Shown here: one piece after another, positions 1 to 64,000 of the stretch
Numbering within the stretch: the first letter of the stretch is position 1
Layout of the letters: the number at the start of each line of letters is the position of its first letter
Source: a virus
Reading direction: 5' to 3' (one strand)
DNA length: 64,000 nt
IMG/VR virus record: IMGVR_UViG_3300022921_001386
The notes under the pieces: generated by a model
What the model saw: the letters and a program-made list of their open reading frames with translations, nothing else
What the model was told of the DNA's origin: nothing
The model's database searches: none
Made by a program: the position numbers and the translations under genes

Positions 1-1233
1 CCAAACGAACTAGAAGCAATGCGTGTAGAAGTACTTGACCGCATTATTGTTGCACGAATAGGGTTGCTACTACATCATCCGTTCTTTGGTAACATGGCTA
101 CACGTTTACGTATTCAGGCAGCAGATGAATGGCTAGGTACTGCCGCTGTAGATGGCAGAAACTTATACTTTAATACGCAATTCTTTAATGCTATGAATAA
201 CAAAGAAATTGAGTTTGTTATTGCACATGAGATTTTGCATTGCGTATTTGATCACTTAGGACGGCGTGATGACCGTAATCCTATGTTGTATAACATTGCC
301 GCAGACTACATTGTAAACAATCTACTTGTACGTGATCGTATTGGTGTCAAGCCTAGTATCGTAGATTGTTATCAAGACTTTAAATATGAAGGTTGGACTA
401 GTGAAGAAGTCTATGACGAGCTGTTCGAAGAAGCTAAAAAGAACGGTGAAGAAGCACTCAAGCAACTTGGCGAAATGTTAGACGAACATTTGGATCTAGA
501 AGGTGACGGCACAGGCGATGGTGACGAAGAAGGCAACGGTGACGGCAAAGGGCGTCCGCGTTATAGCAAAGCAGAACTAGATCAAATTCGCGACGAAGTA
601 AAAGAAGCAATGATTAATGCTGCACAGACGGCAGGTGCGGGTAATGTTCCTGCAGGTGTTCGACGTATGATCAAAGATCTTACAGAGCCTAAGATGAACT
701 GGCGTGAGCTTATTCGTCAGCAAATCCAAAGTACTATCAAAAGCGACTTTACATTTAGCCGCCCTTCACGCAAAGGTTGGCACACTGGTGCAATACTTCC
801 AGGTATGGATTTCCAAGATACTATTGACCTGTGTATCTGCATTGACATGTCGGGTAGTATTGGTAATAGTCAGGCAGCTGACTTCTTAGGTGAAATACAA
901 GGCATTATGGATGAGTTCAAAGACTATAAGATCAAGTTATGGTGTTTTGATACTAAAGTTTATAACGAGCAAGACTTTAGTGCAGACAATGGTGAAAACC
1001 TATACGACTATGAAATCTTAGGTGGCGGCGGCACTGACTTTATGGTGAACTGGACTTACATGAAAGACAATGACATCCAGCCTAAGAAGTTTATTATGTT
1101 CACAGATGGATATGCTTGGGATAGCTGGGGTGATGAAGATTATTGTGAGACAGTATTTGTTATTCACTCACACCATGATAAAAACTTACAAGCGCCGTTT
1201 GGTGTTACAGCACATTATGAGGAGGCGGCTTGA
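1..1233 (+). CDS. Putative metallopeptidase with C-terminal vWA domain (DUF2201-like, usual partner of a MoxR AAA+ ATPase); probably 5'-truncated by the window
   Basis: HEILH zincin motif, acidic linker, MIDAS motif DMSGS, GGGGTDF and FTDG; frame is open from base 1 to the ATG at 19. Confidence 0.85.
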   Translation, partial: PNELEAMRVEVLDRIIVARIGLLLHHPFFGNMATRLRIQAADEWLGTAAVDGRNLYFNTQFFNAMNNKEIEFVIAHEILHCVFDHLGRRDDRNPMLYNIAADYIVNNLLVRDRIGVKPSIVDCYQDFKYEGWTSEEVYDELFEEAKKNGEEALKQLGEMLDEHLDLEGDGTGDGDEEGNGDGKGRPRYSKAELDQIRDEVKEAMINAAQTAGAGNVPAGVRRMIKDLTEPKMNWRELIRQQIQSTIKSDFTFSRPSRKGWHTGAILPGMDFQDTIDLCICIDMSGSIGNSQAADFLGEIQGIMDEFKDYKIKLWCFDTKVYNEQDFSADNGENLYDYEILGGGGTDFMVNWTYMKDNDIQPKKFIMFTDGYAWDSWGDEDYCETVFVIHSHHDKNLQAPFGVTAHYEEAA

Positions 1234-1508
1234 AACTAAAAGACCCTAATCCTCTCGATGTATTAGATATAAGGAGGGTAGATTTTTGCCCTCCTCATTT
1301 TACTACAATAAGTATTCCACGTAGATATAACTTGGATCAAGTAATATGTGACTGGATTACTGAAAATCTATCCGGAAGATACTTTTTTGGTAACTCTATT
1401 CAGTTAGATGAAGTAAACAATCTTGTACAGCAACATTATATTGGATTTGAAAGTTCAAAAGAACTTAGCTTCTTTATGCTGGCTTGTCCACATTTGAAGT
1501 ACAACTAA
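1230..1508 (+). CDS. Hypothetical phage protein
   Basis: 92-aa ORF, TTG start overlapping upstream stop, GGAGG RBS. Confidence 0.7.
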   Translation: MKLKDPNPLDVLDIRRVDFCPPHFTTISIPRRYNLDQVICDWITENLSGRYFFGNSIQLDEVNNLVQQHYIGFESSKELSFFMLACPHLKYN

Positions 1509-1517
1509 AACACTGGT

Positions 1518-1525
1518 TATAAATA
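1518..1525 (+). promoter_or_regulatory. T4-late-like promoter TATAAATA
   Basis: Exact TATAAATA in intergenic gap, followed by AGGAG RBS and ATG at 1546. Confidence 0.65.
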
Positions 1526-1545
1526 AATTATACAAGGAGTAAAAT

Positions 1546-1785
1546 ATGACCGAAAATACACAAGCAAATGAATTAAATATTCAAGATTTAGCATTAGCAA
1601 GAGCTGTTATCGAACTTGCAACAGAACGTGGTACATTTAAGGCTAATGAGTTGGCTAATGTAGGTGCGTTATATAATAAACTAGATGCTTTCTTAAAAGA
1701 AGTAGAAGCACAAGCCAAAGCAGCAAAAGAAGGTGCTGAAGCAGCAATGACAGAAACTCCACAGGAGAATGAAGATGGCGCTTAA
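1546..1785 (+). CDS. Hypothetical small helical protein
   Basis: 79-aa ORF with AGGAG RBS. Confidence 0.75.
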   Translation: MTENTQANELNIQDLALARAVIELATERGTFKANELANVGALYNKLDAFLKEVEAQAKAAKEGAEAAMTETPQENEDGA

Positions 1786-2416
1786 ACATGTAGGCAGAGT
1801 TGCTGCCAATAGACGTAAAGTAGTTGTAGCATATCGAGTTATTCCAGGCGATCCTGATAACTGCTTGGTTGTACAAACAGAAAATCTTAGTGCAGACGAA
1901 CATGACAGTTTGATTAGAGTTGTTGAATCTGCTGCCGGTCAAGAAGCATACGAGTTTGCAGAAGCAATGGCTCGTGCATATTTGCCAGATGGACGTAATA
2001 TGTTGGCAGGATTTCAACAAACAGGCAAGTTGAGAAAAGTTCCAACCCAAGCTATTGAAATGACGCCAAATGGTAACACCAACATTGCTCTTAATGTACT
2101 AAACAGTACTATTGCGGAACAAAAAGGTGTTACAGTAAACGACTTGGCACTTAAAGGCCCAGGTGGTCAAACTGCTCCACAGCCAAGTAATCAATCAGAG
2201 CCAGCTGTTGATCCTACCGCAGTTTATACTAACGAAACTACAGTCTCTACAGACGGTGTACTTGATGATAACGCACTTGCGGCGCAATACAGATCACAAG
2301 CAGATGCTTTGTATAAAGAAGCAAAAGCACTCCGAGCACAAGCTGAAGAATTAGTACCAACCATCAAGAAGAAAGCAAAGGTGACAGAAAAGAAAACTGA
2401 AACCAGTGACGGATAA
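1775..2416 (+). CDS. Hypothetical phage protein with C-terminal coiled coil
   Basis: AGGAG at 1763-1767 favours the ATG at 1775 over 1769. Confidence 0.75.
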   Translation: MALKHVGRVAANRRKVVVAYRVIPGDPDNCLVVQTENLSADEHDSLIRVVESAAGQEAYEFAEAMARAYLPDGRNMLAGFQQTGKLRKVPTQAIEMTPNGNTNIALNVLNSTIAEQKGVTVNDLALKGPGGQTAPQPSNQSEPAVDPTAVYTNETTVSTDGVLDDNALAAQYRSQADALYKEAKALRAQAEELVPTIKKKAKVTEKKTETSDG

Positions 2417-2699
2417 AAACAAAGACGAGTATTGGGAAGAAATACTAAATGATATTGATATGGATTATATTCCATTAGAATATATCAATACTGTCATTGT
2501 TGGGTTTATTGATGGGAAAGAATGGGAAATTGATATCAAAAAAACCAAACAATCTACCGACGATGTTGATTCTATACTAGAAGAGTTTTTTAAAGAATAT
2601 GATGAAACAATCGATAAGGTTGATTTTAGATTAGATACTGAACGTTTAAAAAAAGACATTCAAAAAAGAACAACACGGTTTCTTAAAGTAAACAAATGA
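2406..2699 (+). CDS. Hypothetical acidic protein
   Basis: 97-aa ORF overlapping both neighbours. Confidence 0.7.
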   Translation: MTDKNKDEYWEEILNDIDMDYIPLEYINTVIVGFIDGKEWEIDIKKTKQSTDDVDSILEEFFKEYDETIDKVDFRLDTERLKKDIQKRTTRFLKVNK

Positions 2700-3250
2700 T
2701 AACTAAAATTGATTTAGATATCGATTATAACAAAATTATCGATACGTATAACAGTTTAAATATAGACCATTTACTCCAAAGTAACTTGAAACAAGTTGCT
2801 TTACAATGTAGAAAAGGCTGTCCATCAGACATACAATTGTATGAAAGTTGTGGCAGTCTTTTTTATGACTGGGTAGAATATGATAAAAATCCTAATGGAA
2901 AACTGCCATTAAGAAAAAAAATATACAAACAAGAAGACTTTACAGAGTTATGCAATATCTATAAAAACACCTATTTTAAAACTGTTGTAGAAAAAATTAA
3001 TCAACAATACAATATTACAAGAGGCAGGTTTATGCTAATGGAACATAAGACTTGTTTAACTTATCACACAGATCAATCTCCAAGAATACATATTCCGATC
3101 TATACAAACGAAAACTGTATGATGATCATTAACGATCAAGTTGTAAGACTTCCATTTGGCAATACATATCTTGTAAATACCAGATTGCAACATACTGCAA
3201 TAAATGCAAGTAAATATGCTCGTGTACATTTAGTTTTTTGTATTTCTTAA
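2696..3250 (+). CDS. Aspartyl/asparaginyl beta-hydroxylase-like 2OG-Fe(II) dioxygenase
   Basis: HTD ... RIHIPI.TN ... HTAIN ... RVHLV (HxD/H facial triad plus Arg). Confidence 0.8.
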   Translation: MITKIDLDIDYNKIIDTYNSLNIDHLLQSNLKQVALQCRKGCPSDIQLYESCGSLFYDWVEYDKNPNGKLPLRKKIYKQEDFTELCNIYKNTYFKTVVEKINQQYNITRGRFMLMEHKTCLTYHTDQSPRIHIPIYTNENCMMIINDQVVRLPFGNTYLVNTRLQHTAINASKYARVHLVFCIS

Positions 3251-3256
3251 GAAATA
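3241..3256. repeat. Perfect 16-bp palindrome TATTTCTTAAGAAATA
   Basis: Self-complementary; spans the hydroxylase stop codon just upstream of a late-promoter motif. Confidence 0.6.
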
Positions 3257-3272
3257 GTTTCTGTACAGATAT

Positions 3273-3280
3273 GATAAATA
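3273..3280 (+). promoter_or_regulatory. Late-promoter-like GATAAATA
   Basis: Precedes AGGAG and tail-fibre ATG at 3309; motif recurs before other structural genes. Confidence 0.65.
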
Positions 3281-3308
3281 TATAAAACAGTACCTAGGAG
3301 ACTTTAAC

Positions 3309-4991
3309 ATGGCTTTAAAGCTAAGACGCGGAACAGAAGCAAACAGGACAAGTATTACGCCGGCAGAGGGCGAAATAATATATGTTACTGATACTAAAAA
3401 ACTATACGTTGGCGATGGAATTACACCCGGAGGTGTACTACAAGGTGGTAGTGGCGGAAGTTTAACTGGTATTACCGATAATGCTACAGCATCGGTGTTA
3501 ACACTCGGTGACGCAAACATTAGTATTGATGTTGATTTAAGTATTACTGGACAAGAAATTGTCGGTGATGGTGATATTAATATATCAGGAGATATTACGG
3601 CAAGCGGTGCAGGTACTGGCATAATAACCGCTAATAGTTTCATAGGTGATGTAACAGGTAATGTAACAGGTAATGTTGTTGGAACTGTAACAGGTACATT
3701 TGATGGTGATATGACTGGTAGTGTGTTCGGCGACGATAGCACATTACTAGTAGACGGTGTTAATAGTAGCATAAATGTAGAAAGATATAAAAGTACATCT
3801 AACGACTACAATTTTGGAAATGATAATAACGCTGTGTCATCTAGAATTGTAGTAAACTCAGTTAACAACCTCGGCGCTTTACAACTTCAAAGAGAAAGTG
3901 AATTAGATTTAACTGGAGATACTGCAATAAACTACGGTATGATACGATTTTCGAGAAATGATTCCAATGGATTATTGGAAACAGGGATAATCGTAGGTAG
4001 AGAAAATGCCTTGTTATTTTCATCATCATCAACTGGTTCTTTTGTAGATCCTACTGACTATTTTGCATTTAAGGAAAAAAAGTTTGGTATTGGTACAATT
4101 ACTCCAACTGAATCATTAGATGTAGTCGGTAATGCTAAAGCATCAGGCTTTATACAAACAGGATCATTTACAACGGAAGAACGTGACGCACTCACAGGTG
4201 CCGAAGGTATGATGATCTATAACACTACAACCAGTAGATATCAAATATTTGAAGCTGGCAACTGGTTAAACATGCGTGAAGTATCTAGTGGTGGCGGCGG
4301 CAGTACTGACAACTATTCACACTGGAATATCACAGCAGACGATAGTACATTAAGAGTTGTTAACGGTCAAGAAACTATTGGCATACTAGGCGGAACTAAT
4401 ATTACTACAACAAGTGATGCAGAAGGTAATATAACTATTACCAATACAGTAGTAGATTTTACTGATTTAGGTGTAACTCCAACAACACTAGCAGGATACG
4501 GCATTACAGATGCTATACAAGCAGGATCTGCATTTGATATAAAAGGTAGTGTGTTTGCTGACGATAGTAGTACTATGATAGACGGAGCGGCTGGAAAGAT
4601 TATCGGTCCTATCGAAACAACTAACGCAGTTATTTCAGGAACAATAGATAGCGCAGACTCAAGTGCAATCACATTTATTCCTGCTGTTGTTATGAACAGC
4701 GATGTTACTATAGAAAACAATCTTATAGTTACAAACAAGATTATTGCAGATACAATCGAAGTTGAAAATATTATTACCAATGCCAGCGGAACACCAGAGA
4801 TATCAAGTGACACTGATATTATTCTTGCAGCAGGAACAAGAGTTGAGGTATCGAGTAGTCCGTTTAAACTAGCAAGTTTTACTACTGTAGAACGTGATGC
4901 ACTAGCTGCCGAAAACGGCGATATGATTTACAATACAACTGACAACAAATTCCAAGGATATGAGAACGGTGCTTGGGCTAACTTAATCTAA
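3309..4991 (+). CDS. Tail fibre-like structural protein with Mtd_N/hyaluronidase-type N-terminus
   Basis: LRRGT...PAEGE.IYVTDTKKLYVGDG N-terminus; GDVTGNVTGNV repeats; two GSVF(G/A)DDS motifs; PTTLAGYGITDA fibre repeat; duplicated SFTT.ERDAL...G.MIYNTT module. Confidence 0.8.
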   Translation: MALKLRRGTEANRTSITPAEGEIIYVTDTKKLYVGDGITPGGVLQGGSGGSLTGITDNATASVLTLGDANISIDVDLSITGQEIVGDGDINISGDITASGAGTGIITANSFIGDVTGNVTGNVVGTVTGTFDGDMTGSVFGDDSTLLVDGVNSSINVERYKSTSNDYNFGNDNNAVSSRIVVNSVNNLGALQLQRESELDLTGDTAINYGMIRFSRNDSNGLLETGIIVGRENALLFSSSSTGSFVDPTDYFAFKEKKFGIGTITPTESLDVVGNAKASGFIQTGSFTTEERDALTGAEGMMIYNTTTSRYQIFEAGNWLNMREVSSGGGGSTDNYSHWNITADDSTLRVVNGQETIGILGGTNITTTSDAEGNITITNTVVDFTDLGVTPTTLAGYGITDAIQAGSAFDIKGSVFADDSSTMIDGAAGKIIGPIETTNAVISGTIDSADSSAITFIPAVVMNSDVTIENNLIVTNKIIADTIEVENIITNASGTPEISSDTDIILAAGTRVEVSSSPFKLASFTTVERDALAAENGDMIYNTTDNKFQGYENGAWANLI

Positions 4992-5002
4992 GGGCTAGAA
5001 AT

Positions 5003-8000
5003 ATGAGTGAACAATATTATTCGTTAGGAACGAATACAGCAGAACAATATATCGAAATACACAATCAACTTTGCGAAGCAACTAATGGGATTGCAAATAT
5101 TCCAGATAGAGTATGCACATGCACAGATGAAAAAGAACATAGTCTTACAAGAGGAAGTTTTTCCTTAACAGATGCAGAAGCAACTGCACTAAAAGCAGAT
5201 CCACGTATAAAGTTTATCAATATCGATTACTCGAAATATCCTGAAACATATAAGGCGCCGCCGGACGAACTTTATGCAAGTGCTCCAAAAAACTTTAATA
5301 GATACAAAAATACAGTTAAAGTTTACAAAGAAATGGAAACTTCAAACACATTGCCCGGCACACCTGATTCAACAGATATCAATAGAACCAACTGGGGAAC
5401 ATTAAGAGGTAGCACACTAGTCGATCCTTGGATAGAAGGCGGTGACGCAGATAACGTTGTAAAAACAAGTAAAATACCTCAATGGGGAGACGGCAAGCAT
5501 GTTGATGTCATTGTAGCTGATGATGGCGCTGGATGGATCGGTCACCCTGAGTTCAATAGGGACACAGAAGGCGAAAAACCAAATGGATACATAGGTGGTA
5601 ATCTACTACCAGGTAACGGAAGTTGCGATGTACTAGATTTATGTTTAGATGCACCTTATTATTTAGATCCAGATTATTTTAATGCAGATCCAGATAATAG
5701 ACTTATAACACGTTGGGATGGTACTATTGTACCTGTAGAAAGTTTTGCAAGAGGTTGGTGGACAAGCACAGGCAATAGAAGTAGTGTATTCAATGCAAAG
5801 TTTCCTAGTGCAGGTATCGTATCGTTTATTACAAGCGGATACACAAGAGCATATTGCAACGGCACAAATACAATACCAAGCACTGTAGGACAGCACTGTA
5901 CGCCCTGTATGGCGCTTACATACGGTAGAACACAGGGCTGGGCATACAACGCTAACAAATGGGCACTTAACTTATATGGCACTAATAGTACTGACATCGA
6001 ACCAGGCTTTGATTTACAAAAAATATTCCACAATACAAAACCAGTAAATCCTGCATACGGCACACAAGACCCTACTGTAAGTTCAAACAGTTGGGGATAT
6101 CGTGCAAGCAAAGGTTCAAACCCAGGATGGTATCATTTTAGAGAAGATGCTCCTGTAACATATGCAGGAACAGGTGCAGAACCTACATTTATCTCACATA
6201 TGGGATCACAAGGAGATGGCGGTCGCTGGAAAAGTGAAATGAAAACCAACTCACTTACAACTGCATTAGACGAACTTATCGACAGCGGAGTAATATTTGT
6301 GTGTGCTGCTGGCAACAGTAACCAAAAACAAACCAACTGGGGGCATCCTGATTTTAACAACTATATCAGTGCCAACAGCGATGACACTATCGAAGAAAGC
6401 AGTTATTTTGAATTTAGCGTAGAAACCACTGGTACAACTAATAGACGTGGATTTCCGCAACAAGGTGGCAAACATGATTTAAGTGACGGTCTCGGTAGCG
6501 ATTTCTTTAAGCGTGAACTTACAGTTAATGGTGTACGTATTGTAGGAGCCGGTAGCGTTGGCGGGCAGGTAGCAGTGCCAGATGCATGGTTAGAAAAAGT
6601 TGGACGTATGTTTGAACTTTTCTTAGACAAAAATGCCGCAGGTATTAATGAAGCTGCACAAAGAACTGTTATTAAAACACTCAGTGGTGACGCAGGAACT
6701 TATCATGCAGCCCAAGGACCAACACTACAACGAGTAGCAAGAGGCGCCGGTGGAGACTATAGCACAAACTTCTTAACAGATGATGGTATTACTTTTTGGA
6801 ATCTATCACCACTATTTGATAGCCATGTAGCAAACGATATGGTTTGGTATTTGAATTCAACCGGCGATGGTTACGGAGACGGTGACAACGATGCACAAGA
6901 AGTTATTGAACACGTATTCCATACACTTCATATGCATGGCTTAGATGCTGTGTCATTAAAGTTGTATTCTTATATTAGTGCAGACTGGGCAAGTGGTCCA
7001 CTGTATGCGGCTATGGAAGAAGCATACGATGCAGGCATGTGGGATAGTTCGGGATACGGCGGAGACACTTGGAAGACTGATGGGGATGCATTTGAAGTAG
7101 CCGCAAAAGAATATTTGTTCCTACTGAACTTTGCAATGTTTGAATACACAGAATTATGGACCGGCGGAAGTCTTGCTCCTGAATGGAGTGATTTAATGCG
7201 TACTCAAGCAGGCATTCTAGCAAACAATCCGCTAGGATACGCACTACACAACACATACATTGCTCCAGTTATTAGCAAACCATCACTTGCTACTATTAGA
7301 AGCATATTCCAAGATGGAAACACACCAGCACAAGACGATCCAAGTCTGGCAGGTGTATCAGGATATGTTGTAAGTAACGGAAGTACGCAGGACCCTGAAT
7401 ACAACAACGGACCGCTTATTAGCAATGGTGAAGTTACATATAAAACAATCAACATTGGTGCATTGGATGATGATCATGCTGTTGGTGCAAAAGAACGCAA
7501 AGTTGGATATAGCGACAGAGGCAATGGTATAGACTTGTATGCCCCTGCAGATGGAATATTATCAGCAAATAAAAGCTATACTCCAGAAGGCAGGTACCCT
7601 GCTGTATATTCTGGATTTACTGCCAACAGCGGTAGTGGTTCAGGAGTACCCGAGGATACAGGATTTAGTGGTACAAGTGCAGCGTGTCCATGTGCAGCTG
7701 GATTTATTTCTACCTTAGTGCAGTTTAATAGAAACTGGACATATGCAGATATTAAAACATATCTTTCAAACATGCCAGGACAAACAACTGATAACTTTTA
7801 TTATGGATCTGAATCAACAACTGCAACCGAGGCTAACTGGACTGACTATCCTAGTATAGAAACTGACGAAGCACCAAAGGTTATATACCAAGATGCAACA
7901 CAGTTTACTCAAACAGTATTTCCAAAGCGTAAAAGTAAAATAAAATCTGGCTTGCGTACTAGCGGTATACAAATAAACTATATCCAAAAGTGGGATAGAG

Positions 8001-8005
8001 GTTGA
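5003..8005 (+). CDS. Subtilisin-family (S8) serine protease with inserted zincin-like domain
   Basis: VIVADDG (Asp), GQHCTPC (His), AAGN (oxyanion Asn), FSGTSAACP (Ser), GYSDRG..IDLYAP; N-terminal propeptide-like region. Confidence 0.85.
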   Translation: MSEQYYSLGTNTAEQYIEIHNQLCEATNGIANIPDRVCTCTDEKEHSLTRGSFSLTDAEATALKADPRIKFINIDYSKYPETYKAPPDELYASAPKNFNRYKNTVKVYKEMETSNTLPGTPDSTDINRTNWGTLRGSTLVDPWIEGGDADNVVKTSKIPQWGDGKHVDVIVADDGAGWIGHPEFNRDTEGEKPNGYIGGNLLPGNGSCDVLDLCLDAPYYLDPDYFNADPDNRLITRWDGTIVPVESFARGWWTSTGNRSSVFNAKFPSAGIVSFITSGYTRAYCNGTNTIPSTVGQHCTPCMALTYGRTQGWAYNANKWALNLYGTNSTDIEPGFDLQKIFHNTKPVNPAYGTQDPTVSSNSWGYRASKGSNPGWYHFREDAPVTYAGTGAEPTFISHMGSQGDGGRWKSEMKTNSLTTALDELIDSGVIFVCAAGNSNQKQTNWGHPDFNNYISANSDDTIEESSYFEFSVETTGTTNRRGFPQQGGKHDLSDGLGSDFFKRELTVNGVRIVGAGSVGGQVAVPDAWLEKVGRMFELFLDKNAAGINEAAQRTVIKTLSGDAGTYHAAQGPTLQRVARGAGGDYSTNFLTDDGITFWNLSPLFDSHVANDMVWYLNSTGDGYGDGDNDAQEVIEHVFHTLHMHGLDAVSLKLYSYISADWASGPLYAAMEEAYDAGMWDSSGYGGDTWKTDGDAFEVAAKEYLFLLNFAMFEYTELWTGGSLAPEWSDLMRTQAGILANNPLGYALHNTYIAPVISKPSLATIRSIFQDGNTPAQDDPSLAGVSGYVVSNGSTQDPEYNNGPLISNGEVTYKTINIGALDDDHAVGAKERKVGYSDRGNGIDLYAPADGILSANKSYTPEGRYPAVYSGFTANSGSGSGVPEDTGFSGTSAACPCAAGFISTLVQFNRNWTYADIKTYLSNMPGQTTDNFYYGSESTTATEANWTDYPSIETDEAPKVIYQDATQFTQTVFPKRKSKIKSGLRTSGIQINYIQKWDRG

Positions 8006-8021
8006 CACCGTTTCTATCCCA
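7991..8021. terminator. Hairpin between convergent genes, candidate bidirectional terminator
   Basis: TGGGATAGA (7991-7999) pairs with TCTATCCCA (8013-8021); inner GGT/ACC stem. Confidence 0.55.
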
Positions 8022-8029
8022 TAAATTGG

Positions 8030-8290
8030 TTATTTCTTAGCTTCTTTTTCAGCTTCAATCACTGCTTGTAATTCCTTGAACAACTCTTCAGCCATTGACA
8101 CTTGACGTAATGCAAATTTATGCGGCAACGCTGGGAAAATGAATGGAAAGAATGCATGTATAAAACCAGTTAATGGAATTAGTAATGAGTGTGATGACAA
8201 CTTAATAGCATACCACATATGCAAAAAATATCCAGACCTTACGTCTTTAAGATGCTCAAAATTTATAATGCTATTTTTAAAAAGGCTCAT
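8030..8290 (-). CDS. Small DUF6356-like protein
   Basis: HL...GYF.H....IHAFFPF pattern; paralog of next ORF. Confidence 0.65.
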   Translation of the reverse strand: MSLFKNSIINFEHLKDVRSGYFLHMWYAIKLSSHSLLIPLTGFIHAFFPFIFPALPHKFALRQVSMAEELFKELQAVIEAEKEAKK

Positions 8291-8496
8291 TTATGATGCT
8301 CAAATGTTGTGTCTACTAAACTTGCCAATTTCTTTGCTGCATTCATAGATGATGCTTCAAGCACAAATGGAAAGATAGCATGTATTGTACTTGTTATAAA
8401 TACTGCCAATGACCAAAATACCATGTGTGATCCAATTTTAAGATGTCCAAAATATCCAGTGTCAGCCTTTTCGCAGTGTGCAGTTAATGTAGTCAT
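8287..8496 (-). CDS. Small DUF6356-like protein
   Basis: HC...GYFGH....IHAIFPF pattern; AAGGAG RBS. Confidence 0.65.
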   Translation of the reverse strand: MTTLTAHCEKADTGYFGHLKIGSHMVFWSLAVFITSTIHAIFPFVLEASSMNAAKKLASLVDTTFEHHK

Positions 8497-8525
8497 ATCG
8501 TTCTCCTTATGTTACAATATATCAT

Positions 8526-8533
8526 TATTTATA
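8526..8533 (-). promoter_or_regulatory. T4-late-like promoter TATAAATA between 9-bp inverted repeats
   Basis: TATTTATA on + strand; TATGTTACA (8508-8516) and TGTAACATA (8541-8549) flank it. Confidence 0.55.
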
Positions 8534-8566
8534 TTTTTTGTGTAACATATTAAATAGATTTGATTA

Positions 8567-9265
8567 TTATTCAAATCCCCATTTTTTTTCTCGACACCAC
8601 CAACATAATCCACATTCCCTTTTTTCATAAGTAGCAGTAGGATCTACGCACGATTTTGTTAACTTATATAATGATTCCATTAAGTTTTCTTGTTTATAAA
8701 TCTTTGCTATGTCGCGCTTGTTTGTGTTTATCCACGGTTTATACAGAACATTTCCATATATAGTTTTGGATAGTCTTGGCTCAATACAAACATTTCTATA
8801 TTGATCTGCGCCGTTTTCTAACCCGTGCAGGTTCATTTCTTCATTTGGTGGGTTAGCTGTTACTGCATTAACAAATGTTAATATATTATTTTGTTCTCTA
8901 ACTTTCTTAAGAGCCGCCATTAGCTGAAAATATTTTGATAATCCTTCTATTGACGAAAAAGTAAAGTTATCAAATTGATCCTTAGCTTTTTTAAACCAAA
9001 AAGTATCATTAGTGTCAAATCTATATGTTTCGTGCTTTCCTATGTTAGCATCAGGAAATCTTTTACGCATAAATTTTAAAATATCATAAGCACAAAGTAT
9101 GTCTGCAGGATTACATGCATCATCACCTGAAAACGGAACAATATAAGTTTTTGGAAAGTGTTTGCAAATTAAATAAAATAATATTGCAGAATCTAATCCG
9201 CCTGATAACATTAATATAACTTGCTTAGGTGGTCCATCTGGAAAATCATCTTTTGTAAAAATCAT
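8567..9265 (-). CDS. QueC-like PP-loop ATP pyrophosphatase (copy 1)
   Basis: LSGGLDS PP-loop; TKSC...CGLCWWC Zn site. Confidence 0.8.
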   Translation of the reverse strand: MIFTKDDFPDGPPKQVILMLSGGLDSAILFYLICKHFPKTYIVPFSGDDACNPADILCAYDILKFMRKRFPDANIGKHETYRFDTNDTFWFKKAKDQFDNFTFSSIEGLSKYFQLMAALKKVREQNNILTFVNAVTANPPNEEMNLHGLENGADQYRNVCIEPRLSKTIYGNVLYKPWINTNKRDIAKIYKQENLMESLYKLTKSCVDPTATYEKRECGLCWWCREKKWGFE

Positions 9266-9266
9266 T

Positions 9267-9944
9267 TTAATATCCTATTAAAGATGGTACAATAATATTT
9301 CTATCTAACACTGTAATTTTCATCCAGTTAAATCCGTCTGTTAGTCCATCTTCTATAGATAACTGAAATCTAGAATATTTTTTTATAGACTTTTTAAGTT
9401 CGACCGTATCAAATACAGACCATAGCATGTTATCGTTATTTGTAATATACGAAACTTTATTGCTGCGTATTTTTTTCATTTGTTTTTCTGAAACATCTAT
9501 TGTTCTGTGCGTATTATGAAGTATATCAAATATTTTTTGATTAGATGGATCGATATATGTAAAATATACATATGTAGATATGGTACATAGGTTTTCTACA
9601 CAATAAAGTAGTTCTTCTAAGTTATGATGAGTAAATACACTGTTAGCAAACGAAATATCAAATATTCCAATATTTGGAAATGTTTCTGTTTTACTACCAG
9701 CAGGATTATATATAGAATGGTATCTGTTCCAATAAACTACATTTGCAGCCGGGTGTTCATTTAAAAGAGCATTCAATGAATCCTTACTTACGTCCATACA
9801 AGTATAGTTTTTTTCATGGATTTTGCCGTTGCTATAACTAATTAGATTACCTCGGTTTCCTCCAAAGTCTAATATTTTTTTATTTTTGTAATCAGTTACA
9901 AACTGATCAAATATATTAAACACATTAAGTTTTTTAAATATCAT
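9267..9944 (-). CDS. Class I SAM-dependent methyltransferase
   Basis: ILDFGGNRG motif I, CMDVS motif II, FD...ANSVFTH. Confidence 0.8.
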   Translation of the reverse strand: MIFKKLNVFNIFDQFVTDYKNKKILDFGGNRGNLISYSNGKIHEKNYTCMDVSKDSLNALLNEHPAANVVYWNRYHSIYNPAGSKTETFPNIGIFDISFANSVFTHHNLEELLYCVENLCTISTYVYFTYIDPSNQKIFDILHNTHRTIDVSEKQMKKIRSNKVSYITNNDNMLWSVFDTVELKKSIKKYSRFQLSIEDGLTDGFNWMKITVLDRNIIVPSLIGY

Positions 9945-10519
9945 GGTAATATATCTGCTACTAAATGAATACGATCAATATTACTAGCATTTAACGCAGT
10001 ATGATTTCCTTTATCTGTATGAGCAAATGTCCATTGATCTTTTGGTAAATGGTATACTTCATCTTCGATAATCATAAGACAAGCCTCGTTGGTTTGTATT
10101 GGATAATGTATACGAGGAATTGGATCTATATGCCAATTCATACAAGTATACGGTTTTGATTTTAATAGACGCACTCTACCGACAGTGTATTTTGTTTCTA
10201 ATACACAATAGGCGTGATTAAACAATGTGCCTTTAAAAACATCACACAGCTCCCAGTCGTATACTGACTTTGGAGACATTGGTATTCTAACATCTCCTTC
10301 TGGTGTAAGTCTAATAAAGAAATCAGACTTGCCTTTATCTGCAAAGTAACCAGCCCCAAAGCTATAATCATCTGTATAGCCTGGTGCGGCATTTAAACAT
10401 ATCTGTTGAGCGCTGTGTGGATTAGAAGGTTTGAACCATTCTAAATTTAAGTTGTCTAATTCTTCTAACAGACCTTCGACTATCGGTAAGTTTATTGTAT
10501 CATAATGAATCAATGCCAA
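9941..10519 (-). CDS. Aspartyl/asparaginyl beta-hydroxylase-like 2OG-Fe(II) dioxygenase
   Basis: WHID..PRIHYPIQTN ... HTALN ... RIHLV; paralog of 2696-3250. Confidence 0.8.
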   Translation of the reverse strand: MALIHYDTINLPIVEGLLEELDNLNLEWFKPSNPHSAQQICLNAAPGYTDDYSFGAGYFADKGKSDFFIRLTPEGDVRIPMSPKSVYDWELCDVFKGTLFNHAYCVLETKYTVGRVRLLKSKPYTCMNWHIDPIPRIHYPIQTNEACLMIIEDEVYHLPKDQWTFAHTDKGNHTALNASNIDRIHLVADILP

Positions 10520-12575
10520 ATAAATCTCCTTCTTTGCCGTTGATTGCTTCTAATACTTCGTCATAACTTTTATCAAAAATTGCTAGTTTAAAAAGTACTC
10601 TTTCATTATATGTTTGTACACTGTGCTCTTCTTGTACATTAAGCAAAGCACCTTCATAATAGACATCGATATCTTCGTTCCAGGATATAGGACTATTCCA
10701 TGTTATAGGACCGTCGCCATCTAGTATTATATTTAAAGCAGTTATTGTTCCATGATCACGATGAGGAGATAGGTAACTATCTCCGTCTTGTATATAATAC
10801 CTAGGAACAGCTTTGCAACCAATAATAGAACTAACATGATTTGCTATACTATTTGCTACGTTACAATTAGACATATCGTCTTGTCTAATCACACGAAGAT
10901 GATCAATGCTTTTTGTTTCGTGCTCGTTGGAAGCAGTAAATACTTTAGCAAGTGACTTGTTTTCATAAAACTCTTTTCTTAATTTAGATTTTAAATCTTG
11001 GTTAACCGATAAGTTTTTCATATATCTTATATTAGGTTCGGGCTTCTTTATTTCTAAAAGGTTTTCAACTTTTGAATAATAAGATTTTTCTAAAAAATGC
11101 CGTGCTTTACGACGAGGCTCGGCACTTGTAAATAATTCAGTAAATGTCATTTTTCTAAGTTCTTCGAATGAATATCCAAGACACTGATAAAACATTAAAA
11201 AGAAGGTAGAAACTTTAATATCATCGATAAAATCTTTTGTAAGTACTTTTACGTATTCAACAGCCTCGTCACTATCCCAATCTTTAGTACGCCATTTGTT
11301 TTGCTTTTCATCATCAGTATATACTGTATAGCCAAACTTTTCTGGATTTTTTGAAAGCTCAGATGCTGTGCCGAGCTCTAATGGGCTAAAAGAAAAAGCA
11401 TCAAACAGATCTTTGTTTTTAATAACATCCTTAGTCCAAACATCCATTGTTTCTTTACTATCATAAGGCAACCCAGCAATAAAGCTACCGTAAACACTTA
11501 ACGATCCATCAAATACTTCTCGAGATTTTCTGATTGTTTCAAAAATTGTTGCGCTAGGACAACCCTTTCCGATTGTCTTGGCTGACTCATAATTCAACGA
11601 TTCAACACCGAGAAACCAAGAACACACATTGATTTTTTTAAGTAGTTCTAGTTGCTCTGGCCATTTTGCTACAAGATCAATACGTATAAATGCCGAAAAC
11701 TGTAGTTGTTCTGGTAGATTAATTTCTTCTATGGCATCTGCAATAGCTTGTAGCTTAACAGTCTGCTCATTAAATGTATCATCGATAATTATATACTTTG
11801 TAGTGCCATATAACTCATAGTTTTGTTTTAATTCGTGTTTGATACATTCTTTATCTCTTAAAAAAGATTGATCGCCTTTTTTCTTTCCTATCAATGGATA
11901 AGCACAAAACTTACATTTAAAAATGCATCCACGGCCAAATTCGATACCCATAGCTTCTTCCGCACTCCAAAAGTCCTCTGGAATATAGTTTACTTTTGTA
12001 TTTCTAAAATCAAATAACGCTCCTTTTTGATCATAATCAAATATATAGGGAGTAGTTCCGAGATTGGCATTATAGTTAAGATCTGTACCATTTTTTAAGT
12101 GATTAGTAATATTTAATGCAGTATGTTCGCCCATTCCAACTACATAATAATCTATTTCATTTTTAACTTCTTCGGCTCGATGATATGACATACTGCCGCC
12201 GTATACAGTTTTTACACCTTTGGTATATCGAATATAATCAGTCATTTTTCTAATATCTTCGTCTTCAGTAGGCCAGCGCCAAAGAATATTTTTTTTATTA
12301 GTATCTCGTGTATGTCGTTTGGTATATACTTCGTTACTCTTTCTCATAAACAACGAAGAACTAAATCCAACCCATAGTGTGTTATCACCGATTAACTTGT
12401 CAAGAATTTGTTTAATCATTCCGTTTTTAATCCAATGTGAAAAGTTATTTAATACAAAAACACTATATCCTTCATTGCGTAAAGCAGATGCAATTTTATA
12501 GCCGCCGATTCCCCGTGCTACATTAAATACCGGGTCGCTGCCTTCAGTCATGATTATAACATCATATGTTTTCAT
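10500..12575 (-). CDS. Cobalamin-binding-type radical SAM enzyme with fused C-terminal 2OG-Fe(II) oxygenase-like domain
   Basis: N-terminal VGFS/YGG/G.GE B12-domain pattern; GRGCIFKCKFC, DDTFN, GVES, FIAGLP; C-terminal PHRD...HSV...RVLFK. Confidence 0.8.
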   Translation of the reverse strand: MKTYDVIIMTEGSDPVFNVARGIGGYKIASALRNEGYSVFVLNNFSHWIKNGMIKQILDKLIGDNTLWVGFSSSLFMRKSNEVYTKRHTRDTNKKNILWRWPTEDEDIRKMTDYIRYTKGVKTVYGGSMSYHRAEEVKNEIDYYVVGMGEHTALNITNHLKNGTDLNYNANLGTTPYIFDYDQKGALFDFRNTKVNYIPEDFWSAEEAMGIEFGRGCIFKCKFCAYPLIGKKKGDQSFLRDKECIKHELKQNYELYGTTKYIIIDDTFNEQTVKLQAIADAIEEINLPEQLQFSAFIRIDLVAKWPEQLELLKKINVCSWFLGVESLNYESAKTIGKGCPSATIFETIRKSREVFDGSLSVYGSFIAGLPYDSKETMDVWTKDVIKNKDLFDAFSFSPLELGTASELSKNPEKFGYTVYTDDEKQNKWRTKDWDSDEAVEYVKVLTKDFIDDIKVSTFFLMFYQCLGYSFEELRKMTFTELFTSAEPRRKARHFLEKSYYSKVENLLEIKKPEPNIRYMKNLSVNQDLKSKLRKEFYENKSLAKVFTASNEHETKSIDHLRVIRQDDMSNCNVANSIANHVSSIIGCKAVPRYYIQDGDSYLSPHRDHGTITALNIILDGDGPITWNSPISWNEDIDVYYEGALLNVQEEHSVQTYNERVLFKLAIFDKSYDEVLEAINGKEGDLFGIDSL

Positions 12576-12576
12576 A

Positions 12577-13344
12577 TTATCCTTTCCTTGGATTATTAAA
12601 GTCTACTGGAGTGCCGTTTCTTCCAATGTAGAATAATATTCCGTCTTGTTCTATTACTTGATCTTGTGTATTAAACCAGTTGTCCCCATATACAGATATA
12701 TCACCTTTTACTAATAATCTATTTTCTTTGTCTATCTTATAATCACAGTTAAATATATTACCGAGTACAGTAGAGTTAGCAGGCGTAATATCTTTAAGTG
12801 CATACACTTCTTCTATGTTATTAAATATATGCATAATGGCATTTACTCCAACTTCGGTCATTCCCCATATACATATTACTCGAGCACCTCGATTGATAAA
12901 ACCTTCAATAATATCATACGTGACGGGCTCAGATCCTACTAAAAATGTTTTGCCGGTTAAGTCAAGTGTTTTAAATCCCTTTGTTAACATAACACCCTTT
13001 GCTTGCTTTGGGGTTAAATGTGTATGAGTATATCTATCTGCTACTTTAGTATATTTATATAGATTAAATTTATCAAAGTTAACTGTTGCACCAGCTATCA
13101 ATCCTGGAATAGATTGGGCAAACAATCCTCCAGCACGCTCTAAACTTAAACAAGTGTATATAGAACTATGCACATTAATATCCTGAACTTGGATTGCACA
13201 TTTGGCATCTGCTACTATTTTACTTGGGGGCTGATATATCTCTTTTGGAACTCCGGATGTACCCGATGTTTTAATAGTTATGCCATTTACAATAATATGT
13301 TCTAATTTATCAATCAAAGTAATGAAATCCAAACTCTTGGTCAA
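12577..13344 (-). CDS. Truncated/minimal AMP-binding (ANL superfamily) adenylate-forming enzyme; start uncertain
   Basis: TSGTSGVPK (A3), WGMTE (A5), WFNTQD (A7), YIGR (A8); no C-terminal subdomain. Confidence 0.75.
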   Translation of the reverse strand: MTKSLDFITLIDKLEHIIVNGITIKTSGTSGVPKEIYQPPSKIVADAKCAIQVQDINVHSSIYTCLSLERAGGLFAQSIPGLIAGATVNFDKFNLYKYTKVADRYTHTHLTPKQAKGVMLTKGFKTLDLTGKTFLVGSEPVTYDIIEGFINRGARVICIWGMTEVGVNAIMHIFNNIEEVYALKDITPANSTVLGNIFNCDYKIDKENRLLVKGDISVYGDNWFNTQDQVIEQDGILFYIGRNGTPVDFNNPRKG

Positions 13345-14497
13345 CGTATTTTAAAACGTGATGACCCATGAACCGTTCAGTAATAGTTTTAAACATTTCG
13401 TCGTTTTGCCCTTTTACATATCGTTTCAATACATCAGTCTTTTCTATACGTTCAGCAGATGTTTTCTTTGCCCAGTCCCAAAATTCGTTTTTGTATATAG
13501 AGCCTCCATGATAGATTAAGTTAATTAAATCTTCTACTGCACGATAGTTTAAAATACATAGCTCGTTTGCTCGAGAGCCGTTAATTTCGCCTCGTATATA
13601 ATCAGAAAGTATTTGACAGTTTTTAACAGCCATATACAACGAATTTGCACTCATTGGTTCAAAGAACACTGCACAGTTTCCATTTTTTAATAAACGTTGG
13701 TCAACTGTCTTCTTACAATAATATGGTTTTAAATCAAATGTACGGAAGTTTTTTGTATCTGCATCTGTTGCATCTGTGATACGAATAAGTTCCTTTTCAG
13801 CTTCTTCACGTGTACAAAACTCACTGTTGTACAGGAAGCCATGAGATGTCCTATGTTGTAATGGAATAACAAACATCCATCCATACTTATGAGCAACATG
13901 ACGTGTGAATCCAAAATCAGATGGTGTTGGATCATCATATACCAAAGCAGAGTTTAGAACAAGGTTACATTCATTGTAATCAGTAAAATCTGTCGGTCTA
14001 CCTCGACAATCGATAATATAATCAAATATGTGCAGTTTTCCGTCTACGGTTAGTTCGCCGCCTCTTGATTCGTTAGTATAATCAGTAAAACTTTGCGATA
14101 CTCTTTCTACGTTACCGTGTAATACAGTATAACTATTATATAATTTTTTTAAGCGTTCCATGCCCATTTTAACAAAATCTTTTGCATCAAAATGGATAGC
14201 ATGATATCCTGATTGAAAAGGAAAAATAATATCTTTCTCTCTCCAATCAATGTAATGTGTGCCGTACTTAGTTGTGCTGTTGAGTTCTTTTGCTTCTGTT
14301 GCAAATATGAAATCAAATGCCTGACCAATAGCAAAGGTTACTTCTGACGTTGTACTCTCACCTACTCCGAGGATAGGCTTACTTGGATCATATACATGGG
14401 TAAGCTCTAACTCAATTTCACGATTTTTAAAATCTTTAAGTAAACAGCCTGCAGTTAATACCCCTGCACTTCCAGCACCTAATATAGCAATCTTCAT
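13310..14497 (-). CDS. Flavin-dependent tryptophan-halogenase-family protein
   Basis: GAGSAG, GVGEST, TTKYG, IDCRG, GWMFVIPL, FFEPMSAN. Confidence 0.8.
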   Translation of the reverse strand: MKIAILGAGSAGVLTAGCLLKDFKNREIELELTHVYDPSKPILGVGESTTSEVTFAIGQAFDFIFATEAKELNSTTKYGTHYIDWREKDIIFPFQSGYHAIHFDAKDFVKMGMERLKKLYNSYTVLHGNVERVSQSFTDYTNESRGGELTVDGKLHIFDYIIDCRGRPTDFTDYNECNLVLNSALVYDDPTPSDFGFTRHVAHKYGWMFVIPLQHRTSHGFLYNSEFCTREEAEKELIRITDATDADTKNFRTFDLKPYYCKKTVDQRLLKNGNCAVFFEPMSANSLYMAVKNCQILSDYIRGEINGSRANELCILNYRAVEDLINLIYHGGSIYKNEFWDWAKKTSAERIEKTDVLKRYVKGQNDEMFKTITERFMGHHVLKYVDQEFGFHYFD

Positions 14498-15013
14498 TTA
14501 AATCTCCGGGTTTATCTTACAATATTCTTTTATATTTAGTTTCCATATATTTTGTTCGGTATCAAAAACCTTTTGACACCCTAGATGTTCTACTATTTGT
14601 TTTTTTTCAAGTATGTGATAAAGTTTGTTTAACTTTAACATTTTGCCGCTGTGGTCAGTTTCGGTATTAGTTGTTATGTATATAGGCTTATTGCTGTACA
14701 TATTAATTACTATAGGCAAGTGATAGCGAAACATCCAACAATTCATATGATTCTTACTTAATCCGCCAGGAATTGAATAAAGTTGACATCCTCTAAATAA
14801 TGCTCGTATACCGTTGAGGAATGGATGTACTCCGCTTATGCCAACAATTTTAGTATTATGAAAAGTGGCGAACCAGTTTCCGCCAATACGTAATGTGTTA
14901 TTAAATTTCATAGACTCTAGGCTATTGTTATTATTGTAATTCATCCTATCACATTCATTAATGAATTCTAATAACTGCAAGGTAGGTTTAGATATAATCC
15001 TTGTTTCTATCAC
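14498..15013 (-). CDS. GNAT-like acyltransferase
   Basis: KIVGISGVH strand, PIYITTN; paralog of 40929-41516. Confidence 0.55.
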   Translation of the reverse strand: MIETRIISKPTLQLLEFINECDRMNYNNNNSLESMKFNNTLRIGGNWFATFHNTKIVGISGVHPFLNGIRALFRGCQLYSIPGGLSKNHMNCWMFRYHLPIVINMYSNKPIYITTNTETDHSGKMLKLNKLYHILEKKQIVEHLGCQKVFDTEQNIWKLNIKEYCKINPEI

Positions 15014-16257
15014 GAAAATACCATTTCTAAATCTTTGTAAACAGTTGTACTTCCAAACATAGCAGGCAATAGCTCAGGCTGTCTTGTAATCTCAAACGTA
15101 TCAAATCTATCTAATAATGCATTTGTAATAATTTCTAAAAAATGCTTAACAAGAAAATCACCTGTACAATGATGCGGGCCATATGCAAGTGTTACCGGCA
15201 ACGGTTCGTTATCTCTTTCAAGTCTAAATACTAACGGATCTTTATAATATTTTGGATCTCGATTGGCACCATATGTATATAACAAAATGCGGCCGCCTCC
15301 ATCAAACTTATAACCATGAAATACTGTATCGTCAACAATATCTCGTACGCCGCCCTTTAAAGGTGCTAATCGTAAACTTTCTCTAGCAAATGCAGAAACT
15401 AAAGACCTATCTTCTTTTATACGTTTAACAATATCTGGATATTTACAAAAGTTCATTAAAATGTTCTGATATAAACTTAACGAAAATGTAGGAATAACCA
15501 CTGTCCATAAAGACTGAATAAACATATACGCCATTAGTTTAGGATTATCGTTATATTCAGATTGTTTGTCGTTGAGGTTTTTAGTCATATTAATCATAGT
15601 ATCGTAATCTTTATCATTGTTATGATAATATTCTATTGCTTCGTTAACTATACGAGAGAACATACTATAAAACTCAGTAGTCTCTGATACAGGCTTATCG
15701 TAATCAAAGTCCGGATTAAAGTTTGAAAATACATTTCCAGGACGCATCCACTTATGAAATCCGTCTTTTACATAATCTTCAGTAACATCCAATGCATCCC
15801 ACGGAAACTCAATTGATTGAACTTGGGTATCTGTTACTGTTTTGCCTATGACATCGTATGCTTTAAATGGAACGCCCTTTTTAATCGAGTCAAGATCTTT
15901 ATATAAGTTATCTGTAAAGATTTTTGTAAAATCGCCTGCTCGACGTTTAATCCAATCTAAACTATGTTTTTTAGCAAGGTGGTGATGCGGACCTTCACGA
16001 AGTGTCAACGCATATCCTGCTCTCCAAACACCTCCAAGAGGAGTAGGATCAAATGGTGCTGGAGATGTTTTTGCAAGACTGAATCTATCATTCATTTTAG
16101 ATGCCTCTTTAAGGCGATCCATCGAAAAGATAATCCAATGTTTATATACTGGGTGCCAAAAGAAGCCGCGTTCTTCGTTTTTAAAACAAAATGTTATGTG
16201 TTCGTCCATTTTGTATAAGAAATCAGGATTAACAATTTCAAAATCAATTTTCCTCAT
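15010..16257 (-). CDS. Cytochrome P450
   Basis: ESLR (ExxR), ANRDP..Y.DP..F..ER, AYGPHHCTG heme-thiolate loop; 415 aa. Confidence 0.9.
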   Translation of the reverse strand: MRKIDFEIVNPDFLYKMDEHITFCFKNEERGFFWHPVYKHWIIFSMDRLKEASKMNDRFSLAKTSPAPFDPTPLGGVWRAGYALTLREGPHHHLAKKHSLDWIKRRAGDFTKIFTDNLYKDLDSIKKGVPFKAYDVIGKTVTDTQVQSIEFPWDALDVTEDYVKDGFHKWMRPGNVFSNFNPDFDYDKPVSETTEFYSMFSRIVNEAIEYYHNNDKDYDTMINMTKNLNDKQSEYNDNPKLMAYMFIQSLWTVVIPTFSLSLYQNILMNFCKYPDIVKRIKEDRSLVSAFARESLRLAPLKGGVRDIVDDTVFHGYKFDGGGRILLYTYGANRDPKYYKDPLVFRLERDNEPLPVTLAYGPHHCTGDFLVKHFLEIITNALLDRFDTFEITRQPELLPAMFGSTTVYKDLEMVFS

Positions 16258-17369
16258 TTGATTTTCCTCTTAGGTATTTTACTATCAGCACTACTGACAC
16301 AACTTTCGGTTATACAAGGCATAGCCTTGTCAAACAGTTTAAATCCTGTTTCAATATTGCCAAGAGGCACATCGTGGCAACTATAACTGCGTTTCACACT
16401 GCCATCTGGCTCACGAATGATAATACCTTGATAACCAGCATTACAACTCCAGCCTTTAAACTTGTTAAAGTTGAAAGCATTAAAACGTTCTGCTTGATCC
16501 ATATACCATGCTTTACCGTCTTTGTCTCTAAATTCTACTTGCATATGCCAAGGCACTTTTGCATCTGGTTTATGCATTGCATCAGCAGGTATTTCAAATT
16601 TAGGACTCGGACGACCGCTCCATTTGCGTTTGGTTTCAGTGTATGCACGTTGCGGCATACCGTTGTGTAAACGCTTTAGGTTGTCTGCTGTATACCCATC
16701 TACCACTCGGCTGGCTGTAGGGTCGCTTTGAGGCTTTAGCGTAACGTTTATACCTTGTTCGTGAAAGAACAATGCGTTTTCCCAATCTCTTTCAAACCAG
16801 TCCGGAACCATAACCATATTGATTGTAACTTGAACATCGTGCTCCTGACAGAAGATTAGTTTATCTGCAAAGTCTTGCATCTTCTCAACTGTATTTAAAT
16901 GTTCTGTGTGCAAACTTGCTGTAATACTGGCACGGTGGAATGGCTTAACTGCTTCTACATACTTTTCAAACCACGCCATATTACGACTACAGTTCGATGT
17001 CATGTGTACACTAGTGTAGTTGGTGTTGTCTACGTCATCAGCCAGATGTTGTAAAATGTCCAAGTAGCCAGGATGGAAAGTAGGCTCGCCGCCACTAAGA
17101 CTAAAATGATAACTATTAAATCCGTTTTCACGTGCCTGCCTTTTTATCTCATCTATTGTTTTAAGACATAGTTCTGTGGGTCTGTGGTCTTTACGGTCTG
17201 AACGAGCGTAGGGCCAACAATAGGAGCATTTGTAGTTACAGAATCTACCCAGTAGCCAACTGATAGTAAATATGTCACGATACAACAAAGTGCGCTGACC
17301 AACACTAACAATATCATCAAAGGGTATTTTTGTAAAGTCATAGTTTGACCATTTTAAATCTTCATTCAT
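16254..17369 (-). CDS. Radical SAM enzyme with C-terminal twitch-like Cys cluster
   Basis: CNYKCSYC, SGGEPT, GWSCNAG...SC...C...C. Confidence 0.9.
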   Translation of the reverse strand: MNEDLKWSNYDFTKIPFDDIVSVGQRTLLYRDIFTISWLLGRFCNYKCSYCWPYARSDRKDHRPTELCLKTIDEIKRQARENGFNSYHFSLSGGEPTFHPGYLDILQHLADDVDNTNYTSVHMTSNCSRNMAWFEKYVEAVKPFHRASITASLHTEHLNTVEKMQDFADKLIFCQEHDVQVTINMVMVPDWFERDWENALFFHEQGINVTLKPQSDPTASRVVDGYTADNLKRLHNGMPQRAYTETKRKWSGRPSPKFEIPADAMHKPDAKVPWHMQVEFRDKDGKAWYMDQAERFNAFNFNKFKGWSCNAGYQGIIIREPDGSVKRSYSCHDVPLGNIETGFKLFDKAMPCITESCVSSADSKIPKRKIK

Positions 17370-17374
17370 ATTTT

Positions 17375-17403
17375 ATTATACCATATTATTAGCAATAAGT
17401 CAA
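17375..17403 (-). promoter_or_regulatory. Sigma70-type promoter, leaderless
   Basis: TTGACT-17 bp-TATAAT with TGn extension; ATG only 5 nt after -10, no RBS. Confidence 0.75.
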
Positions 17404-18617
17404 CTAGAACTTTTCGTAAGCTCTTCAACTATATTACGAATATGTGGAAATAATACATCCCAGTTGTATTCAGATCTTTTTAACTTAAAGTAATTAAACT
17501 TTTGCTTAATAGCATCCGGCTCTGCATATTCGATCTTAGTTCCTACTAGTTTTTTCATATTAGTTAGATGTTTAGCATAATATATTCCGTTTTCTTTACA
17601 AAAAGTAATAGCGTCATCAAAGTGAGACGCATAATGTCTAGGTATATATAAGATAGACATCTCTGGTTCCATTGCAATATTATGATTAAATAATGTGTTT
17701 AAATTATAATCTATTATTCCATTTTTTTCATATTCATTACGTAAAAGGTTATAAAAGAAACTAACAAACTCAAATGTTTGTGGCAAACTATAGATATTAA
17801 CAGTTGGAGAGATACGTATTTTAACATTAGGTTCTAACACTAGTTTTTTTAAGTTTGCAACTGCACGATCCCATATTATGCCAGTACGTACCGCTTCGCA
17901 GTGGTTTCCAATTCCATCTACGCTGCAATCAAACGTCCATTTAATATTCCTATCTTCTTGTATTTCTTTTAAGTAACGATTAAATATTTTTTCTTTGGTA
18001 TTTATATTGGTACTTATTACTAAATTTAGTTTATTGTTAGGAACATGTTTTTTAATCTCTTGAATATAATGAAGTGTTTTAGGATTATATGTTGGTTCGC
18101 CTCCTGAAAAGAAAAACCAATAGTTTTCTTGGGTGTATTTTTTTTGTTTAAGATATTCAAATAATGTATACTCTACTGTATTACTCCAGTCTTCATCGCC
18201 ATTATGTATATCTTCGCCTAACTCTTTTGCCCAACTTGTACTATCTTTAGATCCACAGTATATACATTTTAAATCACACGCACTACTTAACACAAACTCA
18301 AATGTTTGTAGATTATCTGACTTATATAATTCAGTTTTTTGTTGATTTGTAAATGTATCTTTCCATTCATTCCAAGTTCTAAATAAGCTATATGGTTCTG
18401 TCTTTATACAACTATTACATGCATTTTTTGGTAGTTCGTTAAGAAATAACATATCTGCTTTTTTAGCAAGATACCCCGGAGTTTCTATTAATCCATATTT
18501 TTTAATATCATGTAGACTTGTAGATTCATCTTCAGTTTTACAACAGTTTTTTATCGAACTGTACGGAAAACGAATATTTATATCAGTAAACATTTTGCTG
18601 CATATATTCTGTGTCAT
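17400..18617 (-). CDS. Radical SAM enzyme with N-terminal SPASM/twitch-like Cys domain
   Basis: C...CC...CNSC then CDLKCIYC, SGGEPT. Confidence 0.9.
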   Translation of the reverse strand: MTQNICSKMFTDINIRFPYSSIKNCCKTEDESTSLHDIKKYGLIETPGYLAKKADMLFLNELPKNACNSCIKTEPYSLFRTWNEWKDTFTNQQKTELYKSDNLQTFEFVLSSACDLKCIYCGSKDSTSWAKELGEDIHNGDEDWSNTVEYTLFEYLKQKKYTQENYWFFFSGGEPTYNPKTLHYIQEIKKHVPNNKLNLVISTNINTKEKIFNRYLKEIQEDRNIKWTFDCSVDGIGNHCEAVRTGIIWDRAVANLKKLVLEPNVKIRISPTVNIYSLPQTFEFVSFFYNLLRNEYEKNGIIDYNLNTLFNHNIAMEPEMSILYIPRHYASHFDDAITFCKENGIYYAKHLTNMKKLVGTKIEYAEPDAIKQKFNYFKLKRSEYNWDVLFPHIRNIVEELTKSSS

Positions 18618-18635
18618 TTAATAAAATTCCAAATG

Positions 18636-19895
18636 TTAGATGGTTTCATTACCATTTCCTTTATCAAAATCGTATACTAGTTTTTTAAGAGAGCCGCCTT
18701 TGTTGTCAACTTCTTGCATTTCCATTAGCTTTGGCTCAATATTAGGAGCATGATAACTAAAAATTGATGTTGCAACACTGTCCACTCTTGCTTTAGGAAC
18801 ACATAGTCCGCAACCGCAATGTGTCTTTGGGCATCTTATTAACGGTATAGTATTTGTTACAAACTGTTCTTCTAATTTATTACAATACTTATCAAAATCT
18901 TTAACAGATGATATTGGACCTATCTTGCCTTCTAAGTTAACTTGACAAGTTTGATGATGCCATATCTTATCAATCTCCTGATGTATGTACAAGAAATACC
19001 AGTTTATCATACAGTTCCATCCTTGAAAGTTATTATTTTCTACAAACGTACTATTAGAAATTTCGCCATTATCAAATCCTAAATCTAAGTTGCGGCCGCC
19101 GCAACACGGTCTGCCTATCTTTTGGCCAACTTCTTTTTTCTTCTCTGGCTGGTTAGTATTTGGTGTACTAACTTTTGCAGGAGGATTACTAGCATAATAA
19201 GCAGGCTCTAGTTCGCCATTTTTCTTTGCTTTCCAATAGTCCTTGAGCCAATCTAGTTGACTTTCTGTATAAGTATGAACTGTCTTATCTTTAAGACCTT
19301 GTTTGATATCGCCTTGATCCCCTATAACCCGCGGTGTATAATCCACTCCGTTTTTATCACACCATTGTGCCAAGTATATACATTCATTAAAGTAATCTGC
19401 ATCTTCGTGAAACATAATGTTTATTTTAAAATTATAGTTAGCATCTAACATAGTTTGTAGATTTTCTCTAACCTGTTTTTTCTGTACTTCTGTACCTTCG
19501 CAATGATAACTAACTGTAGTAAACTCCGTACTACGCATAACAACTTCAAGTTTACGTTTACTATAAAACCCATTGGTAGTTAGTGTTCGTTTCCAATGCG
19601 GATATGTTTCTTGTAAATATTCTAAAAACTTAAAAAACTCTGGATTTACAGTAGGTTCACCGCCAGTAAAACTTGCAGCAACTCTAAATCTCTCATTGCG
19701 TTTAGAATTATAAATTTCGCTATATCTTTCTAAACTATCAGCAGTTTTTACTAGTTCATCAAAACTTGCTAGATCACTCCAGTTATTTTTTCGATGTGGT
19801 GGACAATAAGTACAAGCAAATGTACATCTACGACCTAGATCCCATATAACCATAAGTTGTTTTTCGGTCTTATCGTCTATACTACATAATCCCAT
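18636..19895 (-). CDS. Radical SAM enzyme with Cys-rich C-terminus (paralog of 25119-26273)
   Basis: WDLGRRCTFACTYC, TGGEPT, GRPCCG, HHQTCQ, CPKTHCGCGLC. Confidence 0.9.
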   Translation of the reverse strand: MGLCSIDDKTEKQLMVIWDLGRRCTFACTYCPPHRKNNWSDLASFDELVKTADSLERYSEIYNSKRNERFRVAASFTGGEPTVNPEFFKFLEYLQETYPHWKRTLTTNGFYSKRKLEVVMRSTEFTTVSYHCEGTEVQKKQVRENLQTMLDANYNFKINIMFHEDADYFNECIYLAQWCDKNGVDYTPRVIGDQGDIKQGLKDKTVHTYTESQLDWLKDYWKAKKNGELEPAYYASNPPAKVSTPNTNQPEKKKEVGQKIGRPCCGGRNLDLGFDNGEISNSTFVENNNFQGWNCMINWYFLYIHQEIDKIWHHQTCQVNLEGKIGPISSVKDFDKYCNKLEEQFVTNTIPLIRCPKTHCGCGLCVPKARVDSVATSIFSYHAPNIEPKLMEMQEVDNKGGSLKKLVYDFDKGNGNETI

Positions 19896-20772
19896 CTATT
19901 TTTCCTATTTTTTTCTTTGCTTCATTTATAGCCCATGTTTTTTCTAAACACCAAAAACAATCATTGCATTCAGGTAGCTCGTCGCCAGGGCGATAATACT
20001 TGTACGAATCTTCGTATCGGTTATCGACTAGTAGATTTTTTATACCAGATTCAACTGATCTAATATGCATTATATTTCCAAAGGCTTCACAACTACGAGT
20101 AACTTCGAGTAAGTCTTCTATATTATACAAAAAATAATCTGCAATAATATCGTCTTTTGTATGATATATAAATGGTTGTACATTTAAAGGATATGAACTA
20201 TTATTTTGTTGTCTGTAAGATAATCTATATCCTTGTAGATCTATTTCTGACATATTTCTATCAGGCGAAACATCACCAACTGTACTTAATAATTCAGGAT
20301 TTCGAGTAGTAGAACAATATAATGCATCTAAATTATTTGTATATCCAATCCACAATGCATAACTAGAGTTTTCTATTTTGTCTCCTGATTTTAATGTGTC
20401 GTTAATAGGAATAATATCTCCAATTATTCCATATTCTATTTCTGTAGGAATATAATTTTCATGTTCTATAAACTTAATAGTAGGAAACATAGATTTTAAC
20501 TTTTTAATCACTTCTAAACGCACATGTTTTTGCCAAGGTTTTATTTGCCATCCTCTTACATGACTTATTGTATGTATTTCTATCTTTAAATTATGTTTTA
20601 TTATATAGTTGCATATATTATAGCATAAAATAGCACTATCGGCGCCACCGGAAATATTAATACCAATCTTTGTCCATGCATCATTAAAAGGAATCGGAAC
20701 TCCATTTGCTGTTTCAAAATAATTAAACTCGTTAGATTCTTTATAAATTTGTTTTATATTGTGATTTAACAT
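19882..20772 (-). CDS. QueC-like PP-loop enzyme (copy 2)
   Basis: ISGGADS; TRSCE...CNDCFWC. Confidence 0.8.
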   Translation of the reverse strand: MLNHNIKQIYKESNEFNYFETANGVPIPFNDAWTKIGINISGGADSAILCYNICNYIIKHNLKIEIHTISHVRGWQIKPWQKHVRLEVIKKLKSMFPTIKFIEHENYIPTEIEYGIIGDIIPINDTLKSGDKIENSSYALWIGYTNNLDALYCSTTRNPELLSTVGDVSPDRNMSEIDLQGYRLSYRQQNNSSYPLNVQPFIYHTKDDIIADYFLYNIEDLLEVTRSCEAFGNIMHIRSVESGIKNLLVDNRYEDSYKYYRPGDELPECNDCFWCLEKTWAINEAKKKIGKIDGIM

Positions 20773-22110
20773 TTATTGTCTTTCTATGTTGCAGTCATTT
20801 GCAAGTTCTTTTAAATGAGGGAATGTTGTAAAAAAATCCCATGTAGGATATGTTTTTTGGTATTGCTTGTTTACATAGTTAAGTTTACTAAAGAAAAATT
20901 CTGCTTGTTCAGGTGTTAAACTATCTGGCATATCACTAGTAACGCTTGCAAAATAACCATCTTCATAGTATACATTATGATAGTCTGATGCTAACTGTTT
21001 AAATATTTCATGTGCTTTTTTTATCTTTTCTATTGCGTATTTCTTTGGCAAATATGCAGTTTGCATCCATTCTGGATCTTGTAATGCATTAAATGCTATT
21101 TCTACTCTATGACGCTTGCCTTCTACATAGTTACTACGGATAGTATCATTTATATATTGTGCCATTTGATCTATATAGGGTAAATTTAAACCTGTAACAA
21201 CTGTAAAACTTCTAACATTATCGACTACACTGTCTGGTTTAATCCAGTTTCCAAAGTTTTTTTGTATTTGATCAAAATCAGCACCATGTCGAACCATTAC
21301 CTGATCGTGAGCACCATCTTGGCTTAACATTATTTTTGTTTGCCAACCAGCTGCTTTATATTTTTTAAACATGTTATAAAAACGTTCATTAAGTTTATCT
21401 TTACTTGTACCGTTTGTTGTTATTTCTATAATTAGTGTCTTGCCTGCTGCAATAGATTCTCTGCCGGCTTCAATAAACTCATCTGCATGATCGTACATTT
21501 CGTCATGTAGTGTAGGTTCGCCGCCTAAATATGCAATATTCATCATATGTCGGCATTCTCTAATAGACTTCTTTGCAAATTCTATAACAGCACTGGTCCA
21601 TTGTTGTTTATGTTCGCCCTTATAATATCTACTATCCGCAAGATAGTTTTCATATCCTCTTCCGTCTGACCCATTGGTGTCATAATCCTTGTACCATATT
21701 TTTCTTAGTGTATTACTATTTCCTACCCAACACATGAAGCAGCCTAGATTGCAAGTTGAATTCATCCATAGTTCTATGCGGCTCGGAAGTGCTACATCTG
21801 TTGGTATTGTACGATTATTAAATAGTCCATTATAATTTGGACCATGATGCTGCCGCATACTCAAAATACCGCGCTCTTCTTTTTTCCAACATGTTGTACA
21901 ATCAGCATGTTTTATATTATCATACAAACTTTGTTTGCGCTCTATTAGTTTTGGAAACTTGGTAAAATATTCATTTCCTAACTCAATAAATGCATCTTCA
22001 TCAAATTGATATGGCCATGAATCACAACAAGCCGAAAACTCACCAACTTCAGGTTGAAACTTATAAACAGTGTAACTCATTGGACAATGAAGTTGTGTAA
22101 AATCAGTCAT
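20773..22110 (-). CDS. Radical SAM enzyme with N-terminal SPASM/twitch-like domain
   Basis: C...CC...CTTC; CNLGCFMC; LGGEPT. Confidence 0.9.
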   Translation of the reverse strand: MTDFTQLHCPMSYTVYKFQPEVGEFSACCDSWPYQFDEDAFIELGNEYFTKFPKLIERKQSLYDNIKHADCTTCWKKEERGILSMRQHHGPNYNGLFNNRTIPTDVALPSRIELWMNSTCNLGCFMCWVGNSNTLRKIWYKDYDTNGSDGRGYENYLADSRYYKGEHKQQWTSAVIEFAKKSIRECRHMMNIAYLGGEPTLHDEMYDHADEFIEAGRESIAAGKTLIIEITTNGTSKDKLNERFYNMFKKYKAAGWQTKIMLSQDGAHDQVMVRHGADFDQIQKNFGNWIKPDSVVDNVRSFTVVTGLNLPYIDQMAQYINDTIRSNYVEGKRHRVEIAFNALQDPEWMQTAYLPKKYAIEKIKKAHEIFKQLASDYHNVYYEDGYFASVTSDMPDSLTPEQAEFFFSKLNYVNKQYQKTYPTWDFFTTFPHLKELANDCNIERQ

Positions 22111-23443
22111 TGGTAATATCCTCTTCTATATACTTTTTTAATCCTGGTACTACATTACTTATAGATTCGTTTCTTATCTTGTCTAAAGTATTGGTATAGT
22201 GTACAAACTCTTGCCAATATTCATTGTAATAACTTTTACTATTCATATAGCTGCAAATTCCGTTTTTAATACCATTTGCTGCATACAAATATTTTTTATC
22301 AAACTTTTGTTCTTCAATCCAGTTTACAAAGTTGTCAAACTTTGTAGATAAATGATGCTTGTATTCATCAGGAAGAACTTGTATATTTAAGTGAGGCGGA
22401 TTGTGAGCTACGTGATATGTTATTATAGGTTTAATAGAACTATTATTAATTTTTTCAAAGTTACTATGTGTTAGTTTCCATTTCATAAAATCAATCATAT
22501 GTTCAACATTATATGCTGTTACTGTAAATGCTATCCAGGCTTTTATATTAGAGGGTAACTTGTCTATTGTATTTAAATTTTTTAATATTTTATTCCATTT
22601 TGCAGGATATCGTTGATATTCTAAAACTTTTTCCATGCCGTCGACACTAACTCCTAATCGTATTTCTTTAAATTTTGTCCATAAGCCAACAACCCTTGGT
22701 GGTAATGTAGTTCCGTTTGTATTATATTCAATTAATATGTTTTTAGCGTACCCATAATCTATACATTTTTGTAAGAAATCGTAATGCCTTTCAATAAGCA
22801 TAGGTTCGCCGCCTGCAAAATATACATGTTCTATATTAGGAATATTTTTTTCAAGCTGTTTCCAAAACATTTCACTATTTGGCCAATCAAAATCTTTAGA
22901 TATAAGTTTTCCATTTACATTATGTATTTCAATTTCGCCGCTGGTATCGTTAAACGTATGCTTGCCTGTTAGCTTAATCCAATCGTCAAACCATGCACTC
23001 GAATCTGATGGGCCGCACATTCTGCATTTTAAGTTGCAAAAATTGCCAAATCTTAAATCATAGTATTTTATAGGAGACTTTTCGGTATCTATACTACCAT
23101 CTTTATTTGTAGTTGTAAGTGCATCAATAATAGAAAAATCCCACTGCAATCTTTCGTACTGACGTCTACTAGTTAATCCGTTTTCTTCTTCTTGGCGGCA
23201 TCTGTCACATTCTTCGTTCCACTTACTACTTAACATATTTTTACGTATATCTTTCATTAGCTGACCGTTGCGTGCCTCGCTCAAATCATCTATGCCAACA
23301 TTATATGCGGCGCCTGTTTCTTTTCTTACAACACCTTTATTTTTAGTTACATTAGCTTGACAACAAACACGTACATCGCCATTACTACGTGCTGCCTGAA
23401 ATATCCACGGAATAGGACAAAAAGTTTTTTCACCTTTAATCAT
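22103..23443 (-). CDS. Radical SAM enzyme with N-terminal SPASM/twitch-like domain
   Basis: FCPIPW...VCC...CDRC; CNLKCRMC; AGGEP; start moved to ATG overlapping upstream stop (TAATG). Confidence 0.9.
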   Translation of the reverse strand: MIKGEKTFCPIPWIFQAARSNGDVRVCCQANVTKNKGVVRKETGAAYNVGIDDLSEARNGQLMKDIRKNMLSSKWNEECDRCRQEEENGLTSRRQYERLQWDFSIIDALTTTNKDGSIDTEKSPIKYYDLRFGNFCNLKCRMCGPSDSSAWFDDWIKLTGKHTFNDTSGEIEIHNVNGKLISKDFDWPNSEMFWKQLEKNIPNIEHVYFAGGEPMLIERHYDFLQKCIDYGYAKNILIEYNTNGTTLPPRVVGLWTKFKEIRLGVSVDGMEKVLEYQRYPAKWNKILKNLNTIDKLPSNIKAWIAFTVTAYNVEHMIDFMKWKLTHSNFEKINNSSIKPIITYHVAHNPPHLNIQVLPDEYKHHLSTKFDNFVNWIEEQKFDKKYLYAANGIKNGICSYMNSKSYYNEYWQEFVHYTNTLDKIRNESISNVVPGLKKYIEEDITND

Positions 23444-24579
23444 TAAAAATGCTCCGGTGTTATTAAATGTTCTAACTTGTTCCAAAGCTCACTATTTTTA
23501 TCCATCCAATGTTCTTTTCTAATCTTGTTTAACTGAGCGTCATTTCTTAAAAACAATCCAAAGTTGCCGGGCTGCTTGATCTCATGTATAAGCTGTGCAA
23601 ATATTTTACGGTATAGCACAGTATAGTTTTTTTCAATACTTTGTAAATATTCTAAAATCCAAGGTTTTATATCTTCGTGCAAGTTACGTGGTTGCATCCA
23701 TTCCGGACCGTCAATGACCACACACTCGTGGTACAACTCTTGCTCAATACAAAAATCTAATATCTCGTGAATCTTGTTTACATTATATATACTAAATGCA
23801 CTATGCACATTTATATGTTGGAAATGTTGTTTGTACCATATGAGATTGTTGTAAACTGTGTCCCATTTACTATCTTTGCGAAGAAACTCATTAAGCTCTC
23901 CATAACTATCAATACTCAAATCAATATGCACTTTTTTACATTGCTGTAATAGTTTGACTAGTTGTTCATTTGGTAATATACTTACGTTTGTTACTAATAA
24001 TATACTCAGCTGACTAAGATTGCATTTGTTAAGTACTTTGATCAACTTATCTTGTTCCATCATTGGCTCACCGCCTAATACTTTTATAAACCTTAAGTCT
24101 GATAGATCATAATGATTGATAATGGTGTTGTCTGTGATAATGCCTTTTGGTATTTTCCAGCCAAGTTTTTTAGCATCACTATACCAATGTGTACTAAGTT
24201 CAGGCATGCACATTCTACATTTATTATTACACACATTACTTAGAGCCAAATCAATGTTTGTAAGTTTTTTTATTTTTCCTTTACCTTCGGCTTTGGTAGG
24301 TAATCCAAAATCTCCGATGAATCCAGAGTTTATATCAGTACGCATACTTCTAGCACTACTTTTTTCATCATCATAACACTTTTTACACCCGTGAACATAC
24401 TCATCATTGGACATTTTTTGTCTAATATAGTTCATATATTCGTGATTAAACGGATCCGGGTGCGCAACATTTAAATCTTCAGGAACTTCTTCTTCTCTAA
24501 ATACACAACATGGCCATATTTGACCATCAGGACGCATTGCCATGTGATGAAATGGCAGCGCACATGCATATTTTGGCAT
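23443..24579 (-). CDS. Radical SAM enzyme with N-terminal SPASM/twitch-like domain
   Basis: CALPF...PCC...CKKC; CNNKCRMC; LGGEP; start moved to ATG just after SDR stop. Confidence 0.9.
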   Translation of the reverse strand: MPKYACALPFHHMAMRPDGQIWPCCVFREEEVPEDLNVAHPDPFNHEYMNYIRQKMSNDEYVHGCKKCYDDEKSSARSMRTDINSGFIGDFGLPTKAEGKGKIKKLTNIDLALSNVCNNKCRMCMPELSTHWYSDAKKLGWKIPKGIITDNTIINHYDLSDLRFIKVLGGEPMMEQDKLIKVLNKCNLSQLSILLVTNVSILPNEQLVKLLQQCKKVHIDLSIDSYGELNEFLRKDSKWDTVYNNLIWYKQHFQHINVHSAFSIYNVNKIHEILDFCIEQELYHECVVIDGPEWMQPRNLHEDIKPWILEYLQSIEKNYTVLYRKIFAQLIHEIKQPGNFGLFLRNDAQLNKIRKEHWMDKNSELWNKLEHLITPEHF

Positions 24580-24580
24580 A

Positions 24581-25135
24581 CTAGGCATACCAGTTCTCCG
24601 ATTGCATCGGATCAATGCTTAATTCGTTGATGTTTAAATGCTTAGGCTGATCAACTATCCATTTTATATACTCAGCAGCTAGATTAATATCCATAGTTTT
24701 TCTGTCTGGATGCTTTGCTTGATTGTTATCAAGTGTTCCGAGACTGATGTAACTTATTTTAGGGCCGCTTGCCCATATGCCAGTAAGCCCTAACGTATTG
24801 CTATAATCACGCAATGCTTTCTTTTCAGCATTGTATAACCATGCTCCGCCTTTTTTAACTCTATCAGTAGTACTGCCTATGTTGATAATATGACATTGGT
24901 GATTTTCAAGTATACATTTTTTATAAACAATATCAAGTAAACTGGTTTGATTGAATCTAAACAGCGCACTACAGTTGATAAACACATCATGATGTATCAC
25001 TGCTTCGGCACATCTTTCCATATCAACTTTTTTACCAAAGTCGTAACCGGTACTTCTACTAATAAACTCTGCATCGGGATAAATCTTTGCTAATGCTCCA
25101 GCTACACCTGTGTCTTTGTTACCCGTTATGATCAT
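24581..25135 (-). CDS. Compact short-chain dehydrogenase/reductase (SDR)
   Basis: IITG...GV, DVFINCS, IINIGS, YNAEK (YxxxK). Confidence 0.8.
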   Translation of the reverse strand: MIITGNKDTGVAGALAKIYPDAEFISRSTGYDFGKKVDMERCAEAVIHHDVFINCSALFRFNQTSLLDIVYKKCILENHQCHIINIGSTTDRVKKGGAWLYNAEKKALRDYSNTLGLTGIWASGPKISYISLGTLDNNQAKHPDRKTMDINLAAEYIKWIVDQPKHLNINELSIDPMQSENWYA

Positions 25136-26273
25136 CTAATACTCCTATGTCTATGTGATTATTTAATACGTTTAATAGTTTGTCTGTTTGCATACTCTTA
25201 GGAGCACATAATCCACATCCACATGTTTGCTTTGGACAAACAATAGTAGGCATTGTTCCAGTTTGCATTTGTTTTCTCAAATCATCTACTAGTTTTTTAC
25301 CTTCACTTATTTTTCCTATTGCGCCGCGTGTGCCATTAAACTTTGCTTGACATGTTTGATGATGAAATACTTGGTCAGTTTGTTGTTCTAAATGCAAGAA
25401 GAACCAGTTAACACTGCATTTCCACCCTTTGAACTCTCTAAAATCTACAAATGTACTTTTACGTTTTTCTGTGCCGCTGTGTAACATCATGTCTCTACTA
25501 CCACAACAAGGACGTCCTATACTACTTCCTAGTTTTTTTGCATTTTTTACAACATCACCTACTGCACTACTAGCATATAGTGCATCATTTTTTTGCCTCC
25601 AATAGTTTTTCATCCACGCTAGTTGTTCTTCATTGTACTGATGAGCAAAGCTAGGTTTGCTATCTGGCTCTTCGCCAATAACTCGCGGAACAAAATCAAC
25701 ACCATGCTGTTGTAAAAACTCGCATAGCTCTTTGCACTCATCAAAATATTCTGCGTGAAACATAACATTTACACTAACTGTACACTCGTACATATCACCT
25801 TGATAATGCAACTGTAATATTCTATCTTTTACTTGCTGTTTGAGTTTGCCATCGCTTTCACTGTGATAGCTGATAGTAGCATGACAGAAGTTTTCCATTA
25901 TTGCTTGGCCCATTTTTTCACTAAATGCGCCATTGCTTGTAAGAGCAAAATCAGCTATCCACTTGTCTTGATATTTTGCTTCGTATTCTTCTTTTAGATA
26001 TTTTGCAAAAGGAATAAAATGTGGATTAACTGTGGGCTCGCCGCCTGTAAATCCTACATTTGCTTCTTTGAAGTTGCGATGCTCCATGTATACATCAATG
26101 TATTCAAACAGAAAATCTACGTTGGCTTTTAGTTCATCTAACGTAGCATGTTTACTAAAGTTGTCGTGCCTGTGGATTGGGCAATAACTACAATCATAGT
26201 TGCACCGTCTTCCAAGATCCCATGTTACTTGAAACAACTTTCCAGTTAACAAATCAATAGTATCAAAACTCAT
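25119..26273 (-). CDS. Radical SAM enzyme with Cys-rich C-terminus (paralog of 18636-19895)
   Basis: WDLGRRCNYDCSYC, TGGEPT, GRPCCG, HHQTCQ, CPKQTCGCGLC. Confidence 0.9.
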   Translation of the reverse strand: MSFDTIDLLTGKLFQVTWDLGRRCNYDCSYCPIHRHDNFSKHATLDELKANVDFLFEYIDVYMEHRNFKEANVGFTGGEPTVNPHFIPFAKYLKEEYEAKYQDKWIADFALTSNGAFSEKMGQAIMENFCHATISYHSESDGKLKQQVKDRILQLHYQGDMYECTVSVNVMFHAEYFDECKELCEFLQQHGVDFVPRVIGEEPDSKPSFAHQYNEEQLAWMKNYWRQKNDALYASSAVGDVVKNAKKLGSSIGRPCCGSRDMMLHSGTEKRKSTFVDFREFKGWKCSVNWFFLHLEQQTDQVFHHQTCQAKFNGTRGAIGKISEGKKLVDDLRKQMQTGTMPTIVCPKQTCGCGLCAPKSMQTDKLLNVLNNHIDIGVLDDHNG

Positions 26274-27096
26274 TTATTTCCTCAATGACAGATTTTACTT
26301 GTTTGTCTGCCCAATCTCTTTCTTCACACCACCAACACTGTTTGCATTCTGGTATATACATTCCTGCATTGTAATCTCTAAAATGCCCGCAAGACTCTTT
26401 TATATTTTCCATATGATTTATATCGCCTTCACAACTACGTGTTGTGTTGTACAAATCTAATATATTATGTATGTGGTATTGTGCTACAATCCAATCTTTT
26501 TTTACAAATCTAAAAGGATGGACAAATGTTGATTTTACTTTTCCGCTGTAAAACCATAAATCAGTTAGTTGTCCATCTTCGGCATCTTTGTCTCTATTGG
26601 TCATACGGTCTTCACGCAAGTCATCTGGATTCTTACTTGTAGCATTATATACTGCATCCAAGTTGTATTCCCATGCTGCAAACTTGTTGTAACTTCCTAC
26701 TATAATCTGATCGCCACTCTTGCCGTTGATACTTGCTCCTATTACACCGTGTTCTATTTCAGGCGGAATATATGTTGTGTATCTATTTTCAATAATATAA
26801 GGAAACATGTCTTTTAGTTTGTCAAATACTTGTAAACTAATATAGCCTTGCCAAGGTCTTGTTTCCCAACAACGTTGGTATGTAATAACATCTACTTTTG
26901 TAGTTAGATTGTTGCGTTGTATGATTGTACACAATAAATATGTTAGCAATGCACTATCGGCACCACCAGAAAGATTAATGCCAATACGCTGCCATTTTTC
27001 ATCAAACGGAATAGTTAACTTACTAAAAGTTGTAAGCAGTATATCATTAGAAATATTTTTATATAACGAGTTGTTTGTATCAAACATTTCGTACAA
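26263..27096 (-). CDS. QueC-like PP-loop enzyme (copy 3)
   Basis: LSGGADS; TRSCE...CKQCWWC. Confidence 0.8.
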   Translation of the reverse strand: MYEMFDTNNSLYKNISNDILLTTFSKLTIPFDEKWQRIGINLSGGADSALLTYLLCTIIQRNNLTTKVDVITYQRCWETRPWQGYISLQVFDKLKDMFPYIIENRYTTYIPPEIEHGVIGASINGKSGDQIIVGSYNKFAAWEYNLDAVYNATSKNPDDLREDRMTNRDKDAEDGQLTDLWFYSGKVKSTFVHPFRFVKKDWIVAQYHIHNILDLYNTTRSCEGDINHMENIKESCGHFRDYNAGMYIPECKQCWWCEERDWADKQVKSVIEEINEF

Positions 27097-28414
27097 CTTC
27101 TCCGTTTACAAACTTGTAGTTTTCAATATGTTCATTGAAATCTTGTTTCCATATTTTATCTGTTTTTTCGATATACTTCATAAAATCAGTCCAATCAGAT
27201 TTTTTTGCATCGTAGTTTAGAATATATTTCCTTATGTATTCAAGCCCGGCAACTGCACTGGTGATATCTTGCCACATGTCATAGGGCTTTTCTATTCCAA
27301 CAGTAAAATGACTTTTTAACATCCTAGACGAATCTACGTTCTCTCTTCTTTTTTTGTCTACACCAAATATAGCATTACGTGTTTCTTCGATATCATTTAA
27401 TATAGAATTTCTATGCTTCAACAACATCACACTTGGATTTAGATAATCAGGTGTATACACTATACTAACATTAATATAGTTGATGTCAAGTTCTAAAAAA
27501 CTAAGAAATGAATCTTTTATTTCCATAAGCTGATATGTTCCTGTAGTATAGACTACATTAATGTCGCAATGATTATTGTCAACTTGTTTAAAACGATTTA
27601 TATTTTCTTTTAGCTTTTGCCAATCACCTTGTCTAAAATATGGATATAGTCTAGGACCTGCATCTAAACTTATTTGAATGTTTACATCACCAAATAAGTT
27701 TAATAATCTGCTCAACTCAACTGCATCAAAGTCTGCATTGAAGTTGCTATGAAAAATGATTTTCATATTTTCAGCGTTGGGATGATCGCCAAGTTTAGCT
27801 AATGTAGGAAAGAACTGTTTTTGGTACAACACTTCGCCGCCGGCAAAATCTACTCTTTCAAGGTTTGGAAAGTTGGTGTTAAGATCTTCAACTATTTCTA
27901 AAGCACGAGCTGTGCTAATACTTATAGTGTAATCATCATCTGCATCCTGTCGATGCATTTGTCCAGTTAGCTGTATTAGATTGTGTTTATAATCTTCGTC
28001 GTCAGGTGTGTATTTTTTTAACTTGGACATCCAACCGCTGCTGAATACTTGACTACAATGCAAACAACTCATATTACAACTATGACTGAAACGCATTTCG
28101 ATTGTTTTCAATCCTTCAAATGCTGTTTCACCAGTTTCGTGATTATAATATTGTAAATCAACACCTTGTTCTTGACGCATACTCTTGCCTGCATTTGCTT
28201 GTTCAACATGCTCGCACATATTACAACCTTTGCACCAAGTTCCGCTCATTAGTTTTTTACGATGATTTTTAAAGTTTTCATTATTGAAAAACTTGCTTGG
28301 CAGGTATTCCTCATCTAGCATTTGAAACTTTTCGTGTTGTGTAGGACAACTGGTTACAAATCCATTTTTAAAGTTGATTCCGCTTATAGCATAATAGCAA
28401 TCTAAACTAGCCAA
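27080..28414 (-). CDS. Radical SAM enzyme with N-terminal Cys domain
   Basis: C...SC...CNMC; CNMSCLHC; AGGE. Confidence 0.9.
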   Translation of the reverse strand: MASLDCYYAISGINFKNGFVTSCPTQHEKFQMLDEEYLPSKFFNNENFKNHRKKLMSGTWCKGCNMCEHVEQANAGKSMRQEQGVDLQYYNHETGETAFEGLKTIEMRFSHSCNMSCLHCSQVFSSGWMSKLKKYTPDDEDYKHNLIQLTGQMHRQDADDDYTISISTARALEIVEDLNTNFPNLERVDFAGGEVLYQKQFFPTLAKLGDHPNAENMKIIFHSNFNADFDAVELSRLLNLFGDVNIQISLDAGPRLYPYFRQGDWQKLKENINRFKQVDNNHCDINVVYTTGTYQLMEIKDSFLSFLELDINYINVSIVYTPDYLNPSVMLLKHRNSILNDIEETRNAIFGVDKKRRENVDSSRMLKSHFTVGIEKPYDMWQDITSAVAGLEYIRKYILNYDAKKSDWTDFMKYIEKTDKIWKQDFNEHIENYKFVNGEVVRNV

Positions 28415-29282
28415 TGATTTTCTCCCATAGACTTTGCTTTGATATATCTAACAAAAATCCTTGTGCATTATTTTTACCCCATTCTTTTTCTTGACAGAAA
28501 AAACAGGTTCCGCATTCTGGAGGATATTTTGTTTTATAATCTTTTTCTATTTCAACTAAACTAATTTCGCAACTTCGTGTTAACTTTAATAAATCATCTA
28601 GTCTATAGTTAATGTACTGTGCCATTGTATAGTTTTTTCTAAGAAGTCCAAATGGATTAATGCAGGACCCTGTAATAACCCAATCCCAGTTATCCTTAAC
28701 AACTGTTTCATCTCGAAACTCAGGAGCCTGATCATTGTCTATTGGGGGATTCATAGTTGTTCCGCTATATACCCATTCGTAGTTATAAGATTTTATTAAA
28801 TATTCCTGATAACTATGTGTTATTAACACATCGCATTTTGCCATTGAAGGTAATGTCAAGTTGGGTAGATTTAGATTTTTTAAAGGCACAGTTTCAAATT
28901 CGTGTGGCAAGAATCCCCAATGCTGCATACCAATGATATTTGGAAACTGTTTTTTTAGATATCCGAATGCATCTTCTGCCATTGGTTTTAGCCAAGGCTT
29001 TTGTTCCCAAAAACGTACCATTGTATATACATCTATTTTTGTTTTGAGGTTTTCTCTTTTAATAAGTGTACACAACATATAAAGTAATAAACTACTGTCG
29101 GCGCCGCCGCTAAATGCTACTAATATTTTTTTTGCATGGTTATCAAGATGTATAGGCAGACCGTTTATCCTGTATACATTAGGATATCTGCGAGGGTATT
29201 GCGTTTTTTCATACTGCTCAATAAAATCTTGTTTTTTATAATGCAGTTCTAAGTAATCTAAATACTTAAAATCATCCATCAA
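28407..29282 (-). CDS. QueC-like PP-loop enzyme (copy 4)
   Basis: FSGGADS; TRSCE...CGTCFFC. Confidence 0.8.
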   Translation of the reverse strand: MMDDFKYLDYLELHYKKQDFIEQYEKTQYPRRYPNVYRINGLPIHLDNHAKKILVAFSGGADSSLLLYMLCTLIKRENLKTKIDVYTMVRFWEQKPWLKPMAEDAFGYLKKQFPNIIGMQHWGFLPHEFETVPLKNLNLPNLTLPSMAKCDVLITHSYQEYLIKSYNYEWVYSGTTMNPPIDNDQAPEFRDETVVKDNWDWVITGSCINPFGLLRKNYTMAQYINYRLDDLLKLTRSCEISLVEIEKDYKTKYPPECGTCFFCQEKEWGKNNAQGFLLDISKQSLWEKIIG

Positions 29283-30669
29283 AAATATCTTTCATCTCAG
29301 GGAATGTTTTAGCAAATGTAATACCACGTTGTTTGTCGCATAGGTTTATAAACTCTTGCATTTCCGGCAAGCGTCTGCTCCAGTCCTCTGATTCCATAAA
29401 CTGTAGCATACCTTTAAGACGTTTTATACCATAGGGCGCTGCATCAAACATTGCTTTAGTTACTTTGCCCTTGTGCCAGCTAGGTATGCCAAGTTCCCAG
29501 TTAGCTTCCCACCAAGGATAAAACTCTTCGTACTTTTTGCGTACTTCTGCTTTGAACCATTCTGGCAATACTTTAACATTTAGGTGCGGTGGATGGTATA
29601 CAAAGTGATAGTTTACTCCGCCTGCACCGAATGGCCACATATTAATCTTTTTAAATTTTTGTTCTAGTTTCCAACGAATAAAATCTGGTATGTAATATAT
29701 GTTTAATGCTTGTACTGCACATGCTACAGTGATTTCTACATTGTTACTTGTTTCGTTGTCAAGTATATGAAATACTTCTTCTTGACGTTTCCAGTTACTT
29801 GGATAACGAATATAGTCATTCATCTCGTGTATACTATCTATTGAGTAATGAAAACGAACTACTTTAAACTCTTTCCATAGGTCAAACAAATCATCACGCC
29901 ATTCAACGCCATTTGAGTTGTAGCGTAGTTCTAGATCTTTTGCATAGCCCATTTTAATAGCATGTTCAAGTATTTCGTAATGTTCTTCAATAATAAGACT
30001 TTCGCCGCCGGCAAAATAAATCTGTTGCATACTACCCATTTGATCATAGAACTGTTGCCAAAATACAGGATTTTGTTTGTGCCAGTTGTAGCTACTACCA
30101 TTGGTGCTACCTTTGTCTTGCCACTGCATTGTCTCTTTGAGACTTTCGTTTTTTACTTCAGGAAAGATTGATTTATAATCTTTAATCCAGCCACTACTAT
30201 CATGCGGACTACACATAACACAAGCAAGCTGACATTTGGTGCCAAAGCGTAAATCAATGTATGCTAAGTTAGGCGGTACTTCGCCATCTTCTGTAGTATC
30301 AGCAATCAGTTTGTCAACATCAGTACGCTGACTCCAATATGCTGTTTCCCACATACGTTTGCTATTATGTCCTGCTGCTTCTTCTCTGTAGCACTTTAAA
30401 CAACTTGGAGGCTTTTCGCCATTCATCATCTGCTTGCGTACATTTTTCATATACTTGCTGTTCCACGCAGTTTGAAAATCTGTTACATTTAGGTTGTTTG
30501 GTTTGCCGTCATCTGTTTTAAGAATGCCAACTTGGCCGCCATGCTCTTTATCATTAGTAGCACCTACACTACTAGCGTTTGCTGTACAGCATACTCTCAT
30601 ACTGCCATCTGGTCTTGTACTTAGGTGTACCCACGGAAGAATACAAAAGGTGTCACTTACTTTGCTCAT
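29272..30669 (-). CDS. Radical SAM enzyme with N-terminal SPASM/twitch-like domain
   Basis: FCILPW...VCC...CLKC; CQLACVMC; AGGE. Confidence 0.9.
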   Translation of the reverse strand: MSKVSDTFCILPWVHLSTRPDGSMRVCCTANASSVGATNDKEHGGQVGILKTDDGKPNNLNVTDFQTAWNSKYMKNVRKQMMNGEKPPSCLKCYREEAAGHNSKRMWETAYWSQRTDVDKLIADTTEDGEVPPNLAYIDLRFGTKCQLACVMCSPHDSSGWIKDYKSIFPEVKNESLKETMQWQDKGSTNGSSYNWHKQNPVFWQQFYDQMGSMQQIYFAGGESLIIEEHYEILEHAIKMGYAKDLELRYNSNGVEWRDDLFDLWKEFKVVRFHYSIDSIHEMNDYIRYPSNWKRQEEVFHILDNETSNNVEITVACAVQALNIYYIPDFIRWKLEQKFKKINMWPFGAGGVNYHFVYHPPHLNVKVLPEWFKAEVRKKYEEFYPWWEANWELGIPSWHKGKVTKAMFDAAPYGIKRLKGMLQFMESEDWSRRLPEMQEFINLCDKQRGITFAKTFPEMKDIFDG

Positions 30670-31730
30670 ACTGTACTTATGCCTTTATCTGCGTAGTTTA
30701 TTTCATTATGATATGCTTTATTTTTTGCACATGTTCTAATACATCTACTGAGATGTAATGGATGATTTGGTTGCCAACTTGCTGTTAATAAATCTTTATA
30801 CCAAGGGTGTTGCATTATTTCTTCTTTGCTGTGTAACAGTAAACTATTCCAGCCAGGTTCAAATCTGTTTAGTTTCTGCATTATATCTTCTCTGTTTTTA
30901 AATGCACTATCCCATAGAAAACAACACGGCCACATAGTTTGATCACTTGCTATAAATATTTCACCTTCATGGATATACTTACATATAATACTGTCAACTA
31001 CTTCTTTAGTTTTTTCGGCATCAGCTTTATGAGATTTATACTCAGTAATAAACTTATCCAAGTCTTTCATTATATCTTTTTTACTATGCTCTTTACTGCC
31101 TGTGGTTGTAATAACTTTTTGTTCCGTTTGTTTTTTAGTTTTTATTTTTGCAACCCAATCGTGATAACTATTACGCATTCCAGTACGTGTAGCAAAATCA
31201 AATCCTAATACTGCGGCATGTGCTCTAGCAGTAACTAGTTCTTGCTCATTGTGATCAAAAACTATGTAGATCCATGTAGCATGACGTTGTGGTGCTGCTT
31301 CAGAAAATGCTATAATGTTGCGTTCTACAACACTCCATTTGGTGTTTACCCTATATATATGATTGGTGTTTTTGTGTCCGTCAATACAAAAATGTATATG
31401 CAACTTTCCTATATAAGTTGATGCAAGATCGCCTAGTTGTTTCCACCATGCTGCGGTATTATATCCACCGTTGGTACTATACTCACAATATGCACCTTGG
31501 CTAAGAAGGTATTCTGTCATAGCCAAACAATCAGGATTAACAATAGGATCTCCAAGAACTCCGCAAAACTTGAACTCTACTCCATTGTAATCTGCAGGAG
31601 GAAAAATACGTTGCAAATCTTGCAACGTAAATGCGTTTATTTGCAACAATTCTTTGTTGAGTGTTCTTGCACACCCTGGACAAGCTGCATTACAATCGCT
31701 GGTTATTTCTAGTTCGACTTTTTTAATCAT
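30666..31730 (-). CDS. Radical SAM enzyme with C-terminal twitch domain (GDP type)
   Basis: CNAACPGC, CGVLGDP, C...PCCF...CIRTC; start moved to ATGA overlap. Confidence 0.9.
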   Translation of the reverse strand: MIKKVELEITSDCNAACPGCARTLNKELLQINAFTLQDLQRIFPPADYNGVEFKFCGVLGDPIVNPDCLAMTEYLLSQGAYCEYSTNGGYNTAAWWKQLGDLASTYIGKLHIHFCIDGHKNTNHIYRVNTKWSVVERNIIAFSEAAPQRHATWIYIVFDHNEQELVTARAHAAVLGFDFATRTGMRNSYHDWVAKIKTKKQTEQKVITTTGSKEHSKKDIMKDLDKFITEYKSHKADAEKTKEVVDSIICKYIHEGEIFIASDQTMWPCCFLWDSAFKNREDIMQKLNRFEPGWNSLLLHSKEEIMQHPWYKDLLTASWQPNHPLHLSRCIRTCAKNKAYHNEINYADKGISTV

Positions 31731-32902
31731 ATTAAATCCACTAACTCTGGAAAGGTTTCTACAAAGTCGGTGTTCCTTTTTTGATCCCACATTTCTATTG
31801 TTTTTTTAAAGTTACGACGAAGGTTAGGATTATCATCTCTAATGTGTAGATAATCAAACAATCGATGATTTTTTTGTAGTTGTTGTAGTTTGTTGTTTGC
31901 AACGTTTATTTGTTGATCATTTAGTAGTACTGGAGTATATGCAGTTGGACCGTGCCACGGTAATAACATCCAGTTGTTCATATCAATGTCATTGTCAATA
32001 TACCATTGTTCTAATGTGTCTATGGTCAGTGCATTAAACAAGCTATAACTTGTTTGTACATATACAGTTGAAACTTCTTTTATCCGTTGATAGTTTTTTA
32101 GCCATTTTTCTTCTACCAACGGATATCTAATATAGGTACCACGTTTGCCAAAATGATCGTGACTGAATGTAATGTCAAAGTTTGTGAACTTTGATAGATA
32201 ATCGTTTACAATATCTTTGCCTTTGTATGTACTCACACTACCATTTGTATGCGATGTAATGTGTATGTCAAATATTTTATTATCAATCAACACATCAAAT
32301 AGTTTATAATACTGCTCTTGCATAAATGGCTCGCCGCCGTTACAGTGTATTGATTGTATTGTATCTGCATGTTGTAAAATATATTCAATAATAGGATCTA
32401 TATTGTTATTCCAATCACCGGATATATTAGTATGACGTATATCTAAATCTCTTTGTATTTCTATATCGGTATAATTTTTTGCCCATGTACTACTGAGTTC
32501 AGATTCGCATCCTAAACATGCAAAGTTACAGTTATTGCTTACAAGTAAATCAACAAAAATAGGTTTTTGATCTGTTAGGTTAGCACTCATTACTTGCTTA
32601 CTATAATGCATTGCCTTGTATGCATTTTCATTTGAAAACATTTGTACATTGTGTATGCTACCAGTTTGATTATAAAAACTACTACACGACTGACAGTTAT
32701 TTTTAGGATAGTTTCCTTGTAAAAAATCCTGGCGAGTAAGTTTTGCAGACTTGCTGTTGTACACTTCTTGTATAGAATTGTAGTTGTAGTTGCCAAAACT
32801 ATTAGTAGCTGCACAACAAGGTTTTACAACACCATCTCTTCCAAAATATATTTGGTTAAATGGTGCATAACAAAATGTTTTGTCTTTCCAATGCGGCGTC
32901 AT
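31727..32902 (-). CDS. Radical SAM enzyme with N-terminal SPASM/twitch-like domain
   Basis: FCYAPF...PCC...CQSC; CNFACLGC; NGGEP. Confidence 0.9.
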   Translation of the reverse strand: MTPHWKDKTFCYAPFNQIYFGRDGVVKPCCAATNSFGNYNYNSIQEVYNSKSAKLTRQDFLQGNYPKNNCQSCSSFYNQTGSIHNVQMFSNENAYKAMHYSKQVMSANLTDQKPIFVDLLVSNNCNFACLGCESELSSTWAKNYTDIEIQRDLDIRHTNISGDWNNNIDPIIEYILQHADTIQSIHCNGGEPFMQEQYYKLFDVLIDNKIFDIHITSHTNGSVSTYKGKDIVNDYLSKFTNFDITFSHDHFGKRGTYIRYPLVEEKWLKNYQRIKEVSTVYVQTSYSLFNALTIDTLEQWYIDNDIDMNNWMLLPWHGPTAYTPVLLNDQQINVANNKLQQLQKNHRLFDYLHIRDDNPNLRRNFKKTIEMWDQKRNTDFVETFPELVDLI

Positions 32903-33978
32903 TTAAACTGCTCTGCAAATGGATCAAACTCTTTGCCGCATTTCATACTGCATACTTTTAGTTTTCCATCGGCTATACTTTGTTTGTCCCAACTGTCTTG
33001 TATATTATCAAAAATACCTGTATCAAACACTGCACGTAGCCCGTGTGTTTTAGCACTGATTGCATCCTTGCCGCCTGCTGCATCAATAAAATCCCATACT
33101 TGTTCTTGCTTAGGATCATTGTGCCACCATTTGTACATACGACCAGCTGTCCAACAACATGGCATAGCAAGCCCTTCAGCAGTAATAAACAAGTTTCCTT
33201 CATCTTTTACTTTACAATGTATAGCAGCACGATCATAATAAGTGTCCATGCTGCCATGCTTTTCTTTTACTTTGTCGTATGCTTCGAGTGCCTTGTTTAA
33301 ATATTTGGCATCTGGTTTTTTAAGTTTAGCAGTTTGTTCACCTTTACGGTTTACTGCCTGATGCGATTCTTTCTTTTCGCTTTGTGCTGTTACAAATCTG
33401 CCTGTTTTCTTTTTGATGAATCTTTCACACCCCCAGGCATTAGCAAGTGCTTCTGCTTCTTCGACCTGATGTTGATTGTGTTCAAAGATTAGGAAGTCCC
33501 AACGTGCTCTGCCACCGGCATCTATAAATGCTCTCATGTTGCGTTCTACATTATCCCAAACAACACCCTGTCTATAAAGATGATTAGTATCACGCAATCC
33601 ATCTACACTGAATATAACTGCACCCATACGTCCAAATACACTTGCAAGTTCTTTCCACCATTCTACACTTTTGGCTCCTGCGTTAGTATTCATACTCAAC
33701 CACATCTTATCATTATGCTCTCTGAAGTAACGGAATATTTCCAATGTGTCTCGTGCAACAATAGGATCGCCTAAGTTGCCGCACATGTACATTGTGTTTA
33801 GCTGTGCAATAAACTCCGGTTCAAATATACGTTTACAATCATCTAGTGTAAGTTCACTCAAATCGATATGCGGATTTAATGCTCCGCCATTTTGATTGCG
33901 GTCGCACATTGGACAACTGGCTTGACAGTTTTGTGTGTTTTCCAAGTGTATTGTTTTTATGTCTTCGTACTTATACAT
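32899..33978 (-). CDS. Radical SAM enzyme with C-terminal twitch domain (GDP type; paralog of 30666-31730)
   Basis: CQASCPMC, CGNLGDP, C...PCCW...CSMKC. Confidence 0.9.
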   Translation of the reverse strand: MYKYEDIKTIHLENTQNCQASCPMCDRNQNGGALNPHIDLSELTLDDCKRIFEPEFIAQLNTMYMCGNLGDPIVARDTLEIFRYFREHNDKMWLSMNTNAGAKSVEWWKELASVFGRMGAVIFSVDGLRDTNHLYRQGVVWDNVERNMRAFIDAGGRARWDFLIFEHNQHQVEEAEALANAWGCERFIKKKTGRFVTAQSEKKESHQAVNRKGEQTAKLKKPDAKYLNKALEAYDKVKEKHGSMDTYYDRAAIHCKVKDEGNLFITAEGLAMPCCWTAGRMYKWWHNDPKQEQVWDFIDAAGGKDAISAKTHGLRAVFDTGIFDNIQDSWDKQSIADGKLKVCSMKCGKEFDPFAEQFK

Positions 33979-34195
33979 CGTGTATCAACTTTACATCTTT
34001 ACCAGGGCCAACCTTACTGGGCAAGTCGCCATACTGTTCTATATACCATTCAATAACAGCCTTGTACCAGTTTTGACTATTATGATGTGCTTTTTTATTA
34101 AACTGCCAAATATTATTGTTGGTTGCTTGTATTGTACTAAGAGCTCTTGCACTTTCTTTTTGCAGTTCTCTTACACTTAGTTCACTTATATCCAA
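33971..34195 (-). CDS. Small hypothetical protein
   Basis: 74 aa, overlaps both neighbours in the operon. Confidence 0.65.
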   Translation of the reverse strand: MDISELSVRELQKESARALSTIQATNNNIWQFNKKAHHNSQNWYKAVIEWYIEQYGDLPSKVGPGKDVKLIHDV

Positions 34196-35225
34196 TTCTC
34201 ATAAACCTTTTATATTGCGGTAGTTCTAGTTCTCCGCTGTATAACTCTTCACCTAGTGGTACTTGTTTTGTAAAACCTTCAAGAGTTTCGTGACAGTTAA
34301 CATGTTCTTTAATTTCAAAATAGTTGTTACTTTGCATTATTACCAAACTTCCAAATGGTATACTGTTGTACCAACTATCAAAATTTTCTATGTGTTCACA
34401 ACTGGTATTTATAATCGTATCCGGAACTGTCCACAATCGTTGAGTTGTCCCGTCAGCTTTGTATACATCGTATATATGTTCGTCAAATCTTATTTCATGT
34501 ATGTCTTCGGTACTAGCTTTAAACTTCCAGTTTTCCTCTACCCACTTTTTATTAAATATTTCTGCTATTTTCCAAACATTTGGATCAACATCAAAACTGC
34601 GAATATTTTCTATTTTCATTCCGCTTTCAAACAACATAGTAGCAAGAGTAGCATACCATCCTGCACAAAGAAATACTTTACCTAGTTCTACATTACATTT
34701 TTTAAGTTCATTTATTAGCCAAAGTTTACTTTGTAACTGACCTCTACTAAAACAATCTTCGTCTATTTCGATATTATTGATTTGAAAGTTTTTAAATGCG
34801 TCAACAAAATAAGTGCTATCTTTATCTTTTAAAAGTCTAAATATACTCCATATATTATCATCCATTACAGCTTTTTTTAAATCTTCGTTGCCAACTAATC
34901 TAAAAATACTATGCATATTATCTTCAAGAACTGCTTTTCTTAAATCTTCGTTGCCCGGAAGTAATCTAAATAAACTATGTAAGTTTTGTTCTAGTACTAC
35001 TTTACGCAAATCTTCAACTTCGCCAATAGCACGTATATTATCTATACATCGAAAAATGCTATGAATATTTTTTGTTAAAATAGCACTACATAAATCATCA
35101 TTAGACGTAAACTCTAATATAGAACTCAAATCATAATCAATATATGCACGGCGTAAGTTTTTAAAATATTCATCTTGTGGATTTAATATTTCAAATCTAT
35201 CTAATAGCTTATGTATTTCCATCAT
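34182..35225 (-). CDS. Class I SAM methyltransferase-like protein with N-terminal helical repeats
   Basis: SRGQLQSKLWL, LCAGWYA, SFDVD, INTSCEH, QSNNY, RFMRIG; four ~21-aa repeats. Confidence 0.65.
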   Translation of the reverse strand: MMEIHKLLDRFEILNPQDEYFKNLRRAYIDYDLSSILEFTSNDDLCSAILTKNIHSIFRCIDNIRAIGEVEDLRKVVLEQNLHSLFRLLPGNEDLRKAVLEDNMHSIFRLVGNEDLKKAVMDDNIWSIFRLLKDKDSTYFVDAFKNFQINNIEIDEDCFSRGQLQSKLWLINELKKCNVELGKVFLCAGWYATLATMLFESGMKIENIRSFDVDPNVWKIAEIFNKKWVEENWKFKASTEDIHEIRFDEHIYDVYKADGTTQRLWTVPDTIINTSCEHIENFDSWYNSIPFGSLVIMQSNNYFEIKEHVNCHETLEGFTKQVPLGEELYSGELELPQYKRFMRIGYK

Positions 35226-36852
35226 ACTTTTCCTTTAACCAATCAAAGTCATTGATGTTTTTTAGTGCTACAATATTGCCTTTATTACGAGTACCGTATG
35301 CGGTTCCTGCTTTGGCACCTTGCAAAGCATCTTCTCCGAACGGAGTATCAGGTAATACATGCATACACCAAGTCCTTAAACGTTCATTGGTTTCTTTACT
35401 TTTTTGCCTATCAATAACTTTACTCGATAACTTTGCACATTCTCTAAATGCACTTTTCCATGCATTAAAGGGATCTGTATTAAATGCTGTGATATTTGAA
35501 ACCTTTGGCATAGCTACAAACTTATCACTAATACTTGTAGTCATGTCGGCTTTGCTAGTGTCCATGTTGAGTGTTTCGTGTCTTGGAAATAACTTAATAC
35601 CTCCGTATCCGTAGACTAACCCATTTACTGGATTCTTGCTACGCCATACATGCACATGATTATACTGCCAAGTAGGAACTTGCCAATCAAAATTAAAATC
35701 ATCAACAACTACAGCATCGCCATCGACTATATAAAACATAGGTGTATCACATGCTTTTGCTGCTTCAATATGTGCTTGATGTATTCCTTTAACTCCGTGT
35801 ACTCTATGTATTACTCTGTCTGGAAATCTAGTTTTTAGATTTTCAAAATTTTCATTTGCATTTGGTTCTTGGTAACTAATAAACACTATATCATACAGTT
35901 TAGGCATACTAGCTAAAGTATCATATTCTTTTTTGTTAGCAATAAATCTAAATAACCATTCACGTCTGCTAATTTTAGCATGTTTACTACAAAGTATAAC
36001 TCCGTCGTGGAATTTGCCGTTTAAAAAAACATGATTTATTTTTCTATCAAAAGTATTGTCATGTGTAAAGTAGTGATCAAAGTTAAAATCATTAGATACA
36101 ATAACATTAGACGGAACAACATAAAACATTTCTGTACTACTTGTTTTTAATGCCAACAAATAATCATCATATGTATCAATATTAAAAACGTCATATTGCG
36201 CAGGACCACTAGCTACTGTTTTATGTTCAATTTTATTAACTATAAACCTGTGTTCAATTTCTTTTTTTGATAATTCAGCTTTTTTACTACAAAGGAATAG
36301 GCCATTATATAACTCTTTGTCATTAACTTGATGCACAAATGCATGATTTTGCGAAAGTAGCTGTACTTCGCGATGTGGAATATAATAGTTGTTAACAAAC
36401 TCTGTATTAATGCTGATATTAGCGGTACTCATCCAAAACATATCTGTCTTGCTAGTTTCTAATGCAGACAGATAATCTGCATATGTATCAATATTAAAAA
36501 CGTCATACGCACAAGGACTACTTGCTTGTATATCAACTTCTTTTTTATTAACAAAAAATCGATGTTGCAACTCTTTAACTGACACCTCCGAAGATTTTGG
36601 TATTAGACAAACTCCATCATAATATTCATTGTTTTTAAATACATGTACATACTCTGTGCTCCATGCATCTGGCTCGTAATCAAAGTTAAAGTCATTGTTT
36701 ATTATAATGTCAGGCCAGACTACCCAAAACATCTTAGTAATACAAATACGCTTTGCATCATCTAATGTGCTTGCATGTTTTAAAAAAGGAAATCGTTGTT
36801 TTGCAGACTTCCACTGTTTGTTTTTTTCGCCAATAAAGATTATATCATACAT
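35209..36852 (-). CDS. Glycosyltransferase (GT-A-like) with three degenerate N-terminal repeats
   Basis: C-terminal YDIVFISY.EPNA, GVKGIH.AH, VDGD (DxD), YGYGGIKLFP; start set at MYDIIF by the leaderless promoter. Confidence 0.7.
   Translation of the reverse strand: MYDIIFIGEKNKQWKSAKQRFPFLKHASTLDDAKRICITKMFWVVWPDIIINNDFNFDYEPDAWSTEYVHVFKNNEYYDGVCLIPKSSEVSVKELQHRFFVNKKEVDIQASSPCAYDVFNIDTYADYLSALETSKTDMFWMSTANISINTEFVNNYYIPHREVQLLSQNHAFVHQVNDKELYNGLFLCSKKAELSKKEIEHRFIVNKIEHKTVASGPAQYDVFNIDTYDDYLLALKTSSTEMFYVVPSNVIVSNDFNFDHYFTHDNTFDRKINHVFLNGKFHDGVILCSKHAKISRREWLFRFIANKKEYDTLASMPKLYDIVFISYQEPNANENFENLKTRFPDRVIHRVHGVKGIHQAHIEAAKACDTPMFYIVDGDAVVVDDFNFDWQVPTWQYNHVHVWRSKNPVNGLVYGYGGIKLFPRHETLNMDTSKADMTTSISDKFVAMPKVSNITAFNTDPFNAWKSAFRECAKLSSKVIDRQKSKETNERLRTWCMHVLPDTPFGEDALQGAKAGTAYGTRNKGNIVALKNINDFDWLKEKYDGNT
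36168..36507. repeat. Exact 28-bp direct repeat CATATGTATCAATATTAAAAACGTCATA
   Basis: Copies at 36168-36195 and 36480-36507, 312 bp (104 codons) apart, encoding YDVFNIDTY. Confidence 0.85.
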
Positions 36853-36858
36853 ACAGTA

Positions 36859-36887
36859 GTTATAACATATTTTAATCAACAAGTCAA
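36859..36887 (-). promoter_or_regulatory. Sigma70-type promoter, leaderless
   Basis: TTGACT-17 bp-TATAAC with TGn; ATG 6 nt after -10. Confidence 0.7.
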
Positions 36888-36898
36888 GAACAGAATGT

Positions 36899-36906
36899 GA
36901 TAAATA
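36899..36906 (+). promoter_or_regulatory. Late-promoter-like GATAAATA
   Basis: Precedes GAGG RBS and ATG at 36930. Confidence 0.65.
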
Positions 36907-36929
36907 CTAGAGAAGAGGAACCAACAAAC

Positions 36930-38345
36930 ATGACCGATTTTATACCAGGTGAAGCATACCGACTAGATATTATTACAGCAGACGAGACAGTGATTGTCGA
37001 CAGCTGGCAGGGACAGATTAAAGCAAGTGTTGTTGATATCAATGGTATTATACTAGTCGATGTTGATACTGGAAACTTATACGGTACGTTAGTTGGTACA
37101 ATTGAAGACGCTAACGGCAATACTGTTTTATCCTCAACAGGTGATCTAACTGGTAGTGTTACTGGTAGTGTATACGACAACGACGGTGCTTTAGCATTTG
37201 ATGGCGAAAACGGAACGGTTATTGCTAATGTTGTTGGCAATGTTGTAGATAGCGAAGGCGATATTATTGTTAATACCGGAGCAAAATCTATTACTGCTAA
37301 TAGTATTACAGGTGATTTTTATGGCAACCTAACAGGTAGCATCACAGCAGATAGTGTAATATACGGTACATTTAATGGCGATTTTAACGGTACAAGTTAT
37401 GGAGACTTTTTTGGAGATACTACAGGTACACACACAGGCGATGTAGTAGGTGATGTAGTAGGTGATGTAACAGGCAATGTCACAGGCAATCTTACTGGCG
37501 AACTACTTGCTATCCAGCCAGGCGATGATATTGCTACACGTCTTACCGGACATAACAACACTGGCGGATACAATCAGTGGGAGTTTTACGGTGGACTTGC
37601 ACACCCAGTGTATCCTGCAGAAGATGCTGTTGCACGTGGTCCTATAGTAAATATTGGTGCAACTAGAGCCGACACAGAAGTAAGAGCCAACTTAAATCAT
37701 TATGATGGCACGCCAGTGATGAGATTGTCGTTGGAGAGTTTGCCGACTTACAAAGCTGATTTTATGGGAAGACTTATTGGAGCAGTTGCATACGACACAC
37801 AAGGCGATGATGGTATTACTAATATTATATCTGGAGAAAGCAATGGTACACGTATTAGTGGCATAAATGATAAGATAAATATTGGTGATGAAAATGACGA
37901 AGTAAATATCATTGCCGATAGTCTAACTATACAAACGGATTCAATAGACTCGCTTTCGCATAGAGGATCAAATAATAACAAAACATCTCTACTAAACAAT
38001 GACGAACTTTTAAGTATTGAAAGTTGGGGTTACAACGGAACTGAATACAAACGAGGCGGAATGTTTGGATTTAAAGTTGACGGCACACCTGATGCAAACG
38101 GAAATACCATACCAACAGGGTTTGGTGTTCAGCTGAGTACATCTACTAGTACACACGTTACAAATATAGCAAACAGACTAGAGTTTAATAACAAAGGTGT
38201 ATTAGAAGTTCCAATATTTAAAGCAAGAGGCACCACATTTGCCGACAGAGATAGTATGATAGCAGAAGCAGGCATGATATTATTTAATACTAGCAACAAC
38301 AAGTTTCAAGGATACAACGGAACTTCTTGGGTTGACTTAGGTTAA
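36930..38345 (+). CDS. Tail fibre-like structural protein
   Basis: Many G-x-(V/F/L)-x tetrapeptide repeats; C-terminal RD...AGMILFNT..NKFQGYNG..W module shared with 3309-4991. Confidence 0.75.
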   Translation: MTDFIPGEAYRLDIITADETVIVDSWQGQIKASVVDINGIILVDVDTGNLYGTLVGTIEDANGNTVLSSTGDLTGSVTGSVYDNDGALAFDGENGTVIANVVGNVVDSEGDIIVNTGAKSITANSITGDFYGNLTGSITADSVIYGTFNGDFNGTSYGDFFGDTTGTHTGDVVGDVVGDVTGNVTGNLTGELLAIQPGDDIATRLTGHNNTGGYNQWEFYGGLAHPVYPAEDAVARGPIVNIGATRADTEVRANLNHYDGTPVMRLSLESLPTYKADFMGRLIGAVAYDTQGDDGITNIISGESNGTRISGINDKINIGDENDEVNIIADSLTIQTDSIDSLSHRGSNNNKTSLLNNDELLSIESWGYNGTEYKRGGMFGFKVDGTPDANGNTIPTGFGVQLSTSTSTHVTNIANRLEFNNKGVLEVPIFKARGTTFADRDSMIAEAGMILFNTSNNKFQGYNGTSWVDLG

Positions 38346-38360
38346 AATATATGTTATAGT
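38332..38360 (+). promoter_or_regulatory. Sigma70-type promoter
   Basis: TTGACT-17 bp-TATAGT with TGn, then AGGAG and GTG at 38385. Confidence 0.7.
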
Positions 38361-38384
38361 TAAAAAAAGATCATAGGAGCACAA

Positions 38385-39443
38385 GTGCGGATTTTTATTA
38401 ACGGCGAACAAATATCTCAACAATGGATCAGCGACTATACGTTAAGTAACACTGTAGATTGCTACAGTGACAAGCCAGACTGGGAACAAAATGTATTAAA
38501 ACTGTTGCACAACTGGCATTCACAAAGTGGGTATAGCTATGGACATAGAGGTGATAAGTTTGTTAATCTCAGTACCAGTGGCACCACTGGATTTCCACAA
38601 CAAATTGGACACACTAAAGAAACTATAGAACAAGTTGTAAATGCAAATATCAAAACATTAGGGTTAGATAAAAATAGTAAAATATTAAGTTACTATTCAC
38701 CTCGTGGTATTGCGTTTAGTGTGCTAAGTGTGTATCTTGCATTGAAACTAGATTGCGAACTATACATTGAAACATTCAAAGGCATTGACTATATAAATCG
38801 TGTACACGAAATACGTCCAACACACACATTGTTATTGCCTAATGTTTGGAAAACATTATACACACACGACAAATGGAAAACACTAGATTATAGTAGTTTA
38901 CAAACTGTTATTACAGGTAGTGACTTTACACCAATAGGAATGTTAGACGAACTACGTGAACACAATCCAGGTAAAGTATACAATGTATATGGCAGTACTG
39001 AAGTGCCTCCTATAGTATTGTACAGTGAAGAAGAAAACACATACACAATAGACAGTATTGTTCCTGGAGCAGAAGTAGATATTGTAAATGGACAGATTGC
39101 TTGTAAATGGAGCAGTCAGCCCGATATATGGATTAGTGGAGATTGTGTAGACGGCGATAGAAATTGTTTTACATTACACGGGCGTAAGCACAACATGTTC
39201 AAACAAAATACTGTTAGAGTATATCCTGAACAAATCGAAAAAGCAGCAGTTGCAGCAGGAGCAGAACTTGCACTGTGTCAACAAGTAAGCAATCAATGTG
39301 TGCTACACTATACAGGTAATATAAAAGATATGAAGTTATTCAACGACACTTACAAATATATTCCAAGATTTAGACTACGGGCAGTAGATCATATTGCAGT
39401 AGACAACAATCTTAAAAAGATTATAAGGACACAAACATTTTGA
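38385..39443 (+). CDS. Short AMP-binding (ANL superfamily) adenylate-forming enzyme
   Basis: STSGTTGFP (A3), VYGSTE (A5), SGD (A7), LHGRK..MFK....VYPEQIE (A8), KKIIR (A10-like). Confidence 0.8.
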   Translation: MRIFINGEQISQQWISDYTLSNTVDCYSDKPDWEQNVLKLLHNWHSQSGYSYGHRGDKFVNLSTSGTTGFPQQIGHTKETIEQVVNANIKTLGLDKNSKILSYYSPRGIAFSVLSVYLALKLDCELYIETFKGIDYINRVHEIRPTHTLLLPNVWKTLYTHDKWKTLDYSSLQTVITGSDFTPIGMLDELREHNPGKVYNVYGSTEVPPIVLYSEEENTYTIDSIVPGAEVDIVNGQIACKWSSQPDIWISGDCVDGDRNCFTLHGRKHNMFKQNTVRVYPEQIEKAAVAAGAELALCQQVSNQCVLHYTGNIKDMKLFNDTYKYIPRFRLRAVDHIAVDNNLKKIIRTQTF

Positions 39444-40936
39444 GAATAATAGTTTTAGGTGCCGGAACAGCTGGTGCGATTGCTGCAGGTATCATAAAAA
39501 AACGCAGACCTGATATTGAAGTTTTACAAATTCACAGTGAACAAGTTGGTATTATCGGAGTCGGCGAAAGTGTTACTCCTTATTTAAATCATGCATTCCA
39601 CGAACTTGGTATGGTTGAAAAAGATTGGATGACTGCAACTGGTAGTATGTACAAACTAGGAAACAAGTTTGAAGGATGGACAGACGAAGATCATTACTTT
39701 GCATTTACATACAACAAGCCTATTGATAAACTTATTAATAATAAACCTATAGACTGGAATGATATCAAAAGTATAAACGAAACTGATATTAGACTTACTG
39801 ACGTATGGTGTGATTTGTACAATCAAGGAATGGTAAACAACTTTAGTGCAAGTTTTAATGATTTGCACAATTCATTAGTCGACAATACATTTGATTTTAA
39901 GTTACTTGATCGCACTTGTCTCAACTACAGTTATCATATTAATGCAGAAAAACTTGCACCTTACATAAGAAAAAATATTAATAATAAACTTGGTGTAATA
40001 GAAATAGAAGGTAAAGTTGTCAAAGTTAATACCAACGACAACGGTGTACACAGTGTTGAGATGGAAAACGGAGAAGTATATACGTCCGATTACTGGTTTG
40101 ATTGCAGTGGATTTAATAGATTACTAATCAACGAACTTGACGATAGCTTTCATACATACGACTATTGTAAAGCAAATAGTGCAGTAGTAATGCCAATAGA
40201 ATATACTTCGCAAGACCAACTAACAAATCATACTAGAACTATTTGGTTAGAACAAGGATGGCAGTTTAAAATAGGATTAACCGAACGTATCGGAACTGGT
40301 ATTATTTACAGTGATGAATATTTTAGCGATGAAGAAATAAAACAACTATTGTTAGAAAAAGAAAATCATAAAAACATCCGGCCACCAAAAATACTAAAAT
40401 GGACGCCTGGTAGAATGGTCAATCCTGCTATAGATAATGTGTTTAGTATAGGAATGGCAGCAGGATTCTGCGAGCCAATGGAAGCAAATGCGTTATACAT
40501 TACAATGGCAACTATTAAAAGAGCATTACACAGTATTAACCAAGACGAAAATAGAAATACATTTAACAAAGTTATCAATCATACACTAGACGATACTGCA
40601 TTTTTTATTGCCGCACATTATACACTTTGTGAAAAAGGTAATAACGCATACTGGAATGATATGCGTGAAATAGGTATAAAACAAAATCACAAGCAACTAT
40701 TACTGGAAAAGTACAACGATGTAAAAAATAATATGGAAAGTGCTGTAAATCATTATACAATGTATCCAGATTACATGTGGATGGAACTAGCATCGGCATG
40801 GTGTAAAGACATTAGTACTTGGAGTAAAAATACAGATCCTAGACTACAGCAGCAAGTTTTAGAATATTTTAGAAAATCAAAAAGTATCACAACCAATCAA
40901 TATCCAGAAGAAATGAGGAAGTTTCATAATGTATAG
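39440..40936 (+). CDS. Flavin-dependent tryptophan-halogenase-family protein
   Basis: GAGTAG, IGVGES, YKLGNKFEGW, FDCSGF, GWQFKIGL.ERIGTG, GFCEPMEAN. Confidence 0.85.
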   Translation: MRIIVLGAGTAGAIAAGIIKKRRPDIEVLQIHSEQVGIIGVGESVTPYLNHAFHELGMVEKDWMTATGSMYKLGNKFEGWTDEDHYFAFTYNKPIDKLINNKPIDWNDIKSINETDIRLTDVWCDLYNQGMVNNFSASFNDLHNSLVDNTFDFKLLDRTCLNYSYHINAEKLAPYIRKNINNKLGVIEIEGKVVKVNTNDNGVHSVEMENGEVYTSDYWFDCSGFNRLLINELDDSFHTYDYCKANSAVVMPIEYTSQDQLTNHTRTIWLEQGWQFKIGLTERIGTGIIYSDEYFSDEEIKQLLLEKENHKNIRPPKILKWTPGRMVNPAIDNVFSIGMAAGFCEPMEANALYITMATIKRALHSINQDENRNTFNKVINHTLDDTAFFIAAHYTLCEKGNNAYWNDMREIGIKQNHKQLLLEKYNDVKNNMESAVNHYTMYPDYMWMELASAWCKDISTWSKNTDPRLQQQVLEYFRKSKSITTNQYPEEMRKFHNV

Positions 40937-41516
40937 ATTTGAAATATACAACGGCACACAAGATTTAACACAATGGTATAAGGATGCCGAAGAAAAAGGT
41001 TACTATAATAATAGCAACAAAGAGATGCTTGTTGACTGGGTTGAAAAACATGAAGACGCAACACTGTTTTTGTTGTACTACAATGAACATATTGTAGGCA
41101 ATAGTGTTGTTCATAGTTTAAAAGAGCTGGGAATACTTGGTAAAAATGCATATCGCATTGGCGCAAGAACTTGTTTGATTAGAGACAGAATTGACGGTGG
41201 CAGAGTTTATGCTCCAGCTAATGGCCCAGTAAATCATCATACTGTGCAAATGTTACTTCCTATATGTATCGAACATGTAGGAAGAGACAAGCCTGTGTAT
41301 ATTAGTACACACGAAGGCGGAGTGGGAAGTCAAGACCGTGTACACAAAGTGTGGACATATTTTACAAACAAACTAGGCATCACCGGTGACAGCATTGATT
41401 TAGAATACAAAGGTGCATTCCAAACTTTTAGACGGATTGATGTTGATAGGATGTATGATTTACTAAAAGAAGCAAGATGGCCCGAGGCAGAGCAAGCTAT
41501 TCCACTGTTTAGTTAA
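40929..41516 (+). CDS. GNAT-like acyltransferase
   Basis: HIVGNSVVH strand, RIGART, PVYISTH; paralog of 14498-15013. Confidence 0.55.
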   Translation: MYRFEIYNGTQDLTQWYKDAEEKGYYNNSNKEMLVDWVEKHEDATLFLLYYNEHIVGNSVVHSLKELGILGKNAYRIGARTCLIRDRIDGGRVYAPANGPVNHHTVQMLLPICIEHVGRDKPVYISTHEGGVGSQDRVHKVWTYFTNKLGITGDSIDLEYKGAFQTFRRIDVDRMYDLLKEARWPEAEQAIPLFS

Positions 41517-42886
41517 ACGTATTTCTTACAAAGTTCAAAAAAGTCTGACATCTCTGGAAAAACTTGTTCATGATCTACATTACGTCTACGACCTTGCTCT
41601 TCAAAGAAGTTGTGAAAATCTCTACGTCCTTGAATAACTTTATCTAATGGATATTCAGTAGACTCCATGTAATCAACAACACGTCTAAACTTTTCATACT
41701 CAATAGTACTAAACGCATCTTTGCGATTATCATCTGTATTCTCTTTGATAAACTGCAAATGATCATGCATATAACTCATGTAGTTTTTAGGCAGGATATT
41801 AATATCGTACTGCAACGGTTCTTTCAAATGCGGTGTGTCAAATCCTAATCGTTGCCATCTGTGCGTTTCTACATCATTATATTTTTTGCGCCATTCAAGA
41901 ATCTTTTCAAGCAATGTACGGAATGTAGTGACACTGAAGATGTTAAATGTAATCATAATAACCATCGGTGCTTCGCAGTTGCGCATAAAATAATCCAAGT
42001 TGCGTTCAAACACTTCAATGTCTAATCCATCACGAATATACTCAGCACGTTTTCCCCAAGTATCAATACTTGTAAACATTTTAAAACGTCTAATCTTGTT
42101 GTTTGTCAACAAGTCATTCACACGGTTTGTAAACTTTTCTAACTGTTTTGGTTTGCCGCCTAAGTTGCTGTTGCAGTTTAGTTCTAAATCTGGTTTAGGG
42201 TCTGCATCCAGCATATCAAATAGTTTATATGTGCTCTGCTGTATTGTAGGCTCGCCGCCTGTAATGCGTAAAATATGTAAGTCTTTACTTAACTCTGGCC
42301 ACCACTTCCAAAATGCATCTAAATACGGATTGTTTTGTTCTTCAAATATTTCAAACCAGTCAATATCACATCTGTGATTCTTTACGTTTGTGTAAGGACC
42401 ATGTTGCTTTATCTCTTGGTGATATCTACTGCTGGCTTTTGGATGACAATATCCACATCTAAAGTTACACTCATTACCGAAGCTGACCTCTAAGTATTCA
42501 GGATTAACATCAAACTCTGCGCCACCTTCTTTAACAGCCTTTAAGCGTTCTTTAAAGAAGATAGTTTGGTTGCGTTGTTTTCTATCGCTAACATAATCTT
42601 TGCCCATTGCTTCAATCTTCCAGCAATAGTTACATCCGCTAGGTTGCTCGCCTTTCATCATAGCAGCACGTTCTGCTTTTTTCTGTACTGTATTATGAAT
42701 AGCACTCGGATTAGTTAGAAGTGGCGCTGCATCAATCTTGTGCGGTGCAGGATGATAACAACTGTGTGTTTCGCCTGTTTGAAAATATATATTAGCATGG
42801 TACCATTTAGCAAAACAAAACGTAGGAGAAATCTCTTGCGTTATTTTGTCAATACGTTTGATTTCTTCGCTTTCACTGCGTTCCAT
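41513..42886 (-). CDS. Radical SAM enzyme with N-terminal twitch-like domain
   Basis: FCFAKW...SCYH...CNYC; CNFRCGYC; TGGEPT. Confidence 0.9.
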   Translation of the reverse strand: MERSESEEIKRIDKITQEISPTFCFAKWYHANIYFQTGETHSCYHPAPHKIDAAPLLTNPSAIHNTVQKKAERAAMMKGEQPSGCNYCWKIEAMGKDYVSDRKQRNQTIFFKERLKAVKEGGAEFDVNPEYLEVSFGNECNFRCGYCHPKASSRYHQEIKQHGPYTNVKNHRCDIDWFEIFEEQNNPYLDAFWKWWPELSKDLHILRITGGEPTIQQSTYKLFDMLDADPKPDLELNCNSNLGGKPKQLEKFTNRVNDLLTNNKIRRFKMFTSIDTWGKRAEYIRDGLDIEVFERNLDYFMRNCEAPMVIMITFNIFSVTTFRTLLEKILEWRKKYNDVETHRWQRLGFDTPHLKEPLQYDINILPKNYMSYMHDHLQFIKENTDDNRKDAFSTIEYEKFRRVVDYMESTEYPLDKVIQGRRDFHNFFEEQGRRRNVDHEQVFPEMSDFFELCKKYV

Positions 42887-43815
42887 TATTGTTCTCTATC
42901 TAAAAATTGTTTGCTGTTATCTCTTATTGGATTTTGGTACACTGTTTTGAAGAACTTACTTCCGCCTGCATCAAAGGGAGTCATTGCGATTGGAATATCA
43001 AGAGCGTTGATTAATTTGTCACCGTAATCTTCAGTTGCTTCTAACAAGTTTTCTTCGTCAACAGTAACTTCTAAATTTTTCCACATATTGTTTAGGTATT
43101 CAAAGTCGCGCACATTGATAAAATCCCAGTCTGTGAGCATTGTCATATACAACCCTTGACGAGCGCCATAGATACCCCACATGCCATTTTCTACATCAGC
43201 GCCAACCATAAGCCAGATATACAAACGATGCAAGTTTTTCCAATGATTTTTATGGAAGTCTTCTACACTAACACGCATACCTTGGTCCAGTGCCATTTTA
43301 ACACCTTCTCTAAATCCAGCACGCCATGCTTGATGCGGTGTAGCATTATTCATGATAGTACTATATGTACCATTCATCTGAATATATTGTGTATCCCAAC
43401 AAAAATCTACTTGTGCATGTGGGTTATTATCAGGCGCATTTTCGTGTGTACGCATGTTCAATACATGCTGTTTAGGCCAGCACTTGATCCCACCGTTACC
43501 GTATGTAAGATTATTAATAGTATTACGGGCTGTCCAACTAATCACTTTGTTTGTTAAGTCTGTGTTTTCATCAAAGTCCATTGCCTGTGTTAAAAACTTT
43601 TCATCGATGATGTTGTCGCCGTCAATGGTGATAAATCGATCTGTAGTTGATTTATTAGCTGCTGCCTTATGGGCACTATCACTGCCTTTTACACCATGTA
43701 CACGTTCTGCCCACGGAACTTTCTTGCATAAATCTGCATAGTTTTGTTCTGCATTTGGCTCATCGTAGCTTAGATATATAATGTCACAATCTATAACTCT
43801 AAAAGTATTAGCCAT
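42886..43815 (-). CDS. Glycosyltransferase (GT-A-like), paralog of the C-terminal domain of 35209-36852
   Basis: LSYDEPNA, GVKGSD.AH, IDGD, YGNGGIKCWP, AWRAGFREGVKM. Confidence 0.7.
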   Translation of the reverse strand: MANTFRVIDCDIIYLSYDEPNAEQNYADLCKKVPWAERVHGVKGSDSAHKAAANKSTTDRFITIDGDNIIDEKFLTQAMDFDENTDLTNKVISWTARNTINNLTYGNGGIKCWPKQHVLNMRTHENAPDNNPHAQVDFCWDTQYIQMNGTYSTIMNNATPHQAWRAGFREGVKMALDQGMRVSVEDFHKNHWKNLHRLYIWLMVGADVENGMWGIYGARQGLYMTMLTDWDFINVRDFEYLNNMWKNLEVTVDEENLLEATEDYGDKLINALDIPIAMTPFDAGGSKFFKTVYQNPIRDNSKQFLDREQ

Positions 43816-44350
43816 TTATTTCCTCATAATGATATGTATCGAACCTACGCATAGTATATACGGAAACTTCCTCATTGTCAAACTCAAAATCATTTTCAAA
43901 TGCAACTTCATCTGAATCAACAAATCTTATCAATCTGTATAGTACATTAGGATCATCTTTTTTGGTTATACTAAAATAATAGTTTGAAAGATTTATGTTA
44001 ACGTTTTTGTCTTTGAGATCTAATAAAAAATCAGAGTCTGCAGATATTCTCCAAACATTTTTTGTATTATCTTTTGAAAGGATTATCTGCGGGTTGTCTG
44101 GAATAGTTGCAGAGATTTGATATAAAAAACTCCACATTAGTTTATCTTCATCAACCTGTGTTTGATTTTTAATATGATAAGTTTTATCAATAAAATCATA
44201 TTCAACTTTATAGTCTAATAAACTCCAATGTCCTTCAATAAACTTTTTAACGTCTTCAAAATCGCATTCAATAAACTTGAATCTATCATCAGATTCTTTT
44301 GATATCTTATAGATGTTTCCGTCATCATCAAAACATACAAATCTTTTCAT
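43808..44350 (-). CDS. Hypothetical protein
   Basis: 180-aa ORF coupled within the GT operon. Confidence 0.7.
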   Translation of the reverse strand: MKRFVCFDDDGNIYKISKESDDRFKFIECDFEDVKKFIEGHWSLLDYKVEYDFIDKTYHIKNQTQVDEDKLMWSFLYQISATIPDNPQIILSKDNTKNVWRISADSDFLLDLKDKNVNINLSNYYFSITKKDDPNVLYRLIRFVDSDEVAFENDFEFDNEEVSVYTMRRFDTYHYEEING

Positions 44351-44351
44351 A

Positions 44352-45194
44352 TTATATTCCCAAACACTTTTCGTATTTTTTCATTAGATTAATATTTAAG
44401 AAATCTTTTTCAGTGTAATGAAAAATACCCGACTGTTGATGATTTCCTATTTTTAGCCTCATGTCGCTATCAAAATAAACTCCAACTCTATCTTGCCAAC
44501 GATATGCAAAGTTAACATCCCAGCCTTGTATCTTTGGTTTCATATGTGTAAATGTAGGATTTTTAACTTTGTTATTTGTAATCAAATGTTCTATATCCAT
44601 TGTTTTACAAGCAATTGCTGCACTAACATCCATACTTGGTCGCAATGCAAACTTTTTGCCGGTGCCTGCTGATTTATAAAACTGTTCCCAGTTATTTGTT
44701 ATCATTTCAAGCCAAGTATAAAATTCGTGTGCTAAATCTGATTTCTTAAACCAATGGAACCCGCTGTACAAGTTTGGAAGATTGTGTGTTTTAAATGCCT
44801 TGCGGTAATAGTTATCATCTACTAGTTCTCCGCGATATGTATAAACATTACTAGTATAAAACAGATCGTAGTTTCTTAAAAAATCAAACCAACTGCTAAT
44901 ATCTTCAAGTATTAACATATCTGTGTCTATTACCACAGTTTCATTATAAGGAATAGCATGATATATTTTCCAACGATTACTGATTTTCCAATCTTCGTCT
45001 TTGGCGTGATCTCCCCACGGTATTTCTACAATATGATCAAACAAATGTTTGTATTTTGTAGGCACACTTTCATTGGTAATAAGACAAATACTAACATCTT
45101 TGTTTGTAGCATGAATACTCATTGCTGCTAAACATGCTTGTCTAACATAATCAAAATCACTATTTTGTGCCAACATTGTAAAGTTATTGGTCAA
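44352..45194 (-). CDS. Glycosyltransferase (GT8-like fold)
   Basis: A.SI, FDHIV, PYNETVVIDTD (DxD), late His motifs. Confidence 0.7.
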   Translation of the reverse strand: MTNNFTMLAQNSDFDYVRQACLAAMSIHATNKDVSICLITNESVPTKYKHLFDHIVEIPWGDHAKDEDWKISNRWKIYHAIPYNETVVIDTDMLILEDISSWFDFLRNYDLFYTSNVYTYRGELVDDNYYRKAFKTHNLPNLYSGFHWFKKSDLAHEFYTWLEMITNNWEQFYKSAGTGKKFALRPSMDVSAAIACKTMDIEHLITNNKVKNPTFTHMKPKIQGWDVNFAYRWQDRVGVYFDSDMRLKIGNHQQSGIFHYTEKDFLNINLMKKYEKCLGI

Positions 45195-46023
45195 TAATTC
45201 TCTCCAAACTAAACTTGTTCATCACATGACAGTTACTGCCTTTGAGATTTACACCAGTATATTCTCCAAGTCTTCTATTTTTTTGTACTAATATTTTTAT
45301 TTCATCGTCTTTGATATCAACAGCTACATCTTTATCTGTTGCATAAAACTTGGTACCTGGCAAACTTCCAACAAAGTTTCCTTTTTGATATCCATTCATA
45401 ATATGTACTGCAATACTAAAAGCAAAATCGTTTCTATACACACTTGTTTTAAACTGATACATATTACGATAATGTATATAGTTTTCTTCAATATGTTTGA
45501 TTAAGTTAAAGAATATTTTATTTTCTTCTGTTTTTCTAAAAAAGAAAACAGTAGCCCAATAAAAATCAATACTAGTATCACTTACTTTTTCAAACTCGGG
45601 TACTATTGTATGCATACCAATATGTGTAGCATCTTTGTATAGCAAAAGATCTTTTTGCTGTACAAAGCAATTATTTAATAAATCATTGCTAATAATATAA
45701 TCAGTATCCATTACAATAGTAGAATCATAAGGAGTTAAATCATATGCTGATGCTCTATTTTTATTATTAAACTTTAATGTTTTATCACTAAAGTCACCAT
45801 CGGCATATCGCTTGTTAGTACTATTTCTGTTCATATCATTGGAATGAATGACATAATCAAATACATCAACATCATTTGGATACATAGATTGAATATCTGT
45901 ATCTGTAACAATCGAAGTGGGTAAATCCATATACTTGCTTATACGTTTAGCAAGGAAAATAGCTTGCTTTACATAATCAATCGATTTATTATTACTTGCA
46001 AATAACAGTACACCTTTTGTCAT
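45184..46023 (-). CDS. Glycosyltransferase (GT8-like fold), paralog of adjacent gene
   Basis: FDYVI, TPYDSTIVMDTDY, RNDFAFSIA, HVMNK. Confidence 0.7.
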   Translation of the reverse strand: MTKGVLLFASNNKSIDYVKQAIFLAKRISKYMDLPTSIVTDTDIQSMYPNDVDVFDYVIHSNDMNRNSTNKRYADGDFSDKTLKFNNKNRASAYDLTPYDSTIVMDTDYIISNDLLNNCFVQQKDLLLYKDATHIGMHTIVPEFEKVSDTSIDFYWATVFFFRKTEENKIFFNLIKHIEENYIHYRNMYQFKTSVYRNDFAFSIAVHIMNGYQKGNFVGSLPGTKFYATDKDVAVDIKDDEIKILVQKNRRLGEYTGVNLKGSNCHVMNKFSLERIIDQ

Positions 46024-46367
46024 AGATCCATAATACTTTCAACTGTTCTATTTGTTTTTAGCTTGTTGTATTCTGTTAAGTATTTGTTTGTTGATTGCCA
46101 ATACACATTTACAAGTTCATTAGCAAAATCTTGTAATGCTTCTATTTCAATGGGTATACTACTATCATCAACTAAAATTGTTTCAGTCTGATGTAGTGCT
46201 AATAAACTTTGACAAAAACTTATAAGATCTTTAGTTACCGAAAACTGGCCGCCATTAAAATAATAAACAAGATTCTCGTGGTACTGTTCTTTTAGCAATC
46301 TTTTTTGATTATTTAATGTAATCATATAGTTGCTAAAATCTAATGCTTTTTCTAAGCGTTCGTCCAT
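46020..46367 (-). CDS. Hypothetical protein, possibly tail-fibre-associated
   Basis: 115 aa with AGGAG RBS; position between fibres and GTs. Confidence 0.6.
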   Translation of the reverse strand: MDERLEKALDFSNYMITLNNQKRLLKEQYHENLVYYFNGGQFSVTKDLISFCQSLLALHQTETILVDDSSIPIEIEALQDFANELVNVYWQSTNKYLTEYNKLKTNRTVESIMDL

Positions 46368-46390
46368 AAATATCTCCTACTTGTAATAGT

Positions 46391-46419
46391 AGTATATATC
46401 CATTAGACTAGTTTGTCAA
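46391..46419 (-). promoter_or_regulatory. Sigma70-type promoter for the GT operon
   Basis: TTGACA-17 bp-TATACT in intergenic gap. Confidence 0.7.
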
Positions 46420-46420
46420 G

Positions 46421-47530
46421 TTAAAAATCGGAATCTTTTGTTCCAGTTGGTGTAGGCAATGCAATAGCATTGTACGTAGTGCTATCCCATACAAAATCAC
46501 TGCTTGGAGTATAAGTGTATACTGTGCTGTTGATTGTTGCTGTAACACTTTCGTCTACAAGCTGGCCAGCTGGGCCGCCTGGTTCTGCTTGGCCACCTGT
46601 TCCTGTATCGCCGTCGTCTAGTTCTATTTTAAACTTTAGCTGTGTTGCAGTATTAAATGATGTATTAGTACTTGCATAAATTCTAAAAAAGTTATCGTCA
46701 TAAATCTGTGCTACAGGTACATCGCCAGGATTGCCGCCTGCTCTGCCGCCACCTTGTTTTTCAAAAATCTTTGTAGTTGGGGCGCCAGTTGCAATAGTTG
46801 CATTACTAAATCCAGTTCCTGTACCTGTTACAGAATCACAACGCCAGGTATTTTGATTTACTCTACCAAATCGTATCTGTCCAGCATCGTTTAATACTTG
46901 AGCCCAATCCCAATCTTTTGTGTATTGGGTTGCTGTTGTGCCGCCAGTAGCATTTGCTGCAAAACGTATTTCGCCGCCTGCTGCTAAAAAATACAAAAAG
47001 TTTTGATGAGATCCAAAGTTAACTGTAACTTCGTGTGATATAACTTTAACTGCGTCAGAGGATCCTCCAAAACTTGTAACACGAGAACTAGATGTACTTG
47101 CTCCTCCTGATGTTTCTAAAGGATTTGGACCATCAAAACTACTAGTTGGAAAATCTGTTGCTGTATGATTAAATGCTAAAATAGTATTTGCAGTAGTAGT
47201 TAAGTCAGTAATATGCTGTTCAGCAATTTGATCAACACCTTGTTCAAACTCAGTAGGATCAATGTCCGTTGCTAGTGCGCCAGTTTGATGGACATGTGCA
47301 GCTTGTATATCTAACCACAAATCAAAATATTGTTGTTCGGTTACTGTGTCACTTACACCTGGAGTACTGCCGCCAACAACTATACTACTACTAAAGTTTC
47401 TACCATAACCGCTTGTACTTGTTAACGGTGTTGTCAAAGATCCGTAGTCTGTCCAGACAGATTGATCGCCTACACGACCAGCAATTGATTCTCTAATATT
47501 ATTATAGTTAATAGCTGTTATCTGTGGCAT
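46421..47530 (-). CDS. Virion structural protein (paralog of 47577-48494)
   Basis: Thr/Gly-rich; shares F.AGGEIRF, K..DW.....AGQI.FGR and D.D.GTGG. Confidence 0.65.
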   Translation of the reverse strand: MPQITAINYNNIRESIAGRVGDQSVWTDYGSLTTPLTSTSGYGRNFSSSIVVGGSTPGVSDTVTEQQYFDLWLDIQAAHVHQTGALATDIDPTEFEQGVDQIAEQHITDLTTTANTILAFNHTATDFPTSSFDGPNPLETSGGASTSSSRVTSFGGSSDAVKVISHEVTVNFGSHQNFLYFLAAGGEIRFAANATGGTTATQYTKDWDWAQVLNDAGQIRFGRVNQNTWRCDSVTGTGTGFSNATIATGAPTTKIFEKQGGGRAGGNPGDVPVAQIYDDNFFRIYASTNTSFNTATQLKFKIELDDGDTGTGGQAEPGGPAGQLVDESVTATINSTVYTYTPSSDFVWDSTTYNAIALPTPTGTKDSDF

Positions 47531-47547
47531 CTATATTCCTTTTTTAT

Positions 47548-47576
47548 AATGTAACACACTTTACATTGTATGTCAA
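47548..47576 (-). promoter_or_regulatory. Possible sigma70-type promoter
   Basis: TTGACA-17 bp-TACATT with TGn. Confidence 0.5.
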
Positions 47577-48494
47577 TCATAAATCACTTATTTTTGCATA
47601 AGACGGAGCTGGCGAGTTTACATACGAACCTGATGCTCGTATATGCGAAACCGAACTAGTAAGAACTCCTGCTACATATTCGTCGGCGCCGCCTGTACCT
47701 ATATCTAAATCATTAAACACAATATTAAAAGTAATATCTGTATTGTTTGATTCTTTTTTTGCTTGAATATAATATTCGTTGTCTGAATATCCGCCTGCAA
47801 TACTACCTGTTTTTCTATATATAGTTTGATACGAGGTTGTTAAATCTTCATTGCCAATAGCATAGGAAGTACCAGATGGCTTTGTATTAGTAGTTACTGT
47901 TCGTCCAAACTTTATCTGGCCAGCATTAAATATAATATCATACCAGTCTTGATTTTTTTGTAAGTTGGTATCATTTGGTACATCATCAATATTAATCGAT
48001 GAATCAAATCTAATTTCGCCGCCTGCGTTAAAAAAACATCTACGAGCAGCAATTGAAGGAAATGATATTTTAACAGTATGATTAACTGATTGAGGTTGAG
48101 ATGTTCCTCCCCACGGAGATGTAGCACCATCTCTTACACTATTAACACCGCCTGATTCTATGTCAGCTTGGTTGCTGTTTAAAATAAATCTATCGTTTTC
48201 AAGTTCGACTATTAATATTTCGTATGCATTAAACAACACATCTGCAATCTCTGCAGAGGTAGTAACTGTATTAATAAGAACCGGTGAAGTATTATTAATG
48301 TGTACATACACCTTTTCAAAGTCAGTGAACAAGTTATTCATATCAGAAACTAACACTTCGTTTCCTTCGGCAACTGGATTACTCGATACAGTATTATTGT
48401 ATCCTTTATCACCAGACCCAACTCCTAATACTGCTGAAATTTTTCCTTGTAGTTCGTTGTACCTTGATTGTGAGATAATGTCGCCGACTGCCAT
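47577..48494 (-). CDS. Virion structural protein
   Basis: MAVGD.I....YN, G.GSG..GY, FFNAGGEIRF; GTAAATA motif upstream at 48511-48517. Confidence 0.65.
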   Translation of the reverse strand: MAVGDIISQSRYNELQGKISAVLGVGSGDKGYNNTVSSNPVAEGNEVLVSDMNNLFTDFEKVYVHINNTSPVLINTVTTSAEIADVLFNAYEILIVELENDRFILNSNQADIESGGVNSVRDGATSPWGGTSQPQSVNHTVKISFPSIAARRCFFNAGGEIRFDSSINIDDVPNDTNLQKNQDWYDIIFNAGQIKFGRTVTTNTKPSGTSYAIGNEDLTTSYQTIYRKTGSIAGGYSDNEYYIQAKKESNNTDITFNIVFNDLDIGTGGADEYVAGVLTSSVSHIRASGSYVNSPAPSYAKISDL

Positions 48495-48513
48495 AACTTT
48501 TCCTTTTTAGTAT

Positions 48514-50049
48514 TTACACTTTTAAAACGCACTCAACCAACTTTTCCGAAGGATCGTCGCTTGATTCTAATGCAATACCAACTAATGCTCTAGTAGCAGT
48601 TTGAGAAGCAACTCCGTCTTCCCATGCATACAATGCCATTCCTTTTTGAACTACACCTATGCACCTTACTGGTACACGACCTTTTAATGCAATAGCTTGG
48701 CCATCGATTTCTGAGTTCATTAAGTAAGCTGGATTTTCACTAATGACACCAATTGCAAGATCACTAGACTTTGCAGGTCTAGTTTCTGCACTAATATCAC
48801 GTGTTTCTACAAACTTAGCACTAGATACTGCCATTACTGTTCCAACCGGATGTGTTTCTTCTGTGGTATATTTTTCTGCAAGATCGGCATAACGAGCTTT
48901 AGTTGCGGTGCCATTAAATATTGTTGCAGTTAGATTTCCACTGCTATCTCTTGCAGCAATAGTATTTGCGCCAGCAGTGGTTGATGCACTACGTGCCGTG
49001 CCTCCTACATCAAGTGCATTTGAAACTGTTGCAGTACCATTAAATGTAGTAGCATAAACTGTATTAAACTTTTCAGTTGCACTACCGATATTATATATGT
49101 TTGTTGTTTCAGGAAAAATTCCTTTATCAACTGCTGCGTTTCTTATTGAAACAATCCCTGTAGCAGATCCGGCAGCTGGTGCAGTTAGTGCAAACAACAT
49201 TTTATTACTTGCATTATTTTGATTTACAAATCTCGGAACTGTACCATCGCTTACATCTATTTTTAGATCATTACTAGCGCCAACTGTAAATCCAACATCG
49301 CCTAATGTTAATGCATCTGTTGTTTTTAAATAATCACTAGCTAAGAATCCACCTAAACGTAATGCATCATTTGCTGATCCCCAAATAATTGGTTCGTTAG
49401 TAGCACCTGTAACAGGTTGATCCAAACTATTTTTTGTAATACCTGTAGCACTATTAACTAATGTAATACCTTTTTTGATTAAACTAAATCCTGTTAACGA
49501 TGGAACACCGGCTGCTTGTACACCGTTTAATGTAAACTCTTCTCCAGAGATTACATACAAACTAACATCATTTATTAGAGCAACAATAATAGTTTTTTCA
49601 ACCGCTGGAACAGAGTTATCATTAACACTAACACTAAGCATCTGTGTTGTTCCGCTTCCTGCACTCTGAGGACCTACTAGGATAAACTCGCCTGCGGCTG
49701 TTTTACCATATAGCTGATTACTTGTACTGCTCCACCACAAATCGCCTTCGTCCAGTCCTGCTGGTTCAGAACTTGATACTTCGGTACCGCCTGCTGTTTT
49801 CCATGCACTACCAGTATAAAACTTTAGTTTAGTAGTTCCTGCATCATACCATACTTGTCCATCAATAGCTTTAGCAGGTGCAGTAGTTCCTCTAAAGTTT
49901 TCTAATAAATGAACTATGTTTTCGTTTTGTGCTTCGCCAAAACCACTATAGTTTTTACCAATAAGTTTTAGATCAGTTGTTTGATCTATTGTGCCGTCTT
50001 CAACGACTGTTATCTGTGTACCGTTATATCTATTTACAATATAGGCCAT
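48514..50049 (-). CDS. Tail fibre with C-terminal intramolecular-chaperone-like (peptidase G2/S74-like) domain
   Basis: Shared N-terminus LIGKNY.G.G...NEN...LLENF...GQ.WYD; C-terminal YADLAEKY...GVISENP...ALKGRVPV. Confidence 0.7.
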   Translation of the reverse strand: MAYIVNRYNGTQITVVEDGTIDQTTDLKLIGKNYSGFGEAQNENIVHLLENFRGTTAPAKAIDGQVWYDAGTTKLKFYTGSAWKTAGGTEVSSSEPAGLDEGDLWWSSTSNQLYGKTAAGEFILVGPQSAGSGTTQMLSVSVNDNSVPAVEKTIIVALINDVSLYVISGEEFTLNGVQAAGVPSLTGFSLIKKGITLVNSATGITKNSLDQPVTGATNEPIIWGSANDALRLGGFLASDYLKTTDALTLGDVGFTVGASNDLKIDVSDGTVPRFVNQNNASNKMLFALTAPAAGSATGIVSIRNAAVDKGIFPETTNIYNIGSATEKFNTVYATTFNGTATVSNALDVGGTARSASTTAGANTIAARDSSGNLTATIFNGTATKARYADLAEKYTTEETHPVGTVMAVSSAKFVETRDISAETRPAKSSDLAIGVISENPAYLMNSEIDGQAIALKGRVPVRCIGVVQKGMALYAWEDGVASQTATRALVGIALESSDDPSEKLVECVLKV

Positions 50050-50079
50050 TGTTGCTCCTCGTGCTTAGTGCTCTTATGT

Positions 50080-50087
50080 TATTTATC
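50080..50087 (-). promoter_or_regulatory. Late-promoter-like GATAAATA
   Basis: Intergenic, upstream of GAGGAG RBS. Confidence 0.65.
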
Positions 50088-50088
50088 G

Positions 50089-52011
50089 TTAAAGTGCCGA
50101 TGCTGCTATTGTACTTCCATTAACGTCCCATATGCCGCCGTTTGCTTGCATAGTTATTATCAATCTATTTGCTGTTAGATTAACTGTTGCTGTAGGAGCA
50201 TTGATTGTAAAGTCACCTATAACATTAACGTTTTGTGTACCAGCACTATCAACTGCTGTTAAAGATTTTACAACACCACTATTAACATCAATAGGATCTG
50301 ATGAAGCTGTATAATAGTATGCATGTATTTTTGCAGTTTTTCCTTGAGTGTCAAACGGTGCTGCGGGTATTGGAGATATTTCTGTTAATAGTACAGCAAT
50401 ATTAGTAAGCAATCCGTCATCTGCAAAAGTGTCACCATATGTTCCTGTTGCATAGGTACTACCTAATCCAGTAACATCTACTCCCATAACTATTGTTGAT
50501 GATGCTAGTTCGTCATCAACATATCTTTTAACTACTACATCTTGATCAGCACCTTCTGTTAATAATGCATTGTCGGCTTTACGGCGTGGACTTACCGGAG
50601 TTTCTACATTTGTTATTTTTACTTTGTTTATTAAGTTTATACTACCAGTTGATGCAAACTCTAAGTTACTAGTTGTTGTAATGCGATCTTCAGTGAAGGT
50701 CATTGTATCACTTTGTAGGTTGTTTCCTACTACTAATGTATTAAGCTGACCTATTCCTGTTAGACTACTGTTCACAACCGTTGATCCTAACGTATCTAAA
50801 GACAATACATTTGTATTATCAATAGCATAGTTGTTTAACTCGTTGTCAATATTAATACTATGACTACTTGTCCAACTGTTAGTTGCATTTAACCAAGTCC
50901 AGCGTTTGTCGTCTCCCTGTACTCTTATAACAATGCCGCCGTCATCTGCTTCGCTGTCAGTTGCTAATGTACTATCGTCTTTTATTGCAAGTTCAATTTG
51001 ATGGTCTTCAACTCTAAGAGTAGCAATATCTAAACTTACCGAGTTTCCTTCGATTAATAAATCGCCAGTAACACGCAAGTCTCCTGTAACATCTAACGTA
51101 TATGCAGGATTTGTTTTAAATATACCAATCTTTTTAGTATCGGCGTCAAAATACATAGCAGTGTATGTGCCCGAAACATCTTTAAGATCTACTCGCATGT
51201 CAGCATCTTGAATATTATTCTGCCAGACAGTAGTTTGTCCACTTACTTTTATTGTAAGATCTGTATCAAGTCCAATACTTAATCCGTTATCGTTGGCTAT
51301 TGCCAATCTACCTGTTGTAACATCGTCAACAACAGCACTTATAAAACTGTTTTGATCAAATACATTTCCAAGCTCGTCTACAATTTGACCAGCACTAGAG
51401 GCTTTCCCATAAAATTCAAAATCAACAAACGCTGAGTTTATGTTTACACCTTGTTTTAAAGTAGTAAATCCTGTGATAGCCGGAAACGGGGTAAAGGTTA
51501 TATTTTCTTTTGAAACGATTGCATATAAACTGCCATTTAGATACTTTTTAATAATCACTCTATTTTGACTTGTAGTATCTCTAATAGTTGCAATCTCATC
51601 GCCTGATTTAAGTTGGTTTTTTGTATATGCCGGTCCTACTAAAACAGTATTAGTACCGTTCCAAAATAATAGCTGATCCTTTGATGCATCAATCCATATG
51701 TCTCCAGGTATTAGTTCTGATGGCTGAGAACTGGCATATATTGTGCTATCGGTACTTCTAAATGTTGTACCATCATATATTTTTAATCTGCCTGTAGCAG
51801 TATCATACCAAAGTTGTCCTTTGAGTGGTTTTACCGGTGCTGTACTATTACTAAAGTTTTCCAGCATCTTAATAAAGTTTTCATTTATACTTTCGCCAAA
51901 TCCTTGATAGTTTTTTCCTATTAGTGCAATATCTGCACTGGATATATCTAACCTACCATCAACTAGTTCTACTAGTAACGATCCGTCTGTTTTGTTTAGT
52001 TTATAGGCCAT
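50089..52011 (-). CDS. Tail fibre/baseplate-associated protein
   Basis: Same ~200-aa N-terminus as neighbours; KIGIFKTNPAYTLDVTGD fibre motif; KRYVD. Confidence 0.7.
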   Translation of the reverse strand: MAYKLNKTDGSLLVELVDGRLDISSADIALIGKNYQGFGESINENFIKMLENFSNSTAPVKPLKGQLWYDTATGRLKIYDGTTFRSTDSTIYASSQPSELIPGDIWIDASKDQLLFWNGTNTVLVGPAYTKNQLKSGDEIATIRDTTSQNRVIIKKYLNGSLYAIVSKENITFTPFPAITGFTTLKQGVNINSAFVDFEFYGKASSAGQIVDELGNVFDQNSFISAVVDDVTTGRLAIANDNGLSIGLDTDLTIKVSGQTTVWQNNIQDADMRVDLKDVSGTYTAMYFDADTKKIGIFKTNPAYTLDVTGDLRVTGDLLIEGNSVSLDIATLRVEDHQIELAIKDDSTLATDSEADDGGIVIRVQGDDKRWTWLNATNSWTSSHSINIDNELNNYAIDNTNVLSLDTLGSTVVNSSLTGIGQLNTLVVGNNLQSDTMTFTEDRITTTSNLEFASTGSINLINKVKITNVETPVSPRRKADNALLTEGADQDVVVKRYVDDELASSTIVMGVDVTGLGSTYATGTYGDTFADDGLLTNIAVLLTEISPIPAAPFDTQGKTAKIHAYYYTASSDPIDVNSGVVKSLTAVDSAGTQNVNVIGDFTINAPTATVNLTANRLIITMQANGGIWDVNGSTIAASAL

Positions 52012-53994
52012 TTATGATACTCCGTGATAGATAATAAAGTTAAGTGCAAGGAACGGATTTGTTATATTTAATGCATCGTTTGCTAAATCTACTACACCTC
52101 CTGATGTTCGCAGACGTGTTCCAGTTCCCGATATGTCTCCGTCTCCTGGTACAACTTCTGATGCACTTGCTGTAGCTGTTGTAGTAGCATAGAATTGCTC
52201 TCCTGTACTACTTTTTAAGTCGTGCTCGTGTTCGGGTAAGTTAGATGCTGTTATAGTAACATCTTCACTACCTGCTACACCACCCATAACACCTACAGTT
52301 GATGATGTAATTCTATTTGCCGATACTACTTGTCCTAGCCCTGCAGGCGTTCTTCCTCGCATATCTGGTATTTTAAACAATGTATTAGGATCACTCGGTG
52401 TTCCATGATACCATGTTGTTGGATCTGCTGAAAGATATCCCAATACTGTTGCCAAAGCACCGTATGTTGTTAATGATTTTTCTGTTCCGTCTAATATAAA
52501 CCATCCATCAGGTGCAATCAATCCACCGTACATGATTACTGTGCCAACTGGCATAGTATCGATAGAACCAATAATCTGTGCAGGCGTTGCTTTAACTAAC
52601 GTTCCGCCTTGATTTAATAATACTTCATCTGTTGTTCTATTGATGCTCGATGCTGCTGATCTACTAGAAATAGCAGCTGATTGTATAGTAGATGTAAATG
52701 TTTTAGTAGAGCCGCCTGTCTGGCCGTCAAATACAAAACTAGTTGCACTAACATCTCCTGCTAGTGAAAAAGTAGTTACACTGTTGAGTTTTGCTGTACT
52801 ACCAGCTGTACCGCTAACATTACCTGTTACATTACCTGTTAAGTTACCTGTTATACGATTAGCATGTAATGTATCGTAAGGTAATACTGATGAGCCTATA
52901 GAATAAACATTTGCAGTATCGGGCAATATGCTAGTAGTAGTAAGGCTTCCATCAACATCAAAGTTTCCAGTTACAGTTAGATTTCCTGTTATACTAGTAT
53001 TTCCTGTTAATGCTGTAGTACCAGTTACTGATAGGTTGCCGGTAAGTTTTTGATTTCCAACTACGTCTAAACTTTCTGTTGGAGACAGGTTGTTGATGCC
53101 TACATTAGTGTTTCCTTTAACTCTGATTGGTATTGCAAAGTTGCCGTTGTTGTTAACTCTTAAATCTATCGGAGCACCTGGAACAGCGTTTTCAACAATG
53201 CTATTATTACCTTCAACTAACAAACTTAATGTTTTTGAAACACCAACTTCTAAGCCCTGATTGGTTTTTATTTGAAGTTTTTCTGTAAGTTGATTAACAA
53301 TGTTGTTGCGCATAAATGTTGAACTTGGTATTGTTGCTCCACTAATAAGTAAGTTTTCTGCGTTAGTTGCAGTGCCATTAAACTTTGCTGCTGACAATGT
53401 TTGATTAAAGTTTGTTCCAACTTTTATCGGTGTTACACTATTAAATCCAGCAAATGATGTTTTGGGCGAAAACTCAACTCTACTTGTAATACTAACTGGT
53501 ATATTTTCAATGTATACGACTACTACTGTTCTAGTTGTATCTGTAGTATCTACTAGCTCAACTGATTTAGCTCCAGTGGTGTTTCCATTGCTAAAATCAG
53601 GACCTACTAACAGCCACCCGCTGCCTGTATACAAATACAACTGACTAGTACTAGTATTAACCCAAAGATCGCCTTTGACACTGTTTGTACTATCAGGTTC
53701 TGAGGCATTCTTTTTTAAACCGCCGGCTGCAACCCAGTTTGTTCCGTCGTATATTTTTAACTGATCTATACTATCTGTAGTGTCATACCAGAGTTGTCCT
53801 TCAACTGGATTTAATGGTGGATTTGCATTTGCAAAGTTTTCTAATAACTTTAAAAAGTTTTCATTAATAGCAACACCATAATCTGATAATAGTCTACCTG
53901 GAAGTTTTAGACTAGTTTCTGTATTGATTGCGTTATCTTCAACAGTTATAATACCTTTATTAGATTGGTCAGTGAATGGAACTTCGTATGCCAT
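52012..53994 (-). CDS. Short tail fibre with phage tail-collar domain
   Basis: MPVGTVIMYGG..APDGW...FKIPDMRGR, LPEHEH, NPFLALNFII; shared N-terminus. Confidence 0.85.
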   Translation of the reverse strand: MAYEVPFTDQSNKGIITVEDNAINTETSLKLPGRLLSDYGVAINENFLKLLENFANANPPLNPVEGQLWYDTTDSIDQLKIYDGTNWVAAGGLKKNASEPDSTNSVKGDLWVNTSTSQLYLYTGSGWLLVGPDFSNGNTTGAKSVELVDTTDTTRTVVVVYIENIPVSITSRVEFSPKTSFAGFNSVTPIKVGTNFNQTLSAAKFNGTATNAENLLISGATIPSSTFMRNNIVNQLTEKLQIKTNQGLEVGVSKTLSLLVEGNNSIVENAVPGAPIDLRVNNNGNFAIPIRVKGNTNVGINNLSPTESLDVVGNQKLTGNLSVTGTTALTGNTSITGNLTVTGNFDVDGSLTTTSILPDTANVYSIGSSVLPYDTLHANRITGNLTGNVTGNVSGTAGSTAKLNSVTTFSLAGDVSATSFVFDGQTGGSTKTFTSTIQSAAISSRSAASSINRTTDEVLLNQGGTLVKATPAQIIGSIDTMPVGTVIMYGGLIAPDGWFILDGTEKSLTTYGALATVLGYLSADPTTWYHGTPSDPNTLFKIPDMRGRTPAGLGQVVSANRITSSTVGVMGGVAGSEDVTITASNLPEHEHDLKSSTGEQFYATTTATASASEVVPGDGDISGTGTRLRTSGGVVDLANDALNITNPFLALNFIIYHGVS

Positions 53995-54596
53995 TAAGTA
54001 TTACCTCCTGAAAGACTTTGTACTCTTACAGTATAATCAATCTGTATTAATCTGTTGAGTGATTTTTGTACCGGATGGAAAATCACGTGAGTAAGAAGTC
54101 TTCCTGTTCCGCTTGCTGAATAACCTACTAAACCAAGTTCATCAAATACAAACTGTTGTTCTGTATCAGCCGCAGTATCAAATGCATCCTGTCCTTCTGG
54201 TTCGCCGTAGTCTAACAAACAACTTACAACAATATCAGTATAGTTTGTACCAGTAACGTGACGTGTTTCTATTTTGTTTCGTTGTGGATCAACATTGTTT
54301 ACACTGCGATCGTCTACCACTTTTGCATATGTTTGATTGTACAAACTAGCATTTGTACCAGTACTGTTTGGCGTTAAGTATGTAATAATACCTGTTGGGT
54401 CAACACTAGTGCCACCGTTGCCAAATGCCATTTGATATATATAACCTGAACCGGCATTGCCGAGGCTTTCTGCAAGGCTAATACTCATATTTTCATAATG
54501 AATAGCATTGCGCTTGTTAACAAATACATGCCCACTTTCTGGATTGTGTATTTTTATGTGTCCTTCGAGGTGTACACCGCTTTGTTCGTTAATCAT
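53994..54596 (-). CDS. Putative baseplate/tail structural protein
   Basis: GHIKI...NAIH, MAFGNGG, FDELGL, FHPVQKSLNR.I.IDYT pattern; context. Confidence 0.6.
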   Translation of the reverse strand: MINEQSGVHLEGHIKIHNPESGHVFVNKRNAIHYENMSISLAESLGNAGSGYIYQMAFGNGGTSVDPTGIITYLTPNSTGTNASLYNQTYAKVVDDRSVNNVDPQRNKIETRHVTGTNYTDIVVSCLLDYGEPEGQDAFDTAADTEQQFVFDELGLVGYSASGTGRLLTHVIFHPVQKSLNRLIQIDYTVRVQSLSGGNT

Positions 54597-54619
54597 GTTT
54601 CCATTCCGTTCCTATAATG

Positions 54620-54627
54620 TATTTATC
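54620..54627 (-). promoter_or_regulatory. Late-promoter-like GATAAATA
   Basis: Overlaps the stop of the giant ORF, upstream of 54596. Confidence 0.6.
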
Positions 54628-57600
54628 GGGGTAGCGATATTGTTTTGTCTGTTATAAATTTAGCTATTTGATTTGTACTATTTGCTAGGGATTTTCCTGT
54701 ATCGTTCCATATTTTTCCTGTTCTGCGAACAACTTCAATGAATATTCCATCTGCAGGAGCATCAATATAATCTGCAAGTGTTAACACTGTGATTGTACTA
54801 CCGTCGCCTGTTATTATATTTTCAATAGTATACTCTGGATCTATTGTTACATCTGCTTCAGGCGAATCTTGATCTACTGTTTTGTCAAATGTTACAATAT
54901 TATCTTTGCGCAACCTAGTGCCGGCTAAAAATACATCAATCTCATTTACACTAGTTGGAATAAAATCAAGTATAAACTCTTTGGTACTAGAATCACCAAT
55001 AAACATAGTTTTAGCTGTTTCGTCTTTATAAGGAATATTTTCTTCTATACCTTGTCCTTGTACCTTTGTTGCAACTGGATATTGCTCTTTTATACCTGTT
55101 CCTAGCGTTCCTCTTCTTAGTTGTCTAAGTAGATTGCCGTCAACACTAAAGTATTCGATACGTTCTTTGTCAATCCAAACAACTCCCGGAGTGCCAAGTG
55201 CTTTATTTGGTTCTTGTATTCCTGTGCTGTCAACCAACTGAATAGATAAATCATAATAGTTTAATGGTTGTTGCAACTTATACTCGTTATCTTTGTTTAA
55301 ACGCTTGAAGTGGAATCTGTTTAACATATCTTTAAAGATACGATATCCAAACTTAGGATCGCTTGTTAATGCGGTAAACTGCAATACTTCAACTTTGTCA
55401 TTTGATGTAACTTTGTTGTAAAGTTGAACGCCAGATCCACTTGCATCAAGTGAGTAATCGTTTTGTGGAGAAAGTAATATTCCGTTTTTAAATACCCAAA
55501 CATAGTTTGCACTTAATGCAGGTTTTTCAAGTTTGATAAATCCTCTACTCAGCAAGTTTTTATCAATATAAAACTGTGTTCCTGCTGGTGCTTGATTTGT
55601 ATTCCACACAATATCATACGAGGTTCTTTCAAATCCGTTTATATCATGGTTGCTGAATACATAGATATCAACTGTTTCCCAATCAGCAGGTGCTTCTGTT
55701 AGTGATAATACATCAGTTTCGATAAGTTTAATATCACCAATGATTGCCTTTGTGCTATCGTTTTCCCAACTTGCTACAATCTCTGGTGTATCATCAATAC
55801 TTTTTAGCTGGAATAGTTCTCTAATATATCCTTGAAGTTCTATTGTTAACGTCGAACCCGATCTGCTAAACTTTTCGACACAAGCAATAACTGTAGTACT
55901 ATCATCAGATAATTCAAAACTTATATCTTGTCCAACTGCTGGATCATTAACTTCTGAACCATTTTGTATTTGTACTGTTGTGTTTAAAAAGTAATATTCT
56001 GCATCTCTGATAATAAAGATTTCTAAAGTATCTCCAATCAATCCTACATTGTTGTTGAGAAGTTGTACTCTGCCATTTGTAGTGTCATAATAATAATCAA
56101 GTACATCGACAATAGAACCATTAATATATAATACAACGTCAGTGTTTCTAACTGCTGTTGTATCTTCAAACTGCCATCTATCAATGTCGTAAGCACGGTT
56201 GCTATCTATTGTATATTTTTTTCTATAACCTGCATTTAAGAATCTACCATCACCACGTTTTACTAAAATATTGTGCGATAAAGGTTTATCAATAACTGGT
56301 AGTGCAACATCATTTGTAAATCTATGAACTTTATTTGTACCATCGGTTACAAAAGTATTGTCGATTACCATTTGACTGTATTGATTTACGCTGCCGTCAT
56401 ATATTGTATATCCAATGATTTTTCCAGCAGTTACTTTGATAGGAAACTCTAGTTGGGCATTACCAGTATCTGATTCTGTAAGTCCGTAATCTGTTGTATC
56501 GTTTTGTAATACGCCATTTATTGTTACAAACGAACTCAATCCAGACTTCCATGTGATTGGCAGGTTGTATATAAACGTATCACCAGTAGAAACAATATTA
56601 TCACTATCGATTAAATCTACACCGTTGGTTCCTATTGTAAGTATTGAAAGATTTTTTCCTTCGTCTAATGCTGTACTATCGTTTAAACTTATGAACTTAT
56701 TTTCATAGTCGACATTTAAATCGTCATTATCAATAATGTCGCCGTCAACTTTTACAACCAATGTGGTGTTTGTTTGTGGGAAGTTGTCAAACTCCCACTC
56801 AATGGTTGTGCCATCTGTGATATAGTTTCTAACACTAATAATACCCTGGCCGTCTACACTTCTATTGTACACTTGAATATCAACTGCATCAAGTACCTGT
56901 CCTGGAACTTGTTCTTCTGGTCCGCCGCTGGTAGTTTCTGTAACAAAGCCGTCGCCGTCAACAACTATGTCGCCAGAGTCGATACCTTTAGCAGTTGTGT
57001 ATTCAAAGTTTCCACCTTGTAAACTTACATCGTATGCAGTTGATTCTGGAGTAAAGCTGCCGTCGCTTGTTGATTTTCTAATGATCACAACATCGCCGTC
57101 TTTGGTTTCAACGACATCGCTGTCTAAGAATACGGTATTTGTAATATTATCGCCTTGCGGTGACACCATTTTTGCATTTGGATTGGCTGTTACACTACTT
57201 CCATCGTAAAACGGGTCGTCTATTCTTACATTATTAAGATATACATTGTATGTTACACCTGATTCTAAAACACTGCTCAATGATATTATTTGAGTACTGC
57301 CATCTAATGTAATGATTTCATCTTCATAGTTAGTGTCAAACGTATCAAAATCAATACCATAAGCGTTTGCATCAAACCCAGTATTTTCGCCAAAGCCGAT
57401 ACTATCCATTTGAACGCCACCGTAGTCAACACCACTCATTAACTGACTTAGTTCTTTGCCTGGCATGTTTGTAGTAGGCTTGTAAAAGAAGTTTATTCTA
57501 TCTTCAGCAGTTAACAGGTTGGATGATTTTTTATAGTTTATAACAACAGCAGCATTATTTGCAGGTGCAGTAGTAAATGTTATTTTACCACGATATCTAT

Positions 57601-60600
57601 CAAATGTCTTGGTTGTATCAATAATATTTGATGCTACAAAATCACTTATTAGCTGTGGCTCCCCTGCTACAGTTATTGATATATCTGCACTATTTGTACT
57701 CAGTGGCCATTTTAAACTAAACTCAGTTAAACCGCCATTACCGACAAATGTTTCTGTTTCATTTAATGTGGTAAAATAGTATGCACCAGCAACTCTATCA
57801 AACTTCATCAACATATGCGTGGATCTGATTACACTGTTTCCTATCTGTGCATAAACAACTGCATCAACTCCGTCTTCTGTTAAACTTCCGTTTATTGTTA
57901 CGGTTGGAGTTGTAAAGTATTTTGCTCCAACTGTATCAACTTCAATGTACTGAATTGATCCACCACCTATATACGCAAGTCCTTCAAGTGTTGGACCACC
58001 TCCTCCGCTAACTGTTACATTTGCTGTGTCAGTATATCCACTGCCGCCATTGTAAACAACAAACTCTGTTATTTCAAATCCAACATTATCTAACCAATGT
58101 TTTTGTGGGTATGTAGTTGTGGTATCATTTGTTCCAACAAGACCATTGTTGAAGAACTTGATAGTTTCGCTGATAATCTGGCCACGTTCTGCATCGTAAC
58201 GAGGCGGCAAATCAAAATCAGTAACACTAGTTTGTGTTGGTTCTGTTCTATTATACGAACTGATATATTCTCTTATTTTAGTACTATATGGTTTTACTTC
58301 TTCAATATAGTCTTGATAGTTAGGAAGATTATCGTTTTGATAAGTTACTTTTTGTGTAAGCTCACCAACATTGTGTTTTGCAACTACAAAACTAGATTTA
58401 AAAATCCAGTCTAAATCAACCTGCTCACTCATTGCATATCTAATGCTACTAAAGAACAGTTTGTTCCACTCAACTTCTAGTTGATCAACAAACAAGTTAT
58501 CTCTTAGTGCATATAATATTATTTTTATTTCATCAGTTGGCTCACTGTCGTACAACGAAATGTCATAGATTATGTTATCAAATCCAACTGCATCATTTTG
58601 ATACAATGTATTGCTAAACTCTACTGTGCCATTTTGTCTGCCTACAACTTTATAGTTAATAGTATAATCTACTTCTAGTTGATTGTCAATCTTTTCTAAT
58701 AGCATCCAACCGCCGGAGCCGATATTTTCAATCTTAATAGTATTTCCTAGTTTATCGTCTAATCCGGCAAGTTCATAACTACCATTTATAACAAAATCAA
58801 TAGATGTAACTTCGCTGTATCCAGTTGCATACCAGTCAACATACTTCCAGTATCTATTAACATCATAGCTTTGAATGTAGTTTCTAAACCATTCTTGTGT
58901 GGATGATATCCAGTTGTACACCGCCCACAATCCGCCTACTTCTGTATCGGTTGTTACAAGAACACTAAACGGACGCACAATAAGTGTAGTATCACTTAAA
59001 TAGTTTTTGCCGCCATTTACAACTTCAACTTCAATAACTTGTCCAAGATTGTTGATGTAGGTTTTTATTTCTGCGTCAACACCCTTACCTTCTATAGTTA
59101 CAGTTGGACCATGTCGCTTGCCAGATGTATAGTTACTGTCAATATACCCTCTGCCTGGTTCTGTAATAGTTGCGCCTGTAATAGTTCCGTCAACAATAAT
59201 AGGTGTAAGAGTTGCTTGTTTAATTTTTGCAGTACCGACAAATCTCAACAAACTTTCTGTATCAATCTGTGTGTCCCACTCATTGCTAAACTTGCTTGGT
59301 GCAGTCTCAGTTTGGAACAGCGGAGAAATATCAAAATCATCTACGATTGTATATTGTGATAATACTCCGTTTACTCTTTCAATAACTTGTTTTAGTGCTT
59401 CGGCTCTATTAACAAATATAGTTTGATTTGGATTATTTAAAATGCCATAACGTTGAGCAACACTGATATTTAAATCAGGCAAAACTTTTCCGTTTTTATC
59501 ATACCCTGCTAAACTGTCAACCCACTTATCAACAATGTCATTATTTGGTTTGCTTGATGCTAACCCTTCGACAACCAATGCATATTCACTATGAATGTTT
59601 TTGTTTTCTGCATTATCTTGAACATAATAATCTACGTGCAAGATAGTATCTTTGTCTTTTACTAGATTTTTTACATTGTGTAAGGCAAACTTTTTACCAT
59701 CGAGTAATGTAATATGTCTGTAACCTTGACCTGAAGGATCTGCTATCAAGTTTGCAACATCAAACGAGCTGATCTTTCTGCCATATGTATCAGGCAATGT
59801 ATTTTTATTTTTAACCCAGAAATAATACTTTGGTACAAAAACACTTGCTACACTATCGTACACTCTTGCTCTCACATATGAATCATCACTGTATAAAGTT
59901 TTTCCACTTATACTGCTGGCTAATCCTTCAGTAGTGTCTGCTATTTCATCCCATTCACTTGGTAATAAATCACTTTCAACCCACTCGTACACATCTACAC
60001 TAAATCCAGGAATAATCTGATTCCATGTATTGGATTTATATTGTATACTTCCTTGATATGGATTGTACCATTTTATAGCATCAAGGTCCCACCATAGTTT
60101 TCCAACTTGCTGTTTACCCCAAAGATCTGCTACACCAGTGTCTCTAGTGCCAACATTATAAACCGCTGGATCATAATAAGTCTTATAACTAAGTTCTTGT
60201 TCTGCAGGGCCAGCAATCCTTCCTCTAATAGGGTCTATATAATCAAGGTATGTGATCAAATCATTTGTATTTGTATCATATAGCCACACACCTTTGATTT
60301 TATCAATATCAACATAGCTGTCGCCTTGGCTGTTGATATTCCAAGCGTTGGCATTTAAGTCTGTTCTATGATCTTGAATTAGTCCTGTTTTGTCATCAAC
60401 TGCTGTTCCTATCGAAATAACATACAAATGGTTTCTATTTAATACACTCAATATATCAGATGAATCTGATATATCTACTTGTGAGTAAAGTTTTTCAGCA
60501 TATACCAACTTGTTGTTTAATGTTTCATAAACATAAACTTGTCCGTTATCTTTGATTGTATCATAAATGCTTGTTGCTTTATTATCAAAATCTGTAAGTT

Positions 60601-63600
60601 CATTATCAAATGTTACGTATGATTCCGTATCACCGTTGCGACTTGTTATAGCAAGTTTATTAGAATTAAAACTTACATTAGTACCAAATCTTTCATTCTT
60701 TTCACCATTAGGTGCAAGCAATATTTGATCTTGTACATATGTTCCGTTTGTAAGTTTATATACATATACTGCGCCATTGTAAATACCATTAGCATTTGAT
60801 AACTGTGCGCCTATTGCTATTTTAGATCCATCATCGTTTAGACTTAGTGTAGATCCAAATGCTTCTTCTTCGGTTGCAGGATCAATATTTTCATCAAATA
60901 CAAATCTGCCATTTGTTTTTCTATATATTGCTATACGATATTCGCCGCCGGTTTGAATTCCACCAAGTGCTAATACTTCGCCGTTTTTACTAATATCATA
61001 ACTTGAGCCAATAGCAAGTGCATTTAAAAAATCACTACTATCATTATCAAGTAAGCCGCCAGTGCTATCATCAGTTTGTGATGAATAAGGAACATAACCC
61101 AAATAATCAACATATGTATCAAGTACATCCCACTGACTATTGTTAAAAGGATTTCCTGCAAGTACGGTTGTATTTGCTTGACGAAGTTCGCCTTCATAAT
61201 AAACAATATTGTTAGGAATATATTTTGAAATACTTTCCCATTCGCCTTTGTAGTTTGAATCTCTTGAATATGCATAAGATGTTACATTAGATTGACCTTT
61301 GTTGTTAACAAAATAAACACGGCCGTTATCTTTTAAACTTCTAATAATAATGTTGTGTTGGAAATCGCTCGGTGAAGCTGATTTGATTGCAATACCAAAC
61401 TGTTCGTTTGTTGACGGTTCTGGACTTAAAATAATATCAACTAAAGTAAATGATCCATCGATAAGTTTTTTATAAATGTAAACCACACCTTGATTTGCAT
61501 ATCCAAGACTTGCTCCAGAAGTATCTGTAACTATTAGATCTGCTAGTTCCCAATCTTGACTTAATAGATTAATAGTACTACTTTCTGCTATAACATCAAC
61601 TAGAGCTCTCCATAATGTTCCTCGCTGACTTACATAGTCTCCAGCTAGATAACTTTCACCTTCAGTAAATACACCCTTGTATCGTGTTTTAACATTTGCA
61701 GCAGTTGGAGCGCCTACATATAAGTATTGTCCGTTGTCTGTTATTTCAACACTTGTACCAAACTCGCCTGCGTCATGATGATTAGACAACGGTTCTAGTG
61801 TTTGTTTTAGTGTAAATGCACCAGCTTCGCTACCACGAGTGTATACATAAACTTTGCCATCATCTATATCTGGGGTTCCAACTGCTAAAGTAGTATTGTT
61901 GTCACTGACAGCTAAATCAGATCCAAACTCTCTGCTACCAGTTTCGGGTGCTGCAATGCTTTGTTTAAAGCTACGTATAATGTCACTATCGTATACTCCA
62001 AATGTTCCAGTGCCAATATCGTCAATCCATACTCTGTCATTATCGTCTAAATCGTAAAGTTTTGTAATATTGTTTATACCCTCAGGTGACGATACTCTGC
62101 GTGACGATAGTTCTGATACTATTCCAATAGTACTGTCTGACAAGTCAATAAAGTCTTCGGTTATTGGGTTATCCAGTTGTATTTCAAAATCAGTATATCC
62201 AATATTTTGTACAATCCAAAAGCCATTAACTTCACCATTGACATTATTAAATCCAACAATATCGCCTTCTGCAAACGTAATAGGCTTACTAAAGTTTGCT
62301 TTAAATCCTAGGTCTGTTTTCTCAATAGATTGAATACCGATTGGAGAAACAACATGCTTGTAAACATTCCACGATTGAGAATCTTTTGGCACCCATATGT
62401 AACTTCCAATATCAACACTATCGATATCTAGAACCAATATATCATTTTTTGTAGTTGTTAAAAAGTTTACTTGGTCTAGTTTAACATACCCGGCAGTTTT
62501 AGTGTATTCTGCACTACCAGATGTTAATGGCAAAGATGTATGTGCATAATCAGTTGGAGAAAGATATACATCTTTTCTTGGATATTGATAAACCAAATCT
62601 GTGCGTGTTGAATCTACTGTTTCAACAAACTCTACAAGTTGTGGCTCTATTCTAAACTGGCTTTCGTCTAGCTTAAATTCAACTTCGTCGTAACTTGTGG
62701 TTGCACCGTATCTACCAACACGTATTGCCCATTCTTCATACAGTTCAACACTATCGGAATCTGCTGAACCAAGTTTGTCAAACAGCTTTGTAACAGCATT
62801 TGATGTACCTTTGTCTTGTATAAATCCCTGATAGAACTTGTATTGACTAACATCGTCTTGAATAATATTAGCAAGATATTCACGCTTTTGATATCCGATA
62901 AGATGCTGAGCCAATCTTTGTTGTTCACTATCAAAGTTATCTGTATCTAAATCATAAAAATCTGCAAACTGATTTGCTCTATAATCCCAGTTTGGTTTTA
63001 ATTCACTTACAGGCTTACTATCCAATCTGCTCCAGTTTCCATAAATGAAATCTTGTGTGCCACTGTGTGTAAATCTAGCTGCATAATAAAACTCTTTGTA
63101 TTTTACTAGTTCTGCAGTTTTATAATCTTTATAGCTAGTCCATTCAGTAACTTTGGCATCATCGTATATAAATCCTGGAATATTTAAACTACCATTCCAA
63201 TCGTCTGTTCTATATCCAACAACTTTCAGACGCTCTTGTCTATATCCTGTTTCGGGTACATAGATTGTATCGTTGAATACTGTTGTGTTATCAACTAACA
63301 CAAGATGTTCTTTTTGTATCAGCGGTAGTTTGAGAAGATATATTCCGTCATCCTCTGATGTTAAACTAAATCTGTTGGTGTTGTCTCTGTAAATACTAGA
63401 ACGGGTTTTACTAATCACATTTCCGTTTTCATTTAATAGTGCAAATCCATAAAGATTGCTGTGTATATTATCAACTACATAAAAGTCCTTTTCAAACTCA
63501 ACTTGATTTGCTAATGGTGATAATGTTAATGTGCTAGTGTTTGCCCAGTTTTGTGTTATCCAAAACAAAAACTCTTTACATGCTAGTTGCCAGTTTTCAA

Positions 63601-64000
63601 CAGATTCAGTTGCTTTATTAAAATATTCAAACTTAAATCCAATATCTTTTAAGTATTGTTGATAGCCTAAAAGAAAGTTAACCACCTGTTGTTCATCATT
63701 CAATATTGTTCCGTAATCAAGTGTTAGTATTTCATTAGTAAACGCCTTTCTAAAATAGGCGCCTCTACCGCCATTTTCAGGCAGACTTGGTAATGGAGTA
63801 TACAAACTCGAATTAAAATCTGTTCCAGTTGTATGGTTTGCATTTACTCTATAATATCTATCGTTGTATTCTACAAGTTTGCCAGCAACTAAAAACTTGT
63901 TTTCAGCCCACTGTATGTAACTTTCGCTAATGCCGCCGATGTTTACAAACGGATCATTTGTATTTTCTCTCGGATTACGATATTTAAAAGATGGAAGATC
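54623..64000 (-). CDS. Giant multidomain baseplate-wedge-like virion protein (>3,100 aa, 5'-truncated by the window)
   Basis: Frame open from 64000; (N/E)(G/P)GxGY repeats, FG-GAP-like propeller blades, CBM5/12-like W..Y...V.Y motifs, ERI.Y...L..LRRGTLGT. Confidence 0.75.
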   Translation of the reverse strand, partial: DLPSFKYRNPRENTNDPFVNIGGISESYIQWAENKFLVAGKLVEYNDRYYRVNANHTTGTDFNSSLYTPLPSLPENGGRGAYFRKAFTNEILTLDYGTILNDEQQVVNFLLGYQQYLKDIGFKFEYFNKATESVENWQLACKEFLFWITQNWANTSTLTLSPLANQVEFEKDFYVVDNIHSNLYGFALLNENGNVISKTRSSIYRDNTNRFSLTSEDDGIYLLKLPLIQKEHLVLVDNTTVFNDTIYVPETGYRQERLKVVGYRTDDWNGSLNIPGFIYDDAKVTEWTSYKDYKTAELVKYKEFYYAARFTHSGTQDFIYGNWSRLDSKPVSELKPNWDYRANQFADFYDLDTDNFDSEQQRLAQHLIGYQKREYLANIIQDDVSQYKFYQGFIQDKGTSNAVTKLFDKLGSADSDSVELYEEWAIRVGRYGATTSYDEVEFKLDESQFRIEPQLVEFVETVDSTRTDLVYQYPRKDVYLSPTDYAHTSLPLTSGSAEYTKTAGYVKLDQVNFLTTTKNDILVLDIDSVDIGSYIWVPKDSQSWNVYKHVVSPIGIQSIEKTDLGFKANFSKPITFAEGDIVGFNNVNGEVNGFWIVQNIGYTDFEIQLDNPITEDFIDLSDSTIGIVSELSSRRVSSPEGINNITKLYDLDDNDRVWIDDIGTGTFGVYDSDIIRSFKQSIAAPETGSREFGSDLAVSDNNTTLAVGTPDIDDGKVYVYTRGSEAGAFTLKQTLEPLSNHHDAGEFGTSVEITDNGQYLYVGAPTAANVKTRYKGVFTEGESYLAGDYVSQRGTLWRALVDVIAESSTINLLSQDWELADLIVTDTSGASLGYANQGVVYIYKKLIDGSFTLVDIILSPEPSTNEQFGIAIKSASPSDFQHNIIIRSLKDNGRVYFVNNKGQSNVTSYAYSRDSNYKGEWESISKYIPNNIVYYEGELRQANTTVLAGNPFNNSQWDVLDTYVDYLGYVPYSSQTDDSTGGLLDNDSSDFLNALAIGSSYDISKNGEVLALGGIQTGGEYRIAIYRKTNGRFVFDENIDPATEEEAFGSTLSLNDDGSKIAIGAQLSNANGIYNGAVYVYKLTNGTYVQDQILLAPNGEKNERFGTNVSFNSNKLAITSRNGDTESYVTFDNELTDFDNKATSIYDTIKDNGQVYVYETLNNKLVYAEKLYSQVDISDSSDILSVLNRNHLYVISIGTAVDDKTGLIQDHRTDLNANAWNINSQGDSYVDIDKIKGVWLYDTNTNDLITYLDYIDPIRGRIAGPAEQELSYKTYYDPAVYNVGTRDTGVADLWGKQQVGKLWWDLDAIKWYNPYQGSIQYKSNTWNQIIPGFSVDVYEWVESDLLPSEWDEIADTTEGLASSISGKTLYSDDSYVRARVYDSVASVFVPKYYFWVKNKNTLPDTYGRKISSFDVANLIADPSGQGYRHITLLDGKKFALHNVKNLVKDKDTILHVDYYVQDNAENKNIHSEYALVVEGLASSKPNNDIVDKWVDSLAGYDKNGKVLPDLNISVAQRYGILNNPNQTIFVNRAEALKQVIERVNGVLSQYTIVDDFDISPLFQTETAPSKFSNEWDTQIDTESLLRFVGTAKIKQATLTPIIVDGTITGATITEPGRGYIDSNYTSGKRHGPTVTIEGKGVDAEIKTYINNLGQVIEVEVVNGGKNYLSDTTLIVRPFSVLVTTDTEVGGLWAVYNWISSTQEWFRNYIQSYDVNRYWKYVDWYATGYSEVTSIDFVINGSYELAGLDDKLGNTIKIENIGSGGWMLLEKIDNQLEVDYTINYKVVGRQNGTVEFSNTLYQNDAVGFDNIIYDISLYDSEPTDEIKIILYALRDNLFVDQLEVEWNKLFFSSIRYAMSEQVDLDWIFKSSFVVAKHNVGELTQKVTYQNDNLPNYQDYIEEVKPYSTKIREYISSYNRTEPTQTSVTDFDLPPRYDAERGQIISETIKFFNNGLVGTNDTTTTYPQKHWLDNVGFEITEFVVYNGGSGYTDTANVTVSGGGGPTLEGLAYIGGGSIQYIEVDTVGAKYFTTPTVTINGSLTEDGVDAVVYAQIGNSVIRSTHMLMKFDRVAGAYYFTTLNETETFVGNGGLTEFSLKWPLSTNSADISITVAGEPQLISDFVASNIIDTTKTFDRYRGKITFTTAPANNAAVVINYKKSSNLLTAEDRINFFYKPTTNMPGKELSQLMSGVDYGGVQMDSIGFGENTGFDANAYGIDFDTFDTNYEDEIITLDGSTQIISLSSVLESGVTYNVYLNNVRIDDPFYDGSSVTANPNAKMVSPQGDNITNTVFLDSDVVETKDGDVVIIRKSTSDGSFTPESTAYDVSLQGGNFEYTTAKGIDSGDIVVDGDGFVTETTSGGPEEQVPGQVLDAVDIQVYNRSVDGQGIISVRNYITDGTTIEWEFDNFPQTNTTLVVKVDGDIIDNDDLNVDYENKFISLNDSTALDEGKNLSILTIGTNGVDLIDSDNIVSTGDTFIYNLPITWKSGLSSFVTINGVLQNDTTDYGLTESDTGNAQLEFPIKVTAGKIIGYTIYDGSVNQYSQMVIDNTFVTDGTNKVHRFTNDVALPVIDKPLSHNILVKRGDGRFLNAGYRKKYTIDSNRAYDIDRWQFEDTTAVRNTDVVLYINGSIVDVLDYYYDTTNGRVQLLNNNVGLIGDTLEIFIIRDAEYYFLNTTVQIQNGSEVNDPAVGQDISFELSDDSTTVIACVEKFSRSGSTLTIELQGYIRELFQLKSIDDTPEIVASWENDSTKAIIGDIKLIETDVLSLTEAPADWETVDIYVFSNHDINGFERTSYDIVWNTNQAPAGTQFYIDKNLLSRGFIKLEKPALSANYVWVFKNGILLSPQNDYSLDASGSGVQLYNKVTSNDKVEVLQFTALTSDPKFGYRIFKDMLNRFHFKRLNKDNEYKLQQPLNYYDLSIQLVDSTGIQEPNKALGTPGVVWIDKERIEYFSVDGNLLRQLRRGTLGTGIKEQYPVATKVQGQGIEENIPYKDETAKTMFIGDSSTKEFILDFIPTSVNEIDVFLAGTRLRKDNIVTFDKTVDQDSPEADVTIDPEYTIENIITGDGSTITVLTLADYIDAPADGIFIEVVRRTGKIWNDTGKSLANSTNQIAKFITDKTISLPR

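What the first reader, a model, noticed from the sequence alone, without database searches (positions are those of the whole stretch)
8567..46023. Phage-encoded ~37-kb tailoring-enzyme supercluster embedded in the tail-fibre region: candidate virion glycosylation/decoration system
Seen: 32 enzyme genes (14 radical SAM, 4 QueC-like, 4 GT, 2 halogenase-family, 2 adenylating, 2 GNAT, 2 methyltransferase, P450, 2OG oxygenase, SDR), mostly translationally coupled and flanked by and interleaved with Ser/Thr-rich fibre genes. No PKS/NRPS scaffold, carrier protein, transporter or DNA-insertion enzyme (DpdA/TGT) is in the window. Known: some mycobacteriophages and giant viruses glycosylate their own virion proteins, and twitch radical SAMs such as BtrN oxidise sugars. 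Inference: the GTs build a glycan on fibres or baseplate, and paralogous enzymes oxidise, amidate, methylate and acylate it to give a variable chemical coat. Alternatives are DNA hypermodification or a diffusible metabolite.
Basis: partly seen in the sequence, partly recalled or inferred. Interest (0 to 1): 0.95.

Follow-up and report, generated by a model that had tools for sequence, protein, structure and literature searches.

The report
Phage fibre-linked radical-SAM tailoring island
An uncultured salt-marsh jumbo phage carries, among its tail-fibre genes, a real 37-kb block of soluble enzymes (14 radical-SAM enzymes, four QueC-like ligases, four sugar transferases and others). Its fixed core also sits behind the fibres of a cultured Ralstonia phage, and the rest is swapped cassette by cassette between near-identical phages. 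It most likely builds a variable sugar-type decoration, but nobody has tested what it makes.

Summary
Window 8567-46367 is gene-dense: 24 of 34 same-strand junctions overlap. It holds 14 radical SAM genes, all with CxxxCxxC and eight with an N-terminal 4-Cys 'twitch' domain. It also holds four QueC-family paralogs, two halogenase-family genes, two truncated adenylating genes, a P450, a 2OG hydroxylase and four GT-A-like genes. One GT-A-like gene folds as GT8. No island protein has a membrane segment.

The block is phage DNA. It recurs in 156 IMG/VR contigs and in independent runs, and shared genes are under purifying selection (pN/pS about 0.1). It is modular. A core (46020, 45184, 44352, 43808, 42886, N-twitch rSAM 41513, 35209, 34182) is syntenic behind the giant virion protein and fibres of cultured Ralstonia phage RsoM2USA. 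The rest varies from 7 to about 20 rSAM genes among relatives. Two cassettes are replaced in a relative about 96% identical in shared DNA.

My best reading (0.4) is a cytoplasmic glycan-type tailoring pathway that decorates virion tail or fibre proteins. Rivals are DNA or nucleotide hypermodification, direct fibre modification, host-surface remodelling and a free metabolite.

Related contigs encode FolE, QueE-like, QueD and YhhQ but no canonical QueC, so CDG conjugation by the QueC-like enzymes stays open.

This scan has reported the same kind of island on at least eight other genomes. The literature describes analogous 'host recognition clusters'.

The parts
8567..9265 (-). QueC-family PP-loop protein, the most QueC-like of the four paralogs. 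It lies in a cassette that is absent from the nearest relative G001.
   Evidence: Pfam QueC 34 bits. SGGLDS and C(x)13CxxCxxC present; YxQxHxxE, VPxRN and YPDC absent. Window 8009-16263 is replaced in G001.
9267..10519 (-). Methyltransferase-like gene (9267-9944) and Asp/Asn-hydroxylase-type 2OG oxygenase (9941-10519).
   Evidence: Methyltransf_12 at 28.7 bits, just under the cut-off. Asp_Arg_Hydrox at 25.3 bits, over the cut-off. 9941 is a paralog of 2696-3250, which sits before fibre gene 3309.
10500..12575 (-). B12-binding radical SAM protein (691 aa) with an extra C-terminal domain.
   Evidence: Radical_SAM 55.7 bits plus a B12-binding hit. Weak NCBIfam hits to B12-rSAM methyltransferases. 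CxxxCxxC at residue 217.
12577..15013 (-). Triad copy 1: short adenylating enzyme (12577-13344), halogenase-family flavoprotein (13310-14497) and a small protein (14498-15013).
   Evidence: AMP-binding 42 bits; Trp_halogenase 109 bits. 14498 is a weak paralog of 40929 (E 9e-5) and has no family hit.
15010..16257 (-). Cytochrome P450-family protein.
   Evidence: Pfam p450 48 bits, C-terminal haem region only.
16254..17369 (-). 'Anchor' radical SAM gene, conserved between the two exchangeable cassettes.
   Evidence: Radical_SAM 55 bits. 95% aa identity in G001, 91% in G005, 83% in G002. A sigma70-like site lies just upstream at 17403-17375 (not enriched overall).
17400..23485 (-). Exchangeable cassette. 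It holds an N-twitch-like rSAM (17400), a 'WDLGRRC' rSAM (18636), a QueC-like gene (19882) and N-twitch rSAMs (20773, 22103).
   Evidence: Window 17406-23436 is replaced in G001 by other DNA that carries paralogs of about 45% aa identity. Orthologs at 50% identity or more are nearly absent from 80 related loci.
23443..33978 (-). Array shared with G001. In order: N-twitch rSAM 23443, SDR-like 24581, rSAM 25119, QueC-like 26263, N-twitch 27080, QueC-like 28407, N-twitch 29272, rSAM-C 30666, N-twitch 31727, rSAM-C 32899.
   Evidence: NF033640 scores 420 bits for 29272. 94-99% aa identity to G001, with dN/dS 0-0.24. An ortholog of 29272 occurs in 156 IMG/VR contigs.
34182..36882 (-). Core genes: 34182 (unknown function, tandem N-terminal repeats) and 35209 (C-terminal GT2-like domain).
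   Evidence: The C-terminal parts are conserved in RsoM2USA ORF347 and ORF348 (31% and 44% identity) and in G001, G002 and G005. Glyco_tranf_2_3 scores 19.9 bits, below the cut-off. 35209 is a paralog of 42886.
36897..38345 (+). Fibre-like gene embedded in the island.
   Evidence: Gly/Ser/Thr-rich repeats. The C-terminal 41 aa are shared with fibre 3309. PHROG hits cover only that tip.
38385..41516 (+). Triad copy 2: short adenylating enzyme (38385), flavin-dependent halogenase-family enzyme (39440) and a small protein (40929).
   Evidence: AMP-binding 69 bits; Trp_halogenase 241 bits. PDB matches to Th-Hal, RebH and VirX1 keep the catalytic Lys and Glu, but WxWxIP reads WQFKIG. The whole + strand cassette, with a fibre gene, is present in G005 and absent in G002.
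41513..42886 (-). Core N-terminal-twitch radical SAM gene.
   Evidence: NF033640 299 bits. 34% identity to RsoM2USA ORF349 at the syntenic position between the two GT2-like genes.
42886..46367 (-). Core operon next to the fibres: GT2-like 42886, small 43808, GT8-like 44352, GT8-like paralog 45184, small 46020.
   Evidence: The 44352 model has pLDDT 85.9. Foldseek matches are glycogenin, LARGE1, LgtC, UGGT and GlyE (E about 1e-8). D90 and D92 are invariant in 23 homologs. Atlas neighbours are named GT2-like or nucleotide-diphospho-sugar transferases. The operon is syntenic in RsoM2USA, G001, G002 and G005.
46421..54596 (-). Right-flank tail-fibre and baseplate-type genes. These are context, not enzymes.
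   Evidence: PHROG tail-fibre and tail-protein hits. Tail collar and Gp10_C domains in 52012.
54623..64000 (-). Giant structural protein of more than 3125 aa. It runs off the window.
   Evidence: FG-GAP repeat. Homolog of RsoM2USA ORF361, a virion protein confirmed by mass spectrometry.
2696..8005 (+). Left flank: a second Asp/Asn-hydroxylase-type gene (2696), then fibre genes (3309 with Mtd_N; 5003 with a C-terminal subtilase domain).

Best explanation
The block is a hypervariable tailoring island inside the tail-fibre module of an uncultured jumbo myophage. It has two layers.

(1) A conserved core sits directly behind the fibre genes. It consists of two GT8-like and two GT2-like glycosyltransferases, one N-terminal-twitch radical SAM enzyme, the 34182-family protein and two small proteins. 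I infer that it uses nucleotide sugars to build a short glycan on a cytoplasmic acceptor, most likely tail or fibre proteins before assembly.

(2) Exchangeable cassettes of soluble enzymes edit that product. They hold N-twitch, 'rSAM-C' and 'WDLGRRC' radical SAMs, QueC-like ATP-dependent carboxylate-amine ligases or amidases, hydroxylases, a P450, B12-rSAM methylases, and adenylase + halogenase-family + small-protein triads. I infer that they edit the sugar units or append groups. Closely related phages would then display chemically different decorations.

Shown: the gene content, the GT8 fold, the QueC-family fold, the core-versus-cassette structure, the synteny with virion genes, purifying selection, and the lack of membrane or export parts.

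Inferred: the glycan, the acceptor and every individual reaction.
For: - Position. In the window, G001, G002, G005 and cultured phage RsoM2USA the core lies directly next to the fibre genes and the giant virion protein. RsoM2USA ORF361 is a virion protein by mass spectrometry (PMC8504454).
- GT. 44352 folds as a GT8-type GT-A with an invariant DxD. Its best structural neighbours include protein-glycosylating GT8 enzymes (glycogenin, UGGT, GlyE) as well as LgtC.
- Core rSAM. The core N-twitch rSAM 41513 sits between the two GT2-like genes, also in RsoM2USA.
- Independence from deazaguanine genes. RsoM2USA has the core but no FolE and no DSGGFQ protein.
- Cytoplasmic pathway. No island protein has a transmembrane segment, and there is no flippase, polymerase or transporter.
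- Sugar supply. A GalE-like epimerase and MetK are encoded nearby in relatives.
- Fibre-linked enzymes. Hydroxylase genes of the protein-modifying Asp_Arg_Hydrox family sit next to fibre genes. One fibre gene travels with an enzyme cassette.
- Diversification. Cassettes are replaced between genomes about 96% identical in shared DNA. rSAM counts run from 7 to about 20. dS along the island ranges from 0.007 to 0.94, while pN/pS is about 0.1.
- Analogues. Similar fibre-module islands with sugar enzymes are annotated in Pelagibacter phage Mosig and described as host recognition clusters (PMC7029224).
Against: - No glycosylated virion protein has been shown for this lineage.
- No radical SAM or QueC-like enzyme here has a characterised sugar-acting relative. 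NCBIfam hits other than NF033640 are far below their cut-offs.
- Cassettes are swapped while the fibre genes stay 96-99% identical, so enzyme and fibre variation are not coupled over short times.
- All QueC-family enzymes with the Zn site that have been characterised act on 7-carboxy-7-deazaguanine (PMC13329287). Related contigs make that compound's pathway next door.
- The best sigma70-like sites precede the core operon. If real, they would fit early rather than late expression.
- GT-A enzymes can also glycosylate DNA bases or lipids.
Confidence: 0.4

Rival explanations
1. DNA or nucleotide hypermodification. The island makes and varies a modified base, either a 7-deazaguanine derivative or a glycosylated base, that protects phage DNA from restriction. 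The QueC-like paralogs convert phage-made 7-carboxy-7-deazaguanine into different amides. The radical SAMs and GTs elaborate them.
For: - Related contigs carry FolE, a QueE-like rSAM, a YhhQ-type preQ0 transporter, a PRTase-like gene, PRPP synthetase and MetK 5-20 kb upstream of the island. QueD lies elsewhere, and there is no canonical QueC.
- A conserved 517-aa protein carries the TGT-type DSGGFQ motif.
- The QueC-like proteins keep the PP-loop and the Zn site.
- Cassette turnover fits an arms race with restriction systems.
- CP220-type Campylobacter phages pair a QueD-like gene and rSAM arrays with two GT-A genes.
Against: - The GT plus N-twitch core exists in RsoM2USA, which has neither FolE nor the DSGGFQ protein.
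- The DSGGFQ protein matches no TGT or DpdA model and no solved structure by sequence.
- The QueC-like proteins lack all three substrate motifs of canonical QueC.
- The ThyA homolog looks canonical (about 340 bits), so nothing points to hydroxymethyl-pyrimidine DNA.
- The island sits in the fibre module, not with the replication genes.
Confidence: 0.2
2. Direct, RiPP-like post-translational modification of fibre or other virion proteins without a glycan. The SPASM/twitch-type radical SAMs would make cross-links or epimerise residues, the hydroxylases would hydroxylate Asp/Asn, and the QueC-like enzymes would amidate or conjugate side chains or termini.
For: - SPASM/twitch radical SAMs are mostly peptide- or protein-modifying. 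Weak NCBIfam hits go to PapB, SkfB, HxsB and others.
- Asp_Arg_Hydrox genes sit next to fibre genes.
- Cap9 and QatC show that QueC-family enzymes can modify protein N-termini.
- One distant N-twitch homolog is fused to TPR repeats.
- A bacterial cluster combines N-twitch rSAMs, an Asp_Arg_Hydrox gene and a beta-helix protein.
Against: - Four conserved GT-A-type genes form the core.
- No RRE domain or precursor-like small ORF was seen, and the genes are packed without room for one.
- All peptide-maturase hits are far below their family cut-offs.
Confidence: 0.13
3. Remodelling of the host cell surface or host metabolism during infection. This would be superinfection exclusion or receptor masking, as proposed for glycosyltransferases in pelagimyophage host recognition clusters.
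For: - This is the interpretation proposed in the literature for analogous islands (PMC7029224).
- LgtC-type GT8 enzymes act on lipooligosaccharide.
- PF05118 also includes lipid A hydroxylases (established knowledge).
- Sigma70-like sites precede the core operon.
Against: - There are no membrane-anchored GTs, flippase, polymerase or lipid-carrier enzymes. All island proteins are predicted soluble.
- The strict link to fibre genes persists across distant hosts (salt-marsh lineage and Ralstonia phage).
Confidence: 0.12
4. Biosynthesis of a free small molecule, for example a modified nucleoside or an aryl-amino-acid derivative, that is used against host defences or competitors.
For: - The enzyme palette is typical of natural-product clusters: P450, halogenase family, adenylating enzymes, B12-rSAM and many rSAMs.
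- PRPP synthetase and a PRTase-like gene lie nearby in relatives.
Against: - There is no scaffold synthase, carrier protein or exporter.
- The adenylating enzymes are truncated.
- The conserved part is the GT core beside virion genes.
Confidence: 0.1

Closest known systems
Host recognition cluster (HRC) / hyperplastic fibre-module island of pelagimyophages and cyanomyophages (Zaragoza-Solas et al. 2020, PMC7029224; e.g. Pelagibacter phage Mosig MT647606)
   Same: A large non-syntenic island between the tail-fibre genes and a giant structural protein (VrlC there). It holds glycosyltransferases, Asp/Asn hydroxylases, methyltransferases and radical SAM cassettes that come and go between close relatives.
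   Different: - The host genomes there are about 140-200-kb T4-like Kyanoviridae. Here the phage is a jumbo phage of roughly 350 kb related to RsoM2USA and PA5oct.
- The rSAM load here is far higher (14 in the window; up to 13 NF033640 copies in a relative).
- QueC-like paralogs and N-twitch rSAM modules are not described there.
- Similarity to the Mosig rSAMs is marginal.
Ralstonia phage RsoM2USA ORF347-354 (MG752970; PMC8504454)
   Same: Syntenic homologs of 46020, 45184, 44352, 42886, 41513, 35209 and 34182 lie directly behind the fibre genes and the giant virion protein ORF361 (31-45% aa identity).
   Different: - RsoM2USA has only the core, with no rSAM array, halogenase or P450 cassettes there.
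- All these ORFs are annotated as hypothetical.
- RsoM2USA has no FolE.
Campylobacter phages CP220/CPt10 radical SAM modules (Timms et al. 2010, PMC2853527)
   Same: These phages have 11-12 rSAM genes. They include an interchangeable module of five rSAMs next to baseplate genes, followed by two nucleotide-diphospho-sugar transferases, with a QueD-like gene nearby.
   Different: - Only marginal sequence similarity (21-24% identity, E about 1e-5).
- An amidinotransferase is present instead of QueC-like ligases.
- No N-twitch family members were detected by tblastn.
NCBIfam NF033640, N_Twi_rSAM (twitch domain-containing radical SAM protein)
   Same: 22103, 29272 and 41513 score 299-420 bits against a cut-off of 170. 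They share the N-terminal 4-Cys domain, then CxxxCxxC and GGE.
   Different: The family has no characterised member that I could find. 17400 falls below the cut-off (138 bits).
QueC family: QueC (preQ0 synthase), Cap9 (type IV CBASS) and QatC (PMC13329287; Wassarman et al. 2025)
   Same: PP-loop SGGxDS, a C-terminal Cys4 Zn-type site and PFxxxxK. The best structural matches are QueC 2pg3 and 3bl5 and Cap9 9nto.
   Different: - YxQxHxxE, VPxRN and YPDC are absent.
- The Cys spacing is longer: C(x)13-41 before CxxCxxC, not C(x)8.
- There is an N-terminal extension of about 35 aa.
- The paralogs are paired with radical SAM genes.
- Homologs are known only from viral or metagenomic contigs.
Mycobacteriophage virion glycosylation (Freeman et al. 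2023, cited in PMC12619734) and chlorovirus capsid glycans
   Same: Phage-encoded GTs lie next to structural genes. The pathway is cytoplasmic and has no export machinery.
   Different: Those systems have a few GTs and no radical SAM, QueC-like or oxidative tailoring array. Glycosylation is demonstrated there and not here.

Membership tests
Radical SAM superfamily | CxxxCxxC cluster motif and a match to PF04055 | tested here: met
   The motif is present in all 14 genes. PF04055 is at or above the gathering score in 10. The other four (20773, 30666, 31727, 41513) are supported by paralogy, and 41513 also by NF033640.
NF033640 N_Twi_rSAM | Whole-protein score above the curated cut-off (170 bits) | tested here: met
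   29272 scores 420.7, 22103 scores 379.4 and 41513 scores 299.0. 17400 scores 138.4, below the cut-off. 20773, 23443, 27080 and 31727 were not scanned individually but align with the same invariant Cys residues.
NF033640 N_Twi_rSAM | Auxiliary-cluster (twitch/SPASM-like) Cys domain on the N-terminal side of the radical SAM core | tested here: met
   C9, C27, C90 and C93 are invariant before C146, C150 and C153 in 8 paralogs. The Pfam SPASM hit lies at residues 9-94 of 29272.
Canonical QueC (preQ0 synthase, PF06508 cluster 1) | SGGxDS PP-loop and Cys4 zinc motif | tested here: met
   Both are present in all four paralogs, but the Cys spacing is C(x)13-41 before CxxCxxC instead of C(x)8.
Canonical QueC (preQ0 synthase, PF06508 cluster 1) | Substrate and catalytic motifs YxQxHxxE, VPxRN and YPDC (Libby et al. 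2026, PMC13329287) | tested here: not met
   None of the three motifs is present in any of the four paralogs. Only 8567 passes the PF06508 cut-off.
QueC-family fold (QueC/Cap9/QatC) | Structural similarity to solved QueC-family proteins | tested here: met
   The AF2 model has pLDDT 92.5. The top Foldseek hits are QueC 2pg3 (E 1.2e-6, TM by target 0.64), Cap9 9nto and QueC 3bl5. The Atlas shape neighbours are viral clusters that partly carry PF06508.
QueC-family deazaguanylation (Cap9/QatC-type) | Use of 7-carboxy-7-deazaguanine and an amine acceptor | not testable with these tools
   Only context is available. Related contigs encode FolE, QueE-like and QueD.
GT-A glycosyltransferase, GT8-like | GT-A fold with a DxD motif | tested here: met
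   The 44352 model has pLDDT 85.9. Its best PDB matches (359 hits at E <= 0.001) are GT8-type GT-A enzymes: glycogenin, LARGE1, LgtC, UGGT and GlyE. D90 and D92 are invariant. There is no Pfam hit.
GT2-like glycosyltransferase (42886, 35209) | Family-model match or fold | tested here: inconclusive
   35209 scores 19.9 bits on Glyco_tranf_2_3, below the cut-off of 27. The Atlas feature neighbours of 42886 are auto-named GT2-like but have no common Pfam family. Neither protein was folded.
Flavin-dependent halogenase | GxGxxG, catalytic Lys and Glu, and the WxWxIP motif | tested here: inconclusive
   For 39440, GxGxxG is present. Lys (yKl) and Glu (cEP) align with those of Th-Hal. WxWxIP is replaced by WQFKIG. 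For 13310, GxGxxG is present and the second motif reads WMFVIP.
Host recognition cluster (HRC) of T4-like marine myophages | Hypervariable island between fibre genes and a giant structural protein, carrying non-structural enzymes | tested here: met
Host recognition cluster (HRC) of T4-like marine myophages | Belongs to a pelagimyophage or cyanomyophage (Kyanoviridae) genome | tested here: not met
   The nearest cultured relatives are the jumbo phages RsoM2USA, PA5oct and CMSTMSU. CheckV rates a 251-kb relative as 71% complete.
Dpd-type 7-deazaguanine DNA modification | DpdA/TGT-family transglycosylase | tested here: inconclusive
   None is in the window. PF01702 finds nothing in five related records. 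A 517-aa protein with DSGGFQ exists in relatives but matches no family or PDB sequence.
Dpd-type 7-deazaguanine DNA modification | preQ0 pathway genes FolE, QueD, QueE and QueC | tested here: inconclusive
   FolE is found in 3 of 4 long relatives and QueD in 2 of 5 records. QueE-like and YhhQ genes are in G005. No canonical QueC was found. All of these lie outside the window, in related contigs.
RiPP biosynthetic cluster | Precursor peptide and RRE-containing maturase | tested here: inconclusive
   No RRE or precursor family hit. Almost no non-coding space remains. Small ORFs were not searched systematically.

The most novel reading that the evidence does not exclude
The QueC-like paralogs are a new, virus-specific branch of the QueC family. 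They would take phage-made 7-carboxy-7-deazaguanine (from FolE, QueD and QueE; no canonical QueC is found in the lineage) and ligate it to different amine acceptors on a glycan or on virion proteins. Their partner N-terminal-twitch and 'WDLGRRC' radical SAMs would prepare or further rearrange the acceptor or the adduct. The result would be a phage particle, or phage DNA, carrying exchangeable nucleobase-conjugate decorations. That would be a viral counterpart of the deazaguanylation recently found in CBASS and Qat defence, together with first functions for the uncharacterised NF033640 family.
Probability: 0.12. Interest if true: 0.9.

Novelty: new variant of a known kind. Interest (0 to 1): 0.6.

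Why it matters
Phages of this lineage are common. The island's signature gene has close orthologs in 156 IMG/VR contigs, and the window's own sequence is held by salt-marsh and marine runs. These phages spend 10% or more of a roughly 350-kb genome on an enzyme array whose product is unknown.

The array holds many copies of NF033640, a large radical SAM family with about 8,400 cluster representatives and no characterised member that I could find. It also holds a virus-only branch of the QueC family, whose known members make deazaguanine bases or attach them to proteins.

Near-identical phages differ by whole cassettes while the shared genes stay under purifying selection. The product is therefore probably 'seen' by an antagonist or a receptor. 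It could be a new axis of phage host range or of defence evasion.

The conserved core is present in a cultured phage (RsoM2USA), so the basic question of what is decorated can be tested at the bench.

Tried and rejected
- Megablast of 24 kb of the island against deposited phages found no match.
- tblastn of QueC-like 26263 against deposited phages found no match.
- A profile of the four QueC-like paralogs against PDB sequences gave only insignificant PP-loop hits. The fold search was needed instead.
- PDB sequence searches gave nothing useful for rSAM 25119, the DSGGFQ protein, 34182 and 44352.
- PHROGs and NCBIfam gave nothing for 34182, 42886, 43808, 45184, 46020, 14498 and 40929.
A scan with the fused 1417-aa homolog returned only one irrelevant Lachnospiraceae hit. 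The bacterial range of the N-twitch family therefore rests on a few metagenomic contigs.
- A 'Rosetta stone' look at fused N-twitch homologs found only rSAM-rSAM tandems and one TPR fusion. This is not informative about the substrate.
- PF01702 (TGT) found nothing in five related records.
- No Rfam family and no tRNA lie in the window.
- Sigma70-like promoter and terminator scans were not enriched over shuffles. The two intergenic sites quoted are weak leads only.
- RNA-library contigs cover the island. Contigs cannot prove transcription, strand or timing.
- Two joints in DNA contigs (17370 to 24803, and 10109 to 18517) rest on sides of only 21-30 nt. I do not count them as evidence for alternative cassettes.
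- A structure of an N-twitch rSAM was planned but not run.
- Host DNA or a misassembly is rejected.

Full report
WHAT IS THERE

The window is phage DNA. Its left end encodes a DUF2201 metallopeptidase/VWA-like protein whose relatives, at about 42% identity, are in the jumbo phages PA5oct, CMSTMSU and Phosso. Next come fibre genes with Mtd_N and subtilase domains. The right end carries tail-fibre and tail-collar genes and a giant protein of more than 3125 aa. The contig is 147,208 bp long. It comes from salt-marsh metagenomes and is also held by a marine run of 2024.

Between 8567 and 46367 every base is coding. Of 34 same-strand junctions, 24 overlap and 5 more have gaps of at most 5 nt.

Pfam, NCBIfam, paralog BLAST and motif scans confirm the following:
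- 14 radical SAM genes, all with CxxxCxxC;
- four QueC-like PP-loop proteins;
- two halogenase-family flavoproteins;
- two short AMP-binding proteins;
- a P450;
- an Asp/Asn-hydroxylase-type oxygenase;
- a B12-binding rSAM.

The 'GNAT' pair, the second methyltransferase and the 'SDR' remain unverified labels.

No island protein has a membrane segment. GC content is 30-37% across the island and 35-42% in the left flank.

THE SIGNATURE FAMILIES

Eight radical SAMs have a 4-Cys domain before the radical SAM core. Three of them score 299-420 bits on NCBIfam NF033640, against a cut-off of 170. That family is large, with 8,381 50%-identity cluster representatives at E <= 0.001. I found no paper on it. 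None of 14 control genomes has a member above the cut-off, while related phage records hold 2 to 13.

The QueC-like proteins keep SGGxDS, PFxxxxK and a Cys4 site. An AlphaFold model of 26263 (pLDDT 92.5) is closest to QueC (2pg3, 3bl5) and to Cap9. Its Atlas shape neighbours are viral clusters that partly carry PF06508. The paralogs lack the YxQxHxxE, VPxRN and YPDC motifs that Libby et al. showed to define preQ0-forming QueC (PMC13329287). Their homologs are all from metagenomic, virus-like contigs. They are therefore QueC-family ATP-dependent carboxylate activators with a remodelled substrate site, as QatC is.

Gene 44352 folds (pLDDT 85.9) as a GT8-type GT-A. Its neighbours are glycogenin, LARGE1, LgtC, UGGT and GlyE, and it has an invariant DxD. 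45184 is its weak paralog. 42886 and 35209 are GT2-like only by weak evidence.

CORE AND CASSETTES

An ortholog of 29272 at 82% identity or more occurs in 156 IMG/VR contigs. In long relatives the island occupies the same slot, but its size differs:
- G002: about 21-27 kb with 7 rSAM genes;
- the window: 37 kb with 14;
- G005: about 63 kb with about 20.

The nearest record, G001, is about 96% identical in nucleotides over the shared parts. Window 8009-16263 and 17406-23436 are replaced there by other DNA, which carries analogous genes of about 45% aa identity. G001's left cassette resembles that of G005.

Shared genes are under purifying selection (pooled pN/pS 0.096). dS jumps between neighbouring genes from 0.007 to 0.94, a recombination mosaic.

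The right-hand genes are present in all relatives, in the same order, and also in the cultured Ralstonia phage RsoM2USA. They are 46020, 45184, 44352, 43808 and 42886, with 35209 and 34182 further left; the N-twitch rSAM 41513 between them is present in G001, G005 and RsoM2USA but has no ortholog in G002. In RsoM2USA they lie directly behind the fibre genes and ORF361, a virion protein confirmed by mass spectrometry. RsoM2USA lacks the large rSAM array.

WHAT BEARS ON FUNCTION

For a virion-linked glycan:
- the constant position beside structural genes across distant hosts;
- a verified GT8-like enzyme;
- the N-twitch rSAM embedded between GT genes in the minimal core;
- the absence of any membrane or export component;
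- hydroxylase genes adjacent to fibre genes;
- one fibre gene that travels with an enzyme cassette;
- analogous fibre-module islands with sugar aminotransferase, epimerase and carbamoyltransferase genes in Pelagibacter phage Mosig, described as host recognition clusters (PMC7029224).

For a nucleobase or DNA role:
- G005 carries PRPP synthetase, a weak GT-B hit, a GalE-like epimerase, another rSAM, MetK, a PRTase-like gene, FolE, a QueE-like rSAM and a YhhQ-type preQ0 transporter 5-20 kb upstream. It also carries a highly conserved 517-aa protein with the DSGGFQ motif.
- QueD is found in G002 and G003.
- No canonical QueC is found.

Two things weaken this for the core. RsoM2USA has the core but neither FolE nor the DSGGFQ protein. 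That protein also matches no TGT or DpdA model. The QueC-like cassettes could still use phage-made CDG. Cap9 and QatC show that this scaffold can ligate CDG to amines (PMC13329287).

ThyA looks canonical, so there is no hint of hydroxymethyl-pyrimidine glycosylation.

The halogenase-family enzyme 39440 keeps the catalytic Lys and Glu but not WxWxIP.

Outside phages, a 60%-GC bacterial contig combines two N-twitch rSAMs, an rSAM-C, a long Asp_Arg_Hydrox protein, a methyltransferase and a pectate-lyase-like beta-helix protein.

VERDICT

The island is best described as a conserved glycosyltransferase plus N-twitch rSAM core with exchangeable tailoring cassettes in the fibre module.

My best reading is decoration of virion tail or fibre proteins with a variable glycan-type structure (0.4). 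The rivals are DNA or nucleotide hypermodification (0.2), direct protein modification (0.13), host-surface remodelling (0.12) and a free metabolite (0.1).

The kind is known descriptively, from the host recognition clusters and from the CP220 rSAM modules (PMC2853527). This scan has already reported the same type of island on at least eight other genomes, with similar conclusions. The features not described in the papers I found are the jumbo-phage setting, the NF033640 expansion, the virus-only QueC-like branch paired with rSAMs, and the core shared with a cultured phage.

Noticed in passing
window 54623-64000 (-): A giant ORF of more than 3125 aa that runs off the window. It has an FG-GAP repeat and a weak CBM5/12 hit. 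It is a homolog of RsoM2USA ORF361, a virion protein confirmed by mass spectrometry. Its position resembles that of VrlC in pelagimyophages.
   Followed up: partly
window 19-1233 (+): PHROG 1314 labels this protein 'HNH endonuclease'. Pfam shows a DUF2201 metallopeptidase-like domain plus a VWA-like domain instead. It is conserved in many jumbo phages (801 records).
   Followed up: partly
window 5003-8005 (+) and 3309-4991 (+): The fibre-like protein 5003 has a C-terminal subtilase (S8) domain. The fibre 3309 has an Mtd_N (major tropism determinant) N-terminal domain and is preceded by its own Asp/Asn-hydroxylase-type gene (2696-3250).
   Followed up: no
window 10500-12575 (-): The B12-binding rSAM is 691 aa long. 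It carries an extra C-terminal region of about 120 aa with an HxD...H-like pattern that suggests a fused 2OG-oxygenase-like domain.
   Followed up: no
window 34836-35021 and 36123-36576: There are in-frame tandem DNA repeats inside core genes. Three units of about 63-66 nt lie in the N-terminal part of 34182. Two 142-nt copies, 74% identical, lie in the N-terminal part of 35209. These N-terminal parts vary in length between relatives.
   Followed up: no
L092 (G005 30001-50000), upstream of the window's equivalent: The phage encodes SAM synthetase (MetK), PRPP synthetase, a PRTase-like protein, FolE, a QueE-like rSAM and a YhhQ-type preQ0/preQ1 transporter. MetK next to a genome region with 14-20 radical SAM genes looks like a cofactor supply.
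   Followed up: partly
L092:1887-3440 (+): A 517-aa protein with a TGT-like DSGGFQ motif. At least 7,800 homologs score E <= 0.001, and the best 120 are 63-88% identical. It has no Pfam or NCBIfam family and is absent from RsoM2USA. It could be a divergent DpdA- or Cap10-like enzyme.
   Followed up: partly
L115/L116 (ENA marine scaffolds): A related low-GC island encodes fused radical SAM proteins of 1417 aa and 813 aa, alongside orthologs of 29272, 32899, 16254, 34182 and a QueC-like gene. It sits next to a sodium:solute symporter gene.
   Followed up: partly
G002:C1:35597-37003: One NF033640 radical SAM gene (286 bits) lies about 130 kb away from the island in the 251-kb relative. The family is therefore not confined to the fibre module.
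   Followed up: no
window 39440-40936 (+): This is a phage halogenase-family enzyme with conserved catalytic Lys and Glu, but WQFKIG in place of WxWxIP. Its nearest phage homologs are in cyanophages, including the VirX1 family, at about 27% identity.
   Followed up: partly

Follow-up and report, generated by a model that had tools for sequence, protein, structure and literature searches.

A lidless mini adenylate-forming enzyme and a GNAT-fold protein as a conserved gene pair, with an optional halogenase, in a marine T4-like phage island

Here, we propose that a minus-strand run of genes in this viral DNA (a stretch of 64,000 nucleotides, hereafter the window) is a tailoring operon with an "activate and attach" pair, AMP1 and SM1, at its core and an optional halogenase, a reading to which we give an even chance of being correct. 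The conserved unit is the pair itself, a mini adenylate-forming (ANL) ligase and a GNAT-fold protein, often accompanied by a DUF6356 gene, and the halogenase is an optional plug-in to it. Together, the pair and the inserted halogenase probably attach an acyl group, halogenated in some cases, to a target. The proposal builds on what is directly seen, namely protein families, folds, motifs, synteny, a domain fusion and purifying selection.

Copy 1 of the gene triad lies on the minus strand and comprises SM1 (14498..15013), a 171 aa GNAT-fold protein of a new and almost purely viral sequence family, HAL1 (13310..14497), a 395 aa member of the flavin-dependent halogenase family, and AMP1 (12577..13344), a lidless mini ANL enzyme of 255 aa. 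There is a 4-nt overlap between the stop of the upstream P450 gene and the start of SM1, HAL1 follows SM1 without a gap, the HAL1 and AMP1 frames share 35 nt, and AMP1 in turn runs into the start of the B12-binding radical SAM gene. An initial sequence-only reading had described the triad as coupled on this strand between a P450 and a B12 radical SAM enzyme, and the positions of the open reading frames agree with this, as do the Pfam matches. It had also noted the same three families at 38.4-41.5 kb, in the opposite order and with low similarity, and indeed copy 2, on the plus strand, consists of paralogues that are 23-27% identical: AMP2 (38385..39443), a 352-aa short ANL enzyme (PF00501, 4.6e-19), HAL2 (39440..40936), a 498-aa flavin-dependent halogenase (PF04820, 3.5e-71), and SM2 (40929..41516), 195 aa long and matching nothing in Pfam. 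Along the transcript, copy 1 runs small-halogenase-ligase and copy 2 runs ligase-halogenase-small. In pairwise BLASTP, identity is 23% between the ligases (E 7e-6), 27% between the halogenases (E 3e-10) and 23% between the small proteins (E 9e-5), while family profiles searched against single sequences lead from AMP1 to AMP2 at 1.1e-19 and from SM1 to SM2 at 9e-12. Judged by these sequence comparisons, the two copies are distant paralogues. Compared with the closest relative, L004, SM1, HAL1, AMP1 and the P450 gene next to them show purifying selection, with a dN/dS of 0.09-0.12 (0.087 for AMP1). No DNA nearly identical to the window occurs in the phage collection, the nearest virus record available (G001) has no match to SM1, and in the phage records SM2 has no tblastn match and AMP2 has 4 weak ones.

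SM1 could not have been called a GNAT from its sequence, since the Pfam and PDB profile searches came back empty: SM1 matches nothing in Pfam, NCBIfam or PHROG, 40 members of its family gave noise alone against Pfam (Acetyltransf_9 in 3, best 0.14, and Acetyltransf_1 in 1, at 0.15), and the family profile found 0 matches among PDB sequences at E<=10. The assignment in the sequence-only reading is nevertheless confirmed by the predicted fold. The AF2 model of SM1 (pLDDT 91.2, pTM 0.86) has 59 Foldseek matches in the PDB at E<=1e-3 (best E 8.9e-6), and the matches listed are GNAT or acyl-CoA N-acyltransferases. By VIA, its best match is 1yre (Z 12.4, 151 residues aligned), and the best 50 of the 148 chains at Z>=8 are all annotated as GNAT-superfamily proteins or acetyltransferases. 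On this model, SM1 adopts a GNAT fold, and by sequence it falls outside every described GNAT sequence family. The pyrophosphate-binding loop of GNATs reads Q/RxxGxG/A and precedes helix 3. The SM1 loop, IPGGLS (family consensus RPxGLS), departs from this pattern and belongs to a 15-residue loop of lower model confidence, in which G84 and L85 are kept in at least 90% of members. SM1 has 98 homologues of ~170 aa, and the SM family (212 clusters at 50% identity) is nearly viral-only, with 1 locus in a collection of 185,579 genomes. It adds a large and nearly all-viral branch to the GNAT fold.

AMP1 is, according to its AF2 model (pLDDT 93.7), the core of an ANL N-domain, with 240 of its 255 residues aligned by VIA to IdnL7 (Z 21.5) and 99 chains at Z>=8. 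ANL enzymes are marked by the motifs A3 (T/SGTxGxPK), A5 (GxTE), A7 (xTxD) and the A8 hinge (GR), which in AMP1 read TSGTSGVPK, WGMTE, WFNTQD and GR. Invariant across the AMP1 family are S27, G28 and G31 of A3, W160, G161, M162 and E164 of A5, W223, T226 and D228 of A7 and R242 of A8, and K34 of A3 is kept in at least 90%. The first N-terminal subdomain (~170 residues, motifs A1-A2) is missing: the Pfam match (PF00501, 5.3e-11, as the sequence-only reading had assigned the family) spans profile positions 170-378 of 384 only, and among PDB sequences, where AMP1 as a single query matched nothing, the family profile did match and aligns from residue 151 of feruloyl-CoA synthetase. Also missing is the C-terminal mobile domain, or lid, with its A10 lysine, AMP1 stopping 13 residues past the A8 arginine. 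No lid is seen in any of the 109 close homologues, which apart from two short fragments are 223-276 aa long, or at any of 80 viral loci (ligases of 223-283 aa), and a search for longer relatives found none at E<=1e-10, which is weak evidence. Among 401 sampled genomes of the class of one metagenome-assembled genome (L044), 33 have matches to the AMP1 profile, every match lying in an open frame of 480-1639 aa, and the mini form was found in none of those searched.

In characterised ANL enzymes, the lid provides the A10 lysine required for adenylation, and it shapes the thioester step. Because the whole lid is absent, activation as a CoA ester by AMP1 alone, which the sequence-only reading had entertained, is doubtful, and given this absence AMP1 may have a weak, a partner-dependent or another activity. 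AMP2 carries ~95 more C-terminal residues than AMP1 and weakly matches the DVU_1553 short-ligase family (NF045666, 3.9e-6). We read its extra C-terminal sequence, and that of the fusion protein P0313 described below, as a putative small lid with a lysine; neither extension aligns to PDB chains. A complex prediction for AMP1 and SM1 gave an ipSAE of 0.00 in both runs, which, being without controls, speaks neither for nor against binding. The mini-ligase family is an ANL enzyme kept under selection without its lid, contrary to the textbook two-domain mechanism, and its persistence calls for a biochemical explanation.

The halogenase assignment of the sequence-only reading also holds, with HAL1 matching PF04820 at 4.5e-31 (108.6 bits against a curated cut-off of 21), phrog_2928 at 2.5e-66, Thal at 4.7e-13 and VirX1 at 5e-8. 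Its flavin motif (GxGxxG; GAGSAG, residues 7-12) is kept in all 17 aligned sequences, and GVGES is conserved. The catalytic lysine of these enzymes is K79 in PrnA, Thal and VirX1, and Lys77 of HAL1, which aligns with the Thal lysine, is likewise kept in all 17. Tryptophan halogenases also have an active-site glutamate (E346 in PrnA, E358 in Thal), a position at which every HAL1 orthologue has a serine (Ser283, FFEPMS) and HAL2 keeps the glutamate (FCEPME). This serine matters for assignment to the tryptophan-halogenase subtype and is no test of halogenase membership as such; the lack of the glutamate points to a substrate that is activated (phenol-, pyrrole- or indole-like) or large. In place of WxWxIP, HAL1 has GWMFVIP, with the second tryptophan changed to phenylalanine as in three aligned cyanophage halogenases, and at least some halogenases with variants of this motif are active (PMC8407142). 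HAL2 matches Th-Hal at 5.6e-47 and VirX1 at 9.4e-36, and HAL1 is nearer to the halogenases of cultured cyanophages (34.5% identity, E 5e-64) than to HAL2.

The triad genes do travel together in other phage genomes, as the sequence-only reading would have it, and yet the conserved three-gene unit that it envisaged stands only in part. The ligase and the GNAT-fold gene occur together at 12/12 loci centred on SM1, at 21/28 centred on SM2 (plus one locus cut by a contig end) and at 63 of the 80 viral loci centred on the ligase (47 of 59 distinct ligase sequences), whereas the halogenase accompanies them in part of the relatives only (10/12, 6/28 and 14/80, respectively). The pair is seen in both orders, and 30 of the 49 halogenase-free pairs overlap or lie <=4 nt apart. 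In one case, P0313, a short ANL enzyme and an SM domain form a single protein; this is one sequence from one 23.4-kb contig, found again in neither viral nor metagenome contigs, and may be an assembly or frame artefact. At another locus (L045) the ligase directly precedes an SM fusion protein. A DUF6356 gene is present at 41/80 ligase-centred loci, mostly directly upstream of the ligase, and no SM gene lies within 4 kb at 17/80, at 9 of which DUF6356 stands beside the ligase. As to the halogenase, of 68 loci centred on it, 51 show no ligase and no SM gene within 3 kb. Where it does join the pair, four gene orders are seen, SM-HAL-AMP, AMP-HAL-SM, AMP-SM-HAL (L195) and SM-HAL-DUF6356-AMP (L198), and the halogenases of the latter two are 25-28% identical to HAL1 and HAL2. 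That halogenases so diverged (~25-28% identical) recur in four orders argues for a functional link between halogenase and pair.

Nor is the triad self-contained in the relatives of copy 1, which embed it in a larger fixed operon of P450, GNAT-fold, halogenase, ligase, B12 radical SAM, cupin hydroxylase and methyltransferase genes, all on the minus strand of the window. The cytochrome P450 (15010..16257; PF00067, 1e-12) is immediately upstream, and the B12-binding radical SAM protein (10500..12575, 691 aa; Radical_SAM 9e-15, B12-binding 2.9e-5 and under the Pfam cut-off) immediately downstream, in 12/12 SM1-centred loci, the latter being split into ~505 aa and ~167 aa in some relatives. An Asp/Asn beta-hydroxylase-like cupin (9941..10519; PF05118, 1.5e-5) follows in 11/12 and a SAM-dependent methyltransferase-like protein (9267..9944; PF08242, 2.3e-6, under the Pfam cut-off) in 10/12. 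Further along the minus strand are a QueC-like PP-loop protein (8567..9265; PF06508, 2.2e-8) and two tandem DUF6356 genes (8287-8496 and 8030-8290; PF19883, 6.6e-7 and 6.5e-8, above cut-off), which form the 3' end of the gene run. Contigs from three metatranscriptome libraries, which can contain DNA, match the operon at 99-100% and span gene junctions. Searches for the T4 late-promoter motif show no enrichment (8 observed against 12.4 expected), and sigma-70-like and terminator-like sites occur about as often as expected by chance. A single 11-of-12 site is present in the sole gap, at 17403-17375.

The genes lie in a hypervariable island next to the tail-fibre genes of an uncultured marine T4-like phage. 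The window encodes Mtd_N, tail collar and Gp10_C proteins, and cassette content varies between close relatives: in one contig (L004 and L029), copy 1 is 92-98% identical to the window and copy 2 is without its halogenase. Host recognition in abundant marine phages probably depends on such an island.

In light of these findings, what might the pair do? AMP1 would bind ATP and a carboxylic acid to form an acyl-adenylate, and SM1 would move the acyl group onto an amine or hydroxyl of the molecule that the genes of the island assemble or modify. With the lid missing from AMP1, transfer directly from the adenylate, or aided by a partner of the DUF6356 type, would be likelier than transfer via a CoA ester made by AMP1 alone. 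HAL1 would draw on the host for reduced flavin and add its halogen to an electron-rich ring, either in the acid or in the product. The reactions and their order, like the substrate and the acceptor, are what we infer; no substrate-forming enzyme, carrier protein or acceptor was identified. A bolder version, which we hold to be improbable, makes the mini-ligase without its lid, the GNAT-fold protein and DUF6356 the parts of one virus-specific acyl-transfer machine that works without CoA. It would decorate receptor-binding structures of the phage or a glycan with an aryl or acyl group of an unusual kind, which would be halogenated in some lineages, and the GNAT-fold protein or DUF6356 would replace the lid and take the acyl group directly from the adenylate. 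If true, host range would be tuned in this way, and this would be the first virus-made halogenated decoration of a virus's own particle.

The acceptor could instead be a protein or peptide, the genes forming a RiPP-like or protein-modifying set that acts on a tail fibre or virion protein through halogenation, hydroxylation, C-methylation and cross-linking, while N-acylation of a lysine or an N-terminus would fall to the ligase/GNAT pair. This would keep the core mechanism and alter its target, and we think it unlikely. The neighbouring families are of a peptide-tailoring type (P450, B12 radical SAM, Asp/Asn beta-hydroxylase-like cupin), the island sits among genes of tail-fibre type (Mtd_N, tail collar), and some GNATs that N-acylate RiPPs are on record (PMC9811515); however, the NCBIfam matches to ApyO (1.6e-4), ApyD (7e-6) and a RiPP C-methyltransferase (2.6e-4) are weak and, like every RiPP-family match, far under their cut-offs, the genes are too tightly packed to leave space for a precursor peptide gene, neither such a gene nor a recognition element was seen, and the glycosyltransferase-like genes of the island suit a sugar target equally. 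There is also a rather small chance that the halogenase is a passenger, a mobile cassette gene in a permissive spot of the island that works independently of the pair. Its absence from 2/12, 22/28 and 66/80 of the SM1-, SM2- and ligase-centred loci would fit, as would the many halogenase loci (51/68) with neither partner within 3 kb and the unrelated genes around the halogenase of cultured cyanophages, but diverged halogenases beside the pair in four orders, three of them with the halogenase between the partners, would be unlikely for unrelated insertions.

The architecture of AMP1 invites a further alternative, that the lidless mini-ANL protein does not adenylate and is a nucleotide or acyl-AMP scaffold, or performs some other ATP-dependent step, while the GNAT-fold protein uses acyl-CoA or acetyl-CoA of the host. 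The lack of a lid throughout the 109 close homologues and 80 viral loci, the loss of the first N-terminal subdomain as well, and the DUF6356 genes at 9/17 ligase loci without SM, which hint at an SM-independent role, are consistent with it. We nonetheless give it a slim chance, with the family-invariant nucleotide-binding motifs, the strong constraint on AMP1 (dN/dS 0.087) and the possible small lid with a lysine in AMP2 and P0313 on the other side. Acetyltransferases of the Pat/AcuA type acylate the catalytic lysine of acetyl-CoA synthetase, and the GNAT-fold protein might regulate the ligase in this way, an idea that has the adjacency of the two genes in its favour and nothing else. The target lysine sits in the C-terminal lid, which AMP1 wholly lacks, and we rejected SM1 as a regulator of AMP1, an idea with next to no likelihood left.

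VirX1 is the one phage halogenase to have been characterised. The fixed neighbours of the halogenase described here name a likely pathway, and make the target of halogenation in marine phages testable with three to seven genes.

In the openly accessible literature we found no description of the triad; several known systems share some of its parts. Adenylate-forming ligases are paired with GNAT-fold N-acyltransferases in natural-product and in glycan pathways, and these pairs likewise couple an ANL gene to a GNAT-fold gene, which here are once fused (P0313), and NcdE (9nij), FeeM (2g0b), Rv1347c (1yk3), FdhC (5kta) and PseH (4ri1) are among the fold matches of SM1 (Z 10-11). Unlike in those pairs, SM1 belongs to no described GNAT sequence family and is almost viral-only, and AMP1, with 255 aa, is reduced to a core that has neither lid nor first subdomain, its use of CoA being putative. 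The N-terminal truncation of AMP1 is shared by PDB 4gs5 (Dyadobacter, structural genomics) and the DVU_1553 ligases (NF045666): residues 1-246 of the AMP1 model align by VIA to residues 15-249 of 4gs5 (Z 19.4). Yet 4gs5 (358 aa) and AMP2 (352 aa) extend ~100 residues past the hinge, where the AMP1 family ends.

T4-like cyanophages carry genes annotated as "tryptophan halogenase" (S-SSM5, S-MS29, S-SSM7, S-RIM14), and HAL1 is closest to those of S-SSM5, S-MS29 and S-SSM7 (33-36% identity), with which it has in common the catalytic lysine and the phage form of the motif, WxFxIP. At the three cyanophage loci inspected the halogenase has neither partner alongside, whereas HAL1 sits between the ligase and the GNAT-fold gene. 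According to a review (PMC8407142), VirX1 is a viral halogenase of proven activity that prefers iodide and has an open active site; it has 531 aa to the 395 aa of HAL1, which has a serine at the position of the catalytic glutamate. The host recognition cluster of pelagimyophages and cyanomyophages, which is placed between VrlC and gp14, is described as a hypervariable island (Zaragoza-Solas et al. 2020, PMC7029224). Like the present island, it is large, non-syntenic and set amid genes for tail fibres, and it carries glycosyltransferases and radical-SAM cassettes that vary from one close relative to the next; the main text of that paper makes no mention of a halogenase, P450, AMP-binding or acetyltransferase gene.

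A last parallel is with the pathway sets that combine a ligase and a halogenase. The PltF/PltL/PltA set of pyoluteorin consists of a ligase, a carrier and a halogenase, and the VIA matches to the AMP1 fold include PltF and PigI. As in that set, an ANL enzyme and a flavin-dependent halogenase would here act on one acyl group. In contrast to it, there is no carrier protein here, nor a lid on AMP1 to dock one, and the place of the downstream partner in sets of the PltF/PltL/PltA type is occupied by the GNAT-fold protein.

Here, we propose that the constant element of the cassette is the pair formed by its AMP-binding (ANL) mini-ligase and its small GNAT-fold protein, because the two genes keep their synteny in both orders and are once fused. 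The sequence-only reading had described three coupled open reading frames, and their coordinates confirm that they are real and tightly coupled: on the minus strand, SM1 (the small protein, 171 aa, 14498-15013), HAL1 (the halogenase, 395 aa, 13310-14497) and AMP1 (the ligase, 255 aa, 12577-13344) are flanked by a P450 gene immediately upstream and a B12-binding radical-SAM gene immediately downstream, within a dense minus-strand run of radical-SAM and other tailoring genes (8.0-36.9 kb). Copy 2 (38385-41516, plus strand) has the order ligase, halogenase, small protein (AMP2, HAL2 and SM2). Pairwise identity between the copies is 23% for the ligase, 27% for the halogenase and 23% for the small protein, and the copy-1 family profiles match AMP2 at 1.1e-19 and SM2 at 9e-12. 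The earlier view that copy 2 is no simple duplication or inversion holds: the copies are old paralogues and stem from neither a recent duplication nor a recent inversion. Against the nearest relative (L004), dN/dS is 0.114 for SM1, 0.116 for HAL1 and 0.087 for AMP1.

Viral contigs were sampled around the small-protein (SM) family (SM1 and SM2), the mini-ligase and the halogenase; these samples overlap and include near-duplicates, and the co-occurrence counts are of loci, not of independent events. Around SM1 (n=12), P450, ligase and B12-radical-SAM genes are each present in 12/12 loci, a halogenase in 10/12 (L005 and L006 have the ligase straight after SM), a cupin hydroxylase in 11/12 and a methyltransferase in 10/12, with these last absences mostly at contig ends. 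Around SM2 (n=28), the ligase is adjacent in 21 loci and a further one is cut at a contig end, a halogenase lies between SM2 and the ligase in only 6, and 5 have neither gene. At L036, a TauD/TfdA-family dioxygenase gene (4929-6008) takes the ligase's usual place beside SM. The mini-ligase-centred sample (the best 80 of 199 viral stretches, with 59 distinct ligase sequences) has an SM-family gene no more than 4 kb away in 63 loci (47 of the 59 distinct ligases) and none within 4 kb in 17; SM precedes the ligase in 43 and follows it in 20, a halogenase stands between them in 14/80, and 30 of 49 halogenase-free pairs overlap or are separated by no more than 4 nt. The fusion is P0313 (578 aa), a singleton joining a short ANL domain (PF00501, 9.4e-16; 22% identity to AMP1, E 2e-5) to an SM domain (residues 400-571). 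Of the conserved triad that had been claimed, the ligase/GNAT-fold pair therefore stands as recurrent across viral loci, while the halogenase belongs to it only in part.

Around the halogenase itself (n=68), both partners are found within 3 kb in 17 loci, and 51 are without both at that distance, including a 126-base stub (L203); the partnerless enzymes are 23-37% identical to HAL1. The halogenase is facultative, yet it adjoins the pair in four gene orders. Two arrangements are new, ligase-SM-halogenase (L195) and SM-halogenase-DUF6356-ligase (L198), each with a halogenase 25-28% identical to HAL1 and HAL2. The cassette halogenase lineages differ from one another as much as they do from bacterial enzymes. 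Either different halogenases have repeatedly been recruited to one pair, or an old triad has been kept through heavy rearrangement, and both histories point to a substrate stream common to the halogenase and the pair.

What might the ligase/GNAT-fold pair do? Its genomic association is the signature of two enzymes sharing one intermediate and, in the simplest chemistry, a carboxylate would be activated first and acyl transfer would come next. The glycosyltransferase-like genes of the island favour a sugar as the acceptor, while a peptide or virion protein would also suit the set of P450, B12-radical-SAM and Asp/Asn-hydroxylase-like genes. A free metabolite is possible, as has been proposed for another cyanophage cluster, one that carries an amino-acid halogenase (PMC7824862).

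The earlier assignment of the small proteins to the GNATs is borne out for SM1 by a confident model and its structural matches, sequence methods being silent. SM1 has no family match in Pfam, NCBIfam or PHROG, 40 members scanned singly gave only noise, and the family profile matched none of the PDB sequences at E<=10. Its 98 homologues (~170 aa) come from marine metagenomes; an exhaustive profile search gave 212 clusters at 50% identity, and 185,579 prokaryote genomes yielded a single locus, on a 2.8-kb MAG contig. The AlphaFold model (40 sequences; pLDDT 91.2, pTM 0.86) has a predicted GNAT fold. Foldseek returned 59 PDB matches at E<=1e-3, those listed being acetyltransferases or acyl-CoA N-acyltransferases, and in an independent all-against-all structural alignment 1yre scored Z 12.4 while 148 chains reached Z>=8. 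The acyl-transferring GNATs NcdE, FeeM, Rv1347c, FdhC and PseH are tied at Z 10-11, so the fold cannot name the acyl donor or acceptor. The CoA pyrophosphate loop of GNATs is just loosely recognisable, and the ESM Atlas language-model neighbours are all viral, with one cluster auto-named N-acetyltransferase.

The AMP1 model (pLDDT 93.7) superposes on the ANL large domain, with Z 21.5 to IdnL7 (240 aligned residues), 20.9 to feruloyl-CoA synthetase and 19-20 to DltA and many NRPS adenylation domains. The Pfam AMP-binding profile covers AMP1 only at profile positions 170-378, the family alignment to feruloyl-CoA synthetase begins at residue 151 of the latter, and AMP1 ends 13 residues past the hinge arginine; hence AMP1 is without the first N-terminal subdomain and the whole mobile C-terminal lid. 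Of its 109 close homologues, almost every one is 223-276 aa long, so the short form is typical of the family and does not reflect a truncation peculiar to this genome. The conserved segments, which we take to be motifs A3, A5, A7 and A8, show little or no variation at the residues so read. The same N-terminal truncation is seen in 4gs5 (358 aa), a structural-genomics entry without an assigned function, but 4gs5 has a C-terminal part, whereas AMP1 has none. AMP2 (352 aa) is of similar size to 4gs5 and, on our own reading, its last 95 residues may be a small lid with a lysine; this region gave no alignment to PDB chains. The missing lid of AMP1 is what chiefly stands in the way of a simple mechanism, and it is also the feature of greatest interest. 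Either the lost function is made good by a partner, or AMP1 operates by a reduced mechanism.

HAL1 (PF04820, 108.6 bits; phrog_2928, 2.5e-66; Thal, 4.7e-13) is clearly a member of the flavin-dependent halogenase family. It falls ~100-150 residues short of those tryptophan halogenases of solved structure that it matches. Its motifs give a mixed picture. GxGxxG and the lysine aligned to the catalytic Lys are kept in 17/17 sequences aligned. At the position of the catalytic glutamate of tryptophan halogenases (as in PrnA and Thal), HAL1 has Ser283 and HAL2 retains Glu.

In many loci the gap between SM and ligase is filled by a 68-108-aa reading frame of Pfam DUF6356, present in at least 41/80 ligase-centred loci (4-kb flanks), usually directly upstream of the ligase, and in at least 9/17 ligase loci without SM (4-kb flanks). 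In the window, the minus-strand gene run that holds copy 1 closes at its 3' end with a tandem DUF6356 (PF19883) pair (8030-8290, 86 aa; 8287-8496, 69 aa), each member containing conserved histidines and a hydrophobic segment. The SM domain also has other fusions: a 245-aa N-terminal domain (P0210, P0211 and L045, 6001-7254), for which a sulfotransferase lead is weak (ESM Atlas scores 0.90-0.91), and a 121-aa one (P0220), with L074 and L087 in the same group. At L045 a mini-ligase gene immediately precedes the fusion gene, and at L044 a TauD/TfdA-family dioxygenase gene (1690-2610) follows SM and halogenase. P0291 (613 aa), a single sequence that could be an assembly artefact, combines a signal-peptide-like N-terminus, two laminin-G/ConA-like lectin domains and the C-terminal half of an SM domain. 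The B12 radical-SAM protein (691 aa, 10500-12575, minus strand) itself looks like a fusion: in L048, L053, L055-L057 and L096 its last ~167 aa, with an HxD...H pattern judged by eye, form a separate frame, and a cupin hydroxylase gene, sometimes inverted, lies between the pieces. Beside copy 2, a 482-aa protein (36897-38345, plus strand) has no family match apart from weak PHROG similarity over its final 40 residues; its gene adjoins the cassette in 26/28 SM2-centred loci, lying upstream in the same orientation in 21 and on the other strand in 5 (L039-L043), with L019 and L022 cut by the contig end. A second Asp/Asn beta-hydroxylase-like gene (2696-3250, plus strand; PF05118, 2.1e-9) lies off the operon on the opposite strand.

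Thirteen salt-marsh DNA runs carry the window nearly verbatim and may be its source, and one other marine DNA run has 94% of its sampled words, with contigs 95-100% alike (~1-2% differences). In the independent marine DNA run X14, one-base deletions are paired with one-base insertions three times within the P450 gene (16063-16197), giving brief, compensated shifts of frame in a strain variant of the P450. Three metatranscriptome libraries gave contigs that match at 99-100% and span the SM1/HAL1, HAL1/AMP1 and AMP1/radical-SAM junctions; as such libraries can contain DNA, we do not count them as proof of transcription.

Our literature search turned up no account of the triad, nor of the mini-ligase and SM families. 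Each part falls in a known superfamily and the ligase-plus-acyltransferase logic is familiar, so we do not call the cassette categorically new. Among cultured phages, HAL1 is closest to the "tryptophan halogenase" genes of S-SSM5, S-MS29 and S-SSM7 (33-36% identity), which share its WxFxIP tryptophan motif; it matches cyanophage halogenases at E 5e-64 but HAL2 only at E 3e-10, and so is nearer to the former. At the three cyanophage loci inspected, the neighbours are unrelated, with no ligase or GNAT-fold gene, whereas HAL1 has both. VirX1 of cyanophage Syn10, described as the sole characterised viral halogenase, is reported to have an open active site and to prefer iodide (PMC8407142). The window comes from an uncultured tailed phage, and its tail-fibre-type proteins are a tail collar/Gp10_C protein (52012-53994), a 3060-aa FG-GAP protein and a protein whose N-terminal domain is that of the Bordetella phage major tropism determinant (Mtd_N; 3309-4991, plus strand, 1.4e-12). 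The Mtd_N gene is followed by one for a subtilase-domain protein of 1000 aa (5003-8005, plus strand; PF00082, 3.6e-12). The island fits the published account of the "host recognition cluster" of pelagimyophages and cyanomyophages; a term search of the main text of that paper gave no instance of halogenase, P450, AMP-binding or acetyltransferase (PMC7029224).

Follow-up and report, generated by a model that had tools for sequence, protein, structure and literature searches.

A variable array of radical SAM genes around a core shared by phages and Bdellovibrionota, with a possible role in sugar or glycan tailoring

What would an uncultured giant marine phage do with 14 radical SAM genes, most of them nearly side by side? 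This question is raised by the window analysed here, the whole 64,000-nucleotide stretch of IMG/VR virus record IMGVR_UViG_3300022921_001386, and we propose, with a probability of roughly one half, that the array supplies the radical SAM enzymes of a hypervariable island for sugar or glycan tailoring. The original prediction had counted 14 radical SAM genes in four architectures, 12 of them at 16254-33978 and all with CxxxCxxC, and a recount of ORFs and motifs agrees: CX3CX2C is present in exactly 14 ORFs of at least 100 aa across the whole window, all 14 intact and on the (-) strand (Table 1; genes are named by their first coordinate). Ten of the 14 exceed the gathering score (29.5 bits) of the Pfam model PF04055 (Radical_SAM), and the remaining four (20773, 29.3 bits; 41513, 24.5; 31727, 22.3; 30666, 17.1) keep the motif and match NCBIfam radical SAM models. 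What had been called a near-contiguous array does place the 12 genes in one block, but three QueC-like PP-loop genes (19882, 26263 and 28407) and a short SDR-like gene (24581) lie between them, the SDR-like gene being conserved in phage and Bdellovibrionota islands. Altogether, 27 co-directional genes run from 37240 down to 8567 with a largest gap of at most 30 nt, and this block adjoins tail-fibre genes.

Table 1. Genes of the radical SAM island and its surroundings in the window.
Coordinates	Strand	Feature	Basis or remark
8567..9265	-	QueC-like PP-loop protein, fourth copy	Pfam QueC 34.3 bits, C-terminal part; alignment
9267..9944	-	SAM methyltransferase-like	Methyltransf_12 28.7 bits, just below cut-off
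9941..10519	-	Asp/Arg beta-hydroxylase-like cupin	Pfam
10500..12575	-	Putative B12-type radical SAM	Radical_SAM and sub-cut-off B12-binding
12577..13344	-	AMP-binding (adenylate-forming) domain protein	Pfam
13310..14497	-	Flavin halogenase-like, variable left arm	Trp_halogenase 108.6 bits
15010..16257	-	Cytochrome P450-like, variable left arm	Pfam; missing from G001
16254..17369	-	Class B radical SAM, four invariant C-terminal Cys, most conserved core gene	Alignment
17400..18617	-	Divergent N_Twi-type radical SAM	NF033640 below cut-off; no G001 ortholog
18636..19895	-	Class B radical SAM, 39% identical to 25119	Pfam, alignment
19882..20772	-	QueC-like PP-loop ATPase	
20773..22110	-	Divergent N_Twi-type radical SAM	NF033640 below cut-off; no G001 ortholog
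22103..23485	-	N_Twi radical SAM, mosaic part	NF033640; best G001 copy only 44% identical
23443..24615	-	N_Twi radical SAM, last gene of stretch shared with nearest relative G001	NF033640
24581..25135	-	Short SDR-like protein, 184 aa	Weak adh_short and NCBIfam SDR matches
25119..26273	-	Class B radical SAM, WDLGRRC, C-terminal Cys cluster	Pfam, alignment
26263..27096	-	QueC-like PP-loop ATPase	
27080..28414	-	N_Twi radical SAM	NF033640
28407..29282	-	QueC-like PP-loop ATPase, SGGADS, C-terminal Cys4 pattern	
29272..30669	-	N_Twi radical SAM, core gene, best family match	NF033640
30666..31790	-	Class C radical SAM, paralog of 32899 (32% identity)	Motif, NCBIfam
31727..32902	-	N_Twi radical SAM	NF033640 and Pfam SPASM
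32899..33978	-	Class C radical SAM, LGDP, C-terminal twitch-like Cys, core gene	Motif, Pfam/NCBIfam
33971..34195	-	Conserved 74-aa ORF between x347 and 32899	Position and identity
34182..35225	-	x347, conserved ~200-aa C-terminal domain, methyltransferase-like, core gene	Alignment with phage and Bdellovibrionota homologs
35209..36882	-	557-aa protein, 42886-like part and weak GT2-like match (residues 330-408), upstream end of core	
41513..42886	-	N_Twi radical SAM, outlying copy	NF033640
42886..43815	-	GT-A-fold putative glycosyltransferase, directly upstream of N_Twi 41513	Fold and DxD

Membership in housekeeping families was found for none of the 14: the best NCBIfam scores were about 5-10x below the equivalog cut-offs (MoaA, 41.8 against 284 bits; NrdG, 24 against 131; QueE, 21.5 against 260; anSME, 30.9 against 349). 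A heavy Fe-S and SAM demand during infection is plausible; an A-type Fe-S carrier gene occurs in one of five related phage records, and a T4-like marine viral genome is reported to carry 12 radical SAM genes together with Fe-S assembly genes (PMC5332604).

SPASM/twitch domains are normally C-terminal, and eight of the window proteins had been singled out for an auxiliary Cys domain placed N-terminal to the core, a description that held up. Four N-terminal Cys (C9, C27, C90 and C93 in 29272 numbering), located 50-60 residues upstream of the SAM cluster, are invariant in all eight and in 36 members of the wider family; Pfam SPASM matches the N-terminus above cut-off in 29272 (25.0 bits) and 31727 (32.9 bits, residues 11-73); the AF2 model of 29272 (pLDDT 89.9) has a beta-hairpin between the first and second Cys; and hhalign aligns this domain with the twitch that proteins of the 30666/32899 class carry at the C-terminus (E 2.4e-5, probability 76%). 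These profile and model data support a twitch/SPASM-type domain that is predicted to bind a cluster. The permuted architecture is not new: judged by profile match, the eight proteins are members of the curated NCBIfam family NF033640 (N_Twi_rSAM), six of them above its curated cut-off of 170 bits (29272, 420.7; 22103, 379.4; 41513, 299; 31727, 242.5; 23443, 238.2; 27080, 193.4) and two matching end to end below it (20773, 154.4; 17400, 138.4). At E<=1e-30, 7175 clusters (50% identity) match this family, and our literature search found no characterised member and no paper on an N-terminal twitch or SPASM radical SAM.

The further proposal that the phage itself had expanded and diversified the family is unsupported, because the eight paralogs are only 19-33% identical to one another, each is closer to relatives elsewhere (30-85% identity), similar arrays occur in bacterial chromosomes and a phylogeny, in which the eight are scattered over the NF033640 tree, rejects a single clade (p-AU 2.8e-46). 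For 29272 we found more than 2000 metagenome homologs, and 41513 has a 35% identical ortholog in Ralstonia phage RsoM2USA.

The other six radical SAM proteins fall into three types. In 16254, 18636 and 25119 (class B), both the C-terminal Cys clusters and the W-x-LGR-x-C motif reported earlier are common to all three, but the motif directly precedes the SAM-cluster motif and is thus N-terminal rather than part of the C-terminal clusters; the best named NCBIfam matches of 16254, all below cut-off, are the N_Twi core region, prokaryotic viperin and MoaA. The "GDP-type" pair 30666 and 32899 (class C) was correctly described, as LGDP replaces GGEP and a C-terminal C-x18-CC...C-x3-C pattern is consistent with a twitch. 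The tentative B12-type assignment of 10500 combines a Radical_SAM match (55.7 bits) with a weak PF02310 B12-binding match (24.3 bits; cut-off 32.1) and class-level matches to 13 B12 radical SAM NCBIfam models, all below cut-off (E 1e-17 to 7e-4).

Comparison with related phages separates a fixed core from its surroundings. The core, comprising a GT-A-fold transferase, a methyltransferase-like protein and three unlike radical SAMs (32899, 29272 and 16254), is common to at least 80 related phage contigs and to Bdellovibrionota. Eighty phage loci keep the order GT, x347, 32899-type, 29272-type, 16254-type and hydroxylase, with further genes between the radical SAM types, and the Asp/Arg beta-hydroxylase-like gene type forms the downstream island end in many relatives. 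The 29272-type is found in 80 of 80 loci, 32899 orthologs of at least 60% identity in 69, and 16254-type proteins are 83-92% identical among phages. The content around this core varies, with 1-13 radical SAMs per 21 kb in the 80 loci and 6-21 radical SAM matches in whole related phage records. The nearest relative (G001) is 87-100% identical from 23443 rightwards (all but one gene at least 92%) and differs in gene content left of it. Radical SAM and QueC-like cassettes around the core come and go, even between near-identical phages.

The predicted transferase function of the core comes from fold and motif, and the glycosyltransferase assignment of 42886 and of the related part of 35209 is putative. 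The model of 42886 (pLDDT 90.6) retrieves nearly exclusively GT-A glycosyltransferases among its top 50 Foldseek matches and aligns by VIA-align with B4GALNT1 (Z 10.1, rmsd 3.1, 141 residues aligned) and SunS/ThuS (Z 8.7-8.9), but nucleotidyltransferases of the same fold also reach Z 8.8-9.1, so transferase activity is a prediction. A DxD motif (D65-G-D67) is invariant in 19 homologs of 42886, the phage protein has no Pfam match, and 35209 is 33% identical to a 42886 ortholog over 242 residues. No classical GT2 (PF00535) was detected in the phage records at E<=1e-5, and neither a flippase nor a polymerase or initiating transferase could be recognised among the window's genes. The x347 protein, which has no Pfam or PDB sequence match, is connected to Methyltransf_31/PCMT clusters by an Atlas search that we take as a lead.

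The same core is encoded in Bdellovibrionota chromosomes, at 42-68% identity, on Mb-size contigs with housekeeping genes on the flanks; orthologs of 29272 are 55-62% identical, those of 32899 42-48% and 16254-type proteins 56-68%. Similar arrays in these chromosomes reach 11 or more copies. The sugar context is detailed for one bacterial isolate, Bdellovibrio sp. HCB2-146, in which six N_Twi genes within 36 kb are interleaved with six GT2 transferases, two UDP-glucose/GDP-mannose dehydrogenases, two NAD epimerase/dehydratases and one DegT-type aminotransferase. Homologs of the HCB2-146 GT2 genes are present in ~22 of 79 loci; on the phage side, two related records have NAD epimerase/dehydratase genes within their radical SAM island. 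As the core is also located inside sugar-chain loci of these predatory Bdellovibrio-type bacteria, it most likely edits a sugar decoration.

No substrate is known for any NF033640 member or for either of the other two core radical SAM families; we infer that the core would make or alter a single unusual sugar unit and then pass it on to an acceptor, with the GT-A-fold proteins 35209 and 42886 as the probable transferases and the methyltransferase-like 34182 and radical SAMs 32899, 29272 and 16254 completing the set. Each radical SAM would use the [4Fe-4S] cluster at CX3CX2C and SAM to abstract an H atom from the substrate. The twitch cluster of BtrN, MoaA and anSME has an electron-transfer or substrate-anchoring role; the four-Cys cluster of the N_Twi proteins, whose C-x17-C...C-x2-C spacing resembles that of the BtrN twitch ligands, may do likewise. 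The variable cassettes (additional radical SAMs of the N_Twi, class B and class C types; SDR, methyltransferase, hydroxylase and ligase/halogenase/P450 genes) would add strain-specific edits, the QueC-like ones as ATP-dependent carboxylate-activating enzymes, and could be exchanged between phages much like O-antigen loci. The acceptor may be the virion fibres or the envelope of the infected cell.

Protein or peptide maturation of RiPP type, which we consider unlikely, would have a peptide, or the tail-fibre proteins encoded next to the island, as substrate. The radical SAMs would introduce cross-links, epimerise residues or alter side chains in some other way, and the GT-A protein would be a peptide glycosyltransferase like SunS/ThuS, both of which are among its structural matches. 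Most SPASM/twitch enzymes are peptide maturases, there are sub-threshold NCBIfam matches to PapB, HxsB/HxsC, SkfB and CcpM, and Foldseek returns CteB and SkfB as best matches; the Pfam and NCBIfam scans, however, contained no RRE/PqqD-like domain. Structural matches of the 29272 model fail to separate sugar from peptide enzymes: its best-scoring solved relatives, BlsE (Z 10.5) and DesII (10.4), act on sugar nucleotides and favour the sugar reading, but they and the viperin-like (10.0) and MoaA (9.9) structures are tied with the peptide enzymes CteB, SkfB, SuiB and anSME (Z 10.0-10.4); in profile searches, BlsE appears for the N_Twi and class C alignments and viperin for N_Twi and class B. Fibre genes adjoin the phage island and a Peptidase_S74 fibre gene adjoins two Bdellovibrio loci, but of 11 large ORFs examined next to such loci these are only 2. 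Peptide modification would also suit the hydroxylase, halogenase and P450 genes, whereas the bacterial context consists of nucleotide-sugar enzymes and the phage-to-bacterium identity of the 16254-type is easier to reconcile with a fixed small-molecule substrate than with a peptide that co-evolves.

The 74-aa ORF of the phage core keeps its place, at 66-96% identity, in 70 loci that are without exception phage or phage-like; it is a possible peptide substrate and as such counts against a sugar. It is a possible but unconvincing RiPP precursor, having neither a Cys-rich nor a repeat core and, by HMM search, no homolog in Bdellovibrionota, though the radical SAM core is kept there.

The QueC-like genes could instead point to nucleotide or DNA-base hypermodification, in which radical SAM and QueC-like pairs would mimic QueE-QueC and supply modified (deaza)purines or other nucleotides for phage DNA or signalling. 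All four QueC-like proteins share S-G-G-[A/L]-D-S and C...C-x2-C-x2-C, the PP-loop and the C-terminal Cys4 zinc motif of QueC, and weak QueE- and viperin-type matches occur. By sequence they are nevertheless QueC-like and not QueC: 8567 scores 23.7 bits against the TIGR00364 equivalog cut-off of 150.3, 19882, 26263 and 28407 match only TilS/LarE-type PP-loop starts in NCBIfam, and the QueE scores are also far below cut-off. Moreover, these genes are optional cassettes missing in many related loci, the island lies in the tail-fibre region, the scans contained no TGT/DpdA, glycosylase or DNA-binding gene, and the bacterial islands lie among glycosyltransferase and sugar genes, making this explanation very unlikely.

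The window's left arm (P450, halogenase and adenylating enzyme) resembles peptide or natural-product tailoring, an observation that counts against the sugar reading. Synthesis of a diffusible small molecule in the infected cell, a natural product serving for example host manipulation or competitor exclusion, with the radical SAMs as scaffold-building enzymes, is nonetheless highly improbable, since the genes that favour it (adenylate-forming enzymes, two halogenases, P450, B12 radical SAM and methyltransferase) are the least conserved, being missing from G001 and most related loci, the window scans gave no NRPS, PKS, carrier-protein or exporter match, and the conserved core consists of GT, methyltransferase-like and radical SAM genes.

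Returning to sugar or glycan tailoring, a broader and more tentative version, which we hold to be possible though doubtful, would make it an ancient glycan-diversification system, not previously described, common to giant phages and Bdellovibrionota and possibly CPR episymbionts, in which a fixed radical SAM trio makes an unusual sugar and swappable N-terminal-twitch cassettes rewrite it by new radical carbohydrate chemistry, giving strain-specific coats on attachment structures. Should a surface or virion glycan prove to be the product, the turnover of cassettes would parallel O-antigen variation on the phage side; this would matter for host recognition by an abundant lineage of marine phages and would imply new radical reactions on sugars. 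The chemistry is testable, as the core is present in a cultured Bdellovibrio isolate and smaller radical SAM clusters of this kind occur in cultured Vibrio phages; an N_Twi cluster is found in Vibrio phage K566.

Among known systems, NF033640 itself, a very large radical SAM family without a characterised member, shares the N-terminal four-Cys twitch and CX3CX2C core with the eight window proteins end to end, differing in that copies 17400 and 20773 score below its cut-off; the family has only a name, and in the conserved core it stands beside two radical SAM types that do not even have one. BlsE, DesII, BtrN, MoaA and viperin share the partial TIM-barrel radical SAM core, but their auxiliary domain is C-terminal rather than N-terminal as in N_Twi, and the window proteins score far below these families' cut-offs. 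Marine T4-like phages carry radical SAM cassettes in hypervariable "host recognition clusters" (Zaragoza-Solas 2020, PMC7029224; Nishimura 2017, PMC5332604), islands of variable content that likewise lie among tail-fibre genes and also encode glycosyltransferases; these papers note the radical SAM clusters in passing, without family assignment, core/cassette analysis or a bacterial counterpart. The structural genes of the phage studied here match the jumbo phages Atu_ph07, RsoM2USA and Xoo-sp13 rather than pelagimyophages, so its lineage may differ from the marine T4-like phages. A glycan locus with 7-20 radical SAM enzymes has, to our knowledge, not been described; O-antigen and capsule-type loci resemble the island in their co-directional glycosyltransferase and sugar-modifying blocks and in their cassette-like strain variation, and the Bdellovibrio counterpart has the GT2s, UDP-sugar dehydrogenases, epimerases and aminotransferase of such a locus.

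The window is phage DNA, with an Mtd_N tail protein, tail-fibre PHROGs and a Collar/gp10_C fibre protein (see the table), and its structural genes, which include one for an FG-GAP protein of 3060 aa, find distant matches in the jumbo phages Atu_ph07, RsoM2USA and Xoo-sp13. Related IMG/VR records are up to 251 kb long, at an estimated completeness of 71%, implying a genome of ~350 kb. No cultured phage matched the tail region by Megablast, and the genes between the fibres and the island (the minus-strand radical SAM gene block with its cassettes) matched neither PHROGs nor Pfam. A co-directional block of 27 genes runs from 37240 down to 8567, with gaps of at most 30 nt and stop and start codons that mostly overlap. 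The CX3CX2C motif occurs in exactly 14 ORFs of the window, all on the minus strand and all where the original prediction had placed them. Two genes for Asp/Arg beta-hydroxylase-like cupins flank the left arm (the variable, low-coordinate end of the island); this gene type forms the island end in many related loci and is found in Bdellovibrionota loci too.

Features of the window and of related records, with positions in the respective record
Feature	Record	Position	Characteristics
Mtd_N tail protein	window	3309-4991	
Tail-fibre PHROGs	window	48514-52011	
Collar/gp10_C fibre protein	window	52012-53994	
Class B radical SAM (W.LGR.C)	window	16254, 18636, 25119	W-x-LGR-x-C directly N-terminal of the SAM-cluster motif; C-terminal Cys clusters
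Class C radical SAM (LGDP)	window	30666, 32899	common LGDP; C-terminal C-x18-CC...C-x3-C
Putative B12-type radical SAM	window	10500	
Hydroxylase-like cupins	window	2696-3250 (+), 9941-10519 (-)	
QueC-like PP-loop proteins	window	8567-9265, 19882-20772, 26263-27096, 28407-29282	common SGGxDS and C...CxxCxxC
Unannotated 74-aa ORF	window	33971-34195 (-)	overlaps the ends of 34182 and 32899
Four clustered N_Twi-like genes	L005, Vibrio phage K566 (OZ196521.1)	7971-14713	
A-type Fe-S cluster carrier	G155:C1, related 251-kb phage record	98206-98508	PF01521, 56.6 bits
Seven N_Twi genes within 10 kb	G004 C2, Parcubacteria MAG	835416-845702	
Fibre-like proteins	L120, L121, Bdellovibrio	17254-21321, 17308-19863	Peptidase_S74 (endosialidase chaperone)
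Homologs of 44352-48494 and 42886	L145, Bdellovibrionales MAG	14293-18704	27-46%; beside pheT

All four radical SAM architectures described for this array (N-terminal twitch, W.LGR.C, LGDP and a putative B12 type) were seen. The eight N-terminal-twitch genes match NCBIfam NF033640 ('N_Twi_rSAM', here N_Twi) from end to end, six above its 170-bit cut-off (193-421 bits) and two below it (154 and 138 bits). Four N-terminal Cys are invariant in the eight paralogs as well as in 36 family members, and Pfam SPASM scores above cut-off at the N-terminus of two N_Twi copies. In the AF2 model of 29272 (pLDDT 89.9, pTM 0.89), Cys 1 and Cys 2 are separated by a beta-hairpin and the CxxC pair is surrounded by helices; a profile of the N_Twi N-terminal domain aligns with the C-terminal domain of class C (E 2.4e-5, probability 76%). 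The permuted architecture with an N-terminal auxiliary domain is therefore real, yet it is not new, being already catalogued as NF033640; a literature search for 'N-terminal twitch' or 'N-terminal SPASM' found no paper. Clustering with the housekeeping families MoaA, NrdG, QueE or anSME, named beforehand as a refuting result, was not observed, as none of the radical SAM proteins of the window came near the cut-offs of these models. PDB profile searches with the three radical SAM classes and with x347 (the methyltransferase-like protein 34182) returned generic radical SAM core matches or nothing.

On the best-supported reading of the island, a conserved core (the GT-A-fold proteins 35209 and 42886, x347 and the radical SAM proteins 32899, 29272 and 16254) and exchangeable cassettes tailor a sugar or glycan by radical chemistry; substrate, chemistry and acceptor are inferred. 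Protein 42886 has no Pfam match; its model (pLDDT 90.6) finds the GT-A proteins RmlT, SunS, TarP and A64R, which glycosylates the PBCV-1 capsid, by Foldseek and aligns with B4GALNT1 at Z 10.1 (VIA-align). Its D-G-D is invariant in 19 homologs, and a Bdellovibrionales homolog of 516 aa scores above the Pfam GT2 cut-off. Epimerase/dehydratase genes lie within the radical SAM island in two related phage records; classical GT2 domains were sought in related phage records and none was found at E<=1e-5. When the fold of 29272 was compared (Foldseek, VIA-align), sugar enzymes (BlsE, Z 10.5; DesII, 10.4) and peptide maturases (CteB, 10.4; SkfB, 10.3) tied at Z 9.9-10.5, and the comparison therefore says nothing on substrate. 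A peptide or protein target for the radical SAM enzymes is still a rival reading, favoured by the 74-aa ORF, which is kept at the same position with 66-96% identity in 70 loci, each of them phage or phage-like. Against it stands the absence of any homolog of this ORF from Bdellovibrionota, for which reason we rejected the ORF as a universal substrate. Modification of nucleotides or DNA by the island, and a diffusible metabolite as its product, likewise still stand beside the tailoring of a sugar or glycan.

Homologs of 29272 number >2000 in marine metagenomes and are 79-90% identical among the 120 listed. Across 80 IMG/VR loci the gene order GT - x347 - 32899-type ... 29272-type ... 16254/25119-type - hydroxylase is kept, whereas the intervening radical SAM, QueC-like and SDR genes differ from locus to locus in how many there are (1-13 per 21 kb), in their class and in their order; whole related records hold 6-21 radical SAM matches. 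From 23443 to the fibre genes, proteins of the window and of its nearest related record (G001) are 87-100% identical (at least 92% for all but one gene). A sharp mosaic boundary lies at 23443, to the left of which (about 8567-23443 in the window) gene content differs: G001 is without 17400, 20773, the P450 and the AMP-binding gene 12577, its best match to the halogenase is distant (27%) and those to 18636 and 22103 reach just 44-46%, and 16254 is retained there at 95%. The difference between these near-identical phages is cassette exchange. The four QueC-like proteins are divergent, and homologs occur in some Bdellovibrionota islands as well; for all three encoded in the array, the gene immediately upstream is an N_Twi gene. 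N_Twi-like genes are also present in cultured phages, clustered in Vibrio phage K566 (255 kb) and as one match apiece in KVP40-type phages, which makes both possible experimental models. The A-type Fe-S carrier gene was detected in one of five related records and not in the other four, all of which are partial.

The proposal that the phage had expanded the permuted family in situ did not hold, and recent in-place duplication is rejected. Pairwise identity among the N_Twi paralogs is 19-33%, every one of them is closer to some cluster representative (46-85% in six cases, 36% for 27080 and ~30% for 23443), and no two of the eight are sisters in a 118-sequence tree. Forcing them into one clade cost 1669 log-likelihood units (p-AU 2.8e-46), in a test whose group came from that proposal but which was run after the tree was seen. 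The NF033640 family comprises 7175 clusters at E<=1e-30, many of them tandem double-domain fusions; ~40 of the 150 best representatives, at 750-1400 aa, hold two or three tandem N_Twi units, each of them complete. Such fusions suggest that neighbouring copies work together.

The core has a bacterial counterpart. On Bdellovibrionota chromosomal contigs of up to 3 Mb, 29272 orthologs (55-62%) adjoin orthologs of 32899 (42-48%), 16254 (56-68%), 34182 and 35209/42886, with variable extra radical SAM copies beside them and housekeeping genes (PheT, GcvP, AcrB, M16 peptidase) at the flanks. N_Twi genes were found in 31 of 151 sampled Bdellovibrionota genomes, with at most 11 scored copies each; the 14 control genomes had none. 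Among the bacterial matches are Tara 'MAG' contigs of which some bear fibre genes of phages and probably represent phage DNA that was mis-binned. The N_Twi cluster of the Parcubacteria MAG, a CPR bacterium with a genome of 1.7 Mb, lies on a 1.27-Mb contig. In the isolate Bdellovibrio sp. HCB2-146, the island combines six N_Twi genes, spread over ~36 kb, and radical SAMs of classes B and C with six GT2 transferases, two UDP-glucose/GDP-mannose dehydrogenases, two NAD epimerase/dehydratases and a DegT aminotransferase, and has a Peptidase_S74 fibre protein of 1355 aa at its edge. In the Bdellovibrio loci L120 and L121, fibre-like Peptidase_S74 proteins border the radical SAM/GT island, which was not the case at the other loci checked. 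As a constant neighbour of bacterial islands they were rejected, since among 11 large neighbouring ORFs just 2 were of this kind and most others were housekeeping. Because homologs of the unannotated genes 44352-48494, between island and fibres, adjoin the radical SAM core in the bacterial contig L145, as does one of 42886, these window genes may belong to the radical SAM system.

Literature on radical SAM enzymes together with glycosyltransferases in Bdellovibrio yielded nothing useful. Two phage systems described previously, in neither of which the enzymes themselves were analysed, stand closest: a marine viral genome of T4-like type, reported to carry 12 radical SAM genes along with genes for Fe-S assembly (PMC5332604), and the hypervariable host-recognition cluster of pelagimyophages, in which radical SAM cassettes occur with glycosyltransferases (PMC7029224).
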